Source: an uncultured Pseudomonadota bacterium (GTDB lineage: Bacteria; Pseudomonadota; Gammaproteobacteria; Steroidobacterales; Steroidobacteraceae). Taken from it: a DNA stretch of 64,000 bases. The stretch covers positions 18,139-82,138 of the forward strand of contig CAVVXG010000035.1 of the NCBI GenBank assembly GCA_963752125.1, read 5' to 3'. Within the stretch, counting starts at the first letter, position 1. Every line of letters starts with the position of its first letter. This document shows, piece by piece, positions 1 to 64,000 of the stretch. The notes beneath the pieces are model-generated. The model was given only the letters and a program-made list of their open reading frames with translations, did no database searches and was not told where the DNA came from. The translations under genes and the position numbers were made by a program.

Positions 1-606
1 CGGATCATCGGTCATCAGCAGCTGCGCGTGGACTCCCACCCAGAACGCAGCCCACCAGCGTTCGTCATGACACATTGTCCGCGCGAAAACCTTCTTGCCC
101 GCACGCCACACGGGGTGGCCGAACTGAGCGTCCTCCGAGGTGTCGGGCAAGGCCAGGCAAATCTTGCGCAGGCTTGCCAGAACTCGTTTCCCACGTGGTG
201 TGTTCTTCGGATCGATGTCGGCTACGGTGATCTTGCGCTTGGGCGCGGGCACGGAAGGAGTCTTTTTGAGTTGGCTCCGCAGCCGTTGCGGTGCCACGCG
301 CTCATATGCTGCCCGTACTATCGACGCGACTCGCTTCCAGGCGAGGCCGACGTGCCACCCGCCTGGCCCGACGTAGGGCGGCACAAAAAAGTACTTCGGC
401 TCCGCGTGAACGTAAGCGTCCTGCATCCCGTCCGGTGTATTCAACCATAGTGCAATCCGGCCATCCCCATGGTGGTTCACCGCATACATGGCGAAGATCT
501 TGCCGCCTCGCGGCCGGTAGTTCGGCATGCCGTGCGAAATGAGCTCCTCCGTTTCCGGGAAAGCCAGGCACAGTTGCCGGACGGACTTGTCGAGTTCGTT
601 CCTCAC
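1..606 (-). CDS. MmcQ/YjbR-family DNA-binding protein with two tandem YjbR-like units; partial, C-terminus beyond left window edge
   Basis: Own minus-strand translation is open from GTG 606-604 to position 1. It is absent from the ORF track because there is no stop in the window. Sequence: VRNELDKSVRQLCLAFPETEELISHGMPNYRPRGGKIFAMY..., then a second unit ...LASLRKICLALPDTSEDAQFGHPVWRAGKKVFART... Confidence 0.6.
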   Translation of the reverse strand, partial: MRNELDKSVRQLCLAFPETEELISHGMPNYRPRGGKIFAMYAVNHHGDGRIALWLNTPDGMQDAYVHAEPKYFFVPPYVGPGGWHVGLAWKRVASIVRAAYERVAPQRLRSQLKKTPSVPAPKRKITVADIDPKNTPRGKRVLASLRKICLALPDTSEDAQFGHPVWRAGKKVFARTMCHDERWWAAFWVGVHAQLLMTDDP

Positions 607-652
607 AGCGCTTTTGATTATAGTGCGGGGCCTTCAGGACGGGCGGAATTGA

Positions 653-778
653 AGTGGAGCGCATCCTTTGCTCCAGCGCGGCGATTTCGGCGACAACCAA
701 CCCTTCGCATTCGTTCGTGATCCTGACGGCTATGAGATCGAGCTTTGGCACGAGAGCACGCCGCACCTGGGCCGCTGA
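653..778 (+). pseudogene. C-terminal remnant (about 40 codons) of a VOC/glyoxalase-family gene
   Basis: Own translation: SGAHPLLQRGDFGDNQPFAFVRDPDGYEIELWHESTPHLGR-stop. This carries the F-x-DPDG-x-IEL C-terminal signature. An in-frame TGA lies at 650-652 and no N-terminal part is present in any frame. Confidence 0.4.
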
Positions 779-1147
779 TCAGGTTTGCTCGTGCGTCGCC
801 GCCTGGTCGGTCGGCTCGAAATACTCTGCCACGCCGGCGCGCGGCGAGAACGCGGTAGCGCGCAAAATGCGTGTCTCTTGAGCGGTGAATGTGCCGGCGT
901 TGAGCTTGCGGAATTTGACCCACTCGGGGTCCTGCTCCATGCGCGCGCGGCGCGCCTCGCGGTCGGCCATGCTGGCAAACCCCCATAAGTGGATCACCTG
1001 ATTGAGCTGTCCTATCTCACTCACATAACAACCGATGTGGTGTCCGAGATAGCGGCGCTGCAAAGCGAACCCCACGGCTGCGTAGCGCTCCAGATATTCC
1101 TGCATGCGTCCGTGCGGAATTGTGTAGATGCGGTGATCGACGATCAT
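779..1147 (-). CDS. NIPSNAP family protein (copy 1)
   Basis: 122-aa ORF: MIVDHRIYTIPHGRMQEYLERY...EIGQLNQVIHLWGFASMADREARRARMEQDPEW, the typical NIPSNAP pattern. It is a close paralog of 9555-9896. Confidence 0.8.
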   Translation of the reverse strand: MIVDHRIYTIPHGRMQEYLERYAAVGFALQRRYLGHHIGCYVSEIGQLNQVIHLWGFASMADREARRARMEQDPEWVKFRKLNAGTFTAQETRILRATAFSPRAGVAEYFEPTDQAATHEQT

Positions 1148-1189
1148 AAGGTTGTATCTTCCTTTCTAAAAACGAGGCGTGTCGCCATC

Positions 1190-1912
1190 TTATTTGAGTG
1201 GCTTGCGCGCAAGTTGGTCTAACGGCGTTCCCGCCGCAATTAACTGCTGCCGGCGATCCTCATCCGCCGCGATAGCTTGTGCGGTGGCGAGGATAGCCGC
1301 AATCGCGGCATGCGGGATGAAACACACACCGGTTGAGTCCGCGGCCACCAGATCGCCGGGCCGGACTTTGACACCGCAGATCGTAACCTCCACGTTCACC
1401 GCGACGGTTTCCAGGCGCCATTTGCCCGTCAGGGGCGCAACACCTCTGGCCCATATCGGCAAACCGAGGTTACGGCTGGATTCAAGATCACGGACCGCGC
1501 CATCGATCACAATGCCAATCTCACCCTGGCGTGCCGCGATTGCTGCTGCAATGCCGCCCATGCTGGAGATTCCCGGGACCCCTTGCACAACCAACACGTC
1601 GCCGCGCCGCGCCAGGTTGTGGGCTTCGATGTCACCGAGGCGGTTGTCGCGGTTGCGCACAGCCGTTGCGACCTCATCGGTGCGCCGCCTGTTGAGCACT
1701 GTCAGAGCCGGCCCCACGATGCGGGCGGACAGGCTCGGAACCAACTCCGAAGCGCCGACCGCGGCGCCGATCCCGTGCAGGTCGAGCGCATCGCAGATCA
1801 TGGATGTCAGATCGGGGAGCTCCTGGAAGCCGCGAATGACGGCGGGATCAATCGGCGGCAGCTCGAGCAGCCCGAAAGCACTATCCGGCAGTCTCCCCAG
1901 TGTTCGCGTCAT
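1190..1912 (-). CDS. RraA-family protein (RraA / class II HMG-CHA aldolase-like)
   Basis: 240-aa ORF with the RraA-like core ...GDVLVVQGVPGISSMGGIAAAIAARQGEIGIVIDGAVRD...PGDLVAADSTGV. It lies 42 nt upstream of NIPSNAP copy 1 on the same strand. Confidence 0.75.
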   Translation of the reverse strand: MTRTLGRLPDSAFGLLELPPIDPAVIRGFQELPDLTSMICDALDLHGIGAAVGASELVPSLSARIVGPALTVLNRRRTDEVATAVRNRDNRLGDIEAHNLARRGDVLVVQGVPGISSMGGIAAAIAARQGEIGIVIDGAVRDLESSRNLGLPIWARGVAPLTGKWRLETVAVNVEVTICGVKVRPGDLVAADSTGVCFIPHAAIAAILATAQAIAADEDRRQQLIAAGTPLDQLARKPLK

Positions 1913-1997
1913 TGCATGTCGTGACTTTCGTGGCAGGGGGCCTAAACGTTCCTAATGTCGGTGTATGGCACGCCGGTCGATCCGGTGTGTTGGTCCG

Positions 1998-2064
1998 ATT
2001 CTAGAAATGCGTTTGGCTAGAATTCCAATATCATCGTTGAATAATCACGATGCCGGGCCGGCAT
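1998..2064 (-). promoter_or_regulatory. Conserved operator+promoter module, copy facing the rraA-like/NIPSNAP unit
   Basis: Perfect dyad ATGCCGGGCCGGCAT at 2050-2064. On the minus strand a CTAGAAT box starts 60 nt after the first dyad base (TAGAAT = 2003-1998). Confidence 0.5.
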
Positions 2065-2193
2065 GGTGCGCAACCGGCCTTGGCCATCGGCGGCAAGTCG
2101 CTCAGACGGCCGTAAATGGCAAGCCCGAGTTCTAAACAGAGCCCCTTGCATACAAAGCTGCGATTGCCCGACCCCCGCCAATGCGGTATAGCT

Positions 2194-2260
2194 ATGCCGA
2201 ATCGGCATGGCGTGTATAGAAATTTAGTCTTTGAACTATAGTGTAAAGGCATCGCAAGAT
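2194..2260 (+). promoter_or_regulatory. Conserved operator+promoter module, copy facing the solute-binding-protein unit
   Basis: Perfect dyad ATGCCGAATCGGCAT at 2194-2208. TAGTCTTTGAAC block with TTGAAC at offset 37 (2231-2236). The -10 position is weak (CAAGAT 2255-2260). Confidence 0.45.
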
Positions 2261-2345
2261 CCGGACTCCAGGGCGTGGGCGGTCGATCGACCGAAAGGCA
2301 GGCGCCGATCGACCCTCGAATCAGGCTCTTGAGGGGGATTGATAG

Positions 2346-3395
2346 ATGCCAGATAAGATGAGGCGCGCGGTCGTGATGGCGCTATCCGCCACGACCCTGC
2401 TGCTGGCTGGCGGCGCTTTTGCCGCGGCGCAAGATGATGCTGGACTGTATGCGGTGGCCCAGAAGGAAGCGGGCGTCAACTGGTATACCGGTCTGCTCAA
2501 GACTCAGATCGTCCAGCCCCTGATCACCGGTTTCGAGGCCAAGTACCCCGGGGTGCGAGTCGAGCACACCACCGGTTCCGATGCCGAGTTGCTGGACAAG
2601 ATCGTAGCTGAGGCGCACGCGGGAACCGTGCACGCTGATGTCAGCCTCGGTCCCTCCATGGCCGGGCAGCTGCTCGAGGCGGGCCTGGTCGCGCGATACA
2701 TTCCCGCCAACGCGGCGAATGTGCCGGCGCAATACAAGGACCCCCGGGGTTTGTGGACGGCACCTACGCTGTTCTTCATCGTGCCTGCGATCAATACCAA
2801 CCTGGTAAAGAGTGGTGAGGAGCCGCGCACGCTCGAGGACCTGCTCGATCCCAAATGGCGCGGCAAGATGGTCTGGTCGGGCGAGGTGGGGACCTCTGGC
2901 CAAGTGGGCTTCATCGGCGCGGTTCTCAACTACATGGGCGAGAGCAAGGGTAAAGCCTATCTGCGCAAGCTGGCCGCACAGCAGGTTGTCACGCTTCCCT
3001 CCAGTGCGCGGGCGGTGCTGGATCGGGTGATCGCCGGCGAATATCCCATCGGGCTAGCCACCTACAATCATCATTCCTCCGCCAGCCAGGCTAAAGGCGC
3101 GCCTGTGCGGTGGTTACCTCTGCAGCCGATCGTCTCAGTCATGGCGCGCTCGATGTTGCTGAAGGGTGCCCCGCACCCCAACGCAGCCAAGCTGCTGATC
3201 AACTACCTGCTGTCGCCAGAGGGGCAACAGGTGTTCCGCGATGCCGGTTACATTCCCTCCATCAGCAGCGTTCAGCCCAAGGACCCGTCGTTGAAGATCG
3301 ATCCCGCCCGCTTCAAGATGTTCGCACCGTCGCCGGCCGAAGAGTTGCAGGGCATGAAGGAGTGGCTGGGGTTGTACAAGGAATTGTTCCAATGA
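2346..3395 (+). CDS. Periplasmic solute-binding protein, ABC type (family 1, FbpA/AfuA iron(III)-like); no cognate permease or ATPase nearby
   Basis: 349-aa ORF with a signal peptide (ATTLLLAGGAFAAAQ) and a family-1 SBP-like sequence (WYTGLLKTQIVQPLITGFEAKYPGVRVE...). Confidence 0.75.
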   Translation: MPDKMRRAVVMALSATTLLLAGGAFAAAQDDAGLYAVAQKEAGVNWYTGLLKTQIVQPLITGFEAKYPGVRVEHTTGSDAELLDKIVAEAHAGTVHADVSLGPSMAGQLLEAGLVARYIPANAANVPAQYKDPRGLWTAPTLFFIVPAINTNLVKSGEEPRTLEDLLDPKWRGKMVWSGEVGTSGQVGFIGAVLNYMGESKGKAYLRKLAAQQVVTLPSSARAVLDRVIAGEYPIGLATYNHHSSASQAKGAPVRWLPLQPIVSVMARSMLLKGAPHPNAAKLLINYLLSPEGQQVFRDAGYIPSISSVQPKDPSLKIDPARFKMFAPSPAEELQGMKEWLGLYKELFQ

Positions 3396-3442
3396 ACACG
3401 CGCTACTAAAGCCGCGTCGTCTGAGCCAAGCTCGGGCGGACC

Positions 3443-4420
3443 GTGGGGATTAGACACAGACAGGCAGCGAACGTGAAATCCTATTCACACTTCGATATCA
3501 CCGGTCTCCACTACTTCTCCATCGTGGCGGAAGAGCGGAGCTTTTCACGCGCATCCAACCGGCTGCACATTGCGCAGCCGGCCATCAGCCGCAAGATCAA
3601 GGCGCTCGAGAACGATCTGGGTGTGCGCCTCTTCATCCGCCATGCGAAGGGGGTGGATGTTACGGAGGCAGGCGAAAGCCTGCTGCAGAGCGCCTATTCA
3701 TTATTCCGGCAAATCGAGACCCTGCACGACAGCGCCGTCATCTCCAGCGAGATGCCGCGCGGCACGGTCACGATCGGCGTGTTGCCGACCCCGGGGGAAT
3801 ATATCGTCCCGCGGCTTATCAAACAGTCGCGCAAGCTTTTCCCGGAGCTCAAGTACCGCATCATCGAAGGCTACAGCAGCGACCTGCAGCGAATGTTGAT
3901 CAACCGGGAAATCCATATCGCCATCATGCACGGGCCTTCGCCACACCCGGACATCGTCTCGCAGGAGTTGCTGATCGACCATCTGTGCCTGGTCGGCCCC
4001 GCCGGCTCGCTCGCCAAGACATCCTACACACTGGCGGAAGCCGCAGCGTTTCCTCTGATCCTGCCGGAACCTTCCAACTTGTTGCGCTCGCACATCGACC
4101 GCGCCGCGGATGAGCAGAACCTGAAGCTCAACGTGATCATGAATTGCAGTGGCTTCTGGCTCATCAAATCGCTGGTCGTCAGCGGGATCGGGCACACCGT
4201 CGTCACCCTCGACTCCATTTTCAATGAGCTCGAGCAGGGTAAGGTTTCCGCGGCCTCGATCTCCAACCCCAACATTCCGTGGGCGCTGGCGGTCGCCATG
4301 CATAGCGACCAATGCCACAAGCTTTCGCTCGTGGTCGTCAAGGGATTGATCGAGGCGATCGTGACCGAGCGCTCCAAGCATATCTGGAGCCAGATGCCGA
4401 AGGTCGAGGACGCGGCATGA
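3443..4420 (+). CDS. LysR-family transcriptional regulator
   Basis: N-terminal HTH: LHYFSIVAEERSFSRASNRLHIAQPAISRKIKALENDLGVRLFIRH. The start is uncertain; GTG 3473 gives the usual short N-terminus. Confidence 0.85.
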   Translation: MGIRHRQAANVKSYSHFDITGLHYFSIVAEERSFSRASNRLHIAQPAISRKIKALENDLGVRLFIRHAKGVDVTEAGESLLQSAYSLFRQIETLHDSAVISSEMPRGTVTIGVLPTPGEYIVPRLIKQSRKLFPELKYRIIEGYSSDLQRMLINREIHIAIMHGPSPHPDIVSQELLIDHLCLVGPAGSLAKTSYTLAEAAAFPLILPEPSNLLRSHIDRAADEQNLKLNVIMNCSGFWLIKSLVVSGIGHTVVTLDSIFNELEQGKVSAASISNPNIPWALAVAMHSDQCHKLSLVVVKGLIEAIVTERSKHIWSQMPKVEDAA

Positions 4421-4445
4421 GTATCATTTCAAACGGAAGAGGTAG

Positions 4446-5327
4446 ATGAAGGTAGACGTAGTTTGTCAGGCGTCCAACATCCTCGGTGAGAGCCCGGTTT
4501 GGTGTGAGCGTTCGCAAAGCCTCTATTGGGTCGACAGCCGGGCTGCCGCGCTGCAGGTGTATAGCACCGCAACGGGTGCGAGCCGATCGTTTGCTCTGCC
4601 GGAGACGACCGGCAGCATCTGTCTGTGTGAGGATGGCTCGCTGCTGGCGGCGATGACCACCGGGGTGTTCCGTGTGGACGCCAACGGCAGCGTGGGTCCG
4701 AGGATCGCGGTAGCCAGTCCGAATCACCCCGATAACCGCTTCAACGACGGTCGTTGCGACCGCGCCGGCCGCTTCTTCAGCGGCACCATGAACGACAAGC
4801 AACGCATTCCCACCGGCGCCTTGTGGCGGCTCGGCCCGGAAGGAGACTTCGAGCTGCTGCTCGATGACATCATCGTCCCCAACAGCCTGGCGTTCAGCCC
4901 CGACAACCGCCGCATGTACCTGTCGGACACTTACCGGCACGAGATCTACGTCCTCGATTACGACATCGGCGCGGGCCGCATCAGCAACAAACGCCTGTTT
5001 GCCGACCTGCACGGCAGCCCCGGCCGGCCGGACGGCTCGGCCATCGATGCGGATGGCTGTCTGTGGAACTGCGAGTACGCCGGCGGCAGGGTGGTGCGCT
5101 ACACGCCCGCGGGCAAAGTGGACCGTGTTGTTGAATTGCCCGTTTCCCAGCCGACGTGTTGCGCGTTTGGCGGCCAGGATCTCGAGGATCTTTACATTAC
5201 ATCGGCGCGCCAGAGGCTCACGCCCGAGCAGTTGGCCGAGCAGCCGCTGGCAGGGAATGTGTTTGTGGTGCGCCCCGGCGTCAAAGGATTGCCGGAAGGC
5301 CGCTTCGGCGGCATGAGTGCCCGATAG
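4446..5327 (+). CDS. SMP-30/gluconolactonase/LRE-family lactonase-like protein
   Basis: 293-aa ORF: ILGESPVWCERSQSLYWVD...RFNDGRCDRAGRFFSGTM...PNSLAFSPD...PDGSAIDADGCLWN, typical six-bladed propeller lactonase motifs. Confidence 0.8.
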   Translation: MKVDVVCQASNILGESPVWCERSQSLYWVDSRAAALQVYSTATGASRSFALPETTGSICLCEDGSLLAAMTTGVFRVDANGSVGPRIAVASPNHPDNRFNDGRCDRAGRFFSGTMNDKQRIPTGALWRLGPEGDFELLLDDIIVPNSLAFSPDNRRMYLSDTYRHEIYVLDYDIGAGRISNKRLFADLHGSPGRPDGSAIDADGCLWNCEYAGGRVVRYTPAGKVDRVVELPVSQPTCCAFGGQDLEDLYITSARQRLTPEQLAEQPLAGNVFVVRPGVKGLPEGRFGGMSAR

Positions 5328-5335
5328 GTCCGAAG

Positions 5336-6289
5336 ATGCCGACGCAAAAGGCAGAGGTTCTCATCACCGCGCCGGTTGATCGGCGGTTGGATGACGCGCT
5401 CGCGCAGTCGTTTGTTGTGCATCGGCTATGGCTGGAGCCGGACAAGCAGGCGTTGCTGAGCAGGATTGCGGATCGGGTGCGCGTCATCGTCAGTCGCAGC
5501 GTCTTCGGCGCTGATCGGGCGCTCATGGAGGCACTGCCGAAGCTCGAGCTGCTTGCGGTCTTTGGTGTCGGTCTCGATGCGGTCGATCTGGTGGCGGCAC
5601 GCGAGCGAGGTGTCCGCGTCACCAACACCCCCGACGTGCTTACCGCGGATACGGCCGACTATGGCATAGCCCTGCTGCTTGCGCTGGCGCGTAAGATCGT
5701 GGTCGGGGATCGCTTCGTGCGCGCAGGAAAGTGGCTGCAGGGAATGTTGCCGCACTCCACTCGCGTGAGCGGCAAGCGGCTCGGCATCGTCGGTCTTGGC
5801 AGAATCGGCGCAGCCGTTGCTCGCCGTGCCGAGGCGTTCTCGCTCGAGATCTTCTATACGGGCCCGCGGCAGAAGCGCGACAGGCCGTGGACTTACGTTA
5901 CAAGTCTCGTTACGTTAGCCGAGAAGGTCGAGTTCCTGATCCTGACCTGTCCCGGCGGCCCCGAGACGGCGCGAATCGTGAATGCTGAGGTGTTACGCGC
6001 GCTGGGCCCTGACGGCATGCTCATCAATATCGCACGCTCATCCGTGGTCGATCAGGCTGCATTGATCGCGGCGCTCCAGGGCGGAGTGATCAAGGGCGCC
6101 GCTCTCGATGTGTTCGATGATGAGCCGAGGGTGCCGGCAGCGTTGCTCGCCATGGATAGCGTCATCGTCGAGCCGCACATCGCCAGCACAACGGTCGAAA
6201 CACGCGCGGCGATCTGCGATCTGGTGCTGGCAAACGTCGCGGCCTACTTCGCGGGCGAACCGTTGCCGAGCCCTGTGCCGATGCCCTGA
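5336..6289 (+). CDS. D-isomer-specific 2-hydroxyacid dehydrogenase (glyoxylate/hydroxypyruvate reductase-like)
   Basis: Internal ATG 5336 (MPTQKAEVLITAP...) lies 9 nt after the preceding stop. NAD-binding motif GIVGLGRIGAAVARRA and the C-terminal ...HIASTTVETR motif are present. Confidence 0.8.
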   Translation: MPTQKAEVLITAPVDRRLDDALAQSFVVHRLWLEPDKQALLSRIADRVRVIVSRSVFGADRALMEALPKLELLAVFGVGLDAVDLVAARERGVRVTNTPDVLTADTADYGIALLLALARKIVVGDRFVRAGKWLQGMLPHSTRVSGKRLGIVGLGRIGAAVARRAEAFSLEIFYTGPRQKRDRPWTYVTSLVTLAEKVEFLILTCPGGPETARIVNAEVLRALGPDGMLINIARSSVVDQAALIAALQGGVIKGAALDVFDDEPRVPAALLAMDSVIVEPHIASTTVETRAAICDLVLANVAAYFAGEPLPSPVPMP

Positions 6290-6314
6290 TGGCATGGCTC
6301 GGTTTGGGTGTGCC

Positions 6315-6381
6315 ATGCCGACCCGGTATCGCCACGATTGAAAAATAGTCTTTGAGCTGCAGCGACGGCTTCTCCTATTGT
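6315..6381 (+). promoter_or_regulatory. Conserved operator+promoter module, copy upstream of the TolB/amidohydrolase gene
   Basis: Dyad ATGCCGACCCGGTAT at 6315-6329. TTGAGC at offset 37 (6352-6357). CTATTGT at offset 60 (6375-6381). Confidence 0.5.
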
Positions 6382-6432
6382 CGGCGCGCCCCTCGTCGAG
6401 GGGTTGGGCTCTTCAGTTCGTACGGGGGTGGA

Positions 6433-9400
6433 ATGAACAGTTACCAGCGGATCGTTCAGATAGTTGCAGGATTTGCCGTCGCCGCTTGCGGTCTATGTTC
6501 AGCGGCGCGGGTTCTTGCCAGCCCTCCGATCACCCTGCAGCTCCATGAGGGCACCAGTCTGGCGATCGCGCTGTCTCCCGACCATACCCAGATCGTGTTT
6601 GATCTGGATGGCGTGCTGTTCAAGATGCCCGCCGGCGGCGGGCAGGCGCGACCGATCACCGATGCATTGTTCGACGCGCGCCAGCCGAGCTTCGCGCCCG
6701 ATGGCCGCAACATCGCGTTTCAGTCCAATCGCGATGGCCATTGGAGGATCTGGGTCATCGGCTCGAACGGCGAGCATCCGCATCCCCTGTCAACCGACGG
6801 GTTCGATGAGCGCGAGCCGAGTTGGTCTCCCGATGGCAAGTCGATTGCCTTCACATCGACCCGCACGGGAAAATTCGACATCTGGGCGCGCTCAGTGGCT
6901 GACGGTAGCCTGCGGCAACTGAGTTTCGGGCCCGGCGGCAACAGTCGCCCAAGTTGGTCACCCGATGGATCGCAGGTCGCTTACATTTCCGACCGCCCCA
7001 AGGCCTCGGGCATCTACGTGTCCGACGGCCAAGGCCGCGAGCATGAGGTCGCACCGATCAAGTTGTCCCCGTTCGGGCCGACCATCGCTCCGGCGGGAGT
7101 TCCGACGTGGACGCCGGACGGCAAGGACGTGCTGTTCGTCAAGTTTGAGGATGCGCGCGCGACGTTGATGCGCAACCGAGCGGCGACCGAGCGGCCAGCG
7201 AGGGAACCCCCAGTGGGGGCCAGCGAGGGAATCCCCAGCGGGGACAACACCAACGTCTTTCTCGAGGGCGAGGACTTCCATCCGTTTCGGATACAGTGGC
7301 TCTCTGACCGTGAGTACCTGTACGCCGCCGACGGCAAGATTAAACGCCGCAGCCTCGATGGGGGCGCCGCGCAGGTTGTACCGTTTACGGCACCCATTGT
7401 GGTGCGGCGGCCCGATTATCACAAGAAAGTACAGGACCTGACCTCAGCTGCCGCCAGGCCCGTGCACGGGGTGCAGCGCGCGGTGCTTTCACCGGATGGT
7501 GAGCAGATTGCGTTCACGGCCCTGGGTGCTTTGTGGACGATGAAAATCGGCGGTACTCCCCGTCGCCTCACCGATGACGGCCCCTACGCGGTGATCGATC
7601 CGGCATGGTCGCCCGACGGTCAGCGCATTGCGTTCTCGACGGATCGCGGCGGCAGTCTCGACATCTGGACCATAGAGCCCGCCTCGGGACGCACGACTCG
7701 CATCACTCGGGCGCCGGGTGCCGAGATCCGCCCGGCGTGGTCACCGGATGGCAAGCAGCTCGCCTACATCGAGGCGTTCGGAATCTATCAAGAAAAGACG
7801 CATGTGCTGGACCTGCAGAGCGGCACAGATCGCACGCTGGAGGCCGCCGGATCCAGTCCGGGCTATCCTGTTTGGATGCCCGACGGGCGCTCGCTGTTGG
7901 TATCTACCTACCACGGGCAGTCGGAAACAGAAGGCTACCTGGTCGGTGGCGAGAATCAGGCCACGCTCGTACCGATCGACGGCGGTGCGGCGCGCCCGTT
8001 GGTGTTGCTCAAGGGACGTTCGATCGGCAACCGCTCGGGCGACGGGCCGGTCATTTCGCCCGATGGCAAGACGTTCGTCTATCAATTGGATTCCGCGCTG
8101 TGGCAGCAATCCGCTGTGGAGCAAGCCGGAGCGTTCGACCCGCCGCACAAGCTCGCGGATCTGATCACCACGGGACAAAGCTGGTCCGCCGACTCGCGTT
8201 GGCTGTTGGTGAACGCCGGCAGCAACATGCGGCTGTTTGATATGAAGAGCGGCCGGGCCGCGCTAGGCGGGGCCGCCTCAGGCCGCTCGCGAACGGTGTC
8301 TGTGCCGCTGACGTGGCACGCGAAAATGGACGCGGGAACCACGACTATTCACGCCGGATTGCTTGTGGACGGCGTCTCGAGGACGGCGCGGTCGGATGTC
8401 GATATCGTGGTCGTCGACGGCCGTATTCGTGCGATCGAGCCGCACGGCAAGCAAGCGCCGCAGGGCCGCTATGTCGAGGCGTCGGGCCTCACAGTCATGC
8501 CGGGCTTGATGGACATGCACACGCACCTCATCAAGGAATTCGGGGCGAGCTTCGGGCGTCTCGACCTCGCGTATGGCATTACGACAGTGCGCAGCCCCGG
8601 CAACGTGCCCGGTGATGTCCTCGAGGAGAAGGAGGCGATCGCAGCCGGCCAGCGGCCCGGCCCGCACATGTTCGTCACGGGGTACATTCTCGACGGCGAG
8701 CAGACCATCTGGGAAATGGGCACGGCCGTGAACAGCACTGCCGAGGTTGACCGTCAGATCCAGCTCGCGCACGATCTCGACTACGACCTGATCAAATCGT
8801 ACATCCACACCAGCGAGCCGTTGCGCCAGGAGATCGTTGCGGCGGCCCACCGCGCCGGCATGCCCGTAACCGCTCACGATATCTACCCGGCAGCGCTGTT
8901 CGGCAGCGACAGCTCCGAGCATTTCTTCGTCGCCGGCTCCAGCCGCGGGTATTCCAACAAGGTGAGCAACCTGCAGCTCGTCTACGACGACGTCGTGCAG
9001 ATTCTCAGCAAATCAGGCATGACCAACACGCCGACACTGTCGTTGTTTACGCCCTCGGCGGAGCTGGTGGACAACGATCCCGCCATGGCAAAGGCGCGTT
9101 GGGCGTTGCAGCCGGTTTGGGTGCGCAATGCTCCAAAATTTGGCAGCGGCGATGTTCCCGGCGGGGATGTGATGTTGGCCAATGTGCGTGCCTCGATCGC
9201 GAAGCTGCATGCCGCCGGCGTGCGCTTCGTAGTGGGCACCGACACGCCGTTTAAGGAGACCGGCATCAGCACCCACAATGAAATGGTGCAGATGGTGAAA
9301 GCCGGTATCAGTCCTTATGACGCGTTACGCGCGGCAACGGTGGTTCCGGCGGAGTTGCTTGGCGAAACGCGCGATCTCGGCAGCGTCGAGCCGGGGAAGA

Positions 9401-9549
9401 TCGCGGACCTCGTGTTTGTGGAGGGTAACCCGCTGACCGACATCCGTGATGCTTCCAAGGTTCGCAAGGTGATGAAGATGGGGCAGCTTTACGACATCGC
9501 GGAGTTGACGACCTTCCCTGTCGCCCCCGGGGTAGAGCAGAGCCGCTGA
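6433..9549 (+). CDS. Exported TolB-like PD40 beta-propeller repeats fused to a C-terminal metal-dependent amidohydrolase
   Basis: ATG 6433 (MNSYQRIVQIVAGFAVAACGL... signal peptide). Repeated P-x-W/F-SPDG-x-x-IAF motifs occur in two blocks. The C-terminal amidohydrolase has PGLMDMHTHL and ...VVGTDTP. Confidence 0.8.
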   Translation: MNSYQRIVQIVAGFAVAACGLCSAARVLASPPITLQLHEGTSLAIALSPDHTQIVFDLDGVLFKMPAGGGQARPITDALFDARQPSFAPDGRNIAFQSNRDGHWRIWVIGSNGEHPHPLSTDGFDEREPSWSPDGKSIAFTSTRTGKFDIWARSVADGSLRQLSFGPGGNSRPSWSPDGSQVAYISDRPKASGIYVSDGQGREHEVAPIKLSPFGPTIAPAGVPTWTPDGKDVLFVKFEDARATLMRNRAATERPAREPPVGASEGIPSGDNTNVFLEGEDFHPFRIQWLSDREYLYAADGKIKRRSLDGGAAQVVPFTAPIVVRRPDYHKKVQDLTSAAARPVHGVQRAVLSPDGEQIAFTALGALWTMKIGGTPRRLTDDGPYAVIDPAWSPDGQRIAFSTDRGGSLDIWTIEPASGRTTRITRAPGAEIRPAWSPDGKQLAYIEAFGIYQEKTHVLDLQSGTDRTLEAAGSSPGYPVWMPDGRSLLVSTYHGQSETEGYLVGGENQATLVPIDGGAARPLVLLKGRSIGNRSGDGPVISPDGKTFVYQLDSALWQQSAVEQAGAFDPPHKLADLITTGQSWSADSRWLLVNAGSNMRLFDMKSGRAALGGAASGRSRTVSVPLTWHAKMDAGTTTIHAGLLVDGVSRTARSDVDIVVVDGRIRAIEPHGKQAPQGRYVEASGLTVMPGLMDMHTHLIKEFGASFGRLDLAYGITTVRSPGNVPGDVLEEKEAIAAGQRPGPHMFVTGYILDGEQTIWEMGTAVNSTAEVDRQIQLAHDLDYDLIKSYIHTSEPLRQEIVAAAHRAGMPVTAHDIYPAALFGSDSSEHFFVAGSSRGYSNKVSNLQLVYDDVVQILSKSGMTNTPTLSLFTPSAELVDNDPAMAKARWALQPVWVRNAPKFGSGDVPGGDVMLANVRASIAKLHAAGVRFVVGTDTPFKETGISTHNEMVQMVKAGISPYDALRAATVVPAELLGETRDLGSVEPGKIADLVFVEGNPLTDIRDASKVRKVMKMGQLYDIAELTTFPVAPGVEQSR

Positions 9550-9554
9550 AGATG

Positions 9555-9896
9555 TTATTTCGGCGTGATTCCGGGCAGCTGCGGCGAGAAGGATGTGGCG
9601 CGCAGCAGCCGCGTCTCTTCCACGACGAAAAGGCCGGCGTTCATTGCGACGAACCGCGACCAGGCCGGATCCTGTTCCATACGGGCGCGGCGGGCCTCGC
9701 GGTCCACCACGCTCTCGAATCCCCACAAGTGAATCACCTGATTGAGCATCCCTATCTCGCTTACATAGCAGCCGATGTGATGGCCGAGGTAGCGACGTTG
9801 CAACGCCAGCCCGATAGCGGCGTAGCGCTCGAGATATTCGTCCATGCGCCCATGTGGAATCGTGCAGGTTTGATGGTCGACGATCATGATTCGCAT
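9555..9896 (-). CDS. NIPSNAP family protein (copy 2)
   Basis: 113-aa ORF, MRIMIVDHQTCTIPHGRMDEYLERYAAIGLALQRRYLGHHIGCYVSEIGMLNQVIHLWGF... Roughly three quarters identical by eye to 779-1147. Confidence 0.8.
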   Translation of the reverse strand: MRIMIVDHQTCTIPHGRMDEYLERYAAIGLALQRRYLGHHIGCYVSEIGMLNQVIHLWGFESVVDREARRARMEQDPAWSRFVAMNAGLFVVEETRLLRATSFSPQLPGITPK

Positions 9897-9985
9897 CCTT
9901 CTACTGCCGCGCTAGCTTGCCCCATTGCGGCCAGAGGCACAATGTCGAGGCGTGCGCTGTGAACCCCCTTTAAGCCTCGTGAGCC

Positions 9986-10052
9986 ATGCCGGCTCGGCAT
10001 CGGAGTGATCCCAAAATGATCTTTGAGCCCAAACGTGTCGCAGCTCTAGAGT
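9986..10052 (+). promoter_or_regulatory. Conserved operator+promoter module, copy upstream of the cytochrome c'-like unit (divergent from NIPSNAP-2)
   Basis: Perfect dyad ATGCCGGCTCGGCAT at 9986-10000. TTGAGC at offset 37 (10023-10028). CTAGAGT at offset 60 (10046-10052). Confidence 0.5.
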
Positions 10053-10093
10053 TGGATCCCTATCGGGATAACGGTTGTCGCGGGGGGCGATCA

Positions 10094-10597
10094 ATGCGGA
10101 CTCCTGCGTCACGTCACGCCTTTCGAGCCGCTGGCTGGCTCGCGGTATGTCTGTGTGCCGTCTGGGTGCCGAATTCGTATGCCGAACCGTCCGGCAGCCC
10201 GCCCGCGCACCCCCCGGCCACCGCCGCGGCAGTAGCGCCTGCCTTGCCGATCAAGGAATTCATGGCCCATGTCGTGGCGTACTCGGCCCAGAACCTGTGG
10301 AACAAACAGGGCTGGATCAACGACAAAACCGGTATGCACTCCTTGCTGCCGAAGAATGAGCAGGAATGGGAGGATGCGGAGAGTGCCTCGCTCACCTTGA
10401 GCGAAGTCATCGGCATTCTCCTGCAGCCCGACAGGCGGCTGCCTTTTCCGGGCTGGGATAACAATGCTCGCGCCGTTCGCACGCTGGCGCAGCAAGCTGC
10501 AGCCGCGGCGGAAAAGCACGATGCCGACGCGTTCGTCAGGATCGGCGGCGAGCTCGATGAGGCATGCGAGAAGTGCCACAAGGCGGCCGGCTTGTGA
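10094..10597 (+). CDS. Exported c-type haem protein, cytochrome c'-like (C-terminal CxxCH)
   Basis: ATG 10094 (MRTPASRHAFRAAGWLAVCLCAVWVPNSYA signal peptide). A single haem motif CEKCH lies 6 residues from the C-terminus, as in class II cytochromes c. Confidence 0.55.
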   Translation: MRTPASRHAFRAAGWLAVCLCAVWVPNSYAEPSGSPPAHPPATAAAVAPALPIKEFMAHVVAYSAQNLWNKQGWINDKTGMHSLLPKNEQEWEDAESASLTLSEVIGILLQPDRRLPFPGWDNNARAVRTLAQQAAAAAEKHDADAFVRIGGELDEACEKCHKAAGL

Positions 10598-11094
10598 TGG
10601 CGATGTACGATCATTTCATCGTCTGGCTCGACGGCACCCAGTTGAGCCTGCTCTTCAAGGTGACCAGCTGGTTGGTGCCCCTGATGCAGAGTATCCACAT
10701 ACTCGCCATCGGGGTCGTTGTGTCTGGTGGGGTGATCATTCTGCTGCGTGTGACGGGCGTGAATGCCTGCCACGTCGATATCGCTGCGCTCAACGAGCGG
10801 TTAATACCTCCGATCTGGTGGGCGTTGCTGGTGCTGTTGCTGACCGGGTTGATCCTCATCATCACCGAGCCCGGCCGCGCCATGGTGAACCCGTTCTTCT
10901 TTGCGAAGATGCTGTGTGTGGTCGCATTTGTGGTGCTGACCCGCTGGTTCCAGCTCGCGGTACGCCGGCAGCCGCAGCGCTGGAGCGGTAGTGCGAGCTT
11001 GCCGCCCGCGCGCTTGCCGATCTGCGTGCTCGCATTGCTGCTGCTGCTCGCCATCGTGTTTTGTGGCCGCTGGATCGCTTATTACAATGTTTGA
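10597..11094 (+). CDS. Uncharacterized integral membrane protein (about 4 TM), paralog A
   Basis: ATG 10597 overlaps the preceding stop (TGATG). Hydrophobic segments are present and the protein ends ...FCGRWIAYYNV. Confidence 0.6.
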   Translation: MAMYDHFIVWLDGTQLSLLFKVTSWLVPLMQSIHILAIGVVVSGGVIILLRVTGVNACHVDIAALNERLIPPIWWALLVLLLTGLILIITEPGRAMVNPFFFAKMLCVVAFVVLTRWFQLAVRRQPQRWSGSASLPPARLPICVLALLLLLAIVFCGRWIAYYNV

Positions 11095-11584
11095 CTTTAT
11101 CCAACATCTGGCTCAGCAGCTGGAAGCATCCTCGATGGCCAAAGCCATCGCCGGATCCGGTTACCTGTTCCCCATTTGCGAAGTGATCCATGTCATCGGC
11201 CTGTCGTTGGTGATCGGCTCAATCTCGATCGTCGATCTGCGCCTTCTGGGGCTGGCATCGTTGCGGCGGCCAGTCACGGATCTCACGCGGCAGATGCTGC
11301 CCGTTACCTGGACGGGCTTCTGCATAGCCGCCCTGTCGGGCACGCTGATGTTCAGCTCCAATGCGACCCATTACGTCGGCGTTGGTTACTTTCAGTTGAA
11401 GTTCGTGTTTCTGCTGTTGGCAGCGGCCAACATGTTGATATTCCACGTGTTGACCTGGCGCTCGGTGGCGAGCTGGGACCGGCAGGCGCGGCCGCCGCTC
11501 ATGGCGCGGCTGGCCGGTGCGGTATCCCTGTGTTGCTGGATCGTCGTGGTATTCCTCGGGCGTTGGACCGGTTTTGTCGTTTGA
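11087..11584 (+). CDS. Uncharacterized integral membrane protein (about 4 TM), paralog B
   Basis: ATG 11087 overlaps the previous gene by 8 nt. It has the same layout as 10597-11094: a conserved His in the first TM region (EVIHVIGLS versus QSIHILAIG) and the end ...FLGRWTGFVV. Confidence 0.6.
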   Translation: MFDFIQHLAQQLEASSMAKAIAGSGYLFPICEVIHVIGLSLVIGSISIVDLRLLGLASLRRPVTDLTRQMLPVTWTGFCIAALSGTLMFSSNATHYVGVGYFQLKFVFLLLAAANMLIFHVLTWRSVASWDRQARPPLMARLAGAVSLCCWIVVVFLGRWTGFVV

Positions 11585-11593
11585 GGGCGAGCC

Positions 11594-11660
11594 ATGCCCG
11601 TGCGGTATCGATACCATTGAAAAATGGTCTTTGAGTTGTGAAGAGCATTTCCCCTAGAGT
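11594..11660 (+). promoter_or_regulatory. Conserved operator+promoter module, copy upstream of TonB-dependent receptor 1
   Basis: Dyad ATGCCCGTGCGGTAT at 11594-11608. Second dyad ACCATT-GAAA-AATGGT at 11613-11628. TTGAGT at 11631-11636. CTAGAGT at 11654-11660. Confidence 0.55.
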
Positions 11661-11762
11661 CACGCTGCCAACCCCCACCTAACATTATGTTGTTTTTTTT
11701 TACAACATTGGCGGGGCGAGGCGGACGAGCTAACCAGAGCTTTGGAAATGACAGGGGGCAGA

Positions 11763-14303
11763 ATGTTGAAACGAAATGTGGGCTGCGCCATGCAACGGCG
11801 GCGCGGGATTTCTCGAGTCGAATGGGCCAGTTCCGGGCGGGTGGCGCTCGCGGTGGCCGCATCGATTGCTGCAGCGGGCGCCGTCCGCGCCCAGACCGCG
11901 CCGCCACAAACGGCGGCTGCATCCAGCCAGCTGGACGAAATTGTCGTTACGGCTACGCGGCGCGCGGAGAGCATCCAGGATGTGCCCATCAGTATCACCG
12001 CGTTCAGCCAGGAAAAGATGGACATTCAGGGGATCAAGGCCATAGACGATATCGCCAGGCTTGCCCCGGGCATTCAGTTCACGCGTGGCGGCGGCGGTAG
12101 TGTCGGCTCCGATCTCGCTGGTACTTCCATCTCGATCCGCGGTATCAGCTCTTCGGCCGGCGATTCGACCACCGGCATCTATATCGACGATACACCGATC
12201 CAGGTGGGCGCCACGGTGCCCAGCGGCAACTTCGCCGATGATGCCTTTCCGCAGGTATTCGACCTCCAGCGGGTCGAGGTGCTGCGCGGTCCGCAAGGCA
12301 CTCTGTTCGGCTCAGCTTCCGAAGGTGGCACGGTCCGCTTCATCACGCCGCCGCCGAACATGTCGACGCCTTCGATGTATGTTCGCAGCGAAATGTCTCA
12401 GACGCAGTACGGCGCCCCGAGCTACGAGGCGGGCGTAGCCGGTGGTGCACCGATCATCCAGGACACGCTTGGCTTCCGCGCCAGTGTCTGGACGCGCCGT
12501 GACGGCGGCTACGTCGATGCCGTGGACTACTACACCGGACAGGTCACTTCACCCAACAATAACTGGCAGGAGAGCATGTCGGGGCGGCTTGCCATCGGAT
12601 GGGCGCCGGTTGATGGGTTGATGATCACACCGTCCGTGTTCTACCAGAAGATCAAGGCGAACGGCAGCAGCACATTCTTCCTGCCGGGCGATGGTGTCAC
12701 GGGCTCGTTGAATCCGGGCGACCCCCCGTTGCCCCCCGTCCCGCAGCCCTACGGCAATCCGAGCAGGGGGCAGTACGTCGACTTGGATCAGGTGCCCGCA
12801 TTCAGCAATCAGCGGCTCACCCTACCGGCGTTGAAGATCGATTACCAGTTCGCAAAGATGGAGCTGGTCTCCAATACGTCTTACTATGAGCGCCAGGAAC
12901 AGGCGCAGGCGAACTATACCCTCCTCGAAGGCGGCCTCTTTGGCGGCACTCCGTTCCCTCCCGATCCCGAGTGGAACGCACGCGCCACGTCGAATCAGAC
13001 CAACCGCTTCTTCACCCAGGAAGTGCGCCTGCAATCGAACGATGCGGACTCTGCCCTCAAATGGGTGACGGGCATTTTCTACGCCAATACGACCAACAAA
13101 GCGGACATCACCGTCGCCGATCCACACCTCGGTGAGATCCTCAATGCCGGGGTGAATGGTCCTTGCGGCACTCCCGACCAGTGCGTTCTTGGATTCTCCA
13201 ACGGTGTACCGCTGGTGAACGGCGTCGATACGTTCATCAACAACGCGACGATCAGTCAGACTCAGAAGGCGGCGTTCGCGCAGGTCGACTACCAGCTGCC
13301 GTTTCATCTGATCGCCACGGCTGGGGTGCGCTATACCAAAATGACGACCGGCTTCTTCAACGAGTACGGTGGACCTGGCCAAGGAGCGGTCTGGCCCGCG
13401 TTCAGCACGGCCAACTCGGGAGCTCACGAACTCACGCCGAAGTACATGCTGGCCTGGAAGAATGACGGTGTCATGGTCTACGCCAGCGCGACCAAGGGAT
13501 TCCGTGCCGGTGGCGCCAATCCTGCGCTGACGCAGCCGCAATGCTTCGCGAGCCTGCCGCTGCTGGGCATCAAGTCGGTTCCGACCACGTACAACCCTGA
13601 TACCGTATGGAGTTACGAGCTCGGCTCGAAGTTCACCACGGACCGGGGACGCCTGACGATCGATGCGAGCGTCTTCCAGATCAACTGGAACAATCAGATT
13701 CAGGACGTGGGATTGCCCACCTGTATCCTGTCATACATCACCAACATCGGTACCGCACGCAGCAGGGGCTTCGATCTGGACGTGCAGTACCGTGTGCTCG
13801 ACCCGCTGGTACTGTCTTTGAACAGCGGATACCAGTACGTGGAGGCAACCTCCACGATCAAGTCGACTCCCACCGATCCGACCTCGCTCAACGTCATCAC
13901 AAAGGGCGATGCGTTGCCGGGCTCGCAGCCGGTCGTCAATGCCGCCGCGCAGTACAGCTTCCAGCTGTTCGAGCGGCCATCGTACTTCCGGGTGGACTAT
14001 AATTACACCGGGCGCACGGCCAAGGGTGCCAGCTGGAATCCGCAGGACTCGAGCTACCTCCTCAGTCCGAACACTCAGGCGTTCCTGTATCAAACGCCCT
14101 CGTCGACGCAGACCAACGTACGCCTGGGCGAGCAGTTTGGCAGCTGGGATGTCTCGTTGTTCTGCAATAACCTGCTCAACTACCAGAGATATCTCGGGTG
14201 GAGCAGAAACGGCATCACCTTTAACAACATTCCGTCGGATCTGGTTCAGGCGAGCACCCTGCGGCCGCGCACCGCCGGAGTGACGGCAACAATGCGCTTC
14301 TGA
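11763..14303 (+). CDS. TonB-dependent receptor (copy 1)
   Basis: Plug motif LDEIVVTATRRAESIQDVPISITAF, a long beta-barrel, and a C-terminal ...TAGVTATMRF with terminal aromatic residue. Start taken at ATG 11763 (MLKRNVG...), matching the paralog. Confidence 0.9.
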   Translation: MLKRNVGCAMQRRRGISRVEWASSGRVALAVAASIAAAGAVRAQTAPPQTAAASSQLDEIVVTATRRAESIQDVPISITAFSQEKMDIQGIKAIDDIARLAPGIQFTRGGGGSVGSDLAGTSISIRGISSSAGDSTTGIYIDDTPIQVGATVPSGNFADDAFPQVFDLQRVEVLRGPQGTLFGSASEGGTVRFITPPPNMSTPSMYVRSEMSQTQYGAPSYEAGVAGGAPIIQDTLGFRASVWTRRDGGYVDAVDYYTGQVTSPNNNWQESMSGRLAIGWAPVDGLMITPSVFYQKIKANGSSTFFLPGDGVTGSLNPGDPPLPPVPQPYGNPSRGQYVDLDQVPAFSNQRLTLPALKIDYQFAKMELVSNTSYYERQEQAQANYTLLEGGLFGGTPFPPDPEWNARATSNQTNRFFTQEVRLQSNDADSALKWVTGIFYANTTNKADITVADPHLGEILNAGVNGPCGTPDQCVLGFSNGVPLVNGVDTFINNATISQTQKAAFAQVDYQLPFHLIATAGVRYTKMTTGFFNEYGGPGQGAVWPAFSTANSGAHELTPKYMLAWKNDGVMVYASATKGFRAGGANPALTQPQCFASLPLLGIKSVPTTYNPDTVWSYELGSKFTTDRGRLTIDASVFQINWNNQIQDVGLPTCILSYITNIGTARSRGFDLDVQYRVLDPLVLSLNSGYQYVEATSTIKSTPTDPTSLNVITKGDALPGSQPVVNAAAQYSFQLFERPSYFRVDYNYTGRTAKGASWNPQDSSYLLSPNTQAFLYQTPSSTQTNVRLGEQFGSWDVSLFCNNLLNYQRYLGWSRNGITFNNIPSDLVQASTLRPRTAGVTATMRF

Positions 14304-14334
14304 TGCCAGGAGCCGCTCTCCAAGGAGATGTTCA

Positions 14335-14856
14335 ATGACAATGAAGTACTGGAGTGCCCTTGCAGTGGCGATGGGACTCTCGGTAGCCGGCCAGTCGGTA
14401 GTGGGCGCGCAGGCGCCCGCGACCGACGCGTCGCACGCCAAGGATGCCAAGGCGGCCGCTGAGCCGGCGCCATCGGCGGATGGTCCATGGATTGGAACGT
14501 GGAAGCGCCGGGCTGCTACGGGCAGCGCGACTATGAAAATGTGGGTGGAAGGGGACGGCTTCCGCTACGAGATCGATATGGCCGGGCCATCGGGCCCGGC
14601 GGTTCACATGACTGCGTTCGGGCGGTTCGATGGCAAGCAATATCCCGAGAAGGGCAACGCGGTGGCGGACTTCAATGTGTTCAAGCGCATTGACGCTCAC
14701 ACGTACTCGCTCGACGATATCAAGGATGGCAAGGTCACCCATCACTTTACCGTGACCATTTCGGCTGACGGCAAGACGAGGACCTCTGTGGCCGTGACTC
14801 ACAATGACAAAGGTGAGGAAGTCACTAACACCGGGGTCTGGGATCGGGTTAAATAG
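14335..14856 (+). CDS. Exported hypothetical protein (173 aa)
   Basis: AAGGAG lies 8 nt upstream of the ATG. Signal peptide MTMKYWSALAVAMGLSVAGQSVVGAQA. No recognisable catalytic motif. Confidence 0.6.
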   Translation: MTMKYWSALAVAMGLSVAGQSVVGAQAPATDASHAKDAKAAAEPAPSADGPWIGTWKRRAATGSATMKMWVEGDGFRYEIDMAGPSGPAVHMTAFGRFDGKQYPEKGNAVADFNVFKRIDAHTYSLDDIKDGKVTHHFTVTISADGKTRTSVAVTHNDKGEEVTNTGVWDRVK

Positions 14857-14903
14857 GGGGCAGTGGCTGTTTCGGATGCTCTTGAGATGAGTTGGAGGTT
14901 TTC

Positions 14904-15329
14904 ATGAAGATGCGTCGTTTCGTGACGCTCGTGGCGGCGTTGGTGTGCTTCAGCACAGCCGTGTTCGCGCATCACTCGCAGGCAATGTTCGACATGAACA
15001 AGATGGTGACGCTGAAGGGCGTGATCACCAAGTTCGCCTGGATCAATCCGCATGTGCAGCTCTATTTCGATGTTACGGAGAACGGCAAGACCGAGAGCTG
15101 GCAGATCGAGACCAACTCCGCATTGAGCATGACTCGAGCTGGATGGACGCGGGAAGAGTATAAGCCGGGGGATGCGGTGGAGGTTTCGTTCCATCCCATG
15201 AGGAACGGAACCCACTACGGGTACTTGCGCAAGATTGTGGGACCGAACGGCAAGGTGCACGAGTTGCCTGCGGGAATACCGCAGGCGCCGGGAAGTAGCA
15301 ACGATCAGAACACTCCTGCGGGAAAGTAA
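14904..15329 (+). CDS. Exported small protein with predicted mature N-terminus HHS... (DUF6152-like, family name from memory)
   Basis: GGAGG lies upstream of ATG 14904. The signal peptide ends ...CFSTAVFA followed by HHSQAMFD. Confidence 0.65.
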   Translation: MKMRRFVTLVAALVCFSTAVFAHHSQAMFDMNKMVTLKGVITKFAWINPHVQLYFDVTENGKTESWQIETNSALSMTRAGWTREEYKPGDAVEVSFHPMRNGTHYGYLRKIVGPNGKVHELPAGIPQAPGSSNDQNTPAGK

Positions 15330-15346
15330 AACAGGACAGGTGCGAG

Positions 15347-16000
15347 ATGCTTTTCAGGAAAATCGCTGCTCTTGGTTTCGCACTTGTCCTGGCCGCGGTC
15401 GCCGTCGGAGCACCCCCCGCGCCGACGGCGGCCGGCCGGCCGCCTGATATCTCAGGCGTCTGGGGACCCGCATTCGTCCAGTCCCTCGCCGAGAATCCGC
15501 CCTTTCTTCCGGACGGATTGAAGCGTTTCAACTCGACCAAGCCGGAGGACGACCCGTTGGGCAAGTGCATGCCGCCGGGTATTCCGCGCTTGATGAATCT
15601 CGCATTTCCCTTCGAGGTGATTCAGACCCCGAAAGTCGTGTACTTCCTCATGGAGTACGGGCAGCACGTGCGCCGGATCTATATCAACGGCAAGCATCCC
15701 GACAGCCCTGATCCAACCTGGCATGGCTACTCGACCGGGCACTGGGAGGGACGGACGCTGGTGGTCGATACCATCGGCTTCAACGAGGACACCTGGCTGG
15801 ACATGCGGGGGCATCCGCATAGCGATGCCCTGCACATTATCGAGCGCTACACCTTGTCGCAAGACGGCAAGAGCCTGAAACAGGAAGCGACGATCGACGA
15901 CCCAAAGATGTATTCCAAGCCGTGGCAGACCGCGGCCTCGACGCATCCCAAGATGCCGGATACCACGCATATCGAGGAATACATCTGCGTACCGGGCTAG
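15347..16000 (+). CDS. Exported hypothetical protein (217 aa)
   Basis: Signal peptide MLFRKIAALGFALVLAAVAVGAPPAP. A truncated copy of its first codons is found at 20767-20878. Confidence 0.65.
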   Translation: MLFRKIAALGFALVLAAVAVGAPPAPTAAGRPPDISGVWGPAFVQSLAENPPFLPDGLKRFNSTKPEDDPLGKCMPPGIPRLMNLAFPFEVIQTPKVVYFLMEYGQHVRRIYINGKHPDSPDPTWHGYSTGHWEGRTLVVDTIGFNEDTWLDMRGHPHSDALHIIERYTLSQDGKSLKQEATIDDPKMYSKPWQTAASTHPKMPDTTHIEEYICVPG

Positions 16001-17937
16001 CGCTCGGCGTCGCCGCGCTCTTGGTGGTGAACGCGGTGCCGTCGCTGGCGGCGCCGCAAGCGGGCGGGGCGCCTGTAGTTCAACACTACGACGAGGCCCT
16101 GCTGTCGAAGCCAACCTACAAGGTCAAGGTTGAGATCGACGTCCAGGTGCCGATGCGCGACGGCGTGACCTCTTCGGTCGACATCTATCGGCCGGATGCC
16201 CTGGGTCAATTTCCCACCATCCTCTATCGCACGCCCTACAGCAACAACACCGAGCAGGCCGTCGCCGTCTCGAAGTGGTTTGCCGAGCGCGGCTACGTGT
16301 ATCTGTACCAGGATGTGCGCGGCAAGTACGACTCGAAGGGCGACTTCTATCCATTCCGTCACGAGCCGGACGACGGCTATGACATGGATGAATGGGTCGG
16401 GAAGCAGCCCTGGTTCAACGGCAAGCTCGGCACCATGGGCGGCTCCTACTCCGGCTATACGCAGTGGGGACAGGCGATCCGCGGCAGCCGCTATCTAACC
16501 GCGCAGGCGCCGCAATTCACGACGCCGGATGTGTATGGCAACTGGATTTATATCGACGGAGCGCTGAACTACGCGTTCGCCCTGTCGTGGGGCGCAACCC
16601 AGATCGACGGCCATGTCGGGCAGTCGACCGGGAATGCGATCGACATGGCAGATGTGTATCGGACGCTGCCAATCGCTGCCGCGCCCGCAGCAGCTGGCCA
16701 CCGCGCGCCTCACTACCACGACTGGATCTCACATCCGACGCGGGACGCTTACTGGAATGATTTGAGCTTTGAGAAAGCGTATCAGACGGTCGAAGTGCCC
16801 ATGCTCACGGTGGAGGGCTGGTACGACATTTTTCTGCGCGGGGCGCTGCAGGACGATGTTGGCATGCATGCGGCAGGCAAGCCGGAGGCTCGTGCGGGCA
16901 AGCGTCTGGTTATCGGACCGTGGATTCATGGCGCCAGTAGTCGCACCAACCTGTATCCCGGGCAGCCGGCGGATCCTGATGCTGTTGACTTCGGGCCACA
17001 GGCTGACGTCGACTTGCAAAAGGTGTATCTGCGCTGGTTCGACTATTGGCTGAAAGGGATCGATAACGGGGTAAAAGACGAGCCACCCGTCAAGATCTTC
17101 GTGATGGGCGAGAATGCCTGGCGCTACGAGCACGAATGGCCGCTCAAGCGTGCGCAGGCCACGAACTATTATCTTTCAAGCGGGGGGAGGGCGAATACCC
17201 TCGGTGGCGATGGGCGCCTGTCGAGGCAACCGGAGCGTGACCGAAACGCAGTGGAGGAAATCCCACGAAGCGCCTACGGTGCGACGTGGGGCAGCGGAGG
17301 GAATCCCGAGAAGCGCCAGCGGCGCGACGCGGGACGACCGGCTCGCCTCTCCGCGCCGATCGACACTTACGTTTACGACCCGAAAGATCCAGTGCCCACC
17401 ACGGGCGGTACATCGTGCTGCGCGGCCCTGACCTCTGTTGGACCAAAGGATCAGCGCCCAGTTGAAAAAAGGTCCGACGTGCTCGTGTTTACGACCGACC
17501 CTTTGACGGAAAGGGTCGAAGTAACAGGGCCCGTCACATTGACCCTTTACGCTGCGACCACTGCAAAGGATACGGACTGGACAGCGAAGCTGGTGGACGT
17601 GGGGCCGGATGGCTTCGCGCGCAACGTGCAGGAGGGCATCCTGCGTGCGAGATATCGGGAAACGCGGGGTAAGAGCCCCGGTACGCTATTGCAGCCGGGC
17701 AAAGTGTACGAGTACACGATCGATCTGTGGGCGAGCAGCAATGCCTTCCTGCCCGGCCATCGGATCCGCCTCGAGGTCTCGAGCAGCGACTTTCCGCATT
17801 TCGACCGGAATCTCAACACCGGCGAGGACACTGCGACGGTGAGCCGAATGGAAGTGGCTACCCAATCCGTCTATCACAGCGCGCGCTATCCGTCGCATCT
17901 GCTGCTGCCGATCATTCCTCTTTCCCCGTCGCGATAG
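15922..17937 (+). CDS. CocE/NonD-family serine hydrolase (X-Pro dipeptidyl-peptidase S15-like)
   Basis: RTPYSNN..., nucleophile elbow MGGSYSGYTQW, and a C-terminal beta-sandwich part ...YDPKDPVPTTGG...FPHFDRNLNTG. Start uncertain: ATG 15922 overlaps the previous gene by 79 nt and alternative non-ATG starts are possible. Confidence 0.85.
   Translation: MADRGLDASQDAGYHAYRGIHLRTGLALGVAALLVVNAVPSLAAPQAGGAPVVQHYDEALLSKPTYKVKVEIDVQVPMRDGVTSSVDIYRPDALGQFPTILYRTPYSNNTEQAVAVSKWFAERGYVYLYQDVRGKYDSKGDFYPFRHEPDDGYDMDEWVGKQPWFNGKLGTMGGSYSGYTQWGQAIRGSRYLTAQAPQFTTPDVYGNWIYIDGALNYAFALSWGATQIDGHVGQSTGNAIDMADVYRTLPIAAAPAAAGHRAPHYHDWISHPTRDAYWNDLSFEKAYQTVEVPMLTVEGWYDIFLRGALQDDVGMHAAGKPEARAGKRLVIGPWIHGASSRTNLYPGQPADPDAVDFGPQADVDLQKVYLRWFDYWLKGIDNGVKDEPPVKIFVMGENAWRYEHEWPLKRAQATNYYLSSGGRANTLGGDGRLSRQPERDRNAVEEIPRSAYGATWGSGGNPEKRQRRDAGRPARLSAPIDTYVYDPKDPVPTTGGTSCCAALTSVGPKDQRPVEKRSDVLVFTTDPLTERVEVTGPVTLTLYAATTAKDTDWTAKLVDVGPDGFARNVQEGILRARYRETRGKSPGTLLQPGKVYEYTIDLWASSNAFLPGHRIRLEVSSSDFPHFDRNLNTGEDTATVSRMEVATQSVYHSARYPSHLLLPIIPLSPSR
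17251..17336 (+). repeat. Imperfect 43-bp tandem duplication inside the CocE/NonD gene
   Basis: 17251-17293 versus 17294-17336 match at 33 of 43 positions (hand alignment). The period is not a multiple of 3, so the two copies are read in different frames. Confidence 0.5.
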
Positions 17938-18065
17938 GCGTCGCGACCCCGTCTCCAACATGACAGCGACCATGGCCGCCAGCTTGGGTGCTGGCGGCTA
18001 TCTGCATGTGATTTTCCTCGGGCCCCAGTCAGCTCGCCACATGAAAGCCTCCTGAAAATAGAGCC

Positions 18066-18132
18066 ATGCCGATGCGGTATGGAGACCATTTAAAAATGGT
18101 CTTTGAGTCGCGAGAGACATCTCCCCTAGAGT
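18066..18132 (+). promoter_or_regulatory. Conserved operator+promoter module, copy upstream of TonB-dependent receptor 2
   Basis: Dyad ATGCCGATGCGGTAT at 18066-18080. Second dyad ACCATT-TAAA-AATGGT at 18085-18100. TTGAGT at 18103-18108. CTAGAGT at 18126-18132. Confidence 0.55.
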
Positions 18133-18226
18133 CCGAGTGCCGGTCCCGACTAACAGTTGTTTACAACATCGGCGGGATCGATGTGCATGGCGGTCCGAAA
18201 GCATTGAAAAAATGATAGGGGGCAGA

Positions 18227-20734
18227 ATGTTGAAGCGAAGTGCGGGCTCAATAACGCATCAGGGGAGCGATGCTACTCAGAGCGAGCAGGGCATCTCCGG
18301 GCGGGTGGCGCTCGCAGTGGCGGTGGCCATGGGAGCCGCGGCCGCAGCCCAGGCTCAGACAGCGCCACAAGCGAGCGCCGGGCTCGAGGAAATCGTCGTA
18401 ACCGCCACGCGCCGCGCGGAGAGCATCCAGGACGTGCCGATCAGCGTATCGGCGTTCAGCACCGAGAAGATGGACATTCAGGGCGTGAAGTCGGTGGACG
18501 ACATCGCGCGCCTCACTCCCGGTATCAACTTCAGCCGCGGCGGGTTCGGCAGTACCTCTCTCGGCGGTACGTCCGTTTCCATCCGCGGTGTCGGATCGAG
18601 TGCCGGCTCCGCGCCCATTGGTATCTATATCGACGATACGCCGATCCAGGTCCCCTCGGTGACACCGAGCGGCAACTTCAACGACGACGCTTTCCCGCAG
18701 CTGTTCGACATTCAGCGCGTGGAAGTGCTCCGCGGTCCGCAGGGTACGCTCTTCGGGGCGGGCGCCGAAGGCGGCGCGGTCCGCTTCATCACCCCGGGGC
18801 CGAACTTCGACAAGGCCTCGGTCTATGCGAAGACTGATGTATCCACTACCACGTACGGCGATCCGAGCTATGAGGCGGGCATCGCCGGCGGCGCACCTAT
18901 CATCGACGACAAGCTTGCCTTCCGTGCGAGCGTGTGGACGCGCCGGGACGGCGGGTATGTCGATCAGGTGGACTATTACACCGGTCAGACGCTGAACCCG
19001 AACAACAACTCCACGCAGAGCACGTCTGCGCGCCTCGCGTTGGGCTGGAAGCCGATTGACGGCCTTACCATCACGCCATCGGTGTTCTACCAGAAGGTCC
19101 GGGCGCAAGGCTCGAACAGGTTCTGGCTGCACGGCGACAACAGTCCCGCCACCGACCCTAACGTCAAACAGTTTGTGCCGTTGACCCAGCCCTGGGGTGA
19201 CGTAGCCAACGGGCACTACGTCAATCTGTCGCAGACAATACCGACCTCCGTCCAGCGGCTCGCGCTGCCCGCGCTGAAGGCCGAGTGGATGCTGCCGCAC
19301 AATATGGAGATCATCTCCAACACGTCGTACTACGACCGGGAAGAGCACACCGTCGCGGACTACACCGGACTTCACGTCGGCAATTTCGCCGGCTTGCTGT
19401 TCGCGAGCCCGATCTGGAACGCGGCGTCCCAACAGGAGCAGGTCAACAAGTACTTCACGCAGGAAGTGCGGCTGCAGTCGACCGCTAGTGACTCGCCCCT
19501 GCAGTGGCAAACGGGCTTGTTCTATTCCCACGACGTCAACGAGGGCAACGGCCAGACCTACGATCCGTATCTCGGAGACATTCTCACCAAGGCCGGCCGT
19601 TGCGCGACCCCGGTAGGGTGCGTGCAGGCTATTTACGGCCAGCCGCTCCTCGATGGCGTGTATACCTTCCGTAGCAATTCGAAGGTTACGGAAACGCAGA
19701 AGGCCGTGTTCGGGCAGTTGGACTATAAGCTGCCGCTGCATCTCATCGCGACGGTGGGACTCAGGTACTCAAAGTACACCAACGACTTATATAACCCGAA
19801 CGGCGGCCCGACGACTTCCAAGCCCTGGCCGACTGTCATCACCGGCAGCGCGGCACACTCGGTCGTGACGCCGAAGTACGTGCTGTCGTACAAGATGGAC
19901 AACCTGCTCGTCTACGGTAGTGCCAGCAAGGGCTTCCGCAACGGCGGAGCAATTCCGCCGGTAACCGACAACAGGTGTGCCGCCAGCCTGCCGCTCCTTG
20001 GCCTCAAGGATTACCCGACGGCCTACAAGCCCGACAGCTTATGGAGCTACGAACTCGGATCGAAGTGGACCGGCCTCAACGGCAGACTGACGTTGGCGGC
20101 GTCCGTGTTCGACATCGAGTGGAAGGACCAGATCCGCAACGTGAGCCTGCCGACCTGCGCGTATCAATACACGGCCAATATCGGCGCGGCGCAAAGCCGG
20201 GGCTTCGATCTCGAGATGACTTACCGTCTGCTCGATCCGTTGACCTTGTCCCTGAATGGGGGTTACCAGATGGTCAAGGCGAAGCAGACTATCCTGCCGG
20301 CCCCTGGTTCCCAGTACCACACCGTCACGGCAGGCGATGCCCTCGACGGATCGTATCCGACCGTGAATGCGGCTGCGCAGTACGCTTTCGAGATCGCGGA
20401 GCATGCCTCGTACTTCCGGGTGGACTACAACTACACCGGCAGGACTGCGCGCGGGACCTCCTTCAACCCGCAGGACCAGGACTATCCGAACCCGGCGACC
20501 AACGCGCCCTATACGCTGTTCCGGGATCCGCCCCTCCACACGACCAACGTGCGCCTGGGTTCGCAGTTCGGCAACTGGGATATTTCGTTGTACTCCAACA
20601 ACCTGTTCAACGCCCAGCCGCTGCTTCTCCAACAGCGCACGACCGTCACGTTCGCCGGTGTGCTGTCGGGACAGATGGAGGCCCAAACACTGCGTCCGCG
20701 CACCTCGGGCATTACTGCGGTCTACCGCTACTGA
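18227..20734 (+). CDS. TonB-dependent receptor (copy 2, paralog of 11763-14303)
   Basis: Collinear with copy 1 from MLKRSAG... through LEEIVVTATRRAESIQDVPISVSAF to the C-terminal ...GITAVYRY. Confidence 0.9.
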   Translation: MLKRSAGSITHQGSDATQSEQGISGRVALAVAVAMGAAAAAQAQTAPQASAGLEEIVVTATRRAESIQDVPISVSAFSTEKMDIQGVKSVDDIARLTPGINFSRGGFGSTSLGGTSVSIRGVGSSAGSAPIGIYIDDTPIQVPSVTPSGNFNDDAFPQLFDIQRVEVLRGPQGTLFGAGAEGGAVRFITPGPNFDKASVYAKTDVSTTTYGDPSYEAGIAGGAPIIDDKLAFRASVWTRRDGGYVDQVDYYTGQTLNPNNNSTQSTSARLALGWKPIDGLTITPSVFYQKVRAQGSNRFWLHGDNSPATDPNVKQFVPLTQPWGDVANGHYVNLSQTIPTSVQRLALPALKAEWMLPHNMEIISNTSYYDREEHTVADYTGLHVGNFAGLLFASPIWNAASQQEQVNKYFTQEVRLQSTASDSPLQWQTGLFYSHDVNEGNGQTYDPYLGDILTKAGRCATPVGCVQAIYGQPLLDGVYTFRSNSKVTETQKAVFGQLDYKLPLHLIATVGLRYSKYTNDLYNPNGGPTTSKPWPTVITGSAAHSVVTPKYVLSYKMDNLLVYGSASKGFRNGGAIPPVTDNRCAASLPLLGLKDYPTAYKPDSLWSYELGSKWTGLNGRLTLAASVFDIEWKDQIRNVSLPTCAYQYTANIGAAQSRGFDLEMTYRLLDPLTLSLNGGYQMVKAKQTILPAPGSQYHTVTAGDALDGSYPTVNAAAQYAFEIAEHASYFRVDYNYTGRTARGTSFNPQDQDYPNPATNAPYTLFRDPPLHTTNVRLGSQFGNWDISLYSNNLFNAQPLLLQQRTTVTFAGVLSGQMEAQTLRPRTSGITAVYRY

Positions 20735-20766
20735 TTCCGACTGTGAAGGAAACAGGGCTATGCGAG

Positions 20767-20878
20767 ATGGCTTTCAAGGAATGTTGAAGCTCTGGGTTTC
20801 GCACTAGCCCTGGCCGCGGTCGCTGTCGGCGCGCCCCCCGCGCCGACAGCGACCGGCCGGCTTGGTTTTGACTGATAT
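20767..20878 (+). pseudogene. Truncated, frame-broken 5' fragment of a paralog of the 15347-16000 gene
   Basis: The DNA aligns by eye to 15335-15455 (..gcgagATG..ggtttcgcact..ctggccgcggtcgc.gtcgg...ccccccgcgccgac.gcg.ccggccgg..ctgatat). There is an in-frame TGA after 6 codons. Homology stops at about 20878, where the vapB operator begins. Confidence 0.55.
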
Positions 20879-20905
20879 GCATCAATGTGCCATATTGATG
20901 CATAT
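20875..20905 (+). promoter_or_regulatory. Candidate VapB operator: perfect 12-bp inverted repeat overlapping the vapB start codon
   Basis: ATATGCATCAAT (20875-20886), 7-nt spacer, ATTGATGCATAT (20894-20905). The vapB ATG is at 20904. Confidence 0.5.
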
Positions 20906-21104
20906 GAGAACGACCCTGATAATCAACGATGAGTTGCTGAAAAAGGCTCAGGACCTAAGCGGCCTGCAGGAAAAGACTGCGGTCGTGCATGCGGGGCTGC
21001 AGGCGCTGATCACTCGCGAAGCGGCGAAACGCCTTGCGGCACTGGGCGGCACCGAGCGGGGGTTGAAGCCGATTCCCCGCCGGCGCTCACAGTCGGGCAA
21101 ATAA
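20904..21104 (+). CDS. vapB: Type II antitoxin, VapB-like
   Basis: 66 aa from ATG 20904 (MRTTLIINDELLKKAQDLSGLQEKTAVVHAGLQALI...). It lies immediately upstream of a PIN toxin gene. Confidence 0.75.
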   Translation: MRTTLIINDELLKKAQDLSGLQEKTAVVHAGLQALITREAAKRLAALGGTERGLKPIPRRRSQSGK

Positions 21105-21109
21105 CGGTC

Positions 21110-21469
21110 TTGCTCGTCGATACGTCGGTTTGGGTGGATCATTTCCGCCGACGCAATACGGCCCTGATTGAATTGCTGGAGCAAGGACAGGTCTGGACGC
21201 ATCCGTTCGTGATCGGGGAACTGGCGTCTGGCAATTTAGCCCAGCGAGGAACAATCCTCCGAGCCCTTGCCGAACTTCCGCATGTCGCCCTTGCAACTCA
21301 CGAAGAAGTGCTCGGGTTCGTTGAGGCGCGACATCTGATGGGACGTGGGCTTGGGTGGATCGACCTGCATTTGTTGGCTTCGTCGACCCTCGCGAAGCTG
21401 CCTTTCTGGACTGTTGATAAGCGACTCTGCGCTGCAGCTCAAGAACTGGGTGTCCATTTCCAGAACTGA
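21110..21469 (+). CDS. vapC: Type II toxin, PIN-domain ribonuclease VapC
   Basis: LVDTSVWVDHFR...THPFVIGELA...IDLHLL..., the characteristic PIN acidic residues. TTG start 5 nt after the vapB stop. Confidence 0.85.
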   Translation: MLVDTSVWVDHFRRRNTALIELLEQGQVWTHPFVIGELASGNLAQRGTILRALAELPHVALATHEEVLGFVEARHLMGRGLGWIDLHLLASSTLAKLPFWTVDKRLCAAAQELGVHFQN

Positions 21470-21504
21470 GCGGCACTCGCGGCGCCTGGCAGGGGCTAGG
21501 GCAA

Positions 21505-21580
<76 letters not shown>

Positions 21581-21704
21581 CCCGAATTGCCGTCCGGGTC
21601 GCGAAGGAAGCTGATGACGCCTATCCTAGCGCGGGCCGCGATTCTATAGATTACGCCACTTCCCGTCACCCCGCGTTTTACGCGGCGGGTCACGAGATTT
21701 GCGA

Positions 21705-22136
21705 TCAGCTTTTTCTTCGCAGGCGGATGACGACGTCGATGCCGGCCACCTCGGTGCCCGGGGGAGGCGGGGGTAGGCGGCTGAATTCCACTTCCGGAAC
21801 GGGCACATCGATGAGGGCGCCCGTGCTCACGTCATGGAAGTGGTAGTGGGCGTCGACGTTGGAGTCAAACCAGGCGCGCGAGCCGTCGACCGAAAGCTGG
21901 CGAATCAGGCCACGCTCGGCAAAGAGGTTGAGCGTGTTGTAGACCGTGGCTTTGGAGACCCGCGCGCCTGCGGCACGGAGGCTGTCCAGAATCTGCTCCG
22001 CGGACAAATGCTGCGGTGCGGACAGCAGCAGTGCTGCAATACGCACTCGCTGGCCGGTCGGGCGGATACCGCAGTCCGACAGCCTACGTTCGCACTGGGA
22101 GGCGATGGACTCGCCTGACGGGGCCGAAAAATCCAT
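21705..22136 (-). CDS. Fur-family transcriptional regulator, Irr-like (no CxxC zinc motifs, HYHFH motif)
   Basis: 143 aa: ...RPTGQRVRIAALLLSAPQHLSAEQILDSL...VSKATVYNTLNLFAERGLI...FDSNVDAHYHFH. Winged-helix Fur fold signature without the C-terminal cysteine pairs. Confidence 0.8.
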   Translation of the reverse strand: MDFSAPSGESIASQCERRLSDCGIRPTGQRVRIAALLLSAPQHLSAEQILDSLRAAGARVSKATVYNTLNLFAERGLIRQLSVDGSRAWFDSNVDAHYHFHDVSTGALIDVPVPEVEFSRLPPPPPGTEVAGIDVVIRLRRKS

Positions 22137-22349
22137 GGTTCCTTGAGTGTAAGCGCATCTTTGCGTTGGAACTCGTCACTCTTGTACCGCCACCGGTGCC
22201 GAAAGGTCAATGCTGCAACCGCACGAAGTGACCGCACCATGGTCGAAGTGAGGTGAATTGGTAATAATATGTAAAATAAGTGCTCAGGAGTTCTATCCGC
22301 TGCGTGGCGCAGGGCACCATTGTGCGGCCGCGCCGGTTAAGCCTGCGGT

Positions 22350-24308
22350 TCAAAGCTTGCCTTGCAGATGCCTCGCCAGCTCCGCGATGGTCGGGAAGTC
22401 GAATAGTTCGGTGAGATCGACCAGCCCGGGATACTCGTGGTCGATGCGCTCGTGAATCTCAATCAGCTTCAACGAGCTGGCCCCCACCTCGAACAGATTG
22501 TCATTGACCCCGACACGCTTGCCTTCCATTGCCGTGTCGACAATCGTCTTCAACTTGTCTTCGATTGCAGACAGTGAGCCGGCTTCCGGGGCCGCGCCGT
22601 GCGCGGCGGCGCGTAACGCCGCCAGCTCCTTGAGCTCGGCGTCGAATTCGCCGTCGAGATAACTTTCCTCCAGCAGATGGCGTTGGATCTTGCCGCTGGT
22701 GGTCTTGGGGATGCGTTTAACAGGCACCACCGCGCCGACCTCGAGTCCCGTCTGCTCGTTGATGAGTCGGGCGACCTGGGTCGCGACGGCCAAGAACTCT
22801 GGCGCTCCACTGCGATGGAGCACGAACACGGTAAGTTGTTCTGTCTGTGAGTCGCGCGGCCGCACGCCGGCGGCCACCACTTTACCCAACTCGAGCCCTT
22901 CGACCCGCTGCGCGATCGTTTCGATGTCGTGCGGGTAGTAGTTCTGGCCGTTGACGAAAATGATTTCCTTGGCGCGCCCGGAGACGAACAGCTCCCCGTC
23001 ATGAAATAACCCGAGGTCGCCGGTGCGCACCCAGCCGTCGGCGGTGAACGCCGCCGCGTTGGCTTGGCTGTTCTCGAAATAACCGCCGGTGACGTTCTCG
23101 CCCGTGATCTGCACGTGCCCGATCCGATCTTGCGGCAGCGGCCGGTCGTCGTCGCCGGTTACCCGAATCTGACAGTAGGGGATGACTTTCCCTTCGCAGA
23201 TGAGCTCCACCGCATCCTTGTCGGACTTCGCGACCGGCTCGACCGGGCTGCCGACATTCAGGCGATGTCTGTTGAGGGTGAGCGTGCGCAGCGGCGCGCC
23301 AACTTGCGGGAAGGTCACCGCGAGTGAGGCCTCCGCCAGGCCATACACCGGGAACATGGCATTGCGCGCGAGTTTCGCCGGCGCAAGTCGCGTCAGGAAT
23401 TCGTCGCAAAGCTCGACCGAAATGGGCTCCGCGCCGTTGAAAATGAGCCGGGTCGCGGACAGATCGAGCCCCTCGAGCGGGCGCTCGCCCAACACCTTCA
23501 GATAGTGTTTGTAGCCGAAGTTGGGCGAGCACAGGATCGTCGCGCGTACCCGCGAGGCCAGTGTCAGCCACAGCAGGGGTCGCCGTACGAACAGCTCGGT
23601 CGGCATCAGGTGCGCATGCACCTGGCGCGAGAACATGATGATGTGAAAGCCGATCAGGCCCATGTCGTGAGTGAGGGGCATCCACGACAGGCTGACGTCC
23701 TCACTCGTGAGTTGCGCCGCCTGGCTGACGCCACGGCAGTTCGCAATGACATTGCTGTGGGTGAGAACAACTCCTTTCGGCTCGCTGGTCGAGCCCGAGG
23801 AGAACTGGATGAATGCAACATCCTGCGGCTTTGCCGCGTAGGTCTTGCCGGGGCGTGAGATGTCGTCGAGGTCGTCGACCAGGAAGGCCCGCGAGCGCAG
23901 CCCGTTGAACAATTCGGTCTCACCGACCTGGGCGGCGAAGGTCCCGATGCGATCGAGTGAGCGGCGCTCGGTGTAGATGAACGGGTTGCCGAGCTTGCGC
24001 GCTACGCGCAGCAGCTTATGGCGGTGCTCGTCGCTGATCCCCAGAGCGATGGGAACCGGCACGATGCCGCCGATGATGGCCGCCCAAAAGGCATCGATGA
24101 ACTGCTCGTTGTTGCCGAGGAACAGGATGAGTTTGTCACCGCGCTTGGCACCGATGCGCTGCAGGTGATAGAGGATGCCGAGCGCACGCTCGTGGAGCTC
24201 CGCGTAGGAGACCTCGCGCGAGTCATTCTCGCCTTCCAGATAGGTGATGCTCTTCGCAACGTTGCGGTTGGATTCGAACAGCTCGGTCAGGGTCGTGGCT
24301 TTCAACAT
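22350..24308 (-). CDS. Fatty acyl-AMP ligase (FAAL) fused to a C-terminal acyl/peptidyl carrier domain
   Basis: AMP-binding motifs FIQFSSGSTSEPKGVVLTH, MPLTHDMGLIG, ...GDLG..., ...PKTTSGKIQR. The C-terminal carrier domain has DNLFEVGASSLKLIE (Ser attachment site). Confidence 0.85.
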   Translation of the reverse strand: MLKATTLTELFESNRNVAKSITYLEGENDSREVSYAELHERALGILYHLQRIGAKRGDKLILFLGNNEQFIDAFWAAIIGGIVPVPIALGISDEHRHKLLRVARKLGNPFIYTERRSLDRIGTFAAQVGETELFNGLRSRAFLVDDLDDISRPGKTYAAKPQDVAFIQFSSGSTSEPKGVVLTHSNVIANCRGVSQAAQLTSEDVSLSWMPLTHDMGLIGFHIIMFSRQVHAHLMPTELFVRRPLLWLTLASRVRATILCSPNFGYKHYLKVLGERPLEGLDLSATRLIFNGAEPISVELCDEFLTRLAPAKLARNAMFPVYGLAEASLAVTFPQVGAPLRTLTLNRHRLNVGSPVEPVAKSDKDAVELICEGKVIPYCQIRVTGDDDRPLPQDRIGHVQITGENVTGGYFENSQANAAAFTADGWVRTGDLGLFHDGELFVSGRAKEIIFVNGQNYYPHDIETIAQRVEGLELGKVVAAGVRPRDSQTEQLTVFVLHRSGAPEFLAVATQVARLINEQTGLEVGAVVPVKRIPKTTSGKIQRHLLEESYLDGEFDAELKELAALRAAAHGAAPEAGSLSAIEDKLKTIVDTAMEGKRVGVNDNLFEVGASSLKLIEIHERIDHEYPGLVDLTELFDFPTIAELARHLQGKL

Positions 24309-25618
24309 CAGCGGCGTTCCAGCCTCATGTACAGTGGGTAACGGGTGCGCAGGTTGATCTGCGCCTCCAGCTCCAGCGGCCGCTCGGGCACGTGGACCAG
24401 GCGATAATGGCGAGCCACCTTGTACAGATGCACGAGCATCTCGTACAGCGCGAATGTCTCACCGATGCAGTGACGAGGGCCCGCCGCGAAGGGCATGTAA
24501 GCAAAGCGCGGGCGCTCCGCCTCGTGCTCCGGCGCGAATCGCTCGGGCCAGAAGCGGTCAGGATCTTTCCAGAACCGGCCATCCCGGTGCAAGAGATACA
24601 GTGGCAGCAGCACATTCGTTGCAGCCGGGACTTCGTAGCCGCCGAGCACATCGGCATCGATAGTGCGCCGCGAGAGGAGCCAGCCCGGCGGATAGAGCCG
24701 CAGCGCCTCGTTGACCACCTGCTGTGTGTAAGCGAGTGTTTCCATCTGTGCGAGGCTGGGGTTCGCCATGTCGGGGGCGGCATCGATTTCGGCGTGCAGG
24801 CGCGCTTCGACCTCGGGGCTCTGTGACAGGAGGTACCAGGTCCAATTCAGTGCGCTCGCGGTCGTCTCATGACCGGCCACCACCAGTGTCATGATTTCAT
24901 CGACGAGCTCGCGGTCATTCATCGGCGCGCCGGTTTCCTTGTCCCGGGCGCTCATGAGCATGGCGACGTAGTCGACATGCTCTGTGTTTTCGGCCCGGCG
25001 TCGCTCGATCAGGCCAGCCACGATCTTGGTCAGGGAGCGGAATTTGAACGCAAACTGCAGGTTGCGTTCCTGCTCCTTGGTCACAACCTCGAACGGGTTG
25101 CCGCCGAGTTGTTCCGACATGCGGTCCAGGTCGCGTCCGAAGATGGAGCGCAGCACGATGTTGAGCGTGAGCTCGCTCATCTCATCGGTGATGTTGATCG
25201 GGTTGCCGTGGCGGGCGAGCTCCTCCCAACGCGCGATGCACCGCTCGTTGGAGGAATCCAGCAACTGCGCGAATTCGCTGATGACACGGCGGTGGAAGAA
25301 CGGTTGCATCATGTAGCGCTGGCGTTTCCACATCTCGCCTTCGCTCGTCATGAGTCCCTTGCCGAGCAGGATCTTGACGCGATCGAGTCCCATCCCCTTG
25401 GTATAGTTGCGGTGGTTCGAAACCAGCACCCGCTTCACATCGTCGGGATGGTGGACTACATAGATGTGCGCCTTGCGCGCGGGCGAAAAGACGCGATAGG
25501 TGTCCCCGTAACGGCTGAACAGCTCGATCATGCGCTCCAGGGAGTCATCCGTGGCGCCAATGTCGAACTGAAGCTCCGCCTCGGGCGGTTGATTGGGGGT
25601 GGGCTCGCTGGCGGTCAT
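24308..25618 (-). CDS. Cytochrome P450
   Basis: Haem-ligand loop FAAGPRHCIGETFA, EALRLYPP (ExxR region), AGHETT I-helix. The stop overlaps the FAAL start (TGATG at 24310-24306). Start taken at ATG 25618 (MTASEPT...); the ORF track begins at TTG 25639. Confidence 0.9.
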   Translation of the reverse strand: MTASEPTPNQPPEAELQFDIGATDDSLERMIELFSRYGDTYRVFSPARKAHIYVVHHPDDVKRVLVSNHRNYTKGMGLDRVKILLGKGLMTSEGEMWKRQRYMMQPFFHRRVISEFAQLLDSSNERCIARWEELARHGNPINITDEMSELTLNIVLRSIFGRDLDRMSEQLGGNPFEVVTKEQERNLQFAFKFRSLTKIVAGLIERRRAENTEHVDYVAMLMSARDKETGAPMNDRELVDEIMTLVVAGHETTASALNWTWYLLSQSPEVEARLHAEIDAAPDMANPSLAQMETLAYTQQVVNEALRLYPPGWLLSRRTIDADVLGGYEVPAATNVLLPLYLLHRDGRFWKDPDRFWPERFAPEHEAERPRFAYMPFAAGPRHCIGETFALYEMLVHLYKVARHYRLVHVPERPLELEAQINLRTRYPLYMRLERR

Positions 25619-25637
25619 GCGCGGATTTGCCTGAATC

Positions 25638-25649
25638 AAATAGCTATTT
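25638..25649. promoter_or_regulatory. Perfect 12-bp palindrome AAATAGCTATTT about 20 nt upstream of the P450 ATG
   Basis: Read directly. It is an AT-rich dyad in an otherwise GC-rich divergent intergenic region (25619-25784). Confidence 0.3.
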
Positions 25650-25784
25650 TAGCTCACGTTTGCGCCTGATGGGCCTTTCAGCGGAAACTGCGCGCCCCTT
25701 GAAGAAGTTCGCTCTACCAAGCGGCGCCCGCACGAGCGTCGCCCCTTGCGGGATCCGCCGCGCCGGGATTTCCGCGCACCGCGC

Positions 25785-26525
25785 ATGAAAAACGACCGCA
25801 ATCTCCGCAACACCATCTACCGCACCCAAACCAGCTCCGGACGCCGCATGACGGTGGCCAGGCGGCTGCTTTACCGCATCGCTGTGCCTCTCGGGCTCGC
25901 GATCATCAAAGGCTGGCTGTCCACCTGTCGCGTGGTGCGCATCGAAGGCGAGCAACATCTGGACGAATCGCTCGCCAAAGCTGCCTCGCTGGTGCCGTGC
26001 TACTGGCACCAGCACCAGCTTTTCTGTGCGAGGTACCTCCTCGAGCAGCGCGCAAGAGGTCTAACCGTCGGTTGGCTCATCAGCCCGTCCGTCGATGGCG
26101 AGATCGGTGCGATGATGGTTCGGCGGCTCGGAGCCGTTGTGATTCGCGGCTCGTCGACGCATACGGGTGCGCGCGCGTTGCGCGACTACTATGAGGTGCT
26201 CGTGAAGGACGGCGTTTCGCCCATCATTACACCTGACGGCCCGCGGGGCCCGCGTTTCAAGTTCAAGATAGGCGCCATTCTGCTCGCCCAGATGTCAGGT
26301 CGGCCGATGTTGCCCATGGCTTATGCCGTCTCGCACGCATGGCTGGTCAAATGGGACAAGTTCGTCATCCCGGTGCCGTTCTCACGCGTTGTCATTGCTA
26401 TCGGTCCGCCACGGTACGTGCCACGAACGACTGACGCCGCGGCCATCGAGAGCCAGCAGGCTGCCATGGAGCAGGAGCTGAAACGCTTGTACCAACTTGC
26501 CAGGGACACCCTGGAAAAGCGCTGA
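25785..26525 (+). CDS. Lysophospholipid acyltransferase-family protein (DUF374 type)
   Basis: ...ISPSVDGEIGAMMVRRLGAVVIRGSSTHTGARAL...ITPDGPRGPRFKFK... Start uncertain (ATG 25785 or 25848). Confidence 0.7.
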   Translation: MKNDRNLRNTIYRTQTSSGRRMTVARRLLYRIAVPLGLAIIKGWLSTCRVVRIEGEQHLDESLAKAASLVPCYWHQHQLFCARYLLEQRARGLTVGWLISPSVDGEIGAMMVRRLGAVVIRGSSTHTGARALRDYYEVLVKDGVSPIITPDGPRGPRFKFKIGAILLAQMSGRPMLPMAYAVSHAWLVKWDKFVIPVPFSRVVIAIGPPRYVPRTTDAAAIESQQAAMEQELKRLYQLARDTLEKR

Positions 26526-27619
26526 TGTCAGCTCAAGGCCCACTCACTCCTCCAACGGCTCGCGCCGCCGAAGCTCGCCCCCTGGTCATGCGTTGTGGTG
26601 CTTTTGGGGACATCGTGCTGTTGACGGTGCTACTGCGGCAGCTGCATCTGCGTTTCGGCAAGCCGGTCGATGTCATTTCCTCCGGTCCTTGGACCCAACC
26701 ACTGCTCGAGGCCGAGCGGGCTGTTGGTCGTTTGTTCATCCTGCGCAGCCGCCGCACCCCTTATTGGTTGAGTGTGCAACAACGGCGCCTGGTGGCCTGG
26801 CTCCGCGAGCGCGGCAGCGGGCCTACATGGTTCGCCGATCGCGGCGAGGGACGCCGGCTGCTGGCGCTGGCGGGCATTCCCGACGATTACATCTGCGATA
26901 CGAACACCTATCAGTGGACACCCGGGGAAACGTTTGCCGACCGTTATCTGCGCTTCGGCAGCTACACCCCCAAGGCGTTTGAGGGACTCCTGCCGGCCGC
27001 AAAACCAGGGATACCGCGCGCCGCGCGCCTCAACATCCCTCCTACGGCGCGGCATGAGCTCGAATCGTGGCTGGCCGAACGCGGGTTTGCGGGCAGGCAG
27101 TTCGTGATGATCCATCCTGGCAGCCGTCATCTGGCCCGTCGCTGGCTGCGCTCGCGCTCCGGAGCCAGCAAATATTGGCCGGAGGATCGTTGGGCGCGTG
27201 TTGTCAGAGCTGTACGCGACAGCTGCCCGGAACACATCATTCTGTTCACGGGCACCCGAGCCGAAAGACACTTCAACGCTGACATCATCCGCCAGGCCGC
27301 GGTGGCGGATGCTCACAACATCGCGGACCGTTTGTCGGTACGCACGCTTTTGCCGCTGCTGGAGCGTGCGCACAGCATGATCTGCGTGGATACCGGACCG
27401 GCGCATGCTGCTGCCGCACTCGGGTGTCCGACGGTCGCGCTCTTTGGGACAGCAAGCCCGGATCTTTACCGGCCGGGAGGGGCTACTACGCCGGCAGTCG
27501 CACTGACCGGCTCGGTGAACGGGCAGCAGAACATTCTCGGGATCGAGGCAGAGAGGGTCATCGATACCTGGCGACAGCTGTCGCAGACCGGTCGGGTACC
27601 GTCGGCCGATTTAAGTTAA
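26525..27619 (+). CDS. Glycosyltransferase family 9 (heptosyltransferase-like)
   Basis: ATG overlaps the preceding stop by 1 nt. ...MRCGAFGDIVLLT...IHPGSRH...CVDTGPAHAAAALGCPTVALFG, typical GT9 motifs. Confidence 0.8.
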   Translation: MSAQGPLTPPTARAAEARPLVMRCGAFGDIVLLTVLLRQLHLRFGKPVDVISSGPWTQPLLEAERAVGRLFILRSRRTPYWLSVQQRRLVAWLRERGSGPTWFADRGEGRRLLALAGIPDDYICDTNTYQWTPGETFADRYLRFGSYTPKAFEGLLPAAKPGIPRAARLNIPPTARHELESWLAERGFAGRQFVMIHPGSRHLARRWLRSRSGASKYWPEDRWARVVRAVRDSCPEHIILFTGTRAERHFNADIIRQAAVADAHNIADRLSVRTLLPLLERAHSMICVDTGPAHAAAALGCPTVALFGTASPDLYRPGGATTPAVALTGSVNGQQNILGIEAERVIDTWRQLSQTGRVPSADLS

Positions 27620-27916
27620 GTCGCTAATTCGAGATTGAACAGCACGTTAGCTTGTGTTCTTGATTAAGTGTTGCCAGAATCGGACGTAACTTCCGGACTG
27701 ATGCGAAAGAAGAAGCCGTGGGCTTGCGGCCGCGCGAGGGGGTTTTGCACCCGCTCTCGATTTCGTCAAAGGTCCTGACGGTTACAGAAAAAACACGCAG
27801 TTCTAAGGTCCCAAGGTGTGTCCGCAGGACGGAAATCACGTTCGGGCAGACCCAAGTCGGATAGGCTGGACCATCACGGTCTGCGACTGACGATTCTTTG
27901 GAGAGGTCAGGGATCA

Positions 27917-30595
27917 ATGTCGATTCTGCCGCCGGATAAGCCAGCGGAATTTACCGCTTCGGACATCCTTTCGGCAGACGCCTGGAGTGGCAGAGCCCCC
28001 AGGCCGGTTCTGGGTATCGATGTCGCGTGCACGAAAATCGCGGTCGATTTCCAGAACATGCGCCGAGAAACGGTTGATGAATGCGTGCGGCGCAATTTGG
28101 AATTGCTGCGTGATGCGACGGGCAGCGATTGCGCTTTTCTGATTGCGTTCAGTCCGAACGAACTCCTTGTCGAGGACGTGCAGCTCGCGCGGAGCGCTTT
28201 TGCCCAATGCCGGCCCGAAGGCCTCAAAGATGCCCACTTCGACAACTTTCCATGGCTGAAGGGGCGCCTCGAGCACCTGCGCCTGTCGGAGCTGCGCGAT
28301 ACCAGCACACCGCGTAAGGAGCAGGCCGCCGAAGGCCAGCGCTTTGCGGAATTGCAGATGGGATCCGCCTTGCTCGTCGCCATGCGCGTGCAGGGCAAGC
28401 CGGCCGGCTTCCTGGGGTTGGCGCAGACCATGCCGCGCGGCGCCTGGGATGTGAATCTGCAATTGCTGATGAAACTCATCGGCACCAGCCTCGCGACCGG
28501 TCTTGAGCGCATCCGCATTGAGACCCGTCTGGCAAAGCTCGAGGAGCGCACCAATCTTGCCCAGGCCGCCGCCAACGATGGCCTGTGGGACTTCGATGTC
28601 GAGAGCAACGAGGTCTACTTCTCGCCGCGTTGGAAGACCATGCTGGGGTACGGCGACGACGATATGCGCGGCTCGCCTGACTGGCGCAGTTTGGTGCATC
28701 CGGACGACCTGTCGCGTGTGCAGGCGGCTATTCGCGATCACGTCGCGGGCAAGACACCGATTTTCGAAAGCACGCACCGCATGCGTCACCGCAATGGCGA
28801 GTGGCGTTGGGTCGTAAGCCGCGCCACGGCGCGTGTGGACAAGCACGGTAGGCTGTTGCGGCTGGTGGGCGTCGAGCTCGACGTCACCGAGCGGAAGTTG
28901 TACGAGGAGGCGCTGTTCCGTGAAAAGGAGAGCGCCCAGATCACCTTGCAGTCGATCGGCGACGGGGTCATCACCACCGATGCCAACTCGACCATCGATT
29001 ACATCAATCCGGTCGCCGAGGAGCTGACCGGCTGGCGTCTGGAGGATGCCATGGGGCGGCCGGTGGAGGAGATCTTCCGCGCCTTCCATGAGGAGACTTG
29101 CGAGCCGCTGGAGAACCCGCTGAGCGTCTCCATCCGGCGCATCCGTCCGATCAAGTCCGTACGCCCGATGCTCCTCATCCGCCGCGACGGCAACGAGCTG
29201 TACGTCGAGAGCACCGCCGCTCCGATCCGCGACGGCGCCGGGCATGTGGCCGGCGGCGTGTTGGTGTTCCACGATGTCAGCGAGTCGCGCGAGCTCAATC
29301 GCCGCTTGTCCTATCATGCCAGCCATGACTTGCTGACCGGGCTGGTGAATCGCCGCGAGTTCGAAAGCCGCCTGGAGCGTGCGTTGAAGAGCGCCAAGGC
29401 GCGCGAGGCTTCCTACGCTCTGTGTTATCTCGACATCGACCAGTTCAAGATCGTCAATGACACGTGCGGTCACAGCGCCGGCGATGCGCTGCTGGGGCAG
29501 GTCGGCGCGCTGTTGAAGTCCAAAGTGCGCTGGCGCGATACGTTATCGCGCCTGGGCGGGGACGAGTTCGGCATTCTGTTGGAAAGCTGCTCGCTGGATG
29601 ACGCGATGCGCACGGCGGAAACGTTGCGTGAGAGCGTGCGAAATTTCCGCTTTACCTGGGAGGATCGTGTGTTCCGCCTCGGGGCGAGCATTGGCGTGGT
29701 GCCGATTTCCGCCGACAACGAGGACGTGGCATCGATTCTGTCGGCGGCCGACAGCGCCTGCCAGGCCGCCAAGGAGGGCGGTCGCAACCGCGTGCATAGT
29801 TTCGCGGAAAACGACATCGAGCTGATGCGCCGCCGCCGCGAGATGCAATGGGCCGCGCGCATCAATCCGCCTTGGAGGAGGGGCGTTTCGAGCTCTTCCG
29901 CATGGCCATCCAACCGCTGCAGCGGGTGGAGGGCGGGGCGCACTACGAGTTGCTGTTGCGCTTGAAAGACGAGACCGGGCGCATCGTCTCGCCGAATGAT
30001 TTCATTGCCGCCGCCGAGCGCTACGGCATCACCCCGGCGATCGATCGCTGGGTCATTGAGAACGCCTTTCGCTGGCTGGTGTCGGAAGCGGACGAGCGCG
30101 AGAAGCTGTTGATGTGCTCCATCAACCTGTCGGGCCAGAGCCTGGGCGACGATAAATTCCTGCCGTTCGTCATCGACCAGTTCCATCGCAGCGGACTTGG
30201 ATGCCAGGAAGATCTGCTTCGAGATCACGGAGACGGCCGCCGTCGCCAGCTTCTCGCAAGCAAACCGTTTCATTCAGGCGCTCAAGGAGCTGGGTTGCAA
30301 GTTCGCGCTGGACGACTTCGGCACCGGTCTGTCCTCGTTCGGTTACCTCAAGCACTTCCCGGTCGATTTCCTGAAGATCGACGGCAGTTTCGTCCGCGAG
30401 ATCTTGCGCGATCCGATCGATCGCGAGATGGTGCGCTCGATCAACGAGATCGGACACCTGACCGGTAAGCAGACGATCGCGGAGTTCGCGGAGAACGCCG
30501 AAATCATCCAGATGCTGACCAGCCTTGGGGTGGACTATGCCCAGGGTTATGGGGTTGCTCAGCCGCAGCGCGTCCTGAAGTCCGCTGTAGCGTAA
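27917..30595 (+). pseudogene. GAF/PAS-GGDEF-EAL signalling protein, reading frame broken twice (about 29867 and about 30199)
   Basis: ATG 27917 follows GGAGAGG. GGDEF motif RLGGDEFGILL. The EAL domain continues in frame 1 (..ALEEGRFELFRMAIQPL..YELLLRL..) and returns to frame 2 (..DARKICFEITETAAV...DDFGTG...KIDGSF..). Confidence 0.8.
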
Positions 30596-30749
30596 GTCGC
30601 GCCGGACTTGCGCCGGATTTGCCGGCGCGCCCAGCACCATCCACGCCCGTCTATACCCGGTCGTCCCCCGCAAAGGGGCGCGCCTCTCCTTTCCGTGTTT
30701 TGTGCCGCCGCCCCAGCGGTGCCGCTGCGTTCCCGCTTGCTTGTAAAGC

Positions 30750-30769
30750 TACCTTTCTATAAAAAGGTA
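30750..30769. promoter_or_regulatory. Near-perfect 20-bp palindrome upstream of padR (candidate PadR operator)
   Basis: TACCTTTCTATAAAAAGGTA, 18 of 20 positions self-complementary, 23 nt upstream of ATG 30792. Confidence 0.4.
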
Positions 30770-30791
30770 CCAGAATTCAAAAAGGGGCCGC

Positions 30792-31130
30792 ATGGCGGTT
30801 AACGACAAATTCGGCGCGATCCGCAAGGGACTGCTGGAGTTCCTGGTTCTGAAGGTGATTGACGCCGATAGGGTGTATGTCGCGGACCTGCTGAAGAAGT
30901 TGTCCGGGACCGAGTTCGCCACTCAGGAAGGCACCCTATATCCGCTTCTTAGCCGCATGCGCCGCGACGGTCTGGTGGATTACGAGTGGAAGGAATCCGA
31001 AGCAGGCCCACCGCGGAAGTATTACCAGCTGACGGCGAGCGGCCGCGCGCAGCTCGCCGAGCTGACCGACTACTGGCGCCTCATCAATAAAACCATCGAC
31101 GACCTAGGGCCAAAGGTTCAAGGACACTAG
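30792..31130 (+). CDS. PadR-family transcriptional regulator
   Basis: 112 aa: ...LLEFLVLKVIDADRVYVADLLKKL...EGTLYPLLSRMRRDGLVDYEWKESEAGPPRKYYQLT. Confidence 0.85.
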   Translation: MAVNDKFGAIRKGLLEFLVLKVIDADRVYVADLLKKLSGTEFATQEGTLYPLLSRMRRDGLVDYEWKESEAGPPRKYYQLTASGRAQLAELTDYWRLINKTIDDLGPKVQGH

Positions 31131-31132
31131 TC

Positions 31133-32557
31133 ATGCGCACGGTCATCACCATCAGTTTGAATGGTAATGCCTATCAACTCGATGCCGCCGGCCACGAGGC
31201 GCTGCGGGCCTATCTGCAAGTCGCGCAGCAGCGTCTCGCTGGCAATCCCGATCAGATGGAAATCCTGGCGGATCTGGAGCAGGCGATCGCCGACAAGTGC
31301 GGGCGCTATCTCGGGCCGCACAAGAATGTCGTCAGCTCGGAGGAGATCGCGGAGGTGCTGCGTGAGATGGGTCCCGTCGATGCGGGCTCCCCGTCGGCAG
31401 ACACCGGATCCGATGCAGACGCCGCCTTCGGCACGGCCTCCGCATCGAATGCGGGCGCCGGGGACGGAGCCGGCACTCCCGGTTCCTCGGGCAATGCCTC
31501 GGAAGGGCCGCCACGCCGCCTCTATCAAATCCGCGCGGGCTCCTTCATCAGCGGCGTCTGCACGGGCCTTGCGGCCTATCTCAACATTGACGTCTCGGTG
31601 GTGCGGATTCTGTTCGTCCTGTTGGCCCTCCTGACAGGTGGAGTCTGGATCCTGGTCTACATCGTCATGATGTTCGTGATCCCTTACGCCCAGACCTCGG
31701 AGCAACACGCCGCCGCGCATGGTTGGCCGTTCAACGCCGAGGAGTTGGTCACGCGCGCCAAGGCGCACTATGCCCAGTTCAGGCAGAACAGCGGCAAGTG
31801 GCAGCGCGCGGACTACCGGCAGCAGCGCAGGATCTGGCGCCACATGTGGCGCGACCAACTGAGGGCGTGGAAGGACCAACATCGCGCCTGGAAACGTTGG
31901 CGTGCGCAGCACGGCGCTCCGCCGCCACCCCCGCCGATCTGGGGAGAGCCGCCGCCGGCGAACGCCAACTATCCAGCGCAGATGGTGCACAGCGTCGTCA
32001 GTCCGCTGGCCGAGCTGCTCGGCGCGATCCTCTTCATTGCGTTCCTGGTCGCTTTGTTTTCCCTGGTCACCCACAAAAGGATTCTCGGATGGTGGCTGCC
32101 GCACGAAGTCCCGTTGTGGCTGGGCGTCGTGGGTCTCATCGTGTTGTATAAGGTGATTGCCTCGCCGCTGAAGCGTGCACGCTACGCGAGTTACTACGGC
32201 GCGCCTTACGCGCGCGGCTGGCTGGCCTTCATAGGCGCGTTGATCTGGCTCGGCGGGGTGGCATTCCTCGTCTGGCTCGCGTGGCAGCACCATGCCGAGT
32301 TGCAGGACCTCTTGCAGAACATCGGTGACAGCTGGCGCTCCATGATGGAGCGCCGCGCCTCGCCGCCTGAGAGTCCCGGGCACACTGTTGCCTACTTCGT
32401 GGCATGGGGTGTGCCCTCGGGTGTTCTACCGGGGTGCGCCGCCTACCGGGAACTCGAGGCGCATGGAGAGATCGACCGCGCTGATGTGTTTGGTGAGGCT
32501 ACCGACCGAGATGTAGTTGACGCCGGTCTCGGCGATCGCGCGTACGGTCTGCAGTGA
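31133..32557 (+). CDS. PspC-domain membrane protein
   Basis: It starts 2 nt after padR. PspC motif RLYQIRAGSFISGVCTGLAAYLNIDVSVVRILFVLLAL. The last 132 nt overlap nadC convergently, so the 3' end is doubtful. Confidence 0.7.
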   Translation: MRTVITISLNGNAYQLDAAGHEALRAYLQVAQQRLAGNPDQMEILADLEQAIADKCGRYLGPHKNVVSSEEIAEVLREMGPVDAGSPSADTGSDADAAFGTASASNAGAGDGAGTPGSSGNASEGPPRRLYQIRAGSFISGVCTGLAAYLNIDVSVVRILFVLLALLTGGVWILVYIVMMFVIPYAQTSEQHAAAHGWPFNAEELVTRAKAHYAQFRQNSGKWQRADYRQQRRIWRHMWRDQLRAWKDQHRAWKRWRAQHGAPPPPPPIWGEPPPANANYPAQMVHSVVSPLAELLGAILFIAFLVALFSLVTHKRILGWWLPHEVPLWLGVVGLIVLYKVIASPLKRARYASYYGAPYARGWLAFIGALIWLGGVAFLVWLAWQHHAELQDLLQNIGDSWRSMMERRASPPESPGHTVAYFVAWGVPSGVLPGCAAYRELEAHGEIDRADVFGEATDRDVVDAGLGDRAYGLQ

Positions 32558-33289
32558 CACGCTGCCGGAGGCTTCGATTTTGACCGGCCGCTCATGCTTG
32601 TCATTGATATTGACAGCCGTGCGCATGTCTGCCTGGCTGAACTCGTCGAGCATGATGATGTCGGGCCCTGCCGCCAGGGCTTGCTCGAATTCGGCGAGCG
32701 ACTCCACTTCGATTTCAACGGGTAACCGCGGAGCGACACGGCGGGCGTCCGCGATGGCTCCCGCGAGGGAGCCGGCCGCGGCGATATGGTTTTCCTTGAT
32801 GAGCACCATGTCGTAAAGGCCGATGCGGTGGTTCTGGGCTCCGCCGCAGTGCACGGCGTATTTCTGGGCAGTACGCAAGCCCGGGATGGTTTTGCGAGTA
32901 TCCAGAATGATGCAGCCAGTTCCGGCAACAGCGTCGACATAACTGCGCGCGGCCGTCGCCACCGCCGACAGCAGCTGTAGGAAGTTGAGGGCCGTGCGCT
33001 CGCCCGTCAGCACCGCTCGAGCGGGACCTTCGATTTCGAACAAAACCTGATCCGCCACGACCCGGTCGCCGTCGTTGGCGCGCCAGCGCAGCTGGATGTT
33101 GGGGTCAAGGCTCTGGAACGTCGCCGCCACCCACGGTCGTCCGCACAGTACGGCGCTCTCGCGTGTGATGACGCGTCCGCGCACGATCTGTGCGGCAGGG
33201 ACCAGCTGTGCAGTGACGTCGCCGCTGCCGATGTCCTCACGGAGGGCGTTGGCGACCTGGGTGTCGAGATCTGTTGGAATTTGCAGCAT
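32426..33289 (-). CDS. nadC: Nicotinate-nucleotide pyrophosphorylase (carboxylating)
   Basis: From ATG 33289 (MLQIPTDLDTQVANALREDIGSGDVTAQL...) through ...GERTALNFLQ..., ILDTRKT.PGLR, and ...IMLDEF. Confidence 0.88.
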   Translation of the reverse strand: MLQIPTDLDTQVANALREDIGSGDVTAQLVPAAQIVRGRVITRESAVLCGRPWVAATFQSLDPNIQLRWRANDGDRVVADQVLFEIEGPARAVLTGERTALNFLQLLSAVATAARSYVDAVAGTGCIILDTRKTIPGLRTAQKYAVHCGGAQNHRIGLYDMVLIKENHIAAAGSLAGAIADARRVAPRLPVEIEVESLAEFEQALAAGPDIIMLDEFSQADMRTAVNINDKHERPVKIEASGSVSLQTVRAIAETGVNYISVGSLTKHISAVDLSMRLEFPVGGAPR

Positions 33290-33427
33290 TTCGGGTAGAC
33301 GTTCCGGCTGTTCCGGCCATAGCGTACACAAAACAGCAAGGCCCGGGTTCGCCCCGGGCCTTCGCAGGCTCATCAGCGGCCGCAAACGACACGCAACCGG
33401 GGCCGGCGCCCGCCCGCCGCAGCGGGC

Positions 33428-34033
33428 CTACTGGGTCAGGAAGGGGAGCCCGTGGCTCGCCGAAGCCATGCACATCAGCATGGGAATCGAGAGCACGAAG
33501 TTCACCCGCGAGGCCAGCAGTGCCACGCGTCGGGCCTTGGCCTTCTCCTCGTCGGTCGCGGGCACGATGCCGAGGATTTTCTTCTGCATCCGCCAGATTA
33601 CGCCCCACACATTCAACAGCATGATGGTGCCCAACCAGGCGCCGATGCCGATGATCAGATAGTAGTGGGTGGGATCGTCCAGCCCCGCGCCGAGCGTGAA
33701 AGCGCCCACGAACTTCGGCCCCAGAAGCCACGCCCCTCCGAGCCAGGTCGCGACCGCCGTCCAGCGGAACCAGAACAGTGCCCGCGGGGCCACATATTTG
33801 TTGATGGCTGCGCCGCCTGGGCCAGCCTTGTCGGCCGCGGCATCGGCCATGGCCGGGGTCTGCGCTACGTTGAAGTAGTACAGCAGCCCGATCCAGAACA
33901 CGCCCGAGACAATATGGAACCAGCGCGCGAGCCCGAGCTGGTTGAAATGAGCGCCCCCGATCCCCAAAGCGAGGAGCACGGCGAGCACGATACCCAGAAT
34001 CAGAGAGTTACGATGGTTGTTCAATGGATTCAT
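33428..34033 (-). CDS. Integral membrane protein (possibly PuuD N-terminal-domain-like; low certainty on family)
   Basis: 201 aa, multiple TM segments, WFHIVSGVFWIGLLYYFN motif. Confidence 0.55.
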   Translation of the reverse strand: MNPLNNHRNSLILGIVLAVLLALGIGGAHFNQLGLARWFHIVSGVFWIGLLYYFNVAQTPAMADAAADKAGPGGAAINKYVAPRALFWFRWTAVATWLGGAWLLGPKFVGAFTLGAGLDDPTHYYLIIGIGAWLGTIMLLNVWGVIWRMQKKILGIVPATDEEKAKARRVALLASRVNFVLSIPMLMCMASASHGLPFLTQ

Positions 34034-34284
34034 GAGTTTCCCTTGTTTCGCTGCGGGTCAGAAAAGGCCGGCGGAGTTAGCCTGCGAGGGCCCAGCCAGC
34101 GTGGCCTGGCCTACGCGACCCCGTCTAAAGTCTGTCCAAGCTCTTGTTTTCATTGGCCCCTGGGAGGTGCCGAGTGAGTTTGAAGAATAGGCTACACCCC
34201 CTCATAATTCAACGCCGCAACGCTCCGGCTGACGGCGGTCGGGCCGCGTAGGCGCGGCCACGAGTGGTATGCCATGATGGGTGC

Positions 34285-34497
34285 ATGCGGCAAAGTGACG
34301 CGTTGGCGGAGCGGCAGGAACGTCCGCCTTCCCCGTGCATCAAGGTCTGCGCGTTGGACGCGCAGGGGTACTGTTCCGGCTGCCTGCGGACGGGCGCGGA
34401 AATAGGTCAATGGTTGTCCATGAGCCCCGCCGAACAATGGCAGCTCATGGCGGAGTTGGCGCTACGCCGCCGGCTCCGGGGTTCTACACAGAGGTAA
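34285..34497 (+). CDS. DUF1289-domain protein
   Basis: ...SPCIKVCALDAQGYCSGCLRTGAEIGQW..., the characteristic Cys pattern. Start at ATG 34285 or GTG 34264. Confidence 0.7.
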   Translation: MRQSDALAERQERPPSPCIKVCALDAQGYCSGCLRTGAEIGQWLSMSPAEQWQLMAELALRRRLRGSTQR

Positions 34498-34503
34498 TTT
34501 TTG

Positions 34504-34830
34504 ATGGACGTCGTCGAGCGAATCAAAGCCGAGCTGACATCAGCTCCCGTAGTGCTGTTCATGAAGGGCACGCCAGACTTTCCTCAATGCGGATTCTCGG
34601 CGCAGACCGTGCAGGCCCTGCGCGCCATTGGGGCTGAGTTCAAGCACATCAACATTTTCGAGGAGCCGGAGATACGTGAGGCTCTGAAGCGCTACTCGAA
34701 CTGGCCAACTTATCCGCAGCTCTACGTGAACGGCGAGCTGGTCGGCGGCTGCGACATCGCTCTCGAGATGTACCGCAGCGGCGAGTTGAAGAAGCTGTTG
34801 AGTGAAGCGGGCGCCACCGCGGCGGCTTGA
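34504..34830 (+). CDS. grxD: Monothiol glutaredoxin (Grx4 family)
   Basis: ...VVLFMKGTPDFPQCGFSAQTVQAL...NWPTYPQLYVNGELVGGCDI. Confidence 0.9.
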   Translation: MDVVERIKAELTSAPVVLFMKGTPDFPQCGFSAQTVQALRAIGAEFKHINIFEEPEIREALKRYSNWPTYPQLYVNGELVGGCDIALEMYRSGELKKLLSEAGATAAA

Positions 34831-35045
34831 TCCACAGACAGCGTGCGGCGGGCAGAAACTCCGTTTTTCGCCCGGGCGCGTAGCTGGCGGGTGACGAAGT
34901 GATGTCCACTCGAAGCCGCGCCACGTGACCGCGGGTTGAGCGACGTACTGGTGCACACGGGCAAAAACCACGCTTTTTGCTCGTCGCCGAATCGAAGTGG
35001 CGCGTACGTCCGCTCAAAGCGCCGCAGGCGACTTTGAGCCCATAG

Positions 35046-35801
35046 CTAAGCCAATGGCGGTAGAGCGGGGGCAGGCGCTTCCGTTTCCATTTGCCCTTCT
35101 TCCCCGACTTCCGTGGTCGCGGCGGTCATCCAGCCCAGCGCGCAAGCTCTCTCCTCCGCCGCCCGGAAGCTGTCGCGCAGCCGGTTGGAGATGATGCAAA
35201 ACAGATCAGCAGTGAGCTCGGCATCGTAAGCCGCGGAGTGCGCGCTGCTCGAGTCCCACTTGAGCCCAGCGACGGTGACCGCTTTGGCCAACACGGTTTG
35301 TCCGAGCGCCGCCCCCGCCAAGGTCGCTGTATCGAAACATGAGAACGGATGGAAGGGATTGCGCTTCACATCCGCGCGCGTAACGGCGGTGTTCAGGAAG
35401 CCGAGGTCGAATGCAGCGTTATGTCCAACGAGAATCGCACGCCGGCAGTTATAGTCGCGTACGGCGTGACGAATTTCGCGAAAAATCCGCTGTAGCGCAT
35501 CCCGCTCAGGCAAAGCTGGACGCAAGGGATGGTGGGGATCAATGCCAGTGATGCTCAGTGAAGCAGGATCTATCCGGCCACCCTCGAACGGCTTGACGTG
35601 ATAGTTGTAGGTCTGCCCTCGGCGCAGCGTACCGTCGGGGTCCATCTCGATGAGTACCGCGGCGACCTCCAACAATGCATCGGTAGCAGCGTGAAAACCG
35701 CCCGTTTCCACATCGATGACCACGGGTAGAAAGCCTCGGAAACGTCTCGCCATCAGGCGACCCGTCGCCAAGCGTTGGGCCATCAACTCAGCCTCGTTCA
35801 T
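35046..35801 (-). CDS. rnt: Ribonuclease T
   Basis: ...[16 protein letters not shown]...[14 protein letters not shown]...AHSAAYDA (DEDDh exonuclease motifs). It has an approximately 35-aa C-terminal extension. Confidence 0.85.
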
Positions 35802-35804
35802 CTA

Positions 35805-36842
35805 TTATTCTCCCGTGAGGCGCCAGGCAATGCGCTCGCCCGCCCGCAGGGGAACGAGCGTGGCGGAGCCGAATGGATATTGTGCCGGGACGTCCCATGC
35901 TTGTCTGACGAGGGTGACGCTTTCCGCGTTTCTCGGCAAGCCGTAGAAGTCGGCGCCGAATTGCGCGGCGAATCCCTCCAACCGCTCGAGTGCGCCAATG
36001 GCCTCGAAGGCCTCGGCGTAGAGCTCGATTCCCGCATGCGCTGAAAAGATCCCCGCGCAGCCGCACGCGGCCTCTTTGGTGTCGCGCGCGTGGGGCGCGC
36101 TGTCAGTGCCTAGAAAAAAGCGCGGATTGCCGCTGGCGAGCGCCTCGAGCAGCGCCCGGCGGTCCGGCTCGGTCTTCAGTACAGGCAGGCAGTAGTGATG
36201 CGGCCGTATTCCACCGGTGAATAAGGCGTTCCGGTTCATCAACAAATGTTGTGGGGTGAGGGTGGCGCCGACTCCGCCGCGCGTACCGAGCACGAAGTCC
36301 ACCGCCGCCCGCGTCGTGATGTGCTCGAAAACGATCTTGAGGCGTGCGAATCTCTCCACTGTCGGCGCCAGCACCGCATCGATGAAGCGAGCCTCGCGCT
36401 CGAACACGTCCACCTCCGGGTCGGTCACTTCACCGTGAACCTGGAGGATCATTCCCAACTCGCTCATGCGAGCCAACACGGAATCGATCTTGCGGATGTC
36501 GGTCACGCCCGCATCCGAGTGGGTCGTAGCCCCGGCCGGGTAAAGCTTGCAGCCGTGAATGACACCGCTCGCCTTCGCGCGATCGATCTCGGCAGGATCG
36601 GTGCGATCGGTCAGATACAGCGTCATCAGGGGCTCGAATTTCACCCCTGCCGGCACGGCGGCGAGTATCCGCTTGCGATAGGCCAACGCCTGCTCGGTTG
36701 TGGTGACCGGCGGCTTCAGGTTCGGCATCACGATGGCACGTGCAAAACGTGCGGCGGTAAAAGGCAACACCGCGTGCAACGCTGCGCCATCGCGCAGATG
36801 CAAGTGCCAATCGTCGGGGCGTTTGAGGGTAATGGTGTCCAA
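35805..36842 (-). CDS. pyrC: Dihydroorotase (homodimeric type)
   Basis: [19 protein letters not shown]...VMPNLKPP...[11 protein letters not shown]...FLGTDSAPH. Confidence 0.9.
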
Positions 36843-36853
36843 GCGCTACTCTT

Positions 36854-38440
36854 TCAGGCAGACAACGACTCGAGAATGTTCTGTTTGAGGAGCAGCTGCA
36901 GCGCATACCGGACGCCGAAGCCTGTCACCTCGGTGTTGATATGTCCAAGCCCGCCGGTGCGTGTGGCAGCGGACAGATCCACGTGAGCCCAGGCGAGCCC
37001 CTCTGGCACGAAGCGACTCAGGAACCGCGCCGCCAGAATATGATCGCCCTTGCCCTCGAGCGCGCACTGCACGATATCCGCCACCTTGCTCTCGAGATCC
37101 GAGTCATAGTCGGCGTCGAAGGGGAAATTCCAGACCCGCTCACCGCTGGCCCGTCCGGCCTCGACCAGGTGCTGCGCCAGAGCGGGGCGATTCGTGAACA
37201 CACCGCTCATTCTTTCCGTGAGCGCGTAGACGGCCGCTCCGGTGAGTGTGGCGAAGTCGAGCATGAGCTTTGGTTTAGTGCGCGCAGCCAATGCAAGGGT
37301 GTCGGCGAGCACCATACGACCTTCGGCGTCTGTATGGATAACCTGGATGGTGACGCCGTTGGCAGCCCGCACCACCTCCTGCGGCCTGTAGCCCTTGGGC
37401 CCGATGTTGTTCTCCGTGATCGCGAGCCATGCATCCGCCGCGAACGGCGCACGCAGCTCCGCGAGCGCGATCAACGTCGCGAGCGCCACTGCGCTGCCGC
37501 CCATGTCGGTGTGCATGTCGAGCATGGAGCGATGCGGCTTGAGGTTTACGCCACCCGTATCGAACAGGATGCCTTTGCCGATCAGGGCCAGATCGGGCGA
37601 GGTCGCTGCTTTGCGACGTCCGGGCCGGTATTGCAGATGAGCAATGCCGGCACCCGGTCGTTCGTTGGCGGCGGACACGGCAAGAAACGCGTTTGCCCCG
37701 GCTCGCCGCAATGCCTGCTCGTCGAGCCATTTGAAGCTCAGACCGTGCTTGCGCGCGAGTTCGCCAATCGCACGGCGATAGGCGGGAGCGTCCAGCATGT
37801 TGGGAGGTAGAGCCGTGAGCCAACGTGCGAGGTTAGTGCCCGCGGCTGAGGCGACCTCGTAGCGTAAGTCACCGCCGTCGTAGTCGTGCAAAACGATCTG
37901 TTTTGTTCGACGTTCGACTCCTGACGGCGCACGGTAGGCCGGTAGGGGAAACGCCTGCGCAAGAGCGGCGGCGAGGAGGGCATCCAGCGCAGCTTGTGCC
38001 GGCGCCGCTGCCGTTAATTTTCCGAATCCGAGAGCTCTCAATCCCAGCGTTTCCGGCTCACGCCCAGCGCTTTCCTTGAGCATCCGCCCCGCGAGCGCCA
38101 GCCTCTCGAAAGGGCTCGCGGTGGCCCCTATATACCCAAGTACGGCGAGTGTCTGCTGTCGATTGCTCAAAACCGTGGTGCGGACCGTTCCGGCCCGCGT
38201 CGGGCCGCGTGCGTTGAGCTCCTGCCAGCGCTCACTCTCCGGGAGTTGCCGGAAGAGCTCCTTTTCAGGGGACTCCGGTACGATCACCAGTAACGCATCC
38301 GGCTCGCCCGCGCCCGGGGTGCGGCTTTGGGCCGGGCGCGCAGTGATTTTCGGCGGGGGCGTAGTGGGTAGGAGAGAATTTCTGTCTTCTCTGGCGGCCT
38401 TCGATTTCACCTGACCTCTGGAGGATGCTTGCTTGACCAT
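36854..38440 (-). CDS. Leucyl aminopeptidase-family (M17) protein
   Basis: ...IGKGILFDTGGVNLKP...MDMHTDMGGSA...NTDAEGR.. (here IHTDAEGRMVLAD)...ATLTGA. Start uncertain because of the long N-terminal region. Confidence 0.8.
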   Translation of the reverse strand: MVKQASSRGQVKSKAAREDRNSLLPTTPPPKITARPAQSRTPGAGEPDALLVIVPESPEKELFRQLPESERWQELNARGPTRAGTVRTTVLSNRQQTLAVLGYIGATASPFERLALAGRMLKESAGREPETLGLRALGFGKLTAAAPAQAALDALLAAALAQAFPLPAYRAPSGVERRTKQIVLHDYDGGDLRYEVASAAGTNLARWLTALPPNMLDAPAYRRAIGELARKHGLSFKWLDEQALRRAGANAFLAVSAANERPGAGIAHLQYRPGRRKAATSPDLALIGKGILFDTGGVNLKPHRSMLDMHTDMGGSAVALATLIALAELRAPFAADAWLAITENNIGPKGYRPQEVVRAANGVTIQVIHTDAEGRMVLADTLALAARTKPKLMLDFATLTGAAVYALTERMSGVFTNRPALAQHLVEAGRASGERVWNFPFDADYDSDLESKVADIVQCALEGKGDHILAARFLSRFVPEGLAWAHVDLSAATRTGGLGHINTEVTGFGVRYALQLLLKQNILESLSA

Positions 38441-38619
38441 CGCGAATGAAACCCGGATCATTGCGCCGCTTGTATAGAGGCGAAATTTTCTCTCGCTACG
38501 TTGCTGCTGGCGCAGCCCATTTTAACGTCTTCGCGCGGCGCGCTCGCGACTACTTTCAGCGCAATGAAGCGCCCTCTATGTCGCCCACGAGCAGCGCAGT
38601 TGCGACTTGAGCGGACCGC

Positions 38620-41289
38620 ATGACTGACCTCCCTAAGCTGGAAGATCTCGACCCCGTTGAAACCCAGGAATGGCTCGAGTCGATCGACTCGGTCCTGAAG
38701 CTGCACGGTCCCGAGCGTGCGCACTTCATCCTGGAGCGCCTCATTGACTACACGCGCCGCAGCGGCGCCTACCTGCCATTCAAGCCGAACACGGCATACG
38801 TCAACACCATTCCCACCGGCCGCGAGCCCGAGTATCCGGGCAACCGCGCGCTCGAGCGGCGCAACGAAGCGTATATGCGCTGGAACGCGATGGCGATGGT
38901 CGTGCAGGCAAACCGCGTGTCCTCCGAGTACGGCGGGCATCTTTCCAGTTATGCCTCGTCGGCGACCTTGTACGAAGTCGGTTTCAACCACTTCTGGCGG
39001 GCCGCTTCCGACAAACATCCCGGCGACCTTGTTTTCATGCAGGGTCATTCCTCGCCCGGTATTTACGCGCGTGCTTATCTGGAAGGGCGTCTCAGTGAGG
39101 AGCAGCTGCGGCACTTCCGCCAGGAGGCGGGCGGCCCGGGCATAGGTCTTTCCTCCTATCCGCATCCGTGGCTGATGCCTGACTTCTGGCAGTTCCCCAC
39201 GGTGTCCATGGGCCTTGGTCCCATGATGGCGATCTTCCAGGCCCGCTTCATCCGCTATCTCGAGCACCGCGGCATGGCGAAACCCTCCGACCGCAAGGTC
39301 TGGGCGTTTCTGGGCGACGGCGAGATGGACGAGCCGGAGTCGATGGGAGCGCTCACCATGCCGGTGCGCGAGGGCCTCGACAATCTCATCTTCGTCATCA
39401 ACTGCAACCTGCAGCGTCTGGATGGCCCAGTGCGCGGCAACGGCAAGATCATCCAGGAGCTCGAGGCGGCCTTCCTCGGCGCGGGCTGGAATGTCATCAA
39501 GGTGCTGTGGGGCTCGCGTTGGGATCCATTGCTGGCGCGCGACACGAAAGGACTGCTGCGCCGTGTGATGGAGGAGTGCGTCGACGGCGAGTACCAGAAT
39601 TTCAAGGCCAAGGGCGGCGCCTATACGCGCGAGCACTTCTTCGGGAAGTATCCCGAGCTCAAGGCGATGGTGGCCAACATGTCCGATGAGGAGATCTGGC
39701 GCCTCAACCGCGGCGGTCACGATCCTCGCAAAATGTATGCGGCCTATGCGGCGGCGATGAGCCACAAGGGACAGCCGACGGTCATTCTGGCGAAGACCGT
39801 GAAGGGCTTCGGCTTAGGTAAAGGCGGCGAAGGACAGATGGTCGCCCACCAGCAGAAGAAGCTCTCCGAGGAAGACCTGAAGGCGTTCCGCGACCGGTTC
39901 AACATCCCGGTCGCCGATGAGGACATCGCGCGGCTGCCGTTCAAGAAGCCGGATGAGAGCTCCGATGAGGCGCGTTACCTGCGCGACAGGCGCGCAACGT
40001 TCGGCGGCTTTCTGCCGACGCGGCGTAAGCAGGCTCCGCCGCTTGCGATCCCACCGCTGGACGTGTTTCAACCGGTGTTGGAAGGTACGGGCGATCGCGA
40101 GATCTCCACGACCATGGCGTTCGTGCGTTTGCTGACGATCCTCCTGAAGGACAAGAATATCGGCAAGAACATCGTGCCGATCGTACCGGATGAGGCACGC
40201 ACCTTCGGCATGGAGGGCTTGTTCCGTCAGATTGGCATTTATTCCTCCGTCGGCCAGCTGTATACCCCGCAGGATGCGGAGACGCTGATGTCGTATCGCG
40301 AGGACAAGAAGGGCCAGATGATCGAGGAGGGCATCAACGAGGCCGGCTCGCTGTGCTCCTGGATCGCCGCGGGTACCGCTTACAGCAATCACGGCATCAA
40401 CATGGTGCCGTTCTACATCTACTATTCGATGTTCGGCTTCCAGCGCGTCGGCGATTTCATCTGGGCCGCCGGCGACATCCAGGCGCGCGGCTTCCTGTTG
40501 GGTGCCACCGCCGGGCGCACGACGCTCGCGGGCGAGGGCCTGCAGCACCAGGATGGACATAGTCAGCTTCTTGCGACGACGGTGCCGAATTGCGTCGCGT
40601 ACGATCCGACTTATGCGTACGAGCTTGCGGTGATTGTCCATGACGGCATGCGGCGCATGTTCGTCGACCAGGAAAACATCTTCTATTACCTCACGGTAAT
40701 GAACGAGAACTACCAGCAGCCGGCGCTGCCGCAGGGCGCTGAGCAGGGAATTCTCAAGGGTGGCTACCTGTTACAGGCCGGCGGACGCGGCAAAGTGCGC
40801 GCCACGCTGCTCGGTTCGGGCACCATCCTGCGCGAATGTCTGGCAGCGGCGAAGATCCTCGAGAACGACTACGGTATTCCGGCCGACGTGTTCTCGATCA
40901 CCAGTTTCAGCGAGCTGCGGCGTGAGGCGCTCGAGACCGAGCGTTGGAACCTGTTGCACCCTGCCGAGACAGCGCGCGCTCCGTATGTGTCGTCGCTGTT
41001 GAAAGAGCACCAGGGTCCGGTGATCGCGGCGACCGACTACATGCGCATCGTTCCGGACCAGATCCGTGAGTGGATCGGTGGCCGGTACATCACGTTGGGC
41101 ACTGACGGTTACGGCCGTTCCGACTCCCGTGCCGCCCTGCGTAAGCACTTCGAAGTCGATCGTAACTACATCGCGGTGGCCGCTCTCAAGGGCCTCGCCG
41201 ATGAAGGTAAGGTCGATCAAGCGACGCTCACCGGCGCGATGCAGGCGCTCGGCGTCGACTCCTCCAAGCCTGTACCCTGGAAAGTTTGA
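38620..41289 (+). CDS. aceE: Pyruvate dehydrogenase E1 component (homodimeric type)
   Basis: 889 aa: MTDLPKLEDLDPVETQEWLESIDSV...GGHLSSYASSATLYEVGFNHFWR...GDGEMDEPES... Confidence 0.95.
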   Translation: MTDLPKLEDLDPVETQEWLESIDSVLKLHGPERAHFILERLIDYTRRSGAYLPFKPNTAYVNTIPTGREPEYPGNRALERRNEAYMRWNAMAMVVQANRVSSEYGGHLSSYASSATLYEVGFNHFWRAASDKHPGDLVFMQGHSSPGIYARAYLEGRLSEEQLRHFRQEAGGPGIGLSSYPHPWLMPDFWQFPTVSMGLGPMMAIFQARFIRYLEHRGMAKPSDRKVWAFLGDGEMDEPESMGALTMPVREGLDNLIFVINCNLQRLDGPVRGNGKIIQELEAAFLGAGWNVIKVLWGSRWDPLLARDTKGLLRRVMEECVDGEYQNFKAKGGAYTREHFFGKYPELKAMVANMSDEEIWRLNRGGHDPRKMYAAYAAAMSHKGQPTVILAKTVKGFGLGKGGEGQMVAHQQKKLSEEDLKAFRDRFNIPVADEDIARLPFKKPDESSDEARYLRDRRATFGGFLPTRRKQAPPLAIPPLDVFQPVLEGTGDREISTTMAFVRLLTILLKDKNIGKNIVPIVPDEARTFGMEGLFRQIGIYSSVGQLYTPQDAETLMSYREDKKGQMIEEGINEAGSLCSWIAAGTAYSNHGINMVPFYIYYSMFGFQRVGDFIWAAGDIQARGFLLGATAGRTTLAGEGLQHQDGHSQLLATTVPNCVAYDPTYAYELAVIVHDGMRRMFVDQENIFYYLTVMNENYQQPALPQGAEQGILKGGYLLQAGGRGKVRATLLGSGTILRECLAAAKILENDYGIPADVFSITSFSELRREALETERWNLLHPAETARAPYVSSLLKEHQGPVIAATDYMRIVPDQIREWIGGRYITLGTDGYGRSDSRAALRKHFEVDRNYIAVAALKGLADEGKVDQATLTGAMQALGVDSSKPVPWKV

Positions 41290-41302
41290 GGGTCCCATCG
41301 CG

Positions 41303-42859
41303 ATGAACGCCGCTGTACGCCTCGTAGAAGTGCGTGTGCCCGACATGGGCAACTTCAAAGACGTCGCGGTGATCGACGTTCTTGTCAAACCTGGCGAGAG
41401 CATCGAGCCGGAAGCACCGCTTGTGACTCTCGAGACCGAGAAGGCGACGATGGATGTTCCATCCACCGCCAGCGGGATCGTCGAGAAGATCCATGTCGCC
41501 AAAGGCGGCACGGTGTCGACTGGCGATCTCATCGCGACGGTGAGAGCGCCGGCGGAGTCGGGTGCGGGCGGCGGCGATGCCGTGGCTGGTGGTGCGGCCT
41601 CTGGTGACGGTCGTTCCGTGCCGGCGGCTGGCGGTGGCGCGACGTCGGGTGGTAGCGCACCGGGCACAGGAGCCGGTAATGCTGCGTCTGGTGCTAAGGG
41701 CGCAGCGCCCGGTGCCGTTGGTGCGACGGCGCAAGGTGCGACTGCTCAGGGCGGCGCTGCGGGCGCGACACCGAGCTCTGCTGCGGTAGCACCTGACGGT
41801 ACAACTGGCGCGGCTTCGTCTGCGTCAGGGGCGTCTTCCGCGCCGCAGTCAGCTGCCTCGCCCGGCGCAACGGCGGGCGCGTTAACAAAAGCCGGTCTTG
41901 ACCTCCCTCCCATCAACGAGCCCGGCTTCTCGCGTGCCCACGCCGGACCGTCGGTTCGCAAGTTTGCGCGCGAGCTCGGCGTCGATCTGGCGCGGGTGAA
42001 GGGAAGCGGCTTCAAGGGCCGCATCACTCACGATGACGTCAAAGGCTTCGTAAAAGCCGCACTGGTAACACCCGCGGCTCCGGGAGCGGCGCGTGCACCC
42101 GGCGCAGGCGGCGGCGGTTTACCGACCATACCAGCGATCGACTTTGCCCAGTTTGGTCCGGTCGAGACCAAACCTCTGTCGCGCATCCAGAAGATCTCGG
42201 GTCCGCGCTTGCATGCGAGCTGGGTCAACATTCCGCACGTTACGCAATTCGATGAGGCGGACATCACCGATCTGGAGGCGACACGCAACCGGTTGAAGGA
42301 GAAGGCAGCGCAGGCAGGCATCAAGCTGACGCCGCTCGCCTTCGTCATCCGCGCCTGCGTCAAGGCGCTGCAGCAGTTTCCGCAATTCAACTCGTCGCTC
42401 GATCCGAGCGGCGCCAATCTCGTCTTCAAGAAATACATTCATATCGGGTTCGCAGCCGATACGCCTAACGGCCTGGTCGTTCCCGTTGTCCGCGATGCGG
42501 ACCACAAGGACATTTACAAGACCGCGCGTGAATTGGGCGAGCTTTCGGAAAAGGCGCGCGCGGGCAAGCTCACTCCTGGTGAGATGCAGGGCGGCTCCTT
42601 CACCATCTCGAGTCTCGGCGGAATCGGTGGCACGGCCTTCACGCCGATCATCAATGCACCGGAAGTTGCGATTCTTGGTGTGTCACGCTCTGCAATGAAA
42701 CCGGTCTATCGCGACGGTAATTTCGTGCCACGGTTAATGCTGCCGTTATCGCTCTCGTATGATCACCGGGTGATCGACGGAGCGGCGGCTGCTCGCTTTA
42801 CTACGTACCTGGCGGAGAGCCTTGCCAACGCGGCTGGCCTCATCGAGGCTGTGCCGTGA
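41303..42859 (+). CDS. aceF: Dihydrolipoyllysine-residue acetyltransferase (PDH E2), single lipoyl domain
   Basis: ATG 41303. Lipoyl motif LVTLETEKATMDVPS, a long Ala/Gly-rich linker, E3-binding domain AGPSVRKFARELGVDL, and catalytic ...LSLSYDHRVIDGA. Confidence 0.92.
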   Translation: MNAAVRLVEVRVPDMGNFKDVAVIDVLVKPGESIEPEAPLVTLETEKATMDVPSTASGIVEKIHVAKGGTVSTGDLIATVRAPAESGAGGGDAVAGGAASGDGRSVPAAGGGATSGGSAPGTGAGNAASGAKGAAPGAVGATAQGATAQGGAAGATPSSAAVAPDGTTGAASSASGASSAPQSAASPGATAGALTKAGLDLPPINEPGFSRAHAGPSVRKFARELGVDLARVKGSGFKGRITHDDVKGFVKAALVTPAAPGAARAPGAGGGGLPTIPAIDFAQFGPVETKPLSRIQKISGPRLHASWVNIPHVTQFDEADITDLEATRNRLKEKAAQAGIKLTPLAFVIRACVKALQQFPQFNSSLDPSGANLVFKKYIHIGFAADTPNGLVVPVVRDADHKDIYKTARELGELSEKARAGKLTPGEMQGGSFTISSLGGIGGTAFTPIINAPEVAILGVSRSAMKPVYRDGNFVPRLMLPLSLSYDHRVIDGAAAARFTTYLAESLANAAGLIEAVP

Positions 42860-44868
42860 GTCGTATCGACCTGATCGTTCCTGATATCGGTAATGCTCAC
42901 GACGTCGATGTCGTCGATGTCCTCGTGAAGCCCGGTGATGTTGTCGAGGTGGACACTCCACTGGTTACACTTGAGACCGACAAAGCATCGATGGACGTGC
43001 CCTCGGCTTCGGCGGGCACCATCGCTGAGGTCCTTCTTAAGCGCGGCGACAAGGTCTCCGCGGGCGCGGTGATCGCGCGCGTCGAGACCAACTCACAGGC
43101 GGACGCCAAGGGCGCACCTGCAGGAGTAAACGCCTCGAGCGCAGCAACTGCAGCCTCAGCCGCTGCGCGAGCGCCCGCTGTTGCCACCGCAGCGACGGAA
43201 GATGCAACATTCGCGGCGTCATTCGACGCCGACGAGTTGGAACGAACGGTTACGCAGCCGATCCTCAAAGGTGGCGCCGCGCTGTCATCGCTCGGAAACG
43301 GTGCGTCGCAACCTGCGGCTCGCTCCGAACCCGGTGCCGCTCCGGCCGCGCGCGCCCCGGGAGCGCCCGATGCAGCTCCGCTCACCGCCCGTCCGGAGTC
43401 GGCGGGCGACACCGTTCGGATGCCTATTCCAGACCTGAGCCGTGGTCCACGCGACGCCGATTTCAATCGCTCCACGCAGTTGCTCGTGTTGGGTTCTGGT
43501 CCCGGCGGTTATACGGCTGCTTTTCGAGCGGCGGATCTCGGCTTGCAAGTGACGCTGGTCGAGCGCTGGTCGAGCCTCGGCGGCGTTTGTTTGAACGTGG
43601 GTTGCATCCCTTCGAAGGCACTTCTGCACGCTGCCAAGGTCATCGAGGACGCTGAGGCGATGTCCGAGCATGGCATCGCCTTCGGGGCTCCTGCACTTGA
43701 TCTCGACAAGCTGCGTGCCTGGAAGGGGGCGGTTGTCAAGAAATTGACCGGCGGCCTGCGTGTGTTGGCGAAGCAGCGCAAAGTTGAGGTCGTGCAGGGC
43801 ACGGGGCGGTTCGTGAGCCCGAATGTCCTGGAAGTCATGGGCAACAGTGGCTCTGAGCGCATTCGCTTCGACCAATGCATCATCGCGGCCGGTTCCGAGG
43901 CGGCGCGTCTGCCCGGATTGCCCGACGACAAGCGCATCATGGATTCCACCGATGCGCTGGAGTTGCCCGAATTCTCCGCTGGCCTGCTGGTCATCGGCGG
44001 CGGCATCATCGGGTTGGAGATGGCCTGTGTGTACGATGCCCTGGGAAGTCGTGTCAGTGTCGTGGAGCTTACTCCGCAGCTGATGCCTGGCTGTGACCCG
44101 GACCTCGTGCGGCCGCTGGAACGTAGGATTCGGGGGCGCTACGAGCAGATTCTGCTGGGCACGAAGGTCACGAAGGTCGAGGCCTTGTCCGAAGGCTTGC
44201 GTGTGACATTCGAGGGCGAGAAGGCTCCGGGCCCGACGGTGTTTGAGCGGATTCTCGTCGCCGTTGGCAGGGTGCCGAACGGCAAGGCCATCGGCGCGGA
44301 TGCGGCGGGCGTCAACGTGTCCGACAGGGGCTTTATCCCTGTGGATAAGCAAATGCGGACCAACGTGCCGCATATTTTCGCAATCGGTGATATCGCTTCA
44401 ATGCCCATGTTGGCACACAAGGCGATGCATGAAGCCAAGGTCGCCGCCGAGGTGGCTGCGGGCGAGAAGCGCGCGTTCGATGTTCGCGCGATTCCATCCG
44501 TTGCCTATACGGATCCGGAGATTGCCTGGGTGGGGCTCACGGAAACCGACGCCAAGGCGAAGAGCATCCCGTTCAAGAAGGGCTCGTTCCCGTGGGTGGC
44601 CAACGGCCGCTCGCTCTCGCTGGGTCGGGATGAGGGCTTCACAAAAATTCTGTTCGACCCCGAGACCCATCGCGTGTTGGGCGGTGGCATCGTCGGTACT
44701 AACGCCGGAGAGCTGATCAGCGAGATCGCTCTGGCGGTCGAGACCGGCTGCGACGCGGCGGATGTGGGGCTTACGATCCACCCGCATCCGACCCTCTCGG
44801 AGACGGTGGCCGCCGCGGCTGACGCGTTCGAAGGCACTCTGACCGACCTGTATATCCCGAGAAAGTAG
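42856..44868 (+). CDS. lpdA: Dihydrolipoyl dehydrogenase (E3) with an N-terminal lipoyl domain
   Basis: 4-nt overlap with aceF. N-terminal LVTLETDKASMDVPS lipoyl motif, Ala-rich linker, then GSGPGGYTAAFRAADLG, the redox disulfide GGVCLNVGCIPSK, and C-terminal HPHPTLSE. Confidence 0.92.
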   Translation: MSRIDLIVPDIGNAHDVDVVDVLVKPGDVVEVDTPLVTLETDKASMDVPSASAGTIAEVLLKRGDKVSAGAVIARVETNSQADAKGAPAGVNASSAATAASAAARAPAVATAATEDATFAASFDADELERTVTQPILKGGAALSSLGNGASQPAARSEPGAAPAARAPGAPDAAPLTARPESAGDTVRMPIPDLSRGPRDADFNRSTQLLVLGSGPGGYTAAFRAADLGLQVTLVERWSSLGGVCLNVGCIPSKALLHAAKVIEDAEAMSEHGIAFGAPALDLDKLRAWKGAVVKKLTGGLRVLAKQRKVEVVQGTGRFVSPNVLEVMGNSGSERIRFDQCIIAAGSEAARLPGLPDDKRIMDSTDALELPEFSAGLLVIGGGIIGLEMACVYDALGSRVSVVELTPQLMPGCDPDLVRPLERRIRGRYEQILLGTKVTKVEALSEGLRVTFEGEKAPGPTVFERILVAVGRVPNGKAIGADAAGVNVSDRGFIPVDKQMRTNVPHIFAIGDIASMPMLAHKAMHEAKVAAEVAAGEKRAFDVRAIPSVAYTDPEIAWVGLTETDAKAKSIPFKKGSFPWVANGRSLSLGRDEGFTKILFDPETHRVLGGGIVGTNAGELISEIALAVETGCDAADVGLTIHPHPTLSETVAAAADAFEGTLTDLYIPRK

Positions 44869-45122
44869 TGCTTCGCCGCGCGGTATCGTGGAAGGATGCC
44901 GCTGTGGGCGCGACGCATGTGCCGCACGGTTGGGCCGCGACTGGGGCGGGCGTGGGCGAACAAAGCGTGCGGGCCGAACGACTACGCTGTAGGCGATCAC
45001 CACCCAGATAGGCTCCGTGCCATCTGCCTGCGGTCCGGGTGCGCGTTGAACTTCGCTGTGGCGGCACGGTCGGATGTCAGTCTGGCGCTCCGGGAGTCCA
45101 CGCGGTGGCAAATGACCAGCTG

Positions 45123-46139
45123 ATGTCGCTCTCGCTACCCTCGCGGGTGCCGCGCTGGCTTTATTCACGACCCTTTCTCCTCGCTGCCGCCTTGGGTTGG
45201 TTGAACATTCACCAACGCCACCGGTTTCTGTTTCCCGCCGCGGTGCTGCTGGTGGCTCTTGTCGCCGGGCTGCTGACTGTGCCGGTCGTCGGTCAAGCCT
45301 TCGAGATCGCGGCCGTCTACCCGGTCACACCGTTCGTTTCTCTGGCCGCGGCCTGCGCGATCGCTACCAGCCGTCGTAAAGCGTGCTTACAGGCGAGTGT
45401 GGTCGATTCCTGGCTGGCGCCCTTGGGATCGCCGCCGTCACTCGCTCTGAGAGGGCTACTCGCGCCTGTTTTGCAGCTGGCTGTTTTGTTGTTGGCCATA
45501 GCCATCCCATTTCTCGCCGGCTCATTGAGTTTGACTGGCGCTGTAACCCTGTGGTCGACCGCAGGCGCCGCTTATCTCGTCGGTGTTGCCTTTGGGTCGT
45601 TATCGCGCCATGACGCGGCGGTCGGCGGCAGAGATTTTCACTATGTCGAAGTGCGCAAGCCGCGGATGAATTGGGCACAGGCCCCGCAGCTGCGGCCTCT
45701 GTCGTTTTGGGCCGTGGGACAGGCGCGGGTGTTCGCCAAGCCGAAGGTCACCGCCGGGGCGTTGCTGTTCGTGCTGCTCGCGATTCCAATGGGTACCCAC
45801 GGCGAGCAGGTCATTGCCATCGCTGCTGGAGTTTGGGTGCTGCTGTATGTCGTGGCGCAGTTGATTGCGTCGATTTTGGTTGCTTTCAGGGCGGCGCGAT
45901 GGCTAGCGCCCACGACAGTTGGTTACGCTCACTTTACTGCGGCGCTGGCTCATAGGGTGTTGCTGGCGCAGCTGTGGACGTGGGTGTGGGTCGTCTTCCT
46001 GACGTCCGCGGCGGCATTGCCGGCGCTGCTGCAGCGGTCGGCAATAACCCTGGCGGTCTTTTTCATGCTGTTGTCCTGCGCCGGCATTGCTGTCGCAAGC
46101 TGGCTTGCCTTGAGACTTGTGGGGATGCGCACGCCATGA
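45123..46139 (+). CDS. Polytopic membrane protein, uncharacterized
   Basis: About 338 aa from ATG 45123, highly hydrophobic. The stop overlaps the ATG of the ABC ATPase gene (ATGA at 46136-46139). Confidence 0.55.
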   Translation: MSLSLPSRVPRWLYSRPFLLAAALGWLNIHQRHRFLFPAAVLLVALVAGLLTVPVVGQAFEIAAVYPVTPFVSLAAACAIATSRRKACLQASVVDSWLAPLGSPPSLALRGLLAPVLQLAVLLLAIAIPFLAGSLSLTGAVTLWSTAGAAYLVGVAFGSLSRHDAAVGGRDFHYVEVRKPRMNWAQAPQLRPLSFWAVGQARVFAKPKVTAGALLFVLLAIPMGTHGEQVIAIAAGVWVLLYVVAQLIASILVAFRAARWLAPTTVGYAHFTAALAHRVLLAQLWTWVWVVFLTSAAALPALLQRSAITLAVFFMLLSCAGIAVASWLALRLVGMRTP

Positions 46140-46954
46140 CAAAACCGTCGGGGACGGTTTTGGACGGCGAACGCCGGCCCGAAGGGCAAGGCGCAGGGAC
46201 GGCGCCTTGCACTGCCGCAGCCGTTGCCTTGAGCGTCGAGCACTTGCACGCCGGCTATGAAAAGCACCGCGTGCTGATCGATGTAAATCTGACTGTCGCA
46301 CGCGGCGAGTGGGTGGCGCTTCTCGGTCCGAACGCGAGCGGTAAAACGACACTGCTTCACTGCGTGGTGGGCACGATGACTCCTGCTTCAGGGACTATTG
46401 TCGTCTGTGGCCATCCTCTGCGTAGCGATCCTGCGGGGGCGAAGGGCAGGTTTGGATTTGCCTGTGCGCCTGAGCGCCTGCCGGGACTGTTGACCGGCAG
46501 ACAGTGTCTGGAGGTTTACGCGGCAGCGAAAGGATTGTCCGCCATTGGCGCGGATGTGTTGCAGTTGGCGGAAAGTTTCCAGTACTTGGCCATGCTCGAC
46601 CGATTTGTTGCGGCGTATTCACTGGGGACGCGGCAAAAGCTGGCGGTTCTACTCGCGTTGCTGGGTGAGCCACAGTTGGTTGTGCTCGACGAGGCGTTCA
46701 ACGGCCTCGATCCCGCAAGCGCCCTGGCGTTGAAGCATTTCTTGCGGGATCGCGTGTCCGCGGGGAAGTGCAGCGTGCTGTTGGCCACACACGCTCTCGA
46801 TATCGTCGAACGCTACGCCGACCGCGCCGCCTTGTTGCTGAACGGGCGTATTGCCCACGAATGGCGTAAGGATGAGCTCGCGGCGATGCGCGCGAAGTCG
46901 GAGGAAGGGTTCGAGGCAGCGCTGGCCGCCGTGGCGGTGGAGGTGGCAGAGTGA
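46136..46954 (+). CDS. ABC transporter ATP-binding protein
   Basis: Walker A GPNASGKTTLL, signature YSLGTRQKL, Walker B LVVLDEAFNGLD. Confidence 0.85.
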   Translation: MTKPSGTVLDGERRPEGQGAGTAPCTAAAVALSVEHLHAGYEKHRVLIDVNLTVARGEWVALLGPNASGKTTLLHCVVGTMTPASGTIVVCGHPLRSDPAGAKGRFGFACAPERLPGLLTGRQCLEVYAAAKGLSAIGADVLQLAESFQYLAMLDRFVAAYSLGTRQKLAVLLALLGEPQLVVLDEAFNGLDPASALALKHFLRDRVSAGKCSVLLATHALDIVERYADRAALLLNGRIAHEWRKDELAAMRAKSEEGFEAALAAVAVEVAE

Positions 46955-46964
46955 GGCCTGGACC

Positions 46965-47396
46965 CTAGAGTTTGCGCAGCCGCTCCAGATACGCCTGCTC
47001 ATCTGGCATGCGCCCTTGCCGCTGTGCTTCCCAGAGCGCTTCAGCGAGGGGTTCCAACATGGCGTGCTCTGCCGCATGGGCGCCACTGAAGCGTGCGGAC
47101 AGCTTTGCGTGGATCGCGGCAATGCCCGCTGGCCGGTTGGTCGCGACCTGCTCGCGGATCGCCAGATGTAGCCCCATGTGGAGGAACGGATTTTCGCGCC
47201 CGCCCTCGGGCGTGAACTCCGCGCCCAACGTGTCTGTGTCCGATTCCAGCCACTCCACGTACTCGGGATGCTCTGCGATCACGGCCGCCAACTGCGCTTC
47301 CAGCGGCTCAAGCGGCGCGCGCGCGCTGAATTTGCGCCACGCCTCCAGGTACATCCGGCGCATCTGCTCGCGATTTTGGCCTGCAAAGACTGGCAT
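46965..47396 (-). CDS. DUF1841-family protein
   Basis: 143 aa: ...NPFLHMGLHLAIREQVATNRPAGI..., recalled DUF1841 signature. Confidence 0.65.
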   Translation of the reverse strand: MPVFAGQNREQMRRMYLEAWRKFSARAPLEPLEAQLAAVIAEHPEYVEWLESDTDTLGAEFTPEGGRENPFLHMGLHLAIREQVATNRPAGIAAIHAKLSARFSGAHAAEHAMLEPLAEALWEAQRQGRMPDEQAYLERLRKL

Positions 47397-47400
47397 GGTG

Positions 47401-48126
47401 TTATTTCAACAACCTCAGCGGCACCCGCTGTGTCTTCTTGCGGGCGCCAGGCTTGTCGTGAGCCAGCGGTGCGTCGGAGCGCTTCAGCTGCGGCGGTGGA
47501 GTCTTGTGAGGATATTCACAAAGGTCCCTGATGATGCACTTCGGGCAGGCCGGTAGCCGCGCCGTACAAACATAACGCCCGTGGAGCAACAACCAGTGAT
47601 GCGCATTTTTTTTGAACTCATCCGGCGTGTTGCTCATCAGCGCATCCTCGACGGCGCGAGGCGTCTTTCCGGGTGCCAGGCCGGTACGGTTGGCGACGCG
47701 GAAGATGTGCGTGTCGACAGCGATCTCGAGATGGCCAAATACCATATTGAGCACCACGCTGGCGGTTTTCCGGCCTACGCCCGGCAGCGCTTCCAGGGCT
47801 TCGCGGTCGGCCGGCACCTTGCCGCCATGCAGGTCGATGAGCTGTTGACTGAGCCCGATCAGGTTTTTGGTCTTGGCGTTATAGAGCCCTACGGTTTTGA
47901 GATAGGGTTTCACGCCGTCCTCGCCGAGCGCCACGATGGCCTCGGGGGTGTTGGCGACCGGAAAGAGTTTTCGGGTCGCTGCGTTCACGCTTTTATCGGT
48001 CGTATGCGCCGAGAGCATGACTGCGACGAGCAGCTCGTACGGCGTGTTGTAAAGAAGCTCCGTCGTCGGCTCTGGATTGGCTTCCTGCAGACGGCGATAG
48101 ATGGCTTTACGTGTGGCCGGATGCAT
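47401..48126 (-). CDS. nth: Endonuclease III
   Basis: ...[17 protein letters not shown]...[14 protein letters not shown]...VDTHIFRV... and the Fe-S cluster [19 protein letters not shown]. It has a basic C-terminal tail. Confidence 0.9.
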
Positions 48127-48670
48127 TCTTCTGGCGCCTCACCGCTTGTTTTCGCGCCGCCAGGATCGCGGCTTGTTCTTCGGTACGGCGCCTCATGCGC
48201 ACAGTGTGAGCGTGGAAGCGCTCTCGATTCGCAGCCGGCTGCGGCTCGGGTGGCGCGTCAACGAGAGTCTCCCGACTCACCATCTTTATGCAATCCACCG
48301 GGCAAGGCGACACACACAGCTCACATCCTGTGCAGAGTTCCGTGAGCACCGTATGCATTTGCTTGCGCGTGCCCACAATGGCATCGACTGGGCAGGGCGG
48401 CAGGCATTTCGCGCATCCTATGCAGACAGTTTCGTCGATTTGAGCGACCAACGCCGTGCCTTCAACACCATTCAAAGGGTTGAGCGGTAACACTTCCCGG
48501 TGCAGGAGTGAGGCAAGCGCGACGATGGTTGTGCTGCCCCCGGGAGGGCACTGATTGATTGCCGCCGTGCCGGCCGCGATCGCTTCGGCGTACGGACGAC
48601 ATGCGCTGTAGCTGCAACGCGTGCACTGTGTCTGTGGCAACAGTGCATCGATGTCGTCGGCGCCAACCAT
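48107..48670 (-). CDS. RnfB/RsxB-like ferredoxin (soluble form, no membrane anchor; no other rnf genes in window)
   Basis: ...[21 protein letters not shown]...CPPGG... plus two 4Fe-4S motifs [12 protein letters not shown] and [12 protein letters not shown]. Confidence 0.75.
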
Positions 48671-50906
48671 TTAGCTGATCTTCATTCCCGGCGTCGCACC
48701 GGCGTCGGGTGAGAGCAGGAACAAGCCGGGGTTTTCACCGCTCGCCGCCAGTACCATGCCTTGCGAGACGCCGAATTTCATCTTGCGCGGCGCCAGGTTG
48801 GCCACGACCACCGTAAGCCGGTCTTTTAACTTCGCCGGGTCGTAGGCGGACTTGATGCCGGCAAACACAGTGCGGGTCTCGGATCCGAGGTCGAGAGTGA
48901 GCTTGAGCAGCTTGTCGGCACCTTCGACGTGCTCCGCGTTGACGATGCGGGCGACGCGCAGGTCGACCTTCTTGAATTCGTCGATGGAGAGGGTTGTTGG
49001 CGCGCCTGCGCCGTCGCCCGAGTTTGCCGCAGCCGCAGGGCTTAAGCTGGTGCCTCCAGTGGTCGCTCCAGCTACGCCTTTCGCCGCCCCGCCGGAGTTC
49101 ACCTGCGCCGCCGCGCCGCTCGGTCCGTCCCCGGTTCCTCCGGCCGCGGCTACCTTGCCGCTGCCTTGGCCCTTCTTTCCTTGGGGTTTCCCGGCCTGCG
49201 CCGCGACGCCGGCAGCGTCTGCCACTGGCTCCGCATCAAACAATGCATCCAACTGCTTAGGATCCACCCGCGTCATCAAATGCTGATACGCATTGACGCG
49301 CGTCGGCAAGACTTCCGCATCACTCCAGCGGAACGGGCGATCGAGCCCGAACAGCTCCTTTGCGGCCCGCTCCGTCACCTGCGGCAACACCGGCGCCAGC
49401 AGCACGCTCAACAGTTTGAATCCCTGCAGCGCGCGTGAGCACACGTCCTGCAGCTCGGGATAGTTGGCTGGATCCTTCGCCAATATCCACGGCTGATGTG
49501 CGTCGAAGTCCTGATTGATCCGGTCGGCGATCGCCATTGCATCCCGCATGGCTTTACCCAACTCGCGCGCCTCGTAGTTTTCCCGCGCGAGGGTCGCTTG
49601 TGCGTGCGCCTGCTGCACGAGGAGTGCGGTGTCGCCCTGATACTTCAGCTCACCGCCAAAGTACTTGGTGATGAAGTTCGCCGCGCGGCTTGCGATGTTG
49701 ACGTACTTGCCGACGAGGTCACTGTTTACGCGAGCGATGAAGTCTTCCGGATTGAAATCGAGGTCCTCGACATTCGAATTCAACTTCGCCGCGATGTAAT
49801 AGCGCAGCCACTCCGCGTTCATGCCGACATCGAGGTAGCGCAGCGGGCTGATGCCCGTGCCGCGCGACTTCGACATCTTTTCGCCGGACACGGTGATGAA
49901 GCCGTGCACATACACGTGATCCGGCACCTTGTACGGTTTGCCCGCGAACTTCAGCATCGCGGGCCAGAACAGCGTGTGGAAATAGATGATGTCCTTGCCG
50001 ATGAAGTGCACCTGCTCGGTGTCGGGCGCCGCCAGAAACTCCTCGAAGCTGCGCGGTTCGCCGTTCGCGCGCGCCTTGCCGGTCTCGAAGTAGTTCTTGA
50101 GCGACGCGAGATAGCCGATCGGGGCATCCAGCCAGACGTAAAAATACTTCCCCGGAGCCTCGGGAATCGGAATGCCGAAATAGGGCGCATCGCGCGAAAT
50201 ATCCCAATCGCCCAACGCCTGGTCGCCCTTGCCTGAGAGCCACTCCTTCGCCTTGTTGATGACCTGCTGTTGCAGCCGACCCGGCGCCTCGAGCCAGGTG
50301 CGCAGGAACTCAATGCAGCTGCGGGTTGGAAAGCTGGAAGAAGTAATGATCCGAGCTCTTCAGGACCGGCTTCGCGCCCGAGAGGGTCGAGTACGGGTTG
50401 ATGAGGTCGGTGGGCGAGTACACGGTGCTGCACACTTCGCAGGCATCGCCGTACTGGTCCTTCGAGTGACAGTTGGGGCATTCGCCCTTGATGTAGCGGT
50501 CAGGGAGGAACATCCCTTTGACGGGATCGTAAAACTGCTCCACCGGCTTGACGTAAATGAGCCCGGCTCTCTTCAGTCTGCCGTAGACATCCTGCGACAG
50601 CGCTACGTTCTCGGGAGAGTCCGTGGAGTGCCAATGGTCGAAGCTGATATGAAAGCCGCGCAGATACTGCGGCCTACCTGCGGCAATCCGCGCCACGAGC
50701 TCCTGGGGCGTAATCCCCTCGGCCTCCGCCTTGAGCATGATCGGCGCGCCATGCGCGTCATCCGCGCACACGAAGTGCACCTCATTTCCCAGCATCCTTT
50801 GGAATCGCACCCAGATGTCGGCCTGGATGTACTCCATGATGTGCCCGATGTGAAACGGGCCGTTGGCGTAGGGGAGGGCGGTGGTGACGAAGAATTTGCG
50901 TGGCAT
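48671..50906 (-). pseudogene. metG: Methionine--tRNA ligase interrupted by an apparent single-nucleotide frame break near 50318 (probably an assembly indel rather than a dead gene)
   Basis: N-terminal ORF 50310-50906 ([14 protein letters not shown]..., zinc knuckle [17 protein letters not shown]) ends ...[10 protein letters not shown]-stop. The next frame continues ...[48 protein letters not shown] (own translation) into ORF 48671-50215 with its C-terminal tRNA-binding domain. Confidence 0.9.
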
Positions 50907-50973
50907 ATCGGTAGCTTACAGGGGGAGGTCGAGGTGAAACAGCCTCGCCGCGCAGCGCGTCGCCGCCGATCGG

Positions 50974-51593
<620 letters not shown>

Positions 51594-51714
51594 TCAGTAT
51601 AGAGCGATCCGGACTCAGCGTCACGGCGCCATTTTTGGGCTTTCCACGCAAAAAACGCGGCGTAACTAGCGTCCGGAAACGCACGCCTAACTGGCGTCGG
51701 GAAACGCGCGCAGC

Positions 51715-52776
51715 CTAGCCAGCTTCCTTCAACGCCTCGAATTTGGCCTTGTTGATGGCCTTCTTATAGGCCTCTTTGCCGGTGATCTGCCGGCTGTCGA
51801 GCAGCTGTTGGATCGCGGTGTCCATGGGGCGCATGCCGAACTGGCCGCCGGCCTGCATGACGTTCTCGAGCTGGTCGAGCTTGCCCTGGCGGATGAGGTT
51901 GGCGGCGGCCGGCGTATTCACGAGAATCTCGAGGGCCGCGACGCGGCCCTGCTTGTCGGAGCGTTGCAGCAGCTGCTGCGACACGACGCCTCGCAGGGAG
52001 GTTGAGATCATGGTCCGCACATGCGACTGCTTGTCGGCGGGGAACACGTTGATGATGCGGTCGACTGTTGGCGCCGCGCCGTTGGTATGCAGGGTTCCCA
52101 TGACGAGAATACCCATCTCGGCCGCGGTCACCGCGATGCTCATGGTCTCGAGATCGCGCAACTCGCCTACCAGAATGACATCCGGGTCCTCGCGCAAGGC
52201 CGAGTGCAGCGCGGCAGCGAAAGTCGGCGTGTGCACGCCGATCTCGCGTTGGCTGATGAGGCAGCTCTTGCGCTGATGCACGAACTCGATCGGGTCCTCG
52301 ATGGTGAGAATGTGGCCCTTCATTCGCGTGTTGATATCGTCGATCATCGCCGCGAGCGTGGTCGACTTGCCCGAGCCCGTCTTGCCGGTGACGAGAATGA
52401 GGCCGTTGTTCGCGCGACACATCTGCCGCACGGCATCGGGAGTCTTGAGCTCATCCAACGTGTATGCTTTGGACGGGATCACCCGGAAAACCGCGCCCAT
52501 GCCGTTCAGCTGGCGCATCACATTGACACGGAAGCGCCCCCGGTCAGGCAGAGTGTAGGCAAAGTCCGCGCCGTCCTTCGACTCGAAGCGCTCCAGCGCC
52601 GGCTTCGGCATGATCTCGTAGAGCGCCTGTTTGACGGCATCCGCCGCGAGCTTATCCGGGCGCAGCGGCATCAAATCGCCGTACAGGCGAACGCGCGGCG
52701 GGTCGCCCGCGATGAAGTGCAGGTCGGAGCCTTTCTTTTCCAGAACTTCCAACAGGAAGGCGTCGATTTCGGCCAC
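51715..52776 (-). CDS. PilT-family (type IV pilus retraction-type) hexameric ATPase, copy B
   Basis: 353 aa: Walker A GKTGSGKSTT, ILTIEDPIEFVH, ALREDPDVILVGELRD, and AAANLIRQGK near the C-terminus. Confidence 0.85.
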   Translation of the reverse strand: MAEIDAFLLEVLEKKGSDLHFIAGDPPRVRLYGDLMPLRPDKLAADAVKQALYEIMPKPALERFESKDGADFAYTLPDRGRFRVNVMRQLNGMGAVFRVIPSKAYTLDELKTPDAVRQMCRANNGLILVTGKTGSGKSTTLAAMIDDINTRMKGHILTIEDPIEFVHQRKSCLISQREIGVHTPTFAAALHSALREDPDVILVGELRDLETMSIAVTAAEMGILVMGTLHTNGAAPTVDRIINVFPADKQSHVRTMISTSLRGVVSQQLLQRSDKQGRVAALEILVNTPAAANLIRQGKLDQLENVMQAGGQFGMRPMDTAIQQLLDSRQITGKEAYKKAINKAKFEALKEAG

Positions 52777-52786
52777 GATGGTCGCT

Positions 52787-53914
52787 TCAGGAGGTGGAGG
52801 TCGATGAGGTCGCGGCCGGCGTCTGGCCGGTGACGTCGAGCTTGGGCAGCATGTTGGTGTCGGTCACGAACTTCTGCAAGGCGCGCTTGTCCGTTGCGTA
52901 TCCGTAGGCATCATCGGGGTCGATCTCGCGCGCCGTGACGGCCGCCAGCAGCGCCTGGTCGAAGAGTTGCATGCCCAGGTCCCTACCCATCTGCATCTGG
53001 CTCGGGATCTGGTGTGTCTGGTCGGTCTGAATGAGCTTCGCGACCGCCTTGGTCATCATCAACACTTCGCAGATGGCCTTGCGCCCGCGCGCATCCGCGG
53101 TTTTGACCAGAATCTGGGTGACCACGGCCAACAAGCTCTGTGACAGAAAGGCCTTGGTCTGCTCGCGCTCCTCCACCGGAAGAGCGTCGATGATGCGGTC
53201 GACCGTCTTCACCGCGCTCGTGGTGTGAAGCGTACCGAGCACGAGGTGACCGGTTTCCGCGGCAGTCATGGCCATGGAGATCGTTTCAGCATCGCGTAAC
53301 TCGCCGACGAGAATGACATCGGGGTCTTCGCGCATCGCCGCCCGGACGCCTTCGGCGAAGGTTGGAATATGTGTGTTGAGCTCGCGCTGAATGACCTGAC
53401 TATTCTTGCTGCGGTGAACGAACTCGATCGGGTCCTCGAGGCTGATGATGTTCAGTTTCCGGGTGGTGTTGAGGTGGTCGATCATCGCTGCCAGCGTGGT
53501 CGACTTTCCGGTACCGGTGGAGCCGGTCACCAGAATCATGCCTTGGTGAAAATCGCAGAGTTTGGTGACGACGGACGGAAGCGCGAGCTTCTCAAGAGAC
53601 GGCACCTCGGACGGAATCGACCGGAAGGTTGCGCCCACGCCGGTCTCCTTGCGGTAGACGTTGACACGGAAGCGTCCACCTTCGCCCGAAACGTAGGAGA
53701 AATCGAGGTCGTTTCCCTTGGAGAACTGTTCCGCCTGCGACCGCGTCAGGATCTCGGCGATATAGCCCTCCAGCTCAGCCTGCCGCAGCTCGCGGAACTT
53801 GATAGGCATGAGGTCGCCGTGCATACGGAGCATGGGCGGCACGCCGACGGCCAAATGCACGTCAGAGCAGCCCTGCTGCGTTCCCAGCTTCAGGAACGCG
53901 TCAATACGCGCCAA
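52787..53914 (-). CDS. PilT-family hexameric ATPase, copy A
   Basis: 375 aa: Walker A GSTGTGKSTT, ISLEDPIEFVH, AMREDPDVILVGELRD, AAETGHLVLGTLHTTSA. It has a Thr/Ser-rich C-terminal tail. Confidence 0.85.
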   Translation of the reverse strand: MARIDAFLKLGTQQGCSDVHLAVGVPPMLRMHGDLMPIKFRELRQAELEGYIAEILTRSQAEQFSKGNDLDFSYVSGEGGRFRVNVYRKETGVGATFRSIPSEVPSLEKLALPSVVTKLCDFHQGMILVTGSTGTGKSTTLAAMIDHLNTTRKLNIISLEDPIEFVHRSKNSQVIQRELNTHIPTFAEGVRAAMREDPDVILVGELRDAETISMAMTAAETGHLVLGTLHTTSAVKTVDRIIDALPVEEREQTKAFLSQSLLAVVTQILVKTADARGRKAICEVLMMTKAVAKLIQTDQTHQIPSQMQMGRDLGMQLFDQALLAAVTAREIDPDDAYGYATDKRALQKFVTDTNMLPKLDVTGQTPAATSSTSTS

Positions 53915-54131
53915 GGTCGCACCTCGAAGTTTCTATAGGACGCTGTTTAGCCCGTGCCGGGCAGGGTAATCAACAGCTTGTGACAGGAAATTTGACCTAA
54001 CGCACGCAGTTTAGCTGAGGGTCGTAGGACTTGACATAAGTCTTTGCCTTGGCCGCGTCCATTGGGCCTGAAACTCGAGCGCCCAAGGCAGTCGGGTTGG
54101 GCCGGGCCGCGTAGGTCGAGCCGCGCAGGCC

Positions 54132-56561
54132 TTACAGGTACCTTTCCAGAGTGAGCCGGAATTCGTCCATGCTCTGGAAGCGCTTGGTCTTATCGACCGC
54201 CATGGACTTCACGACCATGTCGGACAGGCCGGGCGGCAGTGCCGGATTGAGCTCCTGCGGGATCCGGGCCTTGCCCTGGACGTGCTGGTACATGACGGAC
54301 ATGTGATCGCCTCGTGAATAGGGCGGCACACCCGTCACGGTCTCGTAGAGCATGACGCCCAACGCATAGATGTCGGCCCGCTCGTCGACCTTTTTGCCGA
54401 GAATTTGCTCCGGCGCCATGTATTTCGGCGAGCCGATGACGTAGCCGGTCTTGGTGAGCTGGGTATCGCCCTCGCGGTGCGCGGCGGCGACGCCGAAGTC
54501 CACAATCTTCAGTAGTCCTTCCTGATTGATGAGGACGTTGGCCGGCTTGAGGTCGCGATGGACGATGCCGACATGGTGCGCGACCGTCATTCCCGTGCAG
54601 ATATCGATCGCGAACTGGATGGCGCGCTTCAGCTCGAGCGGCTTCTCGTTCACGATCTCCGATCCGAGCGTATGCGAGGGGAAATACTCCATGGAGATGG
54701 CGTAATTTCCCTGGATGTAGAGGAAGTCGTAAATGCGGATCACGTTCTTGTGCGTGATCTTGCGGGAGTAGCGCAACTCGTGGACGAAGCGCTTCATGAC
54801 TTCCTCGTCCCCGGACACGTTCGGGTTGAGGAACTTCAGGATCAGCCGCTCATCGACGACCGTATCCTCCATCAGCAGCACCGTGCCGAAAGCGCCACGA
54901 CCGATGCGATCGATGTACTTGTAGCGGCCTTCGATGATGTCGCCCGGCTTCAATGTGCTGATGTCGAGGCGCGCGTTGCTATCGGCATGCTTGACCGCCT
55001 GTCCGACGGCAGCTTCGGACATGAGTAGCGTTTTCGACTGCTCCTGCGCCGCCGGTTGCGGTGGCCGGATGGCAGCTGTTGGCACCATCGTCGCGGTCGG
55101 CCCGGTGGCTGCCGCAGGAGGCAAGCCGCCGGAGAGGCGGCTGTCGAGCTCCGCCATCGCGGCGTGCGCAATACGCGCGATCGTTTGGTCCGGAGAGGCG
55201 AGGTGTGTTTGAAGCTCGGTACGCAGCTGCTCGACATGGCGCTCGTCGACGATTTTCGAGAGCGCTTGAATCGCTTCGATGCGCACTTCGCGCTCCGGGC
55301 GCGCTGCGAACGGCAGCAGCGTCTCGATCAGCTTCGAATCACCCAGCTTGCCGAGCGCTCGAACCACGATCGGGATCGCCTTGGCGCTGCCGGCCTGCAA
55401 CATCTCGGTGAGACGCGGTACGGCCTTCTTGCTGCCGATTTCGGCCAATGCATCGACCGCGCGCTCGCTGACCCACCAGTCGTTGTCGTGCGTTGCCTGA
55501 ATGAGCGATTCGACGGCACGCTCATCCTTGGTCTGGTTGAGGATCTCGATGGCCGCGCGGCGGATGTCCTCATCCTTGTCGCGCACGAGCTGCAGAACAG
55601 CATCGATTACGCGGGGGCCGCCGATCTTGCCCAAGGCATCCGCGGCACGGCTGCGTACCCACCAATCGCTGTCCTTGAGGGCTTCGAGCAGGTACTTGAC
55701 CGATCGGGCGTTCCCAACCTCATTGAGAACCTCGACCGCCGCGCGGCGAGCGTTCTCGTTCTCGTCCTTGAGAATGTCAATGAGGTAACGAATCGTCTCG
55801 GGGTGGTTTGCCTTGATGACGACGTCAATCGCCTTGTTCTGGACGTCGATCTCCGGGTCCTTCAACAAGGCGCAGACGCGCTCGATGTCGATGGGACCGT
55901 CGATTCTGTGCAAGGCGGAGAGGGCGGCGCCGCGAATCAGCTTGTTGTTATCTTTCAGCAGCCCTTGCAATGCGGTCTGTATTTCCGGCGTGTTGAAACG
56001 CGACAGCACATTGATGATGTGCACGCGTGCGATGGGGTCCTTGCCATTGACGCGGCCGATGAGCTCGGGGACGGCACTGACATCGGCAATTTCGCCGATG
56101 ATGCGGAAGAGGGCGGCCTTTTCGTTGGCTTCCTGCGCGTAGGCCGCAGTCAGCAGCTCGCGCACGCCGAAGCGCGATTTCTGCGCAGCAATCACTTCCA
56201 GCACGGCAGCCTTCGCCACGCCCGGTGTGCCGAGCGCCTCGAGCAACAGATGGGGCGGATAGCTGCGGTTGCTGGTGAGCGCCCAGGCGATGCCCGCAAT
56301 GACGCGCGGGCTGCCTTGGATCAGGCCTTCGACAAACTGCGGAAAGGTTTTCTGGTTGACCAGACCGGTGAGCACTTCGACGAACGCCACGGTCGCGTTC
56401 TTGTCGGCCTCGGGCAACGCCGCGAATACCGGTTCGATGGCCCCTGCACCCAGGTCCTTCAGCTTCGCAATCGATTTCTGGGTGGCCGGACTTGCGGGGT
56501 CCGTCGCGGCCCGGATCTCAGTGACCAGGCGGTCCGCGCGCAAATTCGTGAAAAAGCTCAT
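54132..56561 (-). CDS. HEAT-repeat (PBS-lyase type) N-terminal region fused to a C-terminal Hanks-type Ser/Thr protein kinase
   Basis: 809 aa. Repeats such as DSDWWVRSRAADALGKIG and DNDWWVSERAVDALAEIG. Kinase motifs IGRGAFGTV, HRDLKPANVLI, DFGVA, GSPKYMAPE. Confidence 0.85.
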   Translation of the reverse strand: MSFFTNLRADRLVTEIRAATDPASPATQKSIAKLKDLGAGAIEPVFAALPEADKNATVAFVEVLTGLVNQKTFPQFVEGLIQGSPRVIAGIAWALTSNRSYPPHLLLEALGTPGVAKAAVLEVIAAQKSRFGVRELLTAAYAQEANEKAALFRIIGEIADVSAVPELIGRVNGKDPIARVHIINVLSRFNTPEIQTALQGLLKDNNKLIRGAALSALHRIDGPIDIERVCALLKDPEIDVQNKAIDVVIKANHPETIRYLIDILKDENENARRAAVEVLNEVGNARSVKYLLEALKDSDWWVRSRAADALGKIGGPRVIDAVLQLVRDKDEDIRRAAIEILNQTKDERAVESLIQATHDNDWWVSERAVDALAEIGSKKAVPRLTEMLQAGSAKAIPIVVRALGKLGDSKLIETLLPFAARPEREVRIEAIQALSKIVDERHVEQLRTELQTHLASPDQTIARIAHAAMAELDSRLSGGLPPAAATGPTATMVPTAAIRPPQPAAQEQSKTLLMSEAAVGQAVKHADSNARLDISTLKPGDIIEGRYKYIDRIGRGAFGTVLLMEDTVVDERLILKFLNPNVSGDEEVMKRFVHELRYSRKITHKNVIRIYDFLYIQGNYAISMEYFPSHTLGSEIVNEKPLELKRAIQFAIDICTGMTVAHHVGIVHRDLKPANVLINQEGLLKIVDFGVAAAHREGDTQLTKTGYVIGSPKYMAPEQILGKKVDERADIYALGVMLYETVTGVPPYSRGDHMSVMYQHVQGKARIPQELNPALPPGLSDMVVKSMAVDKTKRFQSMDEFRLTLERYL

Positions 56562-56851
56562 TCAGCCTTTCCGTTGAGAGCCCGTGGTGGGCCCGCGATT
56601 CCCGCACTTATCCCGTGACACCCTCGCGCAGGCGAAATTGAGCGAGCCGGTGCCCTCAGGTCAGGCGGGCGGGCATTGTCGCCTAGGGTTTCCACGCAGC
56701 TTGCGCGAGCATTCCTTGAGGCGACCACGCGATTATGCCACAGCCGGTGATTGGGACAGACCTTCGGGTCGTGCGATCTTGGCATGGCTGACCATGCGCG
56801 CGGGGCCGGCAGCCTCTACAATCGCGCTTTGGGTGTTCTTTCTGGTTCAAC

Positions 56852-57952
56852 ATGCCTGATGAATCGACTTTGGATGCGCTGCGTGCCGCTCTGGGCACTT
56901 ATGTTGAGCCGTACTCGGGGCAGACGCTCGCCAGCGCGCAGGCGGTACGGGAAGTCAAAAGCCGTGCGGATGGCGGCTTCACGGCGCACATCGTGCTCGG
57001 TTTTCCACTAGGTGGCTACCAGGAGGCGCTAGGTGGGGCGCTGCGGCAGCACATCGCGCTCGCCGGTATCCAGGCGCCGCTTGCCGTGGAGCTCGAGTCC
57101 GATATCAAGGCCCACGCCGTCCAACGCAATCTCAAGCCTCTCGAGCAGATCAAGAATGTCGTAGCGGTTGCCTCGGGCAAGGGCGGCGTGGGTAAGTCCA
57201 CGGTTGCCGTCAACCTGGCTCTGGCCTGGGCCGCGCAAGGTGCTCGGGTTGGAATATTAGACGCAGACATCTATGGCCCGAGCCAGCCGCTGATGCTGGG
57301 TCTGGAGGGACAGCGACCGTCCTCACCCGATGGCAAACACCTGCGGCCGCTTGAGAGTCATGGCATCACAGCCATGTCCATCGGCTTCCTCGTGGACGCC
57401 GAACAGCCCATGGTCTGGCGCGGGCCAATGGTGACGCAGGCGTTGACGCAACTTCTGTCAGAAACACACTGGGGAAATCTCGACTATCTGGTCGTCGATA
57501 TGCCTCCCGGTACTGGCGACATCCAATTGACCCTCGCGCAACGCGTCCCGGTCGCCGGCGCCGTCATCGTGACCACACCCCAGGATATCGCCCTCGCCGA
57601 TGCGCGTAAGGGACTCAAGATGTTCGAAAAGGTGTCGGTCCCCGTGCTGGGTATCGTCGAGAACATGAGCATCCACGTTTGCTCGAATTGCGGACACGCG
57701 GAGCACATTTTCGGCTCCGGCGGTGGTGCCCGTATGGCCGAGCAGTACGGAGTGCGGCTCCTCGGCGAGTTACCTCTGGATGCCCACATTCGTGAGGAAG
57801 CTGACGGCGGCCGTCCAACTGTCGTAGCGGCCCCCGACTCTGCGCGCGCCAAGGCCTATTTCGACATGGCGCGCCGCACCGCCGCCGTTCTCGCACTGCG
57901 CTCCCGCGACCGCAGCAACCTCTTCCCGAAAATCGTGATCGAAGAAACCTGA
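56852..57952 (+). CDS. apbC: Iron-sulfur cluster carrier protein ApbC/Mrp
   Basis: ...VVAVASGKGGVGKSTVAVNLA...DADIYGPS...CSNCGH... Confidence 0.9.
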   Translation: MPDESTLDALRAALGTYVEPYSGQTLASAQAVREVKSRADGGFTAHIVLGFPLGGYQEALGGALRQHIALAGIQAPLAVELESDIKAHAVQRNLKPLEQIKNVVAVASGKGGVGKSTVAVNLALAWAAQGARVGILDADIYGPSQPLMLGLEGQRPSSPDGKHLRPLESHGITAMSIGFLVDAEQPMVWRGPMVTQALTQLLSETHWGNLDYLVVDMPPGTGDIQLTLAQRVPVAGAVIVTTPQDIALADARKGLKMFEKVSVPVLGIVENMSIHVCSNCGHAEHIFGSGGGARMAEQYGVRLLGELPLDAHIREEADGGRPTVVAAPDSARAKAYFDMARRTAAVLALRSRDRSNLFPKIVIEET

Positions 57953-57986
57953 TACCCACCCACGGTTGAGGGTCTAGGTGAGGTAA

Positions 57987-58107
57987 GCGCAGACGCGCTC
58001 GAAAAAGGCTCCTTCCGGGGGACGCCGCAAGTACGTCCCTGTAGGCTCTGGCGCAGTTCCCTACTGCGCAAGCCCCCGGAAGGAGCCTTTTTCGAGCACG
58101 TCTGCGC
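57987..58107. repeat. 121-bp nested-hairpin repeat element, copy 1 (35-bp arms, 51-nt loop with inner 7-bp stem)
   Basis: Arms 57987-58021 and 58073-58107 are complementary at 34 of 35 positions. Inner stem GCGCAGT/ACTGCGC. Confidence 0.8.
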
Positions 58108-58157
58108 ATCCACTCACGGGGTTGGTTTTGGTTCCAGAGACCAAACCGCGAATGGGT

Positions 58158-58278
58158 GCGCGTCCGCGATCGAAGAAGGTCCTTTCCGGGGGCTTGCGCT
58201 GTATGGAACAGCGCCAGAGCCTACAGGGATGTACTTGCGGCGTCCCCCGGAAAGGACCTTCTTCGATCGTGGACGCGC
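58158..58278. repeat. 121-bp nested-hairpin repeat element, copy 2 (inverted orientation relative to copy 1)
   Basis: Arms 58158-58192 and 58244-58278 are complementary at 34 of 35 positions. The loop equals the reverse complement of the copy-1 loop except at 4 positions. Confidence 0.8.
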
Positions 58279-58316
58279 GTACGTTGAGTAGGTCTTCAGA
58301 GAGTGGGGCGTTCAGC

Positions 58317-59507
58317 TCAGGGCTGCCGAAACTGTTTGGCCAACTTCAGAGTTTGCCCCTGGTAGTTGGATTTGATGGACTGCCCATAGAGCGTCTGCGG
58401 CACCTCCGCCATGCGCTCATACCGCAACCACCCCACAATCTGCCCATGCTCGAGCAAGAAGGGCACTTCATGCGAGCGCACCTCGAGCACACCGCGGCTG
58501 CTGCCAGCCTTACCGTCCGCCTCACTCCACCCAAACCCAGGATCAAAAAAACCCGCGTAATGCACCCGAAACTCCCCCGCGCGAGTGTCGTAAGGAAGCA
58601 TTTCAGCCGCATAGTTAGGCGGCACCGCAATGGTCTCCTTGGTCATCAGGATATAAAAGTCATCCGGATCCAACGTCAGCGACGGTTCCTTGTGAAACCG
58701 CAGCGGGTCCCAAAAATCAAGCGGATCGTAGTCACGCCGATCCAGGTCAATGCGCTTGGTATTCTTCTTGGCGCGCCATCCAATCAGGGTGTGGTTCGCC
58801 TCGGTGCCGCGCAGATCCACCGTAAACGGCAAGATTCCAGGCCGGTCACTCGAGCGGGCGCGCTCATCGTGCGCGCCGTCGCCGATAATGAGCCCGTTGT
58901 CGAGCAGCTCGTTCCACTCGTTCACAGTGATCTGCCTGGGCACCGCTCCCACACTGCGACGGAATCGAAGTTGGTTCAAGCGCGTGCCCGTGCGCACCAC
59001 CACACTGAAGCTGCGCGGAGCGATTTCAATGTACAGCTGGCCTTCGTAACCACCCTCGACCTGATCGAAATGCGTGGCGCCGTCGGCAATCAGCCGCGTC
59101 AGAATGTCGAGCCGGCCGGTCGAGCTCTTGGGATTGGCGAACGCGGCAGTCTCGCTCTTTAAGCTGATCGACTCCGCCAGCGGTACCACGTACACGCGGC
59201 CCTTTTCCAGGACCGCGCCCTGGCGCAGATCGATTTTGAATTTCTCGAAATCGGCATCCAACTGCCGCATCTTGTCGAGGACCTTGATGCCGCGCCCGGG
59301 AAGGAAGCTGGTGTCGACCGGGTAGGCGTACTGGCCCAGGCGCAGATCGATGCTGGCGGGCTGAACCTGATCGGGCTCGATGCTCTCCAGGACGGTGACG
59401 ATTTCCTGGGTGCGCACCATGTCCCAGATCGCCTGAGACGGCAGGACGCCCGTGTAAGTCGATGGGCGGGCGGGGCTGTCAATCGAAGAGGGGCTTTCCG
59501 GGGTCAT
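58317..59507 (-). CDS. 2'-deoxycytidine 5'-triphosphate deaminase, long (about 400 aa, DCD-family) form
   Basis: ...VQPASIDLRLGQYAYPV... and a second dUTPase-like half ...EMLPYDTRAGEFRVHYAGFFDPGFG. Start taken at ATG 59507, which forms ATGA with the upstream stop; the ORF track starts at 59543. Confidence 0.7.
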   Translation of the reverse strand: MTPESPSSIDSPARPSTYTGVLPSQAIWDMVRTQEIVTVLESIEPDQVQPASIDLRLGQYAYPVDTSFLPGRGIKVLDKMRQLDADFEKFKIDLRQGAVLEKGRVYVVPLAESISLKSETAAFANPKSSTGRLDILTRLIADGATHFDQVEGGYEGQLYIEIAPRSFSVVVRTGTRLNQLRFRRSVGAVPRQITVNEWNELLDNGLIIGDGAHDERARSSDRPGILPFTVDLRGTEANHTLIGWRAKKNTKRIDLDRRDYDPLDFWDPLRFHKEPSLTLDPDDFYILMTKETIAVPPNYAAEMLPYDTRAGEFRVHYAGFFDPGFGWSEADGKAGSSRGVLEVRSHEVPFLLEHGQIVGWLRYERMAEVPQTLYGQSIKSNYQGQTLKLAKQFRQP

Positions 59508-60283
59508 GGCTCGCGCTTTACTTTCTGGATCTGCATCGTCCATTCGACATCATCCTTGCCTTTCTTCTGTTCGACGCGCAAGGGTATGTAACCCAGGGAC
59601 GGGGCGCACCAGAATCGGGTGACGCGTGGGGAGTATTGCTTTTCGCTGCGATACACGATCGTCTGCACGGTGCCCAGCGGTGTCGTCAGCGTTTCCTCGC
59701 CTTCGCGCGAGTAGCGGTACTCACGCACCGAGCTGCCACTCAACAGTGAGAACTTCTCCGGCGTGTGTCCGCGCAGCAATTCAACCATGAGAGCAATCTG
59801 CACCGACAAATCATCCTGGATTCCGGGCGGAATCGGTGTGATGTCGATCTTGGCGTCTTCGTTGACGCCGCTGACATGGTTGTGTTCCCAGTCATACTGC
59901 ACGTTCGCGTCGCGTTTGGTCGAGGAGGTACCAGCGCTGGCCTTGTAACTGAGAGGGCGAACACCGTCAGCGGTGACTCGCAGCACGCTCTCATTTGTGG
60001 GGCGCTCGGAAAGCATGCGACCGATGCCGCGCGGTTCGCTGTTCGATCGGTAGATCCACTGACCGTCTTCCTGATGCTCGAGCCGCACGGTCGAGACAGC
60101 CACTGTCATGCCGTGCCAAATCCAGTCGTAGGTCGCGTCGAACGGTTTGAGCTCGTCCGCCGATGCCGAGTTTGTCAGCGTTGCGGCGAGGGCAGCGAAA
60201 GCCAACGCTACGAACGCAACGTTAATGCTGTTCGGAAGCCGCACTCGAGCTCTCCACAAGGGGCGTATCGAGGAGTTTGCCAT
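59504..60283 (-). CDS. DUF3108-domain exported protein
   Basis: Signal peptide ...[23 protein letters not shown], then FDATYDWIWHGMTVAVSTVRLE... Start uncertain (ATG 60283 or GTG 60244). Confidence 0.6.
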   Translation of the reverse strand: MANSSIRPLWRARVRLPNSINVAFVALAFAALAATLTNSASADELKPFDATYDWIWHGMTVAVSTVRLEHQEDGQWIYRSNSEPRGIGRMLSERPTNESVLRVTADGVRPLSYKASAGTSSTKRDANVQYDWEHNHVSGVNEDAKIDITPIPPGIQDDLSVQIALMVELLRGHTPEKFSLLSGSSVREYRYSREGEETLTTPLGTVQTIVYRSEKQYSPRVTRFWCAPSLGYIPLRVEQKKGKDDVEWTMQIQKVKREP

Positions 60284-60902
60284 CGAGGCGCACTCGGCCT
60301 TCATCCCATGAGAGGCGCCCATCCGCCACCATCCCTATTACGCGTGGATAGATGATGTGTTCCGTGGCCTGAACCCGTGCTGACAGGTCCGCTTCCGTAT
60401 CTGCCGCGTGCACGGGAACTCTGGATTGCAGAACGACGGGCCCACCGTCGAGTTCCGCCGTTACAAAATGTACGCTGGCTCCGTGTTCGGCATCTCTCGC
60501 TTGGAGTGCGCGCTGGTGCGTGTGCAGCCCGGTGTACTTTGGAAGTAGCGACGGATGGATATTGAGCATCCGTCCAGCGTATCGAGCGGCAAACTCCGGC
60601 GAGAGGATCCGCATGAAGCCGGCGAGAACCACGAGATCCGCGCCTCGCGCATCAATGCTTTCGCCCAGCGCCTGTTCGAATGCTTCTCTGCCGCCCGTTC
60701 CCTGCCAAGGAACCGCCACGGCCTCAATGCCGAGGTCGCGCGCAACGGTGAGGCCCGCTACCCCGGGACGATCCGAGATCACTATTCCAACCTGCGCATT
60801 GATCTGCCGCGCGGCGCAGGCTCGCGCGATTGCAGCCATGTTGGACCCACGGCCGGAGATCAGAATGGCGAGTTGCAGTGGCGGGCGACTGCCGGAGCTC
60901 AT
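60222..60902 (-). CDS. purN: Phosphoribosylglycinamide formyltransferase
   Basis: ...[12 protein letters not shown]...[10 protein letters not shown]...[18 protein letters not shown]...[15 protein letters not shown]. Confidence 0.9.
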
Positions 60903-61930
60903 TCGTTGATGACGACGCCGTGTCCGCCCTTGCGGACTTCGCCGATGATCTGCGCCGTCTCGCCGCGCGAGTTTAGAAGTGCGACAGCGGTGTCCGCCTG
61001 AGTGGCCGGCACGATCGCGACCATGCCGATGCCGCAGTTGAAAGTCCGATACATCTCGGACGGTTCGACGCGACCGGTGCGTTGCAGCCAGTCAAAGACA
61101 GGATCGCGGTGCCAACTACGGCGTTCGAGCACGACCTCCAAGCCATCGCGTAACACGCGTGGGATGTTGTCGGTCAGGCCGCCGCCAGTGATATGTGCGA
61201 GACCGCGCACCGGAACCGCGCGGATCAGCTCGAGAAGGGGCTTCACGTAGATGCGCGTGGGCGCGAGCAGTCGGTCGAAGAGCGGTCGCCCCTCGAGCTC
61301 TGTCGTGGCGTTGGCTTCGCCCAAGGCCACAAGTTTGCGGATGAGTGAATAGCCGTTCGAATGAGGTCCCGAAGAGGAGATGCCGACGACGGCGTCGCCA
61401 ACCTCCACCTGGGTCCCGTCAATGATCGCGTCTTTCTCGACGACGCCGACGCAGAAGCCGGCGAGATCGTAGTCGTCGCCGTAGTAGATTCCGGGCATCT
61501 CGGCCGTCTCGCCCCCGACGAGCGCCGCGCCCGCTTGGCTACAGCCCTCGGCGATGCCCCGAATGACCGACTCGGCCACGTCGACGCGCAGCTTGCCCGT
61601 CGCGTAGTAGTCGAGGAAGAAGAGGGGCTCGGCGCCCTGGACGACCACATCGTTGGCGCACATCGCGACCAGATCGATGCCGATCGTGCCGTGCCGTGCC
61701 GTATCGATCGCGAGACGAAGCTTCGTCCCCACGCCGTCCGTCCCGGACACCAATACGGGGCGTTTGTAGCCCTGTGGAAGCTCGACGAGCGCTCCGAAGC
61801 CGCCGACGCCCGCAAGCACTTCGGGGCGGTGCGTGCGTTTTACGATGGGTTTGATGCGTTCGACGAGCTCGTCGCCGGCGTCCATGTCGACGCCCGCATC
61901 GCGGTAGGTGAGGCCCGAGCCTTCTTTCAT
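60899..61930 (-). CDS. purM: Phosphoribosylformylglycinamidine cyclo-ligase
   Basis: From ATG 61930: [28 protein letters not shown]...[11 protein letters not shown]...[23 protein letters not shown]... Confidence 0.92.
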
Positions 61931-62027
61931 GGCATCTGTGATTGTATCGGTGGCCGTACGGCACTGGTGCGTATGGTATTGTACATACCGCCAAGCGCCG
62001 TTGCGCGCGCGATTCAAACATCTCCTG

Positions 62028-63002
62028 ATGCTTGCACTTGCGAAACACCGCGTTCGCGGTTTCCTCACCTGCATGGCGCTGCTTCTGTGGGGCCCGTTTC
62101 TGTGGGGAATGGGGCCCGTTTCCGCACTTGCCGCGCGAGCCGTCCGAGTCTACGAAGTCGACGTCAGTGGCCAGTCCACAACAGCGTTGCAGGAGGCCAT
62201 GCGCCAGGCTCTGGTGCGCGCTACCGGCAGACGCGAGTCCGCAAGCGATCCGGCGCTCGCCAGCCTGATCGAGGACGCGCCGAAGTATGTCAAGTCCTAC
62301 TCTCCCGGTCCCCGTGGCGAGACACAGGTGGTTTTCGACCGGACCGCTGTCGAACGTGGGATTGTCGCCGCGGGCCGCAGTGTTTGGGATCCTGAGCGTC
62401 CCTTTACGTTGGTCGTGCTCTATCCACCGCCAAGCCGCACCGACGTCGATGCGGCGCGCAGCGCCCTGGAGCAGGCCGCTGCCGCGCGTGGGCTGCTCAT
62501 AAGCGTTATTCCCCTGTCGATCGTCGACGCGAATGGCACCGAGCTCGGGCGCGACGCGCTGCTGAACACCGCACAACGCTTTGGCGGCGATGAGGTGCTC
62601 GTAGGCCGTTCTGATGCGGGCGCGCCTGCCGGCCAGTACCAGTGGACGTTGTACACGGGTTTCTCGAGCCAGAGCTGGAGCGGCCCGTTGACCTCTGGGA
62701 TCGACGGTACCGTCGATCTGCTGGCGCCGGCGCAGGGCGCTTCGCTCGCACAGACGGAGGCCAAGGTCCTAGTGCAGGTCGAGGGCGTTGCCAGTCTGAC
62801 CGACTACGCCAATGTGGAGCGGATGCTCGAGTCAGTACCGGGCGTGCGCGGAGCTAACATCGTGCGGGCCGGTGGCAATGCGGTGACGTTCGATATCACT
62901 GCGCGTGGCGGCTCGGAAGCGCTCGATCATGCGCTCTCGGGCTCATCCCGCCTGGTGCGCTCGGGTACGGGTATGCCGCTGGTGTACCAATACCATCCTT
63001 AG
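62028..63002 (+). CDS. DUF2066-domain exported protein
   Basis: Signal-like N-terminus, then ...[27 protein letters not shown]... It sits in the purM-divergent position usual for this family. Start uncertain. Confidence 0.6.
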
Positions 63003-63027
63003 AAGGGACGGCCTGTCTGCCTTCGCC

Positions 63028-63582
63028 ATGCGGCATCTGCCGAACCTGATCTGCCTCATCCGACTAGCGCTGATCTGGCCCGTCGCGACGGCGCTCGCGG
63101 TGGGCAACTACGGGCTCGCTCTGAGTCTGTTCGTGATCGCGGCCGTCTCCGATGGGCTCGACGGGTACCTTGCCAAGCGGTTCGGATGGATCTCCGAGCT
63201 CGGTAAATTTCTCGATCCCATGGCCGACAAGCTGCTGTTGATGACCGTGTTCATCGAGGCGGCGTGGCTCGACCTCGTACCGTGGTGGATCACCGCCGCC
63301 GCGGTGGCGCGCGATGTCCTGATCGGGTTAGGTGCGCTCGTCTTCCGCGTGTGGTTCGGGCCGTTGCATGGCAGGCCGACTCGCATCAGCAAAATCAACA
63401 CCGCCGCTCAGCTGCTGTATCTGGCGGGGGTGATGTTTGGCGCCGCCGTCGGGTTTCCGCCGCGCGAGGTGTTAGATGCGCTCGCAGTGCTCACGCTGGC
63501 GACCATCGCTCTCTCCGGATACCACTACACGGCCACCTTTACACGGCGGGTCTGGTCGTTGCCGCCGGCGCAAATGTCCTGA
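63028..63582 (+). CDS. CDP-alcohol phosphatidyltransferase-family protein (PgsA-like)
   Basis: MRHLPNLICLIRLALIWPV...AAVSDGLDGYLAKRFGW.SELGKFLDPMADKLL (D-G-x2-A-R-x8-G-x3-D-x3-D motif). Confidence 0.8.
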   Translation: MRHLPNLICLIRLALIWPVATALAVGNYGLALSLFVIAAVSDGLDGYLAKRFGWISELGKFLDPMADKLLLMTVFIEAAWLDLVPWWITAAAVARDVLIGLGALVFRVWFGPLHGRPTRISKINTAAQLLYLAGVMFGAAVGFPPREVLDALAVLTLATIALSGYHYTATFTRRVWSLPPAQMS

Positions 63583-63590
63583 GGCCGCTC

Positions 63591-64000
63591 ATGCAACAGC
63601 TTCCGCTTGGCGTCCGACTTCCCGATCGCGCTGTGTTCGCGAGCTTCTTGCCCGCGCGCAATGCACAGGTCGTCGAGCATTTGCAGCGGCTCGCGGACGG
63701 GCGGCTGGCCGGCACGTCCTGGATCTGTGGTCCGCAGGGCTGCGGCAAGACTCACTTGTTGCAGGCTGTGTCCGCGCAGGCCAGCACGACCATGCAAACT
63801 GGCTACATTCCGTTGCGGGACCTCGCACGGTTGGGTGTTGGAGTGCTCGAGGGGCTGCGTTCGATCCAGTGTCTGTGCGTGGATGACCTGGAGGAAGTCG
63901 TCGGTCAGAGGGAGTGGGAGCGGGCCCTGTTCAGCGTTCTGCAGGGCATAGAGGAGGGCGGCGGTCGGTTGGTCGCCGCCGCGAAAGTGCCCCCCGCGCT
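63591..64000 (+). CDS. hda: DnaA regulatory inactivator Hda; partial, runs off the right window edge
   Basis: Own translation from ATG 63591: MQQLPLGVRLPDRAVFASFLPARNAQVVEHL...WICGPQGCGKTHLLQAV...CLCVDDLEEVVGQREWERALFSVL... It is not in the ORF track because there is no stop in the window. Confidence 0.75.
   Translation, partial: MQQLPLGVRLPDRAVFASFLPARNAQVVEHLQRLADGRLAGTSWICGPQGCGKTHLLQAVSAQASTTMQTGYIPLRDLARLGVGVLEGLRSIQCLCVDDLEEVVGQREWERALFSVLQGIEEGGGRLVAAAKVPPA

Follow-up and report, generated by a model that had tools for sequence, protein, structure and literature searches.

LysR-type transcriptional regulators (LTTRs) that act as activators have been described at promoters such as benA and catB (BenM/CatM, with the site ATAC-N7-GTAT) and for CbnR and ThnR, the latter at divergent promoters (PMC4834489). 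In the canonical geometry of such promoters, sites are found at -65 and -35, and the secondary sites are described as non-conserved (PMC4834489). A 64,000-nt stretch of DNA (the window) was examined here because an earlier note had claimed that several copies of one operator-promoter module tie its genes into a LysR-type regulon. Six copies of a ~67-bp module were identified, which span a ~20-kb cluster of uptake and breakdown genes comprising six units (Table 1). Judged from the sequence, each copy is quite probably a complete LTTR-dependent promoter of the LysR encoded at 3443–4420, which would switch the six units together. Four independent lines support this assignment of module and regulator: the HTH_1 and LysR_substrate domains of the protein together with the T-N11-A form of the site, the presence of the module in all lineages with an orthologue of the regulator, a search with the motif alone, and the occurrence of the same dyad beside a paralogue.

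Each module consists of a dyad, ATGCC-N5-GG(C/T)AT, an (A/T)NGTCTTTGA block 33–41 nt from the start of the dyad, and a CTAGA(G/A)T box at +60. A reading of the window located all six dyads at the positions given in the earlier note. The perfect form ATGCCG-N3-CGGCAT was borne out in copies 1, 2, and 4, as was the right arm CGGTAT in copies 3, 5, and 6, but copy 5 also carries a left-arm mismatch, ATGCCC, that had been missed. Direct reading also bore out the claimed fixed offsets of TTGAGY/TTGAAC (+37) and CTAGAGT/CTAGAAT/CTATTGT (+60), the lack of a -10-like box in copy 2, and the second dyad ACCATT-N4-AATGGT in both copies that precede TonB-dependent receptors (TBDRs). With realistic start codons (ATG at 6433 for the PD40-amidohydrolase, 10094 for the cytochrome-like gene, 11763 for TBDR1, and 18227 for TBDR2), every copy lies between genes and is directed at the first gene of its unit, as had been proposed; the longest-ORF starts at 6352, 9986, and 18137 were rejected as artefacts, such ORFs overlapping the modules. 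When at most one mismatch was allowed, the dyad gave 11 strand-matches in the 64-kb window against 1.26 expected, and none of 100 shuffles reached 11. A 90-nt profile built from the six copies matched the 64-kb window at these six places alone (E 1e-17 to 7e-22), the next-ranked match being the palindrome on the opposite strand.

Table 1. Modules, gene units, and regulator in the 64-kb window; L numbers are loci in relatives, followed in brackets by positions within them
Feature	Position	Strand	Composition	Target or remark	Orthologues or counterparts of the module
Copy 1	1998–2064	-	Dyad 2050–2064; GATATTGGA block; CTAGAAT 2004–1998	Points at RraA-like/NIPSNAP	L032, L035, L036, L039-41, L042, L051, L101 (all before RraA-like genes)
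Copy 2	2194–2260	+	Dyad 2194–2208; TAGTCTTTGAAC block; GCAAGAT at +60	Points at SBP-LysR-lactonase-dehydrogenase	L032/L033, L035, L070
Copy 3	6315–6381	+	Dyad 6315–6329; block; CTATTGT 6375–6381	Points at PD40/amidohydrolase gene	L032 (12805), L036 (6417), L077 (3719)
Copy 4	9986–10052	+	Dyad 9986–10000; block; CTAGAGT 10046–10052	Points at cytochrome c-prime-like gene and two DUF6644 genes	L032 (16414)
Copy 5	11594–11660	+	Dyad 11594–11608; second dyad 11613–11628; CTAGAGT 11654–11660	Points at TBDR1 operon	L071 (959), counterpart
Copy 6	18066–18132	+	Dyad 18066–18080; second dyad 18085–18100; CTAGAGT 18126–18132	Points at TBDR2	L032 (18016), counterpart
Unit 1	779–1912	-	RraA-like aldolase family 1190–1912; NIPSNAP 779–1147		
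Unit 2	2346–6289	+	Fe3+/aminoethylphosphonate-type ABC binding protein 2346–3395; LysR 3443–4420; SMP-30/gluconolactonase-like 4446–5327; D-2-hydroxyacid dehydrogenase to 6289	Probable dehydrogenase start ATG 5336	
Unit 3	6433–9549	+	PD40 beta-propeller/amidohydrolase fusion	Signal peptide	
Unit 4	10094–11584	+	Secreted 167-aa protein ending CEKCH 10094–10597; DUF6644 membrane proteins ~10597–11094 and 11087–11584		
Unit 5	11763–17937	+	TBDR1 11763–14303; unknown 14335–14856; DUF6152 14892–15329; unknown 15347–16000; CocE/NonD S15 hydrolase to 17937		
Unit 6	18227–20734	+	TBDR2		
Second NIPSNAP gene	9555–9896	-		Divergent from copy 4	
LysR-type transcriptional regulator	3443–4420	+	HTH_1 (PF00126, 7e-22); LysR_substrate (PF03466, 5e-37)	Proposed dyad binder	

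The gene assignments proposed earlier were upheld by Pfam, except that the protein called cytochrome c-prime-like has no Pfam match, yet ends in CEKCH. In NCBIfam, no equivalog exceeded the cut-off for the LysR, RraA-like, lactonase, binding, and dehydrogenase proteins, and the CocE/NonD subfamily model alone passed it, for the S15 hydrolase. The relatives in the PDB are generic, namely regucalcin-type lactonases, Fe3+-type binding proteins, and an uncharacterized RraA-like protein, and nothing relevant was found in the literature on this gene combination or on DUF6152 and DUF6644. The pair of RraA-like and NIPSNAP genes is conserved in relatives and fused in L039-41. For the second, divergent NIPSNAP gene of the window, neither the profile search nor a reading of the region found a module, so its membership of the regulon is uncertain; in L129, the gene next downstream of a module encodes a NIPSNAP protein.

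The motif, its fixed geometry, its gene-ward orientation, and its co-occurrence with the regulator are conserved in related genomes. All seven distinct lineages with an orthologue of this LysR (57–96% identity, including Mesorhizobium) carry the module with identical internal spacing. The loci fetched via LysR orthologues (96, 85, 74, 67, 65, and 57% identity; Gamma- and Alphaproteobacteria) hold between two and five modules per lineage, preceding genes for RraA-like/NIPSNAP, LysR-lactonase-2-hydroxyacid dehydrogenase, SDR, ABC binding protein, PD40-amidohydrolase, and TonB receptors. Spacing is constant across 25 non-redundant copies drawn from the window and nine loci (eight distinct lineages), and most of the information in this alignment comes from the dyad, the GTCTTTGA block, and cTAGA. 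The dyad, as ATGC-N7-GCAT, satisfies T-N11-A, with T2 and A14 invariant in all 25 copies. Among the 55 module matches at all loci, redundant copies included, 51 have a downstream gene of these families on the right strand, with homology beginning 5–296 nt past the -10-like box; two further matches precede an MFS-like permease and a TRAP binding protein, and for the last two, located at the ends of available DNA (L077 114 and L129 311), no downstream gene was found. The LysR gene is divergent from the RraA-like gene in L035, L036, L039-42, L051, L101, and L161, and a binding-protein gene precedes it in the window and in L032. In L039-41, one dyad (13699–13713) serves both strands and two divergent promoters.

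It is highly unlikely that the module is a REP- or MITE-like palindromic repeat, or a promoter copied with duplicated genes, that has no common regulatory role. The module is indeed palindromic and intergenic, copies 5 and 6, which stand before paralogous receptors, share 66% identity at unconstrained columns, and copy 3 is 40–50% identical to both at these columns (40–66% for copies 3, 5, and 6 together with the receptor copies of L035 and L028). However, copies 1, 2, and 4 are only 20–43% identical to other window copies at unconstrained columns, mostly near chance, with the key positions kept, which indicates that selection, rather than recent copying, maintains their shared positions. The module is also conserved across bacterial classes before orthologous genes. 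An exact-pattern scan of 185,579 representative genomes (596 Gb), a set that evidently does not include the source genome, resulted in 31 single matches over unrelated phyla, approximately the number expected by chance, and one real locus, L028 in a Povalibacter sp. MAG, where two divergent copies lie between two TonB receptors. Instead of the hundreds of sites that the earlier note took as the mark of a REP-like element, the 64 kb hold six copies, each directed towards a gene start, and 596 Gb gave one true locus. A motif-only scan of metagenomes gave ~11 true loci, most of them beside the same gene families. A LysR orthologue is visible in four (L051, L070, L101, and L161, all with RraA-like, lactonase, or SDR genes), and the loci that do not adjoin these families have a TRAP binding protein (L110 and L112, the former also holding a LysR homologue) or an MFS-like permease (L046). 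On the earlier question of whether the motif is confined to promoters of similar genes, real metagenome copies were found only near these families or other transporters. The dyad might instead be transcribed and function as an RNA hairpin in a leader, attenuator, or riboswitch, which we find hardly plausible: a 6-bp stem could form and, on the plus strand, would still pair through G-U in the CGGTAT variants, but covariation is no better than in shuffles (122–255 of 500 reach the observed values), changes break pairs instead of compensating, the modules have no Rfam match at E ≤ 1, no T-run follows the stem, and both strands share one dyad in L039-41.

Two other readings retain a regulatory protein and are each improbable. 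In one, the dyad is bound by another factor encoded elsewhere, either a paralogous LTTR or a member of another family, and the LysR of the cluster regulates a different or partial set. A LysR paralogue of 49% identity, P0022, has the same dyad and block beside unrelated genes, a TRAP operon; more than one protein is therefore associated with the dyad, the site goes with the regulator subfamily, and a paralogous LTTR with this dyad could cross-regulate. Additionally, no LysR gene was seen within the 8–11 kb stretches of the Povalibacter-like loci L028 and L129. Against this, no regulator other than the LysR orthologue is shared by all loci fetched via orthologues, this orthologue adjoins a module in every lineage sampled at 57–96% identity, and its helix-turn-helix region, FSRAS-RL-IAQPAISRKIKALE, is nearly invariant. 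In the other reading, the same LysR mainly represses until released by inducer, or a second regulator binds the block near -35, which would make control combinatorial. That block is unusually conserved for an LTTR secondary site and the two receptor copies carry an extra dyad; however, the promoter is weak, the dyad lies 30 bp upstream of -35, which is the position of an activator and not of a roadblock, and block and dyad are conserved at constant distance even at the site of the paralogue.

The promoter elements themselves bear on the preferred reading, activation by the LysR of the cluster, in both directions. The predicted -35/-10 pair is poor, with 8 of 12 consensus bases and an 18-nt spacer, and none of the six promoters reached the threshold in a sigma-70 consensus scan, which is read as weakness of the promoters rather than their absence. 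With a promoter this poor, transcription should depend on the inducer-bound regulator. The first base of TAGAGT lies 53 nt downstream of the dyad centre, which places that centre at ~-65 if TAGAGT is the predicted -10 box, and the conserved block at dyad positions 23–41 overlaps the -35 hexamer, where the LTTR may contact it. Conservation near -35 equals that of the primary dyad, which counts against a simple LTTR reading and leaves room for a second factor or unusual polymerase contacts. A search of this block for a second T-N11-A dyad gave no consistent second palindrome; the only palindromes were ATAG-N8-CTAT, in some copies, and ACCATT-N4-AATGGT, in those before the receptors. The lack of a -10-like box in copy 2, which drives the LysR gene itself, also counts against the preferred explanation. 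So does the position of that gene behind a target-type module, as in classical systems the LTTR represses the divergent gene that encodes it. The alignment of the window copies led us to reject the TGGTCTTTGAG block as part of a sigma-54 or ECF promoter. Sigma-54 promoters have a conserved GG at -24 and GC at -12 (TGGCAC-N5-TTGC); the TGG of ATGGTC supplies GG in only two of the six copies in the window, and conservation is lacking at the TTGC position.

Under LysR-dependent activation, one dimer pair of the tetrameric regulator would bind the 15-bp palindrome ATGCC-N5-GG(C/T)AT as its primary, high-affinity site; with CTAGAGT taken as the -10 box, the centre of this palindrome would fall ~65 nt before the transcription start. 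The conserved AT..AAa.ATgGTCTTtGAa stretch, ~20–30 bp downstream of the dyad centre and overlapping the -35 hexamer TTGAGY/TTGAAC, would be contacted by the second dimer pair, as the activation site, and by RNA polymerase, and transcription would require inducer-bound LysR. We infer such binding, the start sites, and activation rather than repression from the arrangement of the elements. One regulator would turn on a conserved core, consisting of the RraA-like and NIPSNAP genes and of the genes for the binding protein, LysR, lactonase, and 2-hydroxyacid dehydrogenase, together with lineage-specific additions: the PD40-amidohydrolase, the cytochrome-like/DUF6644 genes, and two TonB-dependent receptor units with the CocE/NonD hydrolase. 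With the LysR gene behind its own full module, positive feedback is predicted and is suggested over negative feedback. The inducer is probably a lactone or a hydroxy/oxo-acid intermediate of the pathway.

More tentatively, the ~67-bp unit with its primary and secondary sites, -35, and -10 is possibly a portable cassette, and in this gammaproteobacterial lineage the regulon may have grown by copying it before the newly recruited PD40-amidohydrolase and TonB-dependent receptor genes instead of by evolving sites anew. Copies 3, 5, and 6 and the receptor copies of L035 and L028, at 40–66% identity in the unconstrained columns, stand apart here from pairings with copies 1, 2, or 4, at 20–43%. The secondary site is unusually rigid and fully specified, which may be the mark of an LTTR subfamily with a promoter geometry so constant that it can be moved as a unit. 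If this doubtful proposal is true, a dyad common to paralogous LTTRs would allow cross-talk between two catabolic systems.

These results provide a precise candidate operator, ATGCC-N5-GGCAT with GTCTTTGA at a fixed distance, for an uncharacterized LysR subfamily of soil Gamma- and Alphaproteobacteria. They also define a predicted target set for the regulator, which joins a conserved group of enzymes and uptake systems: the RraA-like aldolase family, NIPSNAP, SMP-30-type lactonase, D-2-hydroxyacid dehydrogenase, SDR, and ABC or TonB-dependent uptake. The pathway and its inducer become approachable through ligand screening of the regulator and reporter fusions. The regulon differs by lineage, with ABC uptake in Mesorhizobium-like genomes and TonB-dependent receptors and periplasmic hydrolases here. 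It is a clear but ordinary kind of bacterial regulon and reveals no new regulatory principle.

Among known systems, Nac belongs to the same protein family and is one of the best NCBIfam matches of the cluster LysR (130.7 bits), and JGI labels two of the orthologues as Nac. At 309 bits, the Nac cut-off is far higher than this, so the protein is not a Nac equivalog; moreover, the gene context here is catabolic, whereas that of Nac is nitrogen assimilation. The consensus Nac site, ATA-N9-TAT, is unlike the dyad of the cluster. REP and BIME-type elements resemble the module as short GC-rich palindromes repeated in intergenic DNA, but the module is strictly oriented upstream of genes with -35/-10-like boxes at a fixed distance, is few in number, and is conserved with a regulator across classes. 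With the canonical LTTR promoters, the modules share a T-N11-A palindrome (ATGC-N7-GCAT or GTAT) ~65 nt upstream of the predicted start, a putative second contact region over -35, and a weak sigma-70 promoter. As in the canonical systems, regulator and targets are divergent in most relatives and the targets serve catabolism and uptake. The modules differ from those promoters in half-site sequence and in a near -35 region as conserved as the primary site, and the regulon differs from those systems in that the regulator gene of the window belongs to a target operon headed by a full module, six promoters occur in one cluster with TonB-dependent receptors included, and one lineage (L039-41) uses a single dyad for two divergent promoters.

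Six occurrences of the dyad ATGCCG-N3-CGG(C/T)AT were identified in the window, and with up to one mismatch allowed the dyad gave 11 strand-matches against 1.26 expected, a count reached by none of 100 shuffled sequences. When the 140 nt around each of the six sites were aligned, their likeness was found to reach far past the dyad. The block AAAATGGTCTTTGAG lies 3' of it, a TTGAG/TTGAA hexamer begins 37 nt past the first dyad base, and CTAGAGT, CTAGAAT, or CTATTGT begins at +60 nt, this position being occupied by GCAAGAT in the copy at 2194. The alignment bears out the six dyads and fixed offsets of hexamer and +60 box described in the earlier note, with the addition that the left arm in copy 5 is ATGCCC. 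When the 64-kb window was searched with a profile of all six copies of this module, those six alone were matched (E 1e-17 to 7e-22), with no copy in the other 46 kb, which carries housekeeping genes (pyruvate dehydrogenase E2/E3, MetRS, PurM, NadC, and PilT-like ATPases). The GC content is uniform along the window (0.60–0.64).

Module copies, genes, and neighboring features in the window
Feature	Position	Strand	Assignment
NIPSNAP	779-1147	-	Pfam
RraA-like	1190-1912	-	Pfam
Copy 1, dyad	2050-2064	-	
Copy 2, dyad	2194-2208	+	
ABC binding protein	2346-3395		Pfam
LysR	3443-4420		Pfam
SMP-30/gluconolactonase-like	4446-5327		Pfam
D-2-hydroxyacid dehydrogenase	end 6289		Pfam
Copy 3, dyad	6315-6329	+	
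PD40/amidohydrolase	end 9549		Pfam
NIPSNAP, second gene	9555-9896	-	Pfam
Copy 4, dyad	9986-10000	+	
Cytochrome c'-like	10094-10597		
DUF6644, two proteins			Pfam
Copy 5, dyad	11594-11608	+	
Leader hairpin, receptor 1	11687-11708		
TonB-dependent receptor 1	end 14303		Pfam
DUF6152			Pfam
S15 (CocE/NonD) hydrolase	end 17937		Pfam
Copy 6, dyad	18066-18080	+	
Leader hairpin, receptor 2	18156-18167		
TonB-dependent receptor 2	end 20734		Pfam
tRNA	21508-21580	-	
Fur-family regulator	21705-22136	-	
AMP-binding/PP-binding protein	22350-24308	-	
Cytochrome P450	24308-25639	-	
PilT/T2SSE-type ATPases, two	51715-53914		
HEAT-repeat/kinase protein	54132-56561	-	

The previously proposed gene list was recovered with Pfam, except that the cytochrome c'-like protein matched no Pfam family. 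This secreted protein of 167 aa has a single CEKCH 7 residues from its C-terminus, a position typical of cytochrome c', and its gene is always followed by two that encode DUF6644 membrane proteins, an order shared by L032, L071, and L129 (L-numbers denote loci from other genomes or metagenomes). If the longest ORFs are taken, their starts (6352, 9986, and 18137) overlap modules. The ATGs at 6433, 10094, 11763, and 18227 have Shine-Dalgarno-like G-runs and signal-peptide-like N-termini and are plausibly the real starts, which would place all modules in intergenic DNA, 40–100 nt 5' of a start codon. Automatic gene calls in L032 (12779 and 16444) also run into modules, and both there and in the longest ORFs of the window the PD40-amidohydrolase and the cytochrome-like protein seem to have over-extended N-termini. 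In one lineage (L039–L041, 8526-9614), the RraA-like and NIPSNAP proteins are fused into a single protein of 362–364 aa, which supports a functional partnership of these two proteins, always adjacent elsewhere.

Orthologues of LysR were found at 96, 88–82, 74, 67–64, and 57% identity, and the DNA around six of them was compared. L032 (96%) repeats the layout of the window, with five modules within the stretch compared. Three modules each are present in L035 (85%), ahead of the RraA-like, TonB receptor, and LysR genes, and in L036/L037 (74%), ahead of the RraA-like, TonB receptor, and PD40-amidohydrolase genes (the last in L036). In L038 (Mesorhizobium sp. 8, 67%), L039–L041 (65%), and L042 (57%), modules stand before RraA-like or SDR, LysR, and ABC binding-protein genes. 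Mesorhizobium sp. 8 is a cultured relative, and its locus lies around 2.027–2.032 Mb of CP040914. The spacing within the module is the same in all orthologue loci, and 25 non-redundant copies yielded the consensus gcCATGCCg...cGGcAT.g.....AT..AAa.ATgGTCTTtGAa.t.t.g(9 nt)ctccTAga.t, with information maxima at the dyad, GTCTTTGA, and TAG. The gene core kept across lineages consists of RraA-like and NIPSNAP genes divergent from LysR, lactonase, and 2-hydroxyacid dehydrogenase genes, with an SDR gene and an ABC system nearby, and LysR is the sole regulator common to all orthologue loci.

Searching 596 Gb of representative genomes with a strict pattern resulted in 31 single matches, about the number expected by chance, and the only real locus was L028 (a Povalibacter MAG), in which two divergent copies lie between two TonB receptors. 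A looser pattern, covering 17 of the 25 known copies, was found at no fewer than 120 metagenome loci. Among the matches listed, the profile sets about 11 true loci apart from chance matches, and most true metagenome loci adjoin the same gene families as the window. L051 has receptor, NIPSNAP, and RraA-like genes divergent from LysR and lactonase genes; L070, L071, and L077 are on a single 86-kb contig with the layout of the window; L101 and L161 have a Mesorhizobium-like layout; and L129 encodes a receptor, an S15 hydrolase, and a PTE (also found in L119), then NIPSNAP, the cytochrome-like protein, two DUF6644 proteins, and the PD40-amidohydrolase. In the other true loci, the module precedes an MFS-like permease gene (L046) or TRAP binding-protein genes (L110 and L112). 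Over all loci, redundant copies included, 55 matches were counted; in 51 cases a homologue of these families follows on the right strand, the homology beginning 5–296 nt past the -10-like box, a downstream gene was found for two more (L046 and L112), and the last two are at the ends of locus sequences. The regulator-led and motif-led comparisons thus back the original reading of the modules as a LysR-type operator-promoter regulon.

Other readings of the module fared less well. A generic REP-type repeat, considered in the earlier note, is ruled out by the copy numbers and orientations. If the dyad formed an RNA stem, covariation would be anticipated; none was detected, the observed values being reached by 122–255 of 500 shuffles, the changes break pairs, and Rfam returned nothing at the modules. 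A sigma-54 reading of TGGTCT-N5-TTG was rejected, as GG is present in just two of the six copies. Selection and copying were compared at the 30 least-informative module columns, where orthologous copies from different genomes are 53–66% identical. Copies 1, 2, and 4 show 20–43% identity with other copies of the window, in most cases close to what chance would give (~25–30%), so the positions that they share have been kept by function. Copies 5 and 6, ahead of the paralogous receptors, are 66% identical, and copy 3 is 40–50% identical to these two and 56% identical to the L035 receptor copy, hinting that the receptor and hydrolase copies may have arisen by cassette copying.

The site also follows the regulator beyond the cluster. 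P0022, a LysR paralogue of 49% identity, has an unrelated context (TRAP transporter, GST, CMD, Amidohydro_2, and SDR), and GCTATGCCGTTTCGGCATGGGAAGCATAAGTCTATTATATTTGAATTATA stands in the same register directly between its gene and that for the TRAP binding protein; L110 and L112 are of this TRAP-linked type. The same dyad before the TRAP operon of a paralogue indicates an operator that is shared within an LTTR subfamily; cross-talk between the cluster LysR and this paralogue is conceivable. The helix-turn-helix FSRAS.RL.IAQPAISRKIKALE is nearly invariant in orthologues and similar in paralogues. Judging from these sequence comparisons, the cluster LysR is probably the protein that binds the dyad. 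The paralogue dyad with a similar block lies in L163/L164 (8937-8993), L110 (about 1222-1299), and L112 (about 1268-1329).

None of the regulon enzymes reached an equivalog cut-off, and PDB relatives are generic. The gene set suggests outer-membrane uptake and periplasmic hydrolysis, after which a lactone or hydroxy-acid would be turned into a 2-oxo-acid for cleavage by an aldolase, a pathway that we infer in its entirety. In both TonB-receptor units, the 5' leader contains a small hairpin ~30 nt past the predicted -10 box (ATGTTGT-U8-ACAACAT and GTTG-TTTA-CAAC, respectively), with the conserved GACAGGGGGCAGAATGTTGAA (ribosome site and start) 3' of it. In two relatives (L032 after module 18016(+) and L071 after module 959(-)) the leader stem is GTTGC-N5-GCAAC, a U-A pair having changed to C-G; this hairpin may be an element separate from the operator. 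Just beyond the regulon are tRNA, Fur-family regulator, AMP-binding/PP-binding protein, and cytochrome P450 genes, and no module is present at these genes (21508-25639). Elsewhere in the window, two PilT/T2SSE-type ATPase genes adjoin the gene for an 809-aa protein with HEAT repeats and a C-terminal eukaryotic-type Ser/Thr kinase domain.

The predicted geometry of the module matches the canonical LTTR promoter, whose palindromic primary site (T-N11-A) lies near -65 and, with further contacts to -35, is bound with or without inducer (PMC4834489). With TAGAGT as the -10 element, the dyad would be centered at ~-65, the GTCTTTGA block would span ~-40 to -32, and the extra dyad found in the receptor copies would lie at ~-45. 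A sigma-70 consensus scan made no call at these promoters because they match it at 8 of 12 positions, and such a weak match would suit activator dependence. A LysR tetramer would sit on the dyad and block and, when inducer-bound, would let RNA polymerase use the weak promoter. The module differs from the textbook LTTR system in that conservation of its secondary region equals that of the primary site and in that the regulator gene is itself preceded by a full module, from which positive feedback is predicted. A further difference is found in L039, L040, and L041, where a single perfectly palindromic dyad, ATGCCGGCATGGCAT (13699-13713), has an outward-facing block/-35/-10 half on either side and serves divergent SDR and ABC binding-protein genes, which makes the module fully bidirectional in these loci. 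The regulon is a new, well-delimited case of a type of system that is very common.

What the first reader, a model, noticed from the sequence alone, without database searches (positions are those of the whole stretch)
21705..27619. Orphan lipid-tailoring cluster: P450 + FAAL-carrier protein operon divergent from a DUF374 acyltransferase + GT9 glycosyltransferase pair, flanked by an Irr-like regulator
On the minus strand a cytochrome P450 is translationally coupled (TGATG) to a fatty acyl-AMP ligase with its own C-terminal carrier domain. That enzyme activates a fatty acid and holds it as a thioester. There is no PKS, NRPS or thioesterase in the window to receive it. Divergently, with a 1-nt stop/start overlap, lie a lysophospholipid-acyltransferase-family (DUF374) protein and a family-9 glycosyltransferase; both families normally act on lipid A or core-type glycolipid acceptors. 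Inference: the four genes could hydroxylate a fatty acid, activate it, and transfer it onto a glycosylated envelope lipid. That would be a remodelling pathway not described as such. A haem-sensor-type Fur paralog (Irr-like, HYHFH, no CxxC) sits 213 nt downstream of the haem-enzyme operon.
Basis: inference. Interest (0 to 1): 0.6.

Follow-up and report, generated by a model that had tools for sequence, protein, structure and literature searches.

The report
Private fatty-acid donor for lipid A acylation
A soil gammaproteobacterium (Steroidobacteraceae) carries a conserved gene set (a P450, a fatty-acid-activating enzyme with its own carrier domain, and an LpxJ-type membrane acyltransferase) that probably attaches an oxidised fatty acid to the outer-membrane lipid A, a route I did not find described in the searchable literature and that no experiment has tested.

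Summary
The five genes and both TGATG overlaps are at the stated coordinates. The organism is a Steroidobacteraceae MAG (Gammaproteobacteria).

**Conserved core.** The core is DUF374 divergent from P450 and FAAL-ACP.
- It is present in essentially every genome of the genus and in Woeseiaceae, Thioalkalispiraceae, Granulosicoccaceae, Endozoicomonas and others.
- In relatives it also carries an Sfp-type PPTase and a divergent LpxL-family acyltransferase.
- Of 59 assessable loci with a FAAL orthologue, 53 have a DUF374 or LpxL-type gene within 4.5 kb.
- FAAL-linked DUF374 proteins form one clade (support 100/99). They keep the LpxJ catalytic residues, and the model's best PDB fold match is lipid A acyltransferase LpxM.

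**Peripheral genes.**
- The GT9 is accessory. It occurs in 8 of 25 genus genomes, always directly after DUF374, and nowhere outside the genus.
- The Irr-like regulator is a single-copy gene found across the order, including genomes without the module, so no specific link is supported.

**Reading.** FAAL-ACP loads a fatty acid, the P450 oxidises it, and the LpxJ-like enzyme transfers it to lipid A. This resembles AlmEFG or AcpXL/LpxXL. The acceptor and the chemistry are inferred. I found no description of it in the searchable papers. I rate it a new variant of a known kind.

The parts
22350..24308 (-). FAAL-ACP didomain protein (652 aa). It adenylates a carboxylic (fatty) acid and loads it on its own C-terminal phosphopantetheine carrier domain.
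   Evidence: Pfam AMP-binding 162.7 bits plus PP-binding 40.6 bits. The best NCBIfam models are FAAL families. The nearest solved structures are the McyG A-PCP didomain 4r0m, the FAALs 3kxw and 3pbk, and FadD32. The carrier serines S611/S612 are invariant in 10 orthologues. Orthologues at 44-80% identity occur across Gammaproteobacteria.
24308..25618 (-). Cytochrome P450 (436 aa from the ATG at 25618), translationally coupled to the FAAL-ACP gene (TGATG). Presumed oxidase of the acyl chain.
   Evidence: Pfam p450 261.9 bits. The sequence shows the AGHETT, ExxR and FAAGPRHCIG haem-thiolate motifs. The nearest solved structures are E-class P450s: CYP97A3/C1, CYP3A4, CYP4B1 and CYP102. It sits directly upstream of the FAAL gene in most loci.
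25619..25784 (.). 166-bp divergent control region. A -10-like TAAAAT (25646-25651, minus strand) lies about 28 nt before the P450 ATG and overlaps the palindrome at 25638-25649.
   Evidence: Sequence. A TAnAAT/TAAGAT element at the same distance is present in most of the other ten genus loci compared. The palindrome itself is not conserved.
25785..26525 (+). DUF374 / LpxJ-family membrane acyltransferase (246 aa from the ATG at 25785). Presumed transferase that takes the acyl group from the FAAL-ACP carrier.
   Evidence: PF04028 69.7 bits. The only DUF374 in the genome. The LpxJ critical residues are present: W87-H88, D117, D164 and W203-D204 in numbering from the TTG ORF start. The AlphaFold2 model has pLDDT 91.6, and its best PDB folds are LpxM 5knk/5kn7, then PlsC and PatA. 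It belongs to the FAAL-linked clade (100/99 support).
26525..27619 (+). Divergent GT9 (heptosyltransferase-family) glycosyltransferase, translationally coupled to DUF374. An accessory, genus-specific add-on.
   Evidence: PF01075 70.6 bits, but far below all equivalog cut-offs (WaaC/F/Q). The only PDB hits are the LPS heptosyltransferases WaaF 1psw and WaaC 2gt1/2h1f/6dfe. Orthologues occur in 8 of 25 genus genomes, 8 of 8 directly after DUF374, and none outside the genus.
21705..22136 (-). Irr-like Fur-family regulator, 213 nt downstream of FAAL-ACP. A syntenic neighbour, not shown to belong to the module.
   Evidence: PF01475 72.3 bits. NCBIfam IrrA 145.6 bits (cut-off 150) and Irr 136.9 bits (cut-off 170). 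Adjacent to the locus across the family. The orthologue is single copy in 37 of 41 genomes of the order, including genomes without the module.

Best explanation
The core of the finding is a conserved three-gene module, not a four-gene one.

Proposed steps:
1. The FAAL domain adenylates a free fatty (or other carboxylic) acid and thioesterifies it to the phosphopantetheine arm of its own C-terminal carrier domain. This keeps the acid out of the CoA and housekeeping ACP pools.
2. The translationally coupled P450 oxidises the chain, most simply by hydroxylating it. This happens either before loading or, as I think slightly more likely, while the chain is on the carrier.
3. The DUF374 protein, a membrane-anchored LpxJ-type acyltransferase encoded divergently from a shared short promoter region, uses this private acyl-carrier as donor. 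It transfers the chain to a hydroxyl of lipid A or a Kdo-lipid A precursor at the cytoplasmic face of the inner membrane, as a secondary ('late') acylation.

In relatives the locus also encodes an Sfp-type PPTase that would make the carrier domain holo, and a second, divergent LpxL-family acyltransferase. In this genome the PPTase is absent from the locus. The LpxL-like gene has been separated from it by a ~21.5 kb insertion.

The GT9 glycosyltransferase coupled to DUF374 here is a genus-specific accessory. It probably adds a sugar to the same LPS precursor.

Shown: gene content, couplings, co-conservation, clade structure, catalytic residues and fold.

Inferred: donor-acceptor pairing, lipid A as acceptor, hydroxylation as the P450 chemistry, and the order of steps.
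For: 1. Co-conservation.
- The triad is present in about 20 genus loci at 66-80% identity, and in other families of the order at 36-51%.
- It is also present in Woeseiaceae, Thioalkalispiraceae, Granulosicoccaceae, Endozoicomonas and Salinisphaera.
- Of 81 unique loci with a FAAL orthologue at 44% identity or more, 68 have DUF374 or an LpxL-type gene within 4.5 kb. Among loci with enough flank the figure is 53 of 59.

2. Phyletic coupling.
- In 41 relatives, DUF374 occurs in genomes that have the FAAL orthologue and is absent from those that lack it. Two draft assemblies, G018 and G038, are apparent exceptions.
- In 301 sampled Gammaproteobacteria, 10 of 15 FAAL-positive genomes have DUF374 (9 adjacent), against 31 of 286 FAAL-negative genomes.
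- Four of the five FAAL-positive, DUF374-negative genomes have an LpxL-type gene within 1 kb of the FAAL gene instead.

3. Two different lipid A late-acyltransferase families (PF04028 and PF03279, 106-144 bits) alternate or co-occur next to the same FAAL-ACP.

4. DUF374 tree. The FAAL-linked proteins form one clade (100/99): 58 linked rows plus 3 others. One of those three lies 6.7 kb from a FAAL gene and two are coupled to a PPTase. DUF374 proteins that fall outside this clade are only 26-36% identical.

5. LpxJ features.
- The only characterised DUF374 members are lipid A 3'-secondary acyltransferases, with critical W60, H61, D86, D132, W172 and D173 (PMC6148475).
- The window protein has all six.
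- Its model (pLDDT 91.6) matches LpxM best, then PlsC and PatA.

6. An Sfp-type PPTase sits inside the locus in many relatives. This argues that the carrier domain is the functional centre.

7. Tailoring enzyme varies. Some P450-less variants have an FAD-dependent halogenase-like gene directly after the FAAL-ACP gene (L058). This enzyme class, from general knowledge, typically works on carrier-bound substrates.

8. GT9. Its only solved relatives are LPS heptosyltransferases. Wherever its orthologue exists, it sits directly after DUF374 (8 of 8).

9. Precedent. AlmEFG uses a ligase, a carrier protein and a lipid A-modifying transferase (AlmG) to modify lipid A (PMC4278540).
Against: - No biochemical or lipid-structure data exist for any organism with the module. 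All carriers found are MAGs or uncharacterised isolates.
- Gene neighbourhood cannot identify the acceptor. The LPLAT fold is shared with PlsC, GPAT and PatA, and PF03279 also contains the PIM acyltransferase PatA.
- Neither the FAAL, the LpxL-like protein nor the GT9 reaches any NCBIfam equivalog cut-off.
- The nearest FAAL structure, McyG, loads a phenylpropanoid, so the substrate need not be a plain fatty acid (the substrate is my own knowledge).
- No redox partner for the P450 is encoded nearby.
- The P450 is dispensable in several lineages.
- No PPTase of any kind was detected in this 68%-complete MAG, so holo-carrier formation here cannot be verified.
- No transcript data were found.
Confidence: 0.55

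Rival explanations
1. Aas-like membrane phospholipid repair or remodelling. The FAAL-ACP captures free fatty acids and the DUF374/LPLAT enzyme re-acylates lysophospholipids, or another glycerolipid or aminolipid such as lyso-ornithine lipid, rather than lipid A.
For: - DUF374 belongs to the LPLAT superfamily. The model also matches PlsC and GPAT, and the only PDB sequence hit is PlsC 5kym.
- FAAL fusions with lysophospholipid acyltransferase domains are recorded in bacteria (PMC8460268 and PMC12820801).
- E. coli Aas combines acyl-ACP synthetase and LPLAT activities (my own knowledge).
Against: - The partner families are specifically the two lipid A late-acyltransferase families, PF04028 and PF03279, not PF01553.
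- The top fold match is LpxM.
- The LpxJ critical residues are kept.
- A GT9 LPS-type glycosyltransferase is coupled to DUF374 in 8 genomes.
- A dedicated P450 or halogenase is hard to reconcile with simple repair.
Confidence: 0.15
2. The oxidised acyl chain is the acceptor, not only the donor. The P450-introduced hydroxyl on the carrier-bound chain is O-acylated, or glycosylated by the GT9. This would give an acyloxyacyl (estolide-like) or glycosylated fatty acyl unit, which is then attached to an envelope lipid or released as a surfactant-like lipid.
For: - Late lipid A acyltransferases by definition acylate a hydroxyl on an acyl chain (PMC6148475).
- Many loci carry two acyltransferases, DUF374 and LpxL-like, around one carrier.
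- GT9 or GT2 genes follow in some variants.
Against: - No thioesterase or release enzyme is conserved in the locus.
- The minimal conserved unit has a single acyltransferase, and the P450 is optional.
- There is no direct evidence for this chemistry.
Confidence: 0.12
3. The FAAL-ACP is a lipoinitiation module that feeds a PKS or NRPS encoded elsewhere in the genome, and the acyltransferase neighbours are coincidental.
For: - Bacterial FAALs are described as typically occurring in PKS/NRPS contexts (PMC8460268).
- Homologues at 42% identity or less in Lysinibacillus, Paenibacillus and Cohnella are NRPS loading modules with a type II thioesterase nearby.
Against: - None of the loci with a FAAL orthologue at 44% identity or more that I annotated carries a detected condensation or ketosynthase gene. 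53 of 59 assessable loci carry a lipid A-type acyltransferase instead.
- The DUF374 clade is specific to FAAL/PPTase linkage.
- No megasynthase ORF is in the window.
Confidence: 0.04
4. The Irr-like regulator controls the module in response to haem or iron, because the operon encodes a haem enzyme.
For: - The Irr gene lies 18-700 nt downstream of FAAL-ACP in most genus genomes.
- It stays near the locus, beside the LpxL-like gene, in other Steroidobacteraceae.
Against: - The Irr orthologue is single copy in 37 of 41 genomes of the order, including at least 8 that lack the module. It therefore behaves as a general regulator.
- It is not near the module outside the family.
- The only dyad in the promoter region is not conserved.
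Confidence: 0.15

Closest known systems
LpxJ (DUF374) lipid A 3'-secondary acyltransferases of Helicobacter, Campylobacter, Wolinella and Rickettsia (PMC6148475)
   Same: - Same Pfam family (PF04028).
- The six residues shown to be critical in Rickettsia typhi LpxJ are present: WH, D, D and WD.
- Predicted LPLAT fold, with LpxM as the best structural match.
- Single N-terminal membrane helix.
   Different: - The window protein belongs to a separate, strongly supported clade. That clade is tied to a FAAL-ACP and/or an Sfp-type PPTase and is only 26-36% identical to gammaproteobacterial DUF374 proteins outside it.
- Characterised LpxJ enzymes use housekeeping acyl-ACP.
- No characterised LpxJ sequence was in my tree, and no activity is known for this clade.
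Vibrio cholerae AlmEFG lipid A glycine modification (PMC4278540)
   Same: Same logic: an adenylate-forming ligase loads a dedicated phosphopantetheinyl carrier, and a lipid A-modifying transferase (AlmG) moves the group onto lipid A.
   Different: - The cargo here is a fatty or carboxylic acid handled by a FAAL, not glycine handled by a DltA-like ligase.
- The carrier is fused to the ligase.
- The transferase is LpxJ-type, and/or a divergent LpxL-type.
- A P450 tailors the cargo.
AcpXL / LpxXL very-long-chain acylation of lipid A in Rhizobiales (my own knowledge; not retrieved here)
   Same: A dedicated acyl carrier protein supplies a special, (omega-1)-hydroxylated secondary acyl chain to a specialised late acyltransferase of lipid A.
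   Different: - In rhizobia the chain is built de novo on AcpXL by dedicated FAS enzymes, and the hydroxyl does not come from a P450.
- Here a free acid is recruited by adenylation and oxidised by a P450. No elongation genes are conserved.
E. coli Aas (acyl-ACP synthetase / 2-acyl-GPE acyltransferase; my own knowledge) and FAAL-LPLAT fusions noted in PMC8460268 and PMC12820801
   Same: An adenylating enzyme, a carrier and an LPLAT-superfamily acyltransferase are used to put a free fatty acid onto a membrane lipid.
   Different: - Aas uses a PF01553 acyltransferase domain and housekeeping ACP, and acts on lysophospholipid.
- It has no P450, no own carrier domain and no lipid A-type transferase.
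P450 BioI (CYP107H1) and other P450s acting on carrier-protein-bound substrates (my own knowledge)
   Same: A P450 encoded with, and possibly acting on, an acyl chain tethered to a carrier protein.
   Different: The window P450 is an E-class enzyme, nearest to CYP97, CYP3A, CYP4B and CYP102, and is not a CYP107 relative. Its substrate and regiochemistry are unknown.

Membership tests
LpxJ / DUF374 lipid A late acyltransferase | Match to PF04028 above the gathering score | tested here: met
   69.7 bits against a 26.8 cut-off. It is the only DUF374 in the genome.
LpxJ / DUF374 lipid A late acyltransferase | Residues shown critical in Rickettsia typhi LpxJ: W60, H61, D86, D132, W172, D173 (PMC6148475) | tested here: met
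   The window protein has W87-H88, D117 (SVDG), D164 (TPDGPRGP) and W203-D204, with matching spacing. The residues equivalent to H61, D132, W172 and D173 are invariant, and the one equivalent to W60 is at least 90% conserved, in 41 sequences. The correspondence comes from motif and spacing, not from an alignment with the R. typhi sequence itself.
LpxJ / DUF374 lipid A late acyltransferase | LPLAT-superfamily fold | tested here: met
   AlphaFold2 model with pLDDT 91.6 and pTM 0.88. Foldseek top hits are LpxM 5knk/5kn7 (E 3e-6), PlsC 5kym, GPAT 1iuq and PatA 5f2z, with TM about 0.5.
LpxJ / DUF374 lipid A late acyltransferase | [quoted passage not shown] | not testable with these tools
   Needs complementation of an E. 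coli lpxM mutant, or an in vitro assay.
LpxJ / DUF374 lipid A late acyltransferase | Orthology with the characterised enzymes | tested here: inconclusive
   The FAAL-linked proteins form their own clade (100/99), separate from the gammaproteobacterial DUF374 proteins that lack such a link. No characterised LpxJ sequence was available for the tree.
Fatty acyl-AMP ligase (FAAL) | AMP-binding domain whose closest relatives are FAALs rather than acyl-CoA ligases | tested here: met
   The top NCBIfam model is PRK09192 'fatty acyl-AMP ligase' at 370 bits. FadD32, FadD21, FadD28 and MbtM models follow, and all are below their curated cut-offs. The closest PDB entries are the McyG A-PCP didomain, the FAALs 3kxw and 3pbk, and FadD32.
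Fatty acyl-AMP ligase (FAAL) | FAAL-specific insertion that blocks CoA use | not tested
   I made no alignment against acyl-CoA ligases to locate the insertion.
Fatty acyl-AMP ligase (FAAL) | Hands the acyl group to a phosphopantetheinyl carrier | tested here: met
   A fused PP-binding domain scores 40.6 bits at residues 594-648. The serines are invariant in orthologues. Loading itself has not been tested.
Fatty acyl-AMP ligase (FAAL) | Genomic context with PKS/NRPS, as described for typical bacterial FAALs (PMC8460268) | tested here: not met
   No PKS/NRPS was found in the window or among the orthologue loci I annotated. Only homologues at 42% identity or less are NRPS modules.
Cytochrome P450 | PF00067 match and the haem-thiolate motif FxxGxRxCxG | tested here: met
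   261.9 bits. FAAGPRHCIG, AGHETT and ExxR are visible in the translation.
GT9 LPS heptosyltransferase (WaaC/WaaF/WaaQ) | PF01075 match above the gathering score | tested here: met
   70.6 bits against a 22 cut-off, though only the C-terminal half aligns. The only PDB sequence hits are WaaF and WaaC.
GT9 LPS heptosyltransferase (WaaC/WaaF/WaaQ) | Reaches the equivalog score of a named heptosyltransferase | tested here: not met
   The best is heptosyltransferase III at 65.3 bits against 170.2, with all others lower. Paralogues at 31-38% identity elsewhere in the genomes are the likelier WaaC/WaaF.
Irr (haem-responsive Fur-family regulator) | Reaches the NCBIfam equivalog cut-off for Irr or IrrA | tested here: not met
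   IrrA scores 145.6 against 150 and Irr 136.9 against 170. It is close but below, so I call it Irr-like.
LpxL/LpxM family (PF03279): the partner gene at G000 C35:12406-13251, outside the window | PF03279 match and the HX4D/E motif | tested here: met
   PF03279 scores 120 bits. HQCNWE is present in the translation. All the best NCBIfam hits are lipid A late acyltransferases, but at 104 bits or less against cut-offs of 248 or more. It is therefore a divergent paralogue. The canonical LpxL in relatives scores about 240 bits.

The most novel reading that the evidence does not exclude
The module is a previously unrecognised branch of lipid A assembly, widespread in environmental Gammaproteobacteria. 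In it, a free (possibly scavenged) fatty acid is captured by a FAAL-ACP. The P450-installed hydroxyl then serves as a handle for a third-tier substituent. That substituent would be an acyl group from the LpxL-like paralogue or, in this genus, a sugar from the coupled GT9. The result would be a lipid A with a branched or glycosylated secondary chain. The closest analogy is the substituted (omega-1)-hydroxy very-long-chain acids of rhizobia, reached here by an unrelated route.
Probability: 0.15. Interest if true: 0.8.

Novelty: new variant of a known kind. Interest (0 to 1): 0.6.

Why it matters
- **Lipid A biology.** Lipid A acylation determines outer-membrane permeability, resistance to cationic peptides and recognition by innate immunity. 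All known late acylations draw on the housekeeping acyl-ACP pool or, in rhizobia, on a dedicated FAS-loaded ACP. A route that recruits a free fatty acid by adenylation, oxidises it and installs it through its own carrier would be a third way of diversifying lipid A.
- **FAAL biology.** It would give FAALs a role in primary envelope biogenesis, outside PKS/NRPS natural-product synthesis, which is where the reviews retrieved here place them.
- **DUF374 annotation.** It would split the DUF374 family into housekeeping LpxJ enzymes and a carrier-linked clade.
- **Testability.** The cassette is small (3-5 genes) and could be tested directly in E. coli late-acyltransferase mutants.

Tried and rejected
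1. Four-gene pathway including GT9. Rejected as the core, because the GT9 orthologue is in only 8 of 25 genus genomes and in none outside the genus.
2. Irr as a module-specific regulator. Not supported by its distribution.
3. The palindrome AAATAGCTATTT as an operator. The conserved feature is a -10-like hexamer, and the dyad is not conserved.
4. Phyletic complementarity between DUF374 and the number of PF03279 copies. No clean pattern: genus genomes have a canonical LpxL (about 240 bits) plus the locus paralogue (about 120 bits) plus a weak third hit.
5. A PPTase elsewhere in this genome. None was found by tblastn or by PF01648. The MAG is 68% complete and even AcpS is missing, so this is uninformative.
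6. Transcript evidence. Only three soil or unlabelled runs, none identified as RNA, hold 5-8% of the sampled words, so I did not pursue it.
7. Literature search for a described FAAL / lipid A link. Searches for DUF374, LpxJ, FAAL with lipid A or LPS, and three FAAL surveys found none. Subscription-only papers are not covered.
8. The 385-aa ORF in the P450 position of L076, and ORFs next to the FAAL gene in L077 and L084, have no Pfam match. They may be spurious or novel.
9. NCBIfam gave no hit for DUF374.

Full report
**Observation.**
- Pfam and NCBIfam give these assignments:
  - 21705-22136(-): a Fur-family protein closest to IrrA/Irr
  - 22350-24308(-): an AMP-binding enzyme with a C-terminal PP-binding domain, whose best models are fatty acyl-AMP ligases
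  - 24308-25639(-): a cytochrome P450
  - 25746-26525(+): a DUF374 protein
  - 26525-27619(+): a family-9 glycosyltransferase
- Both junctions read TGATG with a one-base overlap.
- Comparison with relatives moves two starts. The P450 begins at the ATG at 25618 and DUF374 at the ATG at 25785, leaving a 166-bp divergent spacer.
- None of the window's ORFs of 600 aa or more is a PKS or NRPS.

**Organism.** Named relatives of the FAAL-ACP locus are Steroidobacteraceae MAGs, so the window comes from a gammaproteobacterium. Its own assembly is a 68%-complete MAG.

**What is conserved.**
- I fetched 20 loci from relatives, 80 named loci and 39 more from a class-wide sample.
- The unit DUF374(-) | P450(+) FAAL-ACP(+) is present in essentially every genome of the genus at 66-80% identity.
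- It is also present in other families of the order at 36-51% identity, and in Woeseiaceae, Thioalkalispiraceae, Granulosicoccaceae, Endozoicomonas and Salinisphaera.
- Clustering the neighbouring ORFs showed two further recurrent partners:
  - A ~220-aa Sfp-type phosphopantetheinyl transferase lies between DUF374 and the P450. Its ACPS hits are around 31 bits and pass the cut-off in three of the five examples scanned.
  - A ~300-aa PF03279 'lipid A biosynthesis acyltransferase' (106-144 bits) is usually convergent with the FAAL gene.
- Among 81 unique loci with a FAAL orthologue at 44% identity or more, 68 have DUF374 or the LpxL-type gene within 4.5 kb. Among loci with enough flank the figure is 53 of 59.
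- Homologues at 42% identity or less in Firmicutes are NRPS loading modules with a type II thioesterase nearby. The refutation criterion 'found next to a PKS/NRPS elsewhere' therefore applies only to distant paralogues.

**Phyletic coupling.**
- In 41 relatives, DUF374 is single copy in all but three genomes and is found only where the FAAL orthologue is found. Two draft assemblies are apparent exceptions.
- In 301 sampled Gammaproteobacteria, DUF374 occurs in 41 genomes and the FAAL orthologue (E < 1e-160) in 15.
  - Ten of the 15 have DUF374, nine of them adjacent to the FAAL gene.
  - Four of the other five have an LpxL-type gene within 1 kb of the FAAL gene, and another lies at a contig end.
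- A maximum-likelihood tree of 88 DUF374 proteins puts all 58 FAAL-linked ones in one clade with 100/99 support.
  - Three others fall in the same clade.
  - One of these lies 6.7 kb from its FAAL gene, and two are coupled to a PPTase.
  - The gammaproteobacterial DUF374 proteins outside this clade are 26-36% identical to the window's.

**The acyltransferase.**
- The only characterised DUF374 proteins are LpxJ enzymes, which add the 3'-secondary acyl chain of lipid A (PMC6148475).
- That study found W60, H61, D86, D132, W172 and D173 to be essential.
- The window protein has W87-H88, D117, D164 and W203-D204 with matching spacing, and most of these are invariant in my alignment.
- An AlphaFold2 model (pLDDT 91.6) matches the lipid A secondary acyltransferase LpxM best, followed by PlsC, GPAT and PatA.
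- This establishes an LPLAT-fold acyltransferase of the LpxJ family. It does not establish the acceptor.

**The other proteins.**
- The FAAL-ACP is closest to the McyG A-PCP didomain and to stand-alone FAALs. Its carrier serines are invariant.
- The P450 is an E-class enzyme, nearest to CYP97, CYP3A, CYP4B and CYP102, and has the standard haem-thiolate motif. No redox partner is nearby.
- The P450 is missing in several lineages. In one P450-less variant an FAD-dependent halogenase-like gene directly follows the FAAL-ACP gene (L058). The tailoring step therefore varies while ligase-carrier plus acyltransferase is the constant.

**This window's peculiarities.**
- The locus lacks the PPTase, and none was found in the incomplete MAG.
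- The LpxL-like paralogue lies at C35:12406-13251, preceded by RND and membrane-fusion genes.
  - In relatives the order is FAAL, Irr, MFP, RND, LpxL-like within 8 kb.
  - Window positions 1-21700 therefore look like a ~21.5 kb insertion into the ancestral locus. According to earlier first-stage notes, this stretch holds the LysR-regulated uptake cluster, a second TonB receptor, vapBC and tRNA-Thr.
- The GT9 orthologue (62-70% identity) exists in 8 of 25 genus genomes, always immediately after DUF374, and nowhere outside the genus. Other genomes have only 31-38% paralogues elsewhere.
  - Its only solved relatives are the LPS heptosyltransferases WaaF and WaaC, but it reaches no equivalog cut-off.
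  - I read it as an accessory LPS-type glycosyltransferase recruited to the module. This is a further, weak pointer to LPS as the target.
- The Irr-like gene stays near the locus across the family. Its orthologue is single copy in 37 of 41 genomes of the order, including those without the module, so it looks like a general regulator.
- The palindrome upstream of the P450 overlaps a -10-like TAAAAT. That hexamer is conserved in position in most of the genus loci compared, whereas the dyad is not.

**Mechanism proposed.**
1. The FAAL domain adenylates a free fatty acid and loads it on its own carrier.
2. The coupled P450 oxidises the chain, before or after loading.
3. The LpxJ-type enzyme transfers it from the private carrier to lipid A or a Kdo-lipid A precursor at the inner face of the inner membrane.
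4. Where present, the LpxL-like paralogue adds or uses a second chain, and the GT9 adds a sugar.

Only gene content, linkage, clade structure, residues and fold are shown. Every catalytic step is inferred.

**Rivals.**
- Aas-like acylation of lysophospholipid or another membrane lipid.
- A scheme in which the hydroxylated chain is itself the acceptor.
- A remote PKS/NRPS.

**Comparison with the known.**
- The logic matches AlmEFG of Vibrio cholerae, in which a ligase, a carrier and a lipid A-modifying transferase (AlmG) add glycine to lipid A (PMC4278540).
- From my own knowledge it also matches AcpXL/LpxXL of rhizobia and E. coli Aas.
- It differs in using a FAAL fused to its carrier, a P450, and an LpxJ-type transferase.
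- Surveys of FAALs describe typical bacterial FAALs as lying in PKS/NRPS contexts. They mention fusions with lysophospholipid acyltransferases but not lipid A enzymes (PMC8460268, PMC12820801, PMC11837247).
- Searches for DUF374, LpxJ and FAAL with lipid A found no description of this module.
- Earlier agents of this scan reached the same reading on other genomes. I saw those notes after my own analysis, and they are not independent evidence.

**Verdict.** This is a new variant of a known kind, carrier-protein-dependent lipid A modification. Confidence is 0.55 for the lipid A reading, and about 0.8 that the three genes form one carrier-dependent lipid acylation unit.

Noticed in passing
window 1-21700 and G000 C35:12406-17720 (left of the window): In relatives the order FAAL, Irr, MFP, RND, LpxL-like is contiguous. 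Here the MFP-RND-LpxL-like genes lie just outside the window's left end, and about 21.5 kb separate them from Irr. According to earlier first-stage notes, that stretch holds the LysR/TonB-receptor cluster, vapBC and tRNA-Thr. It looks like an island inserted beside the tRNA gene.
   Followed up: partly
G000 C35:13379-16419 (outside the window): The RND transporter gene aligns to its orthologue in three pieces with abutting or overlapping coordinates. This suggests frameshifts or assembly errors.
   Followed up: no
window 25638-25651: The palindrome AAATAGCTATTT overlaps a -10-like TAAAAT on the minus strand. A TAnAAT/TAAGAT hexamer sits at the same distance (about 25-35 nt) before the P450 ATG in most of the other ten genus loci compared. 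The dyad symmetry is not conserved, so this is more likely a promoter element than an operator.
   Followed up: yes
window 21705-22136: An Irr-like Fur paralogue is single copy in 37 of 41 sampled genomes of this gammaproteobacterial order, although Irr is regarded as an alphaproteobacterial regulator (my own knowledge). It scores just under the IrrA equivalog cut-off.
   Followed up: partly
L058:10029-12688: In a P450-less variant of the module, an FAD-dependent halogenase-like gene (Trp_halogenase/FAD_binding_3) directly follows the FAAL-ACP gene, with a GT2 glycosyltransferase about 0.45 kb further downstream. This is an alternative tailoring set.
   Followed up: partly
L122:3798-5161 and L133:3646-5153: DUF374 proteins of the FAAL-linked clade are coupled to an Sfp-type PPTase in genomes where no FAAL orthologue (E < 1e-90) was found. 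This implies another, unidentified carrier partner.
   Followed up: partly
L042:1872-4170; L090:10022-11298; L026: L042 has two tandem P450 hits and L090 (Endozoicomonas) has two tandem DUF374 genes after the FAAL gene. One genus genome (G024) has a second FAAL-ACP copy at 65% identity with none of the partners.
   Followed up: no
L076:6487-7644: A 385-aa ORF with no Pfam match occupies the position of the P450, between the PPTase and the FAAL-ACP gene. It may be a spurious ORF or an unknown tailoring enzyme.
   Followed up: no
window 27818-30273: The PAS-GGDEF gene next to the GT9 is a conserved neighbour of DUF374 throughout the genus (80-95% identity). A 267-aa antisense ORF overlapping its 3' part is equally 'conserved' and is probably an artefact of that overlap.
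   Followed up: no
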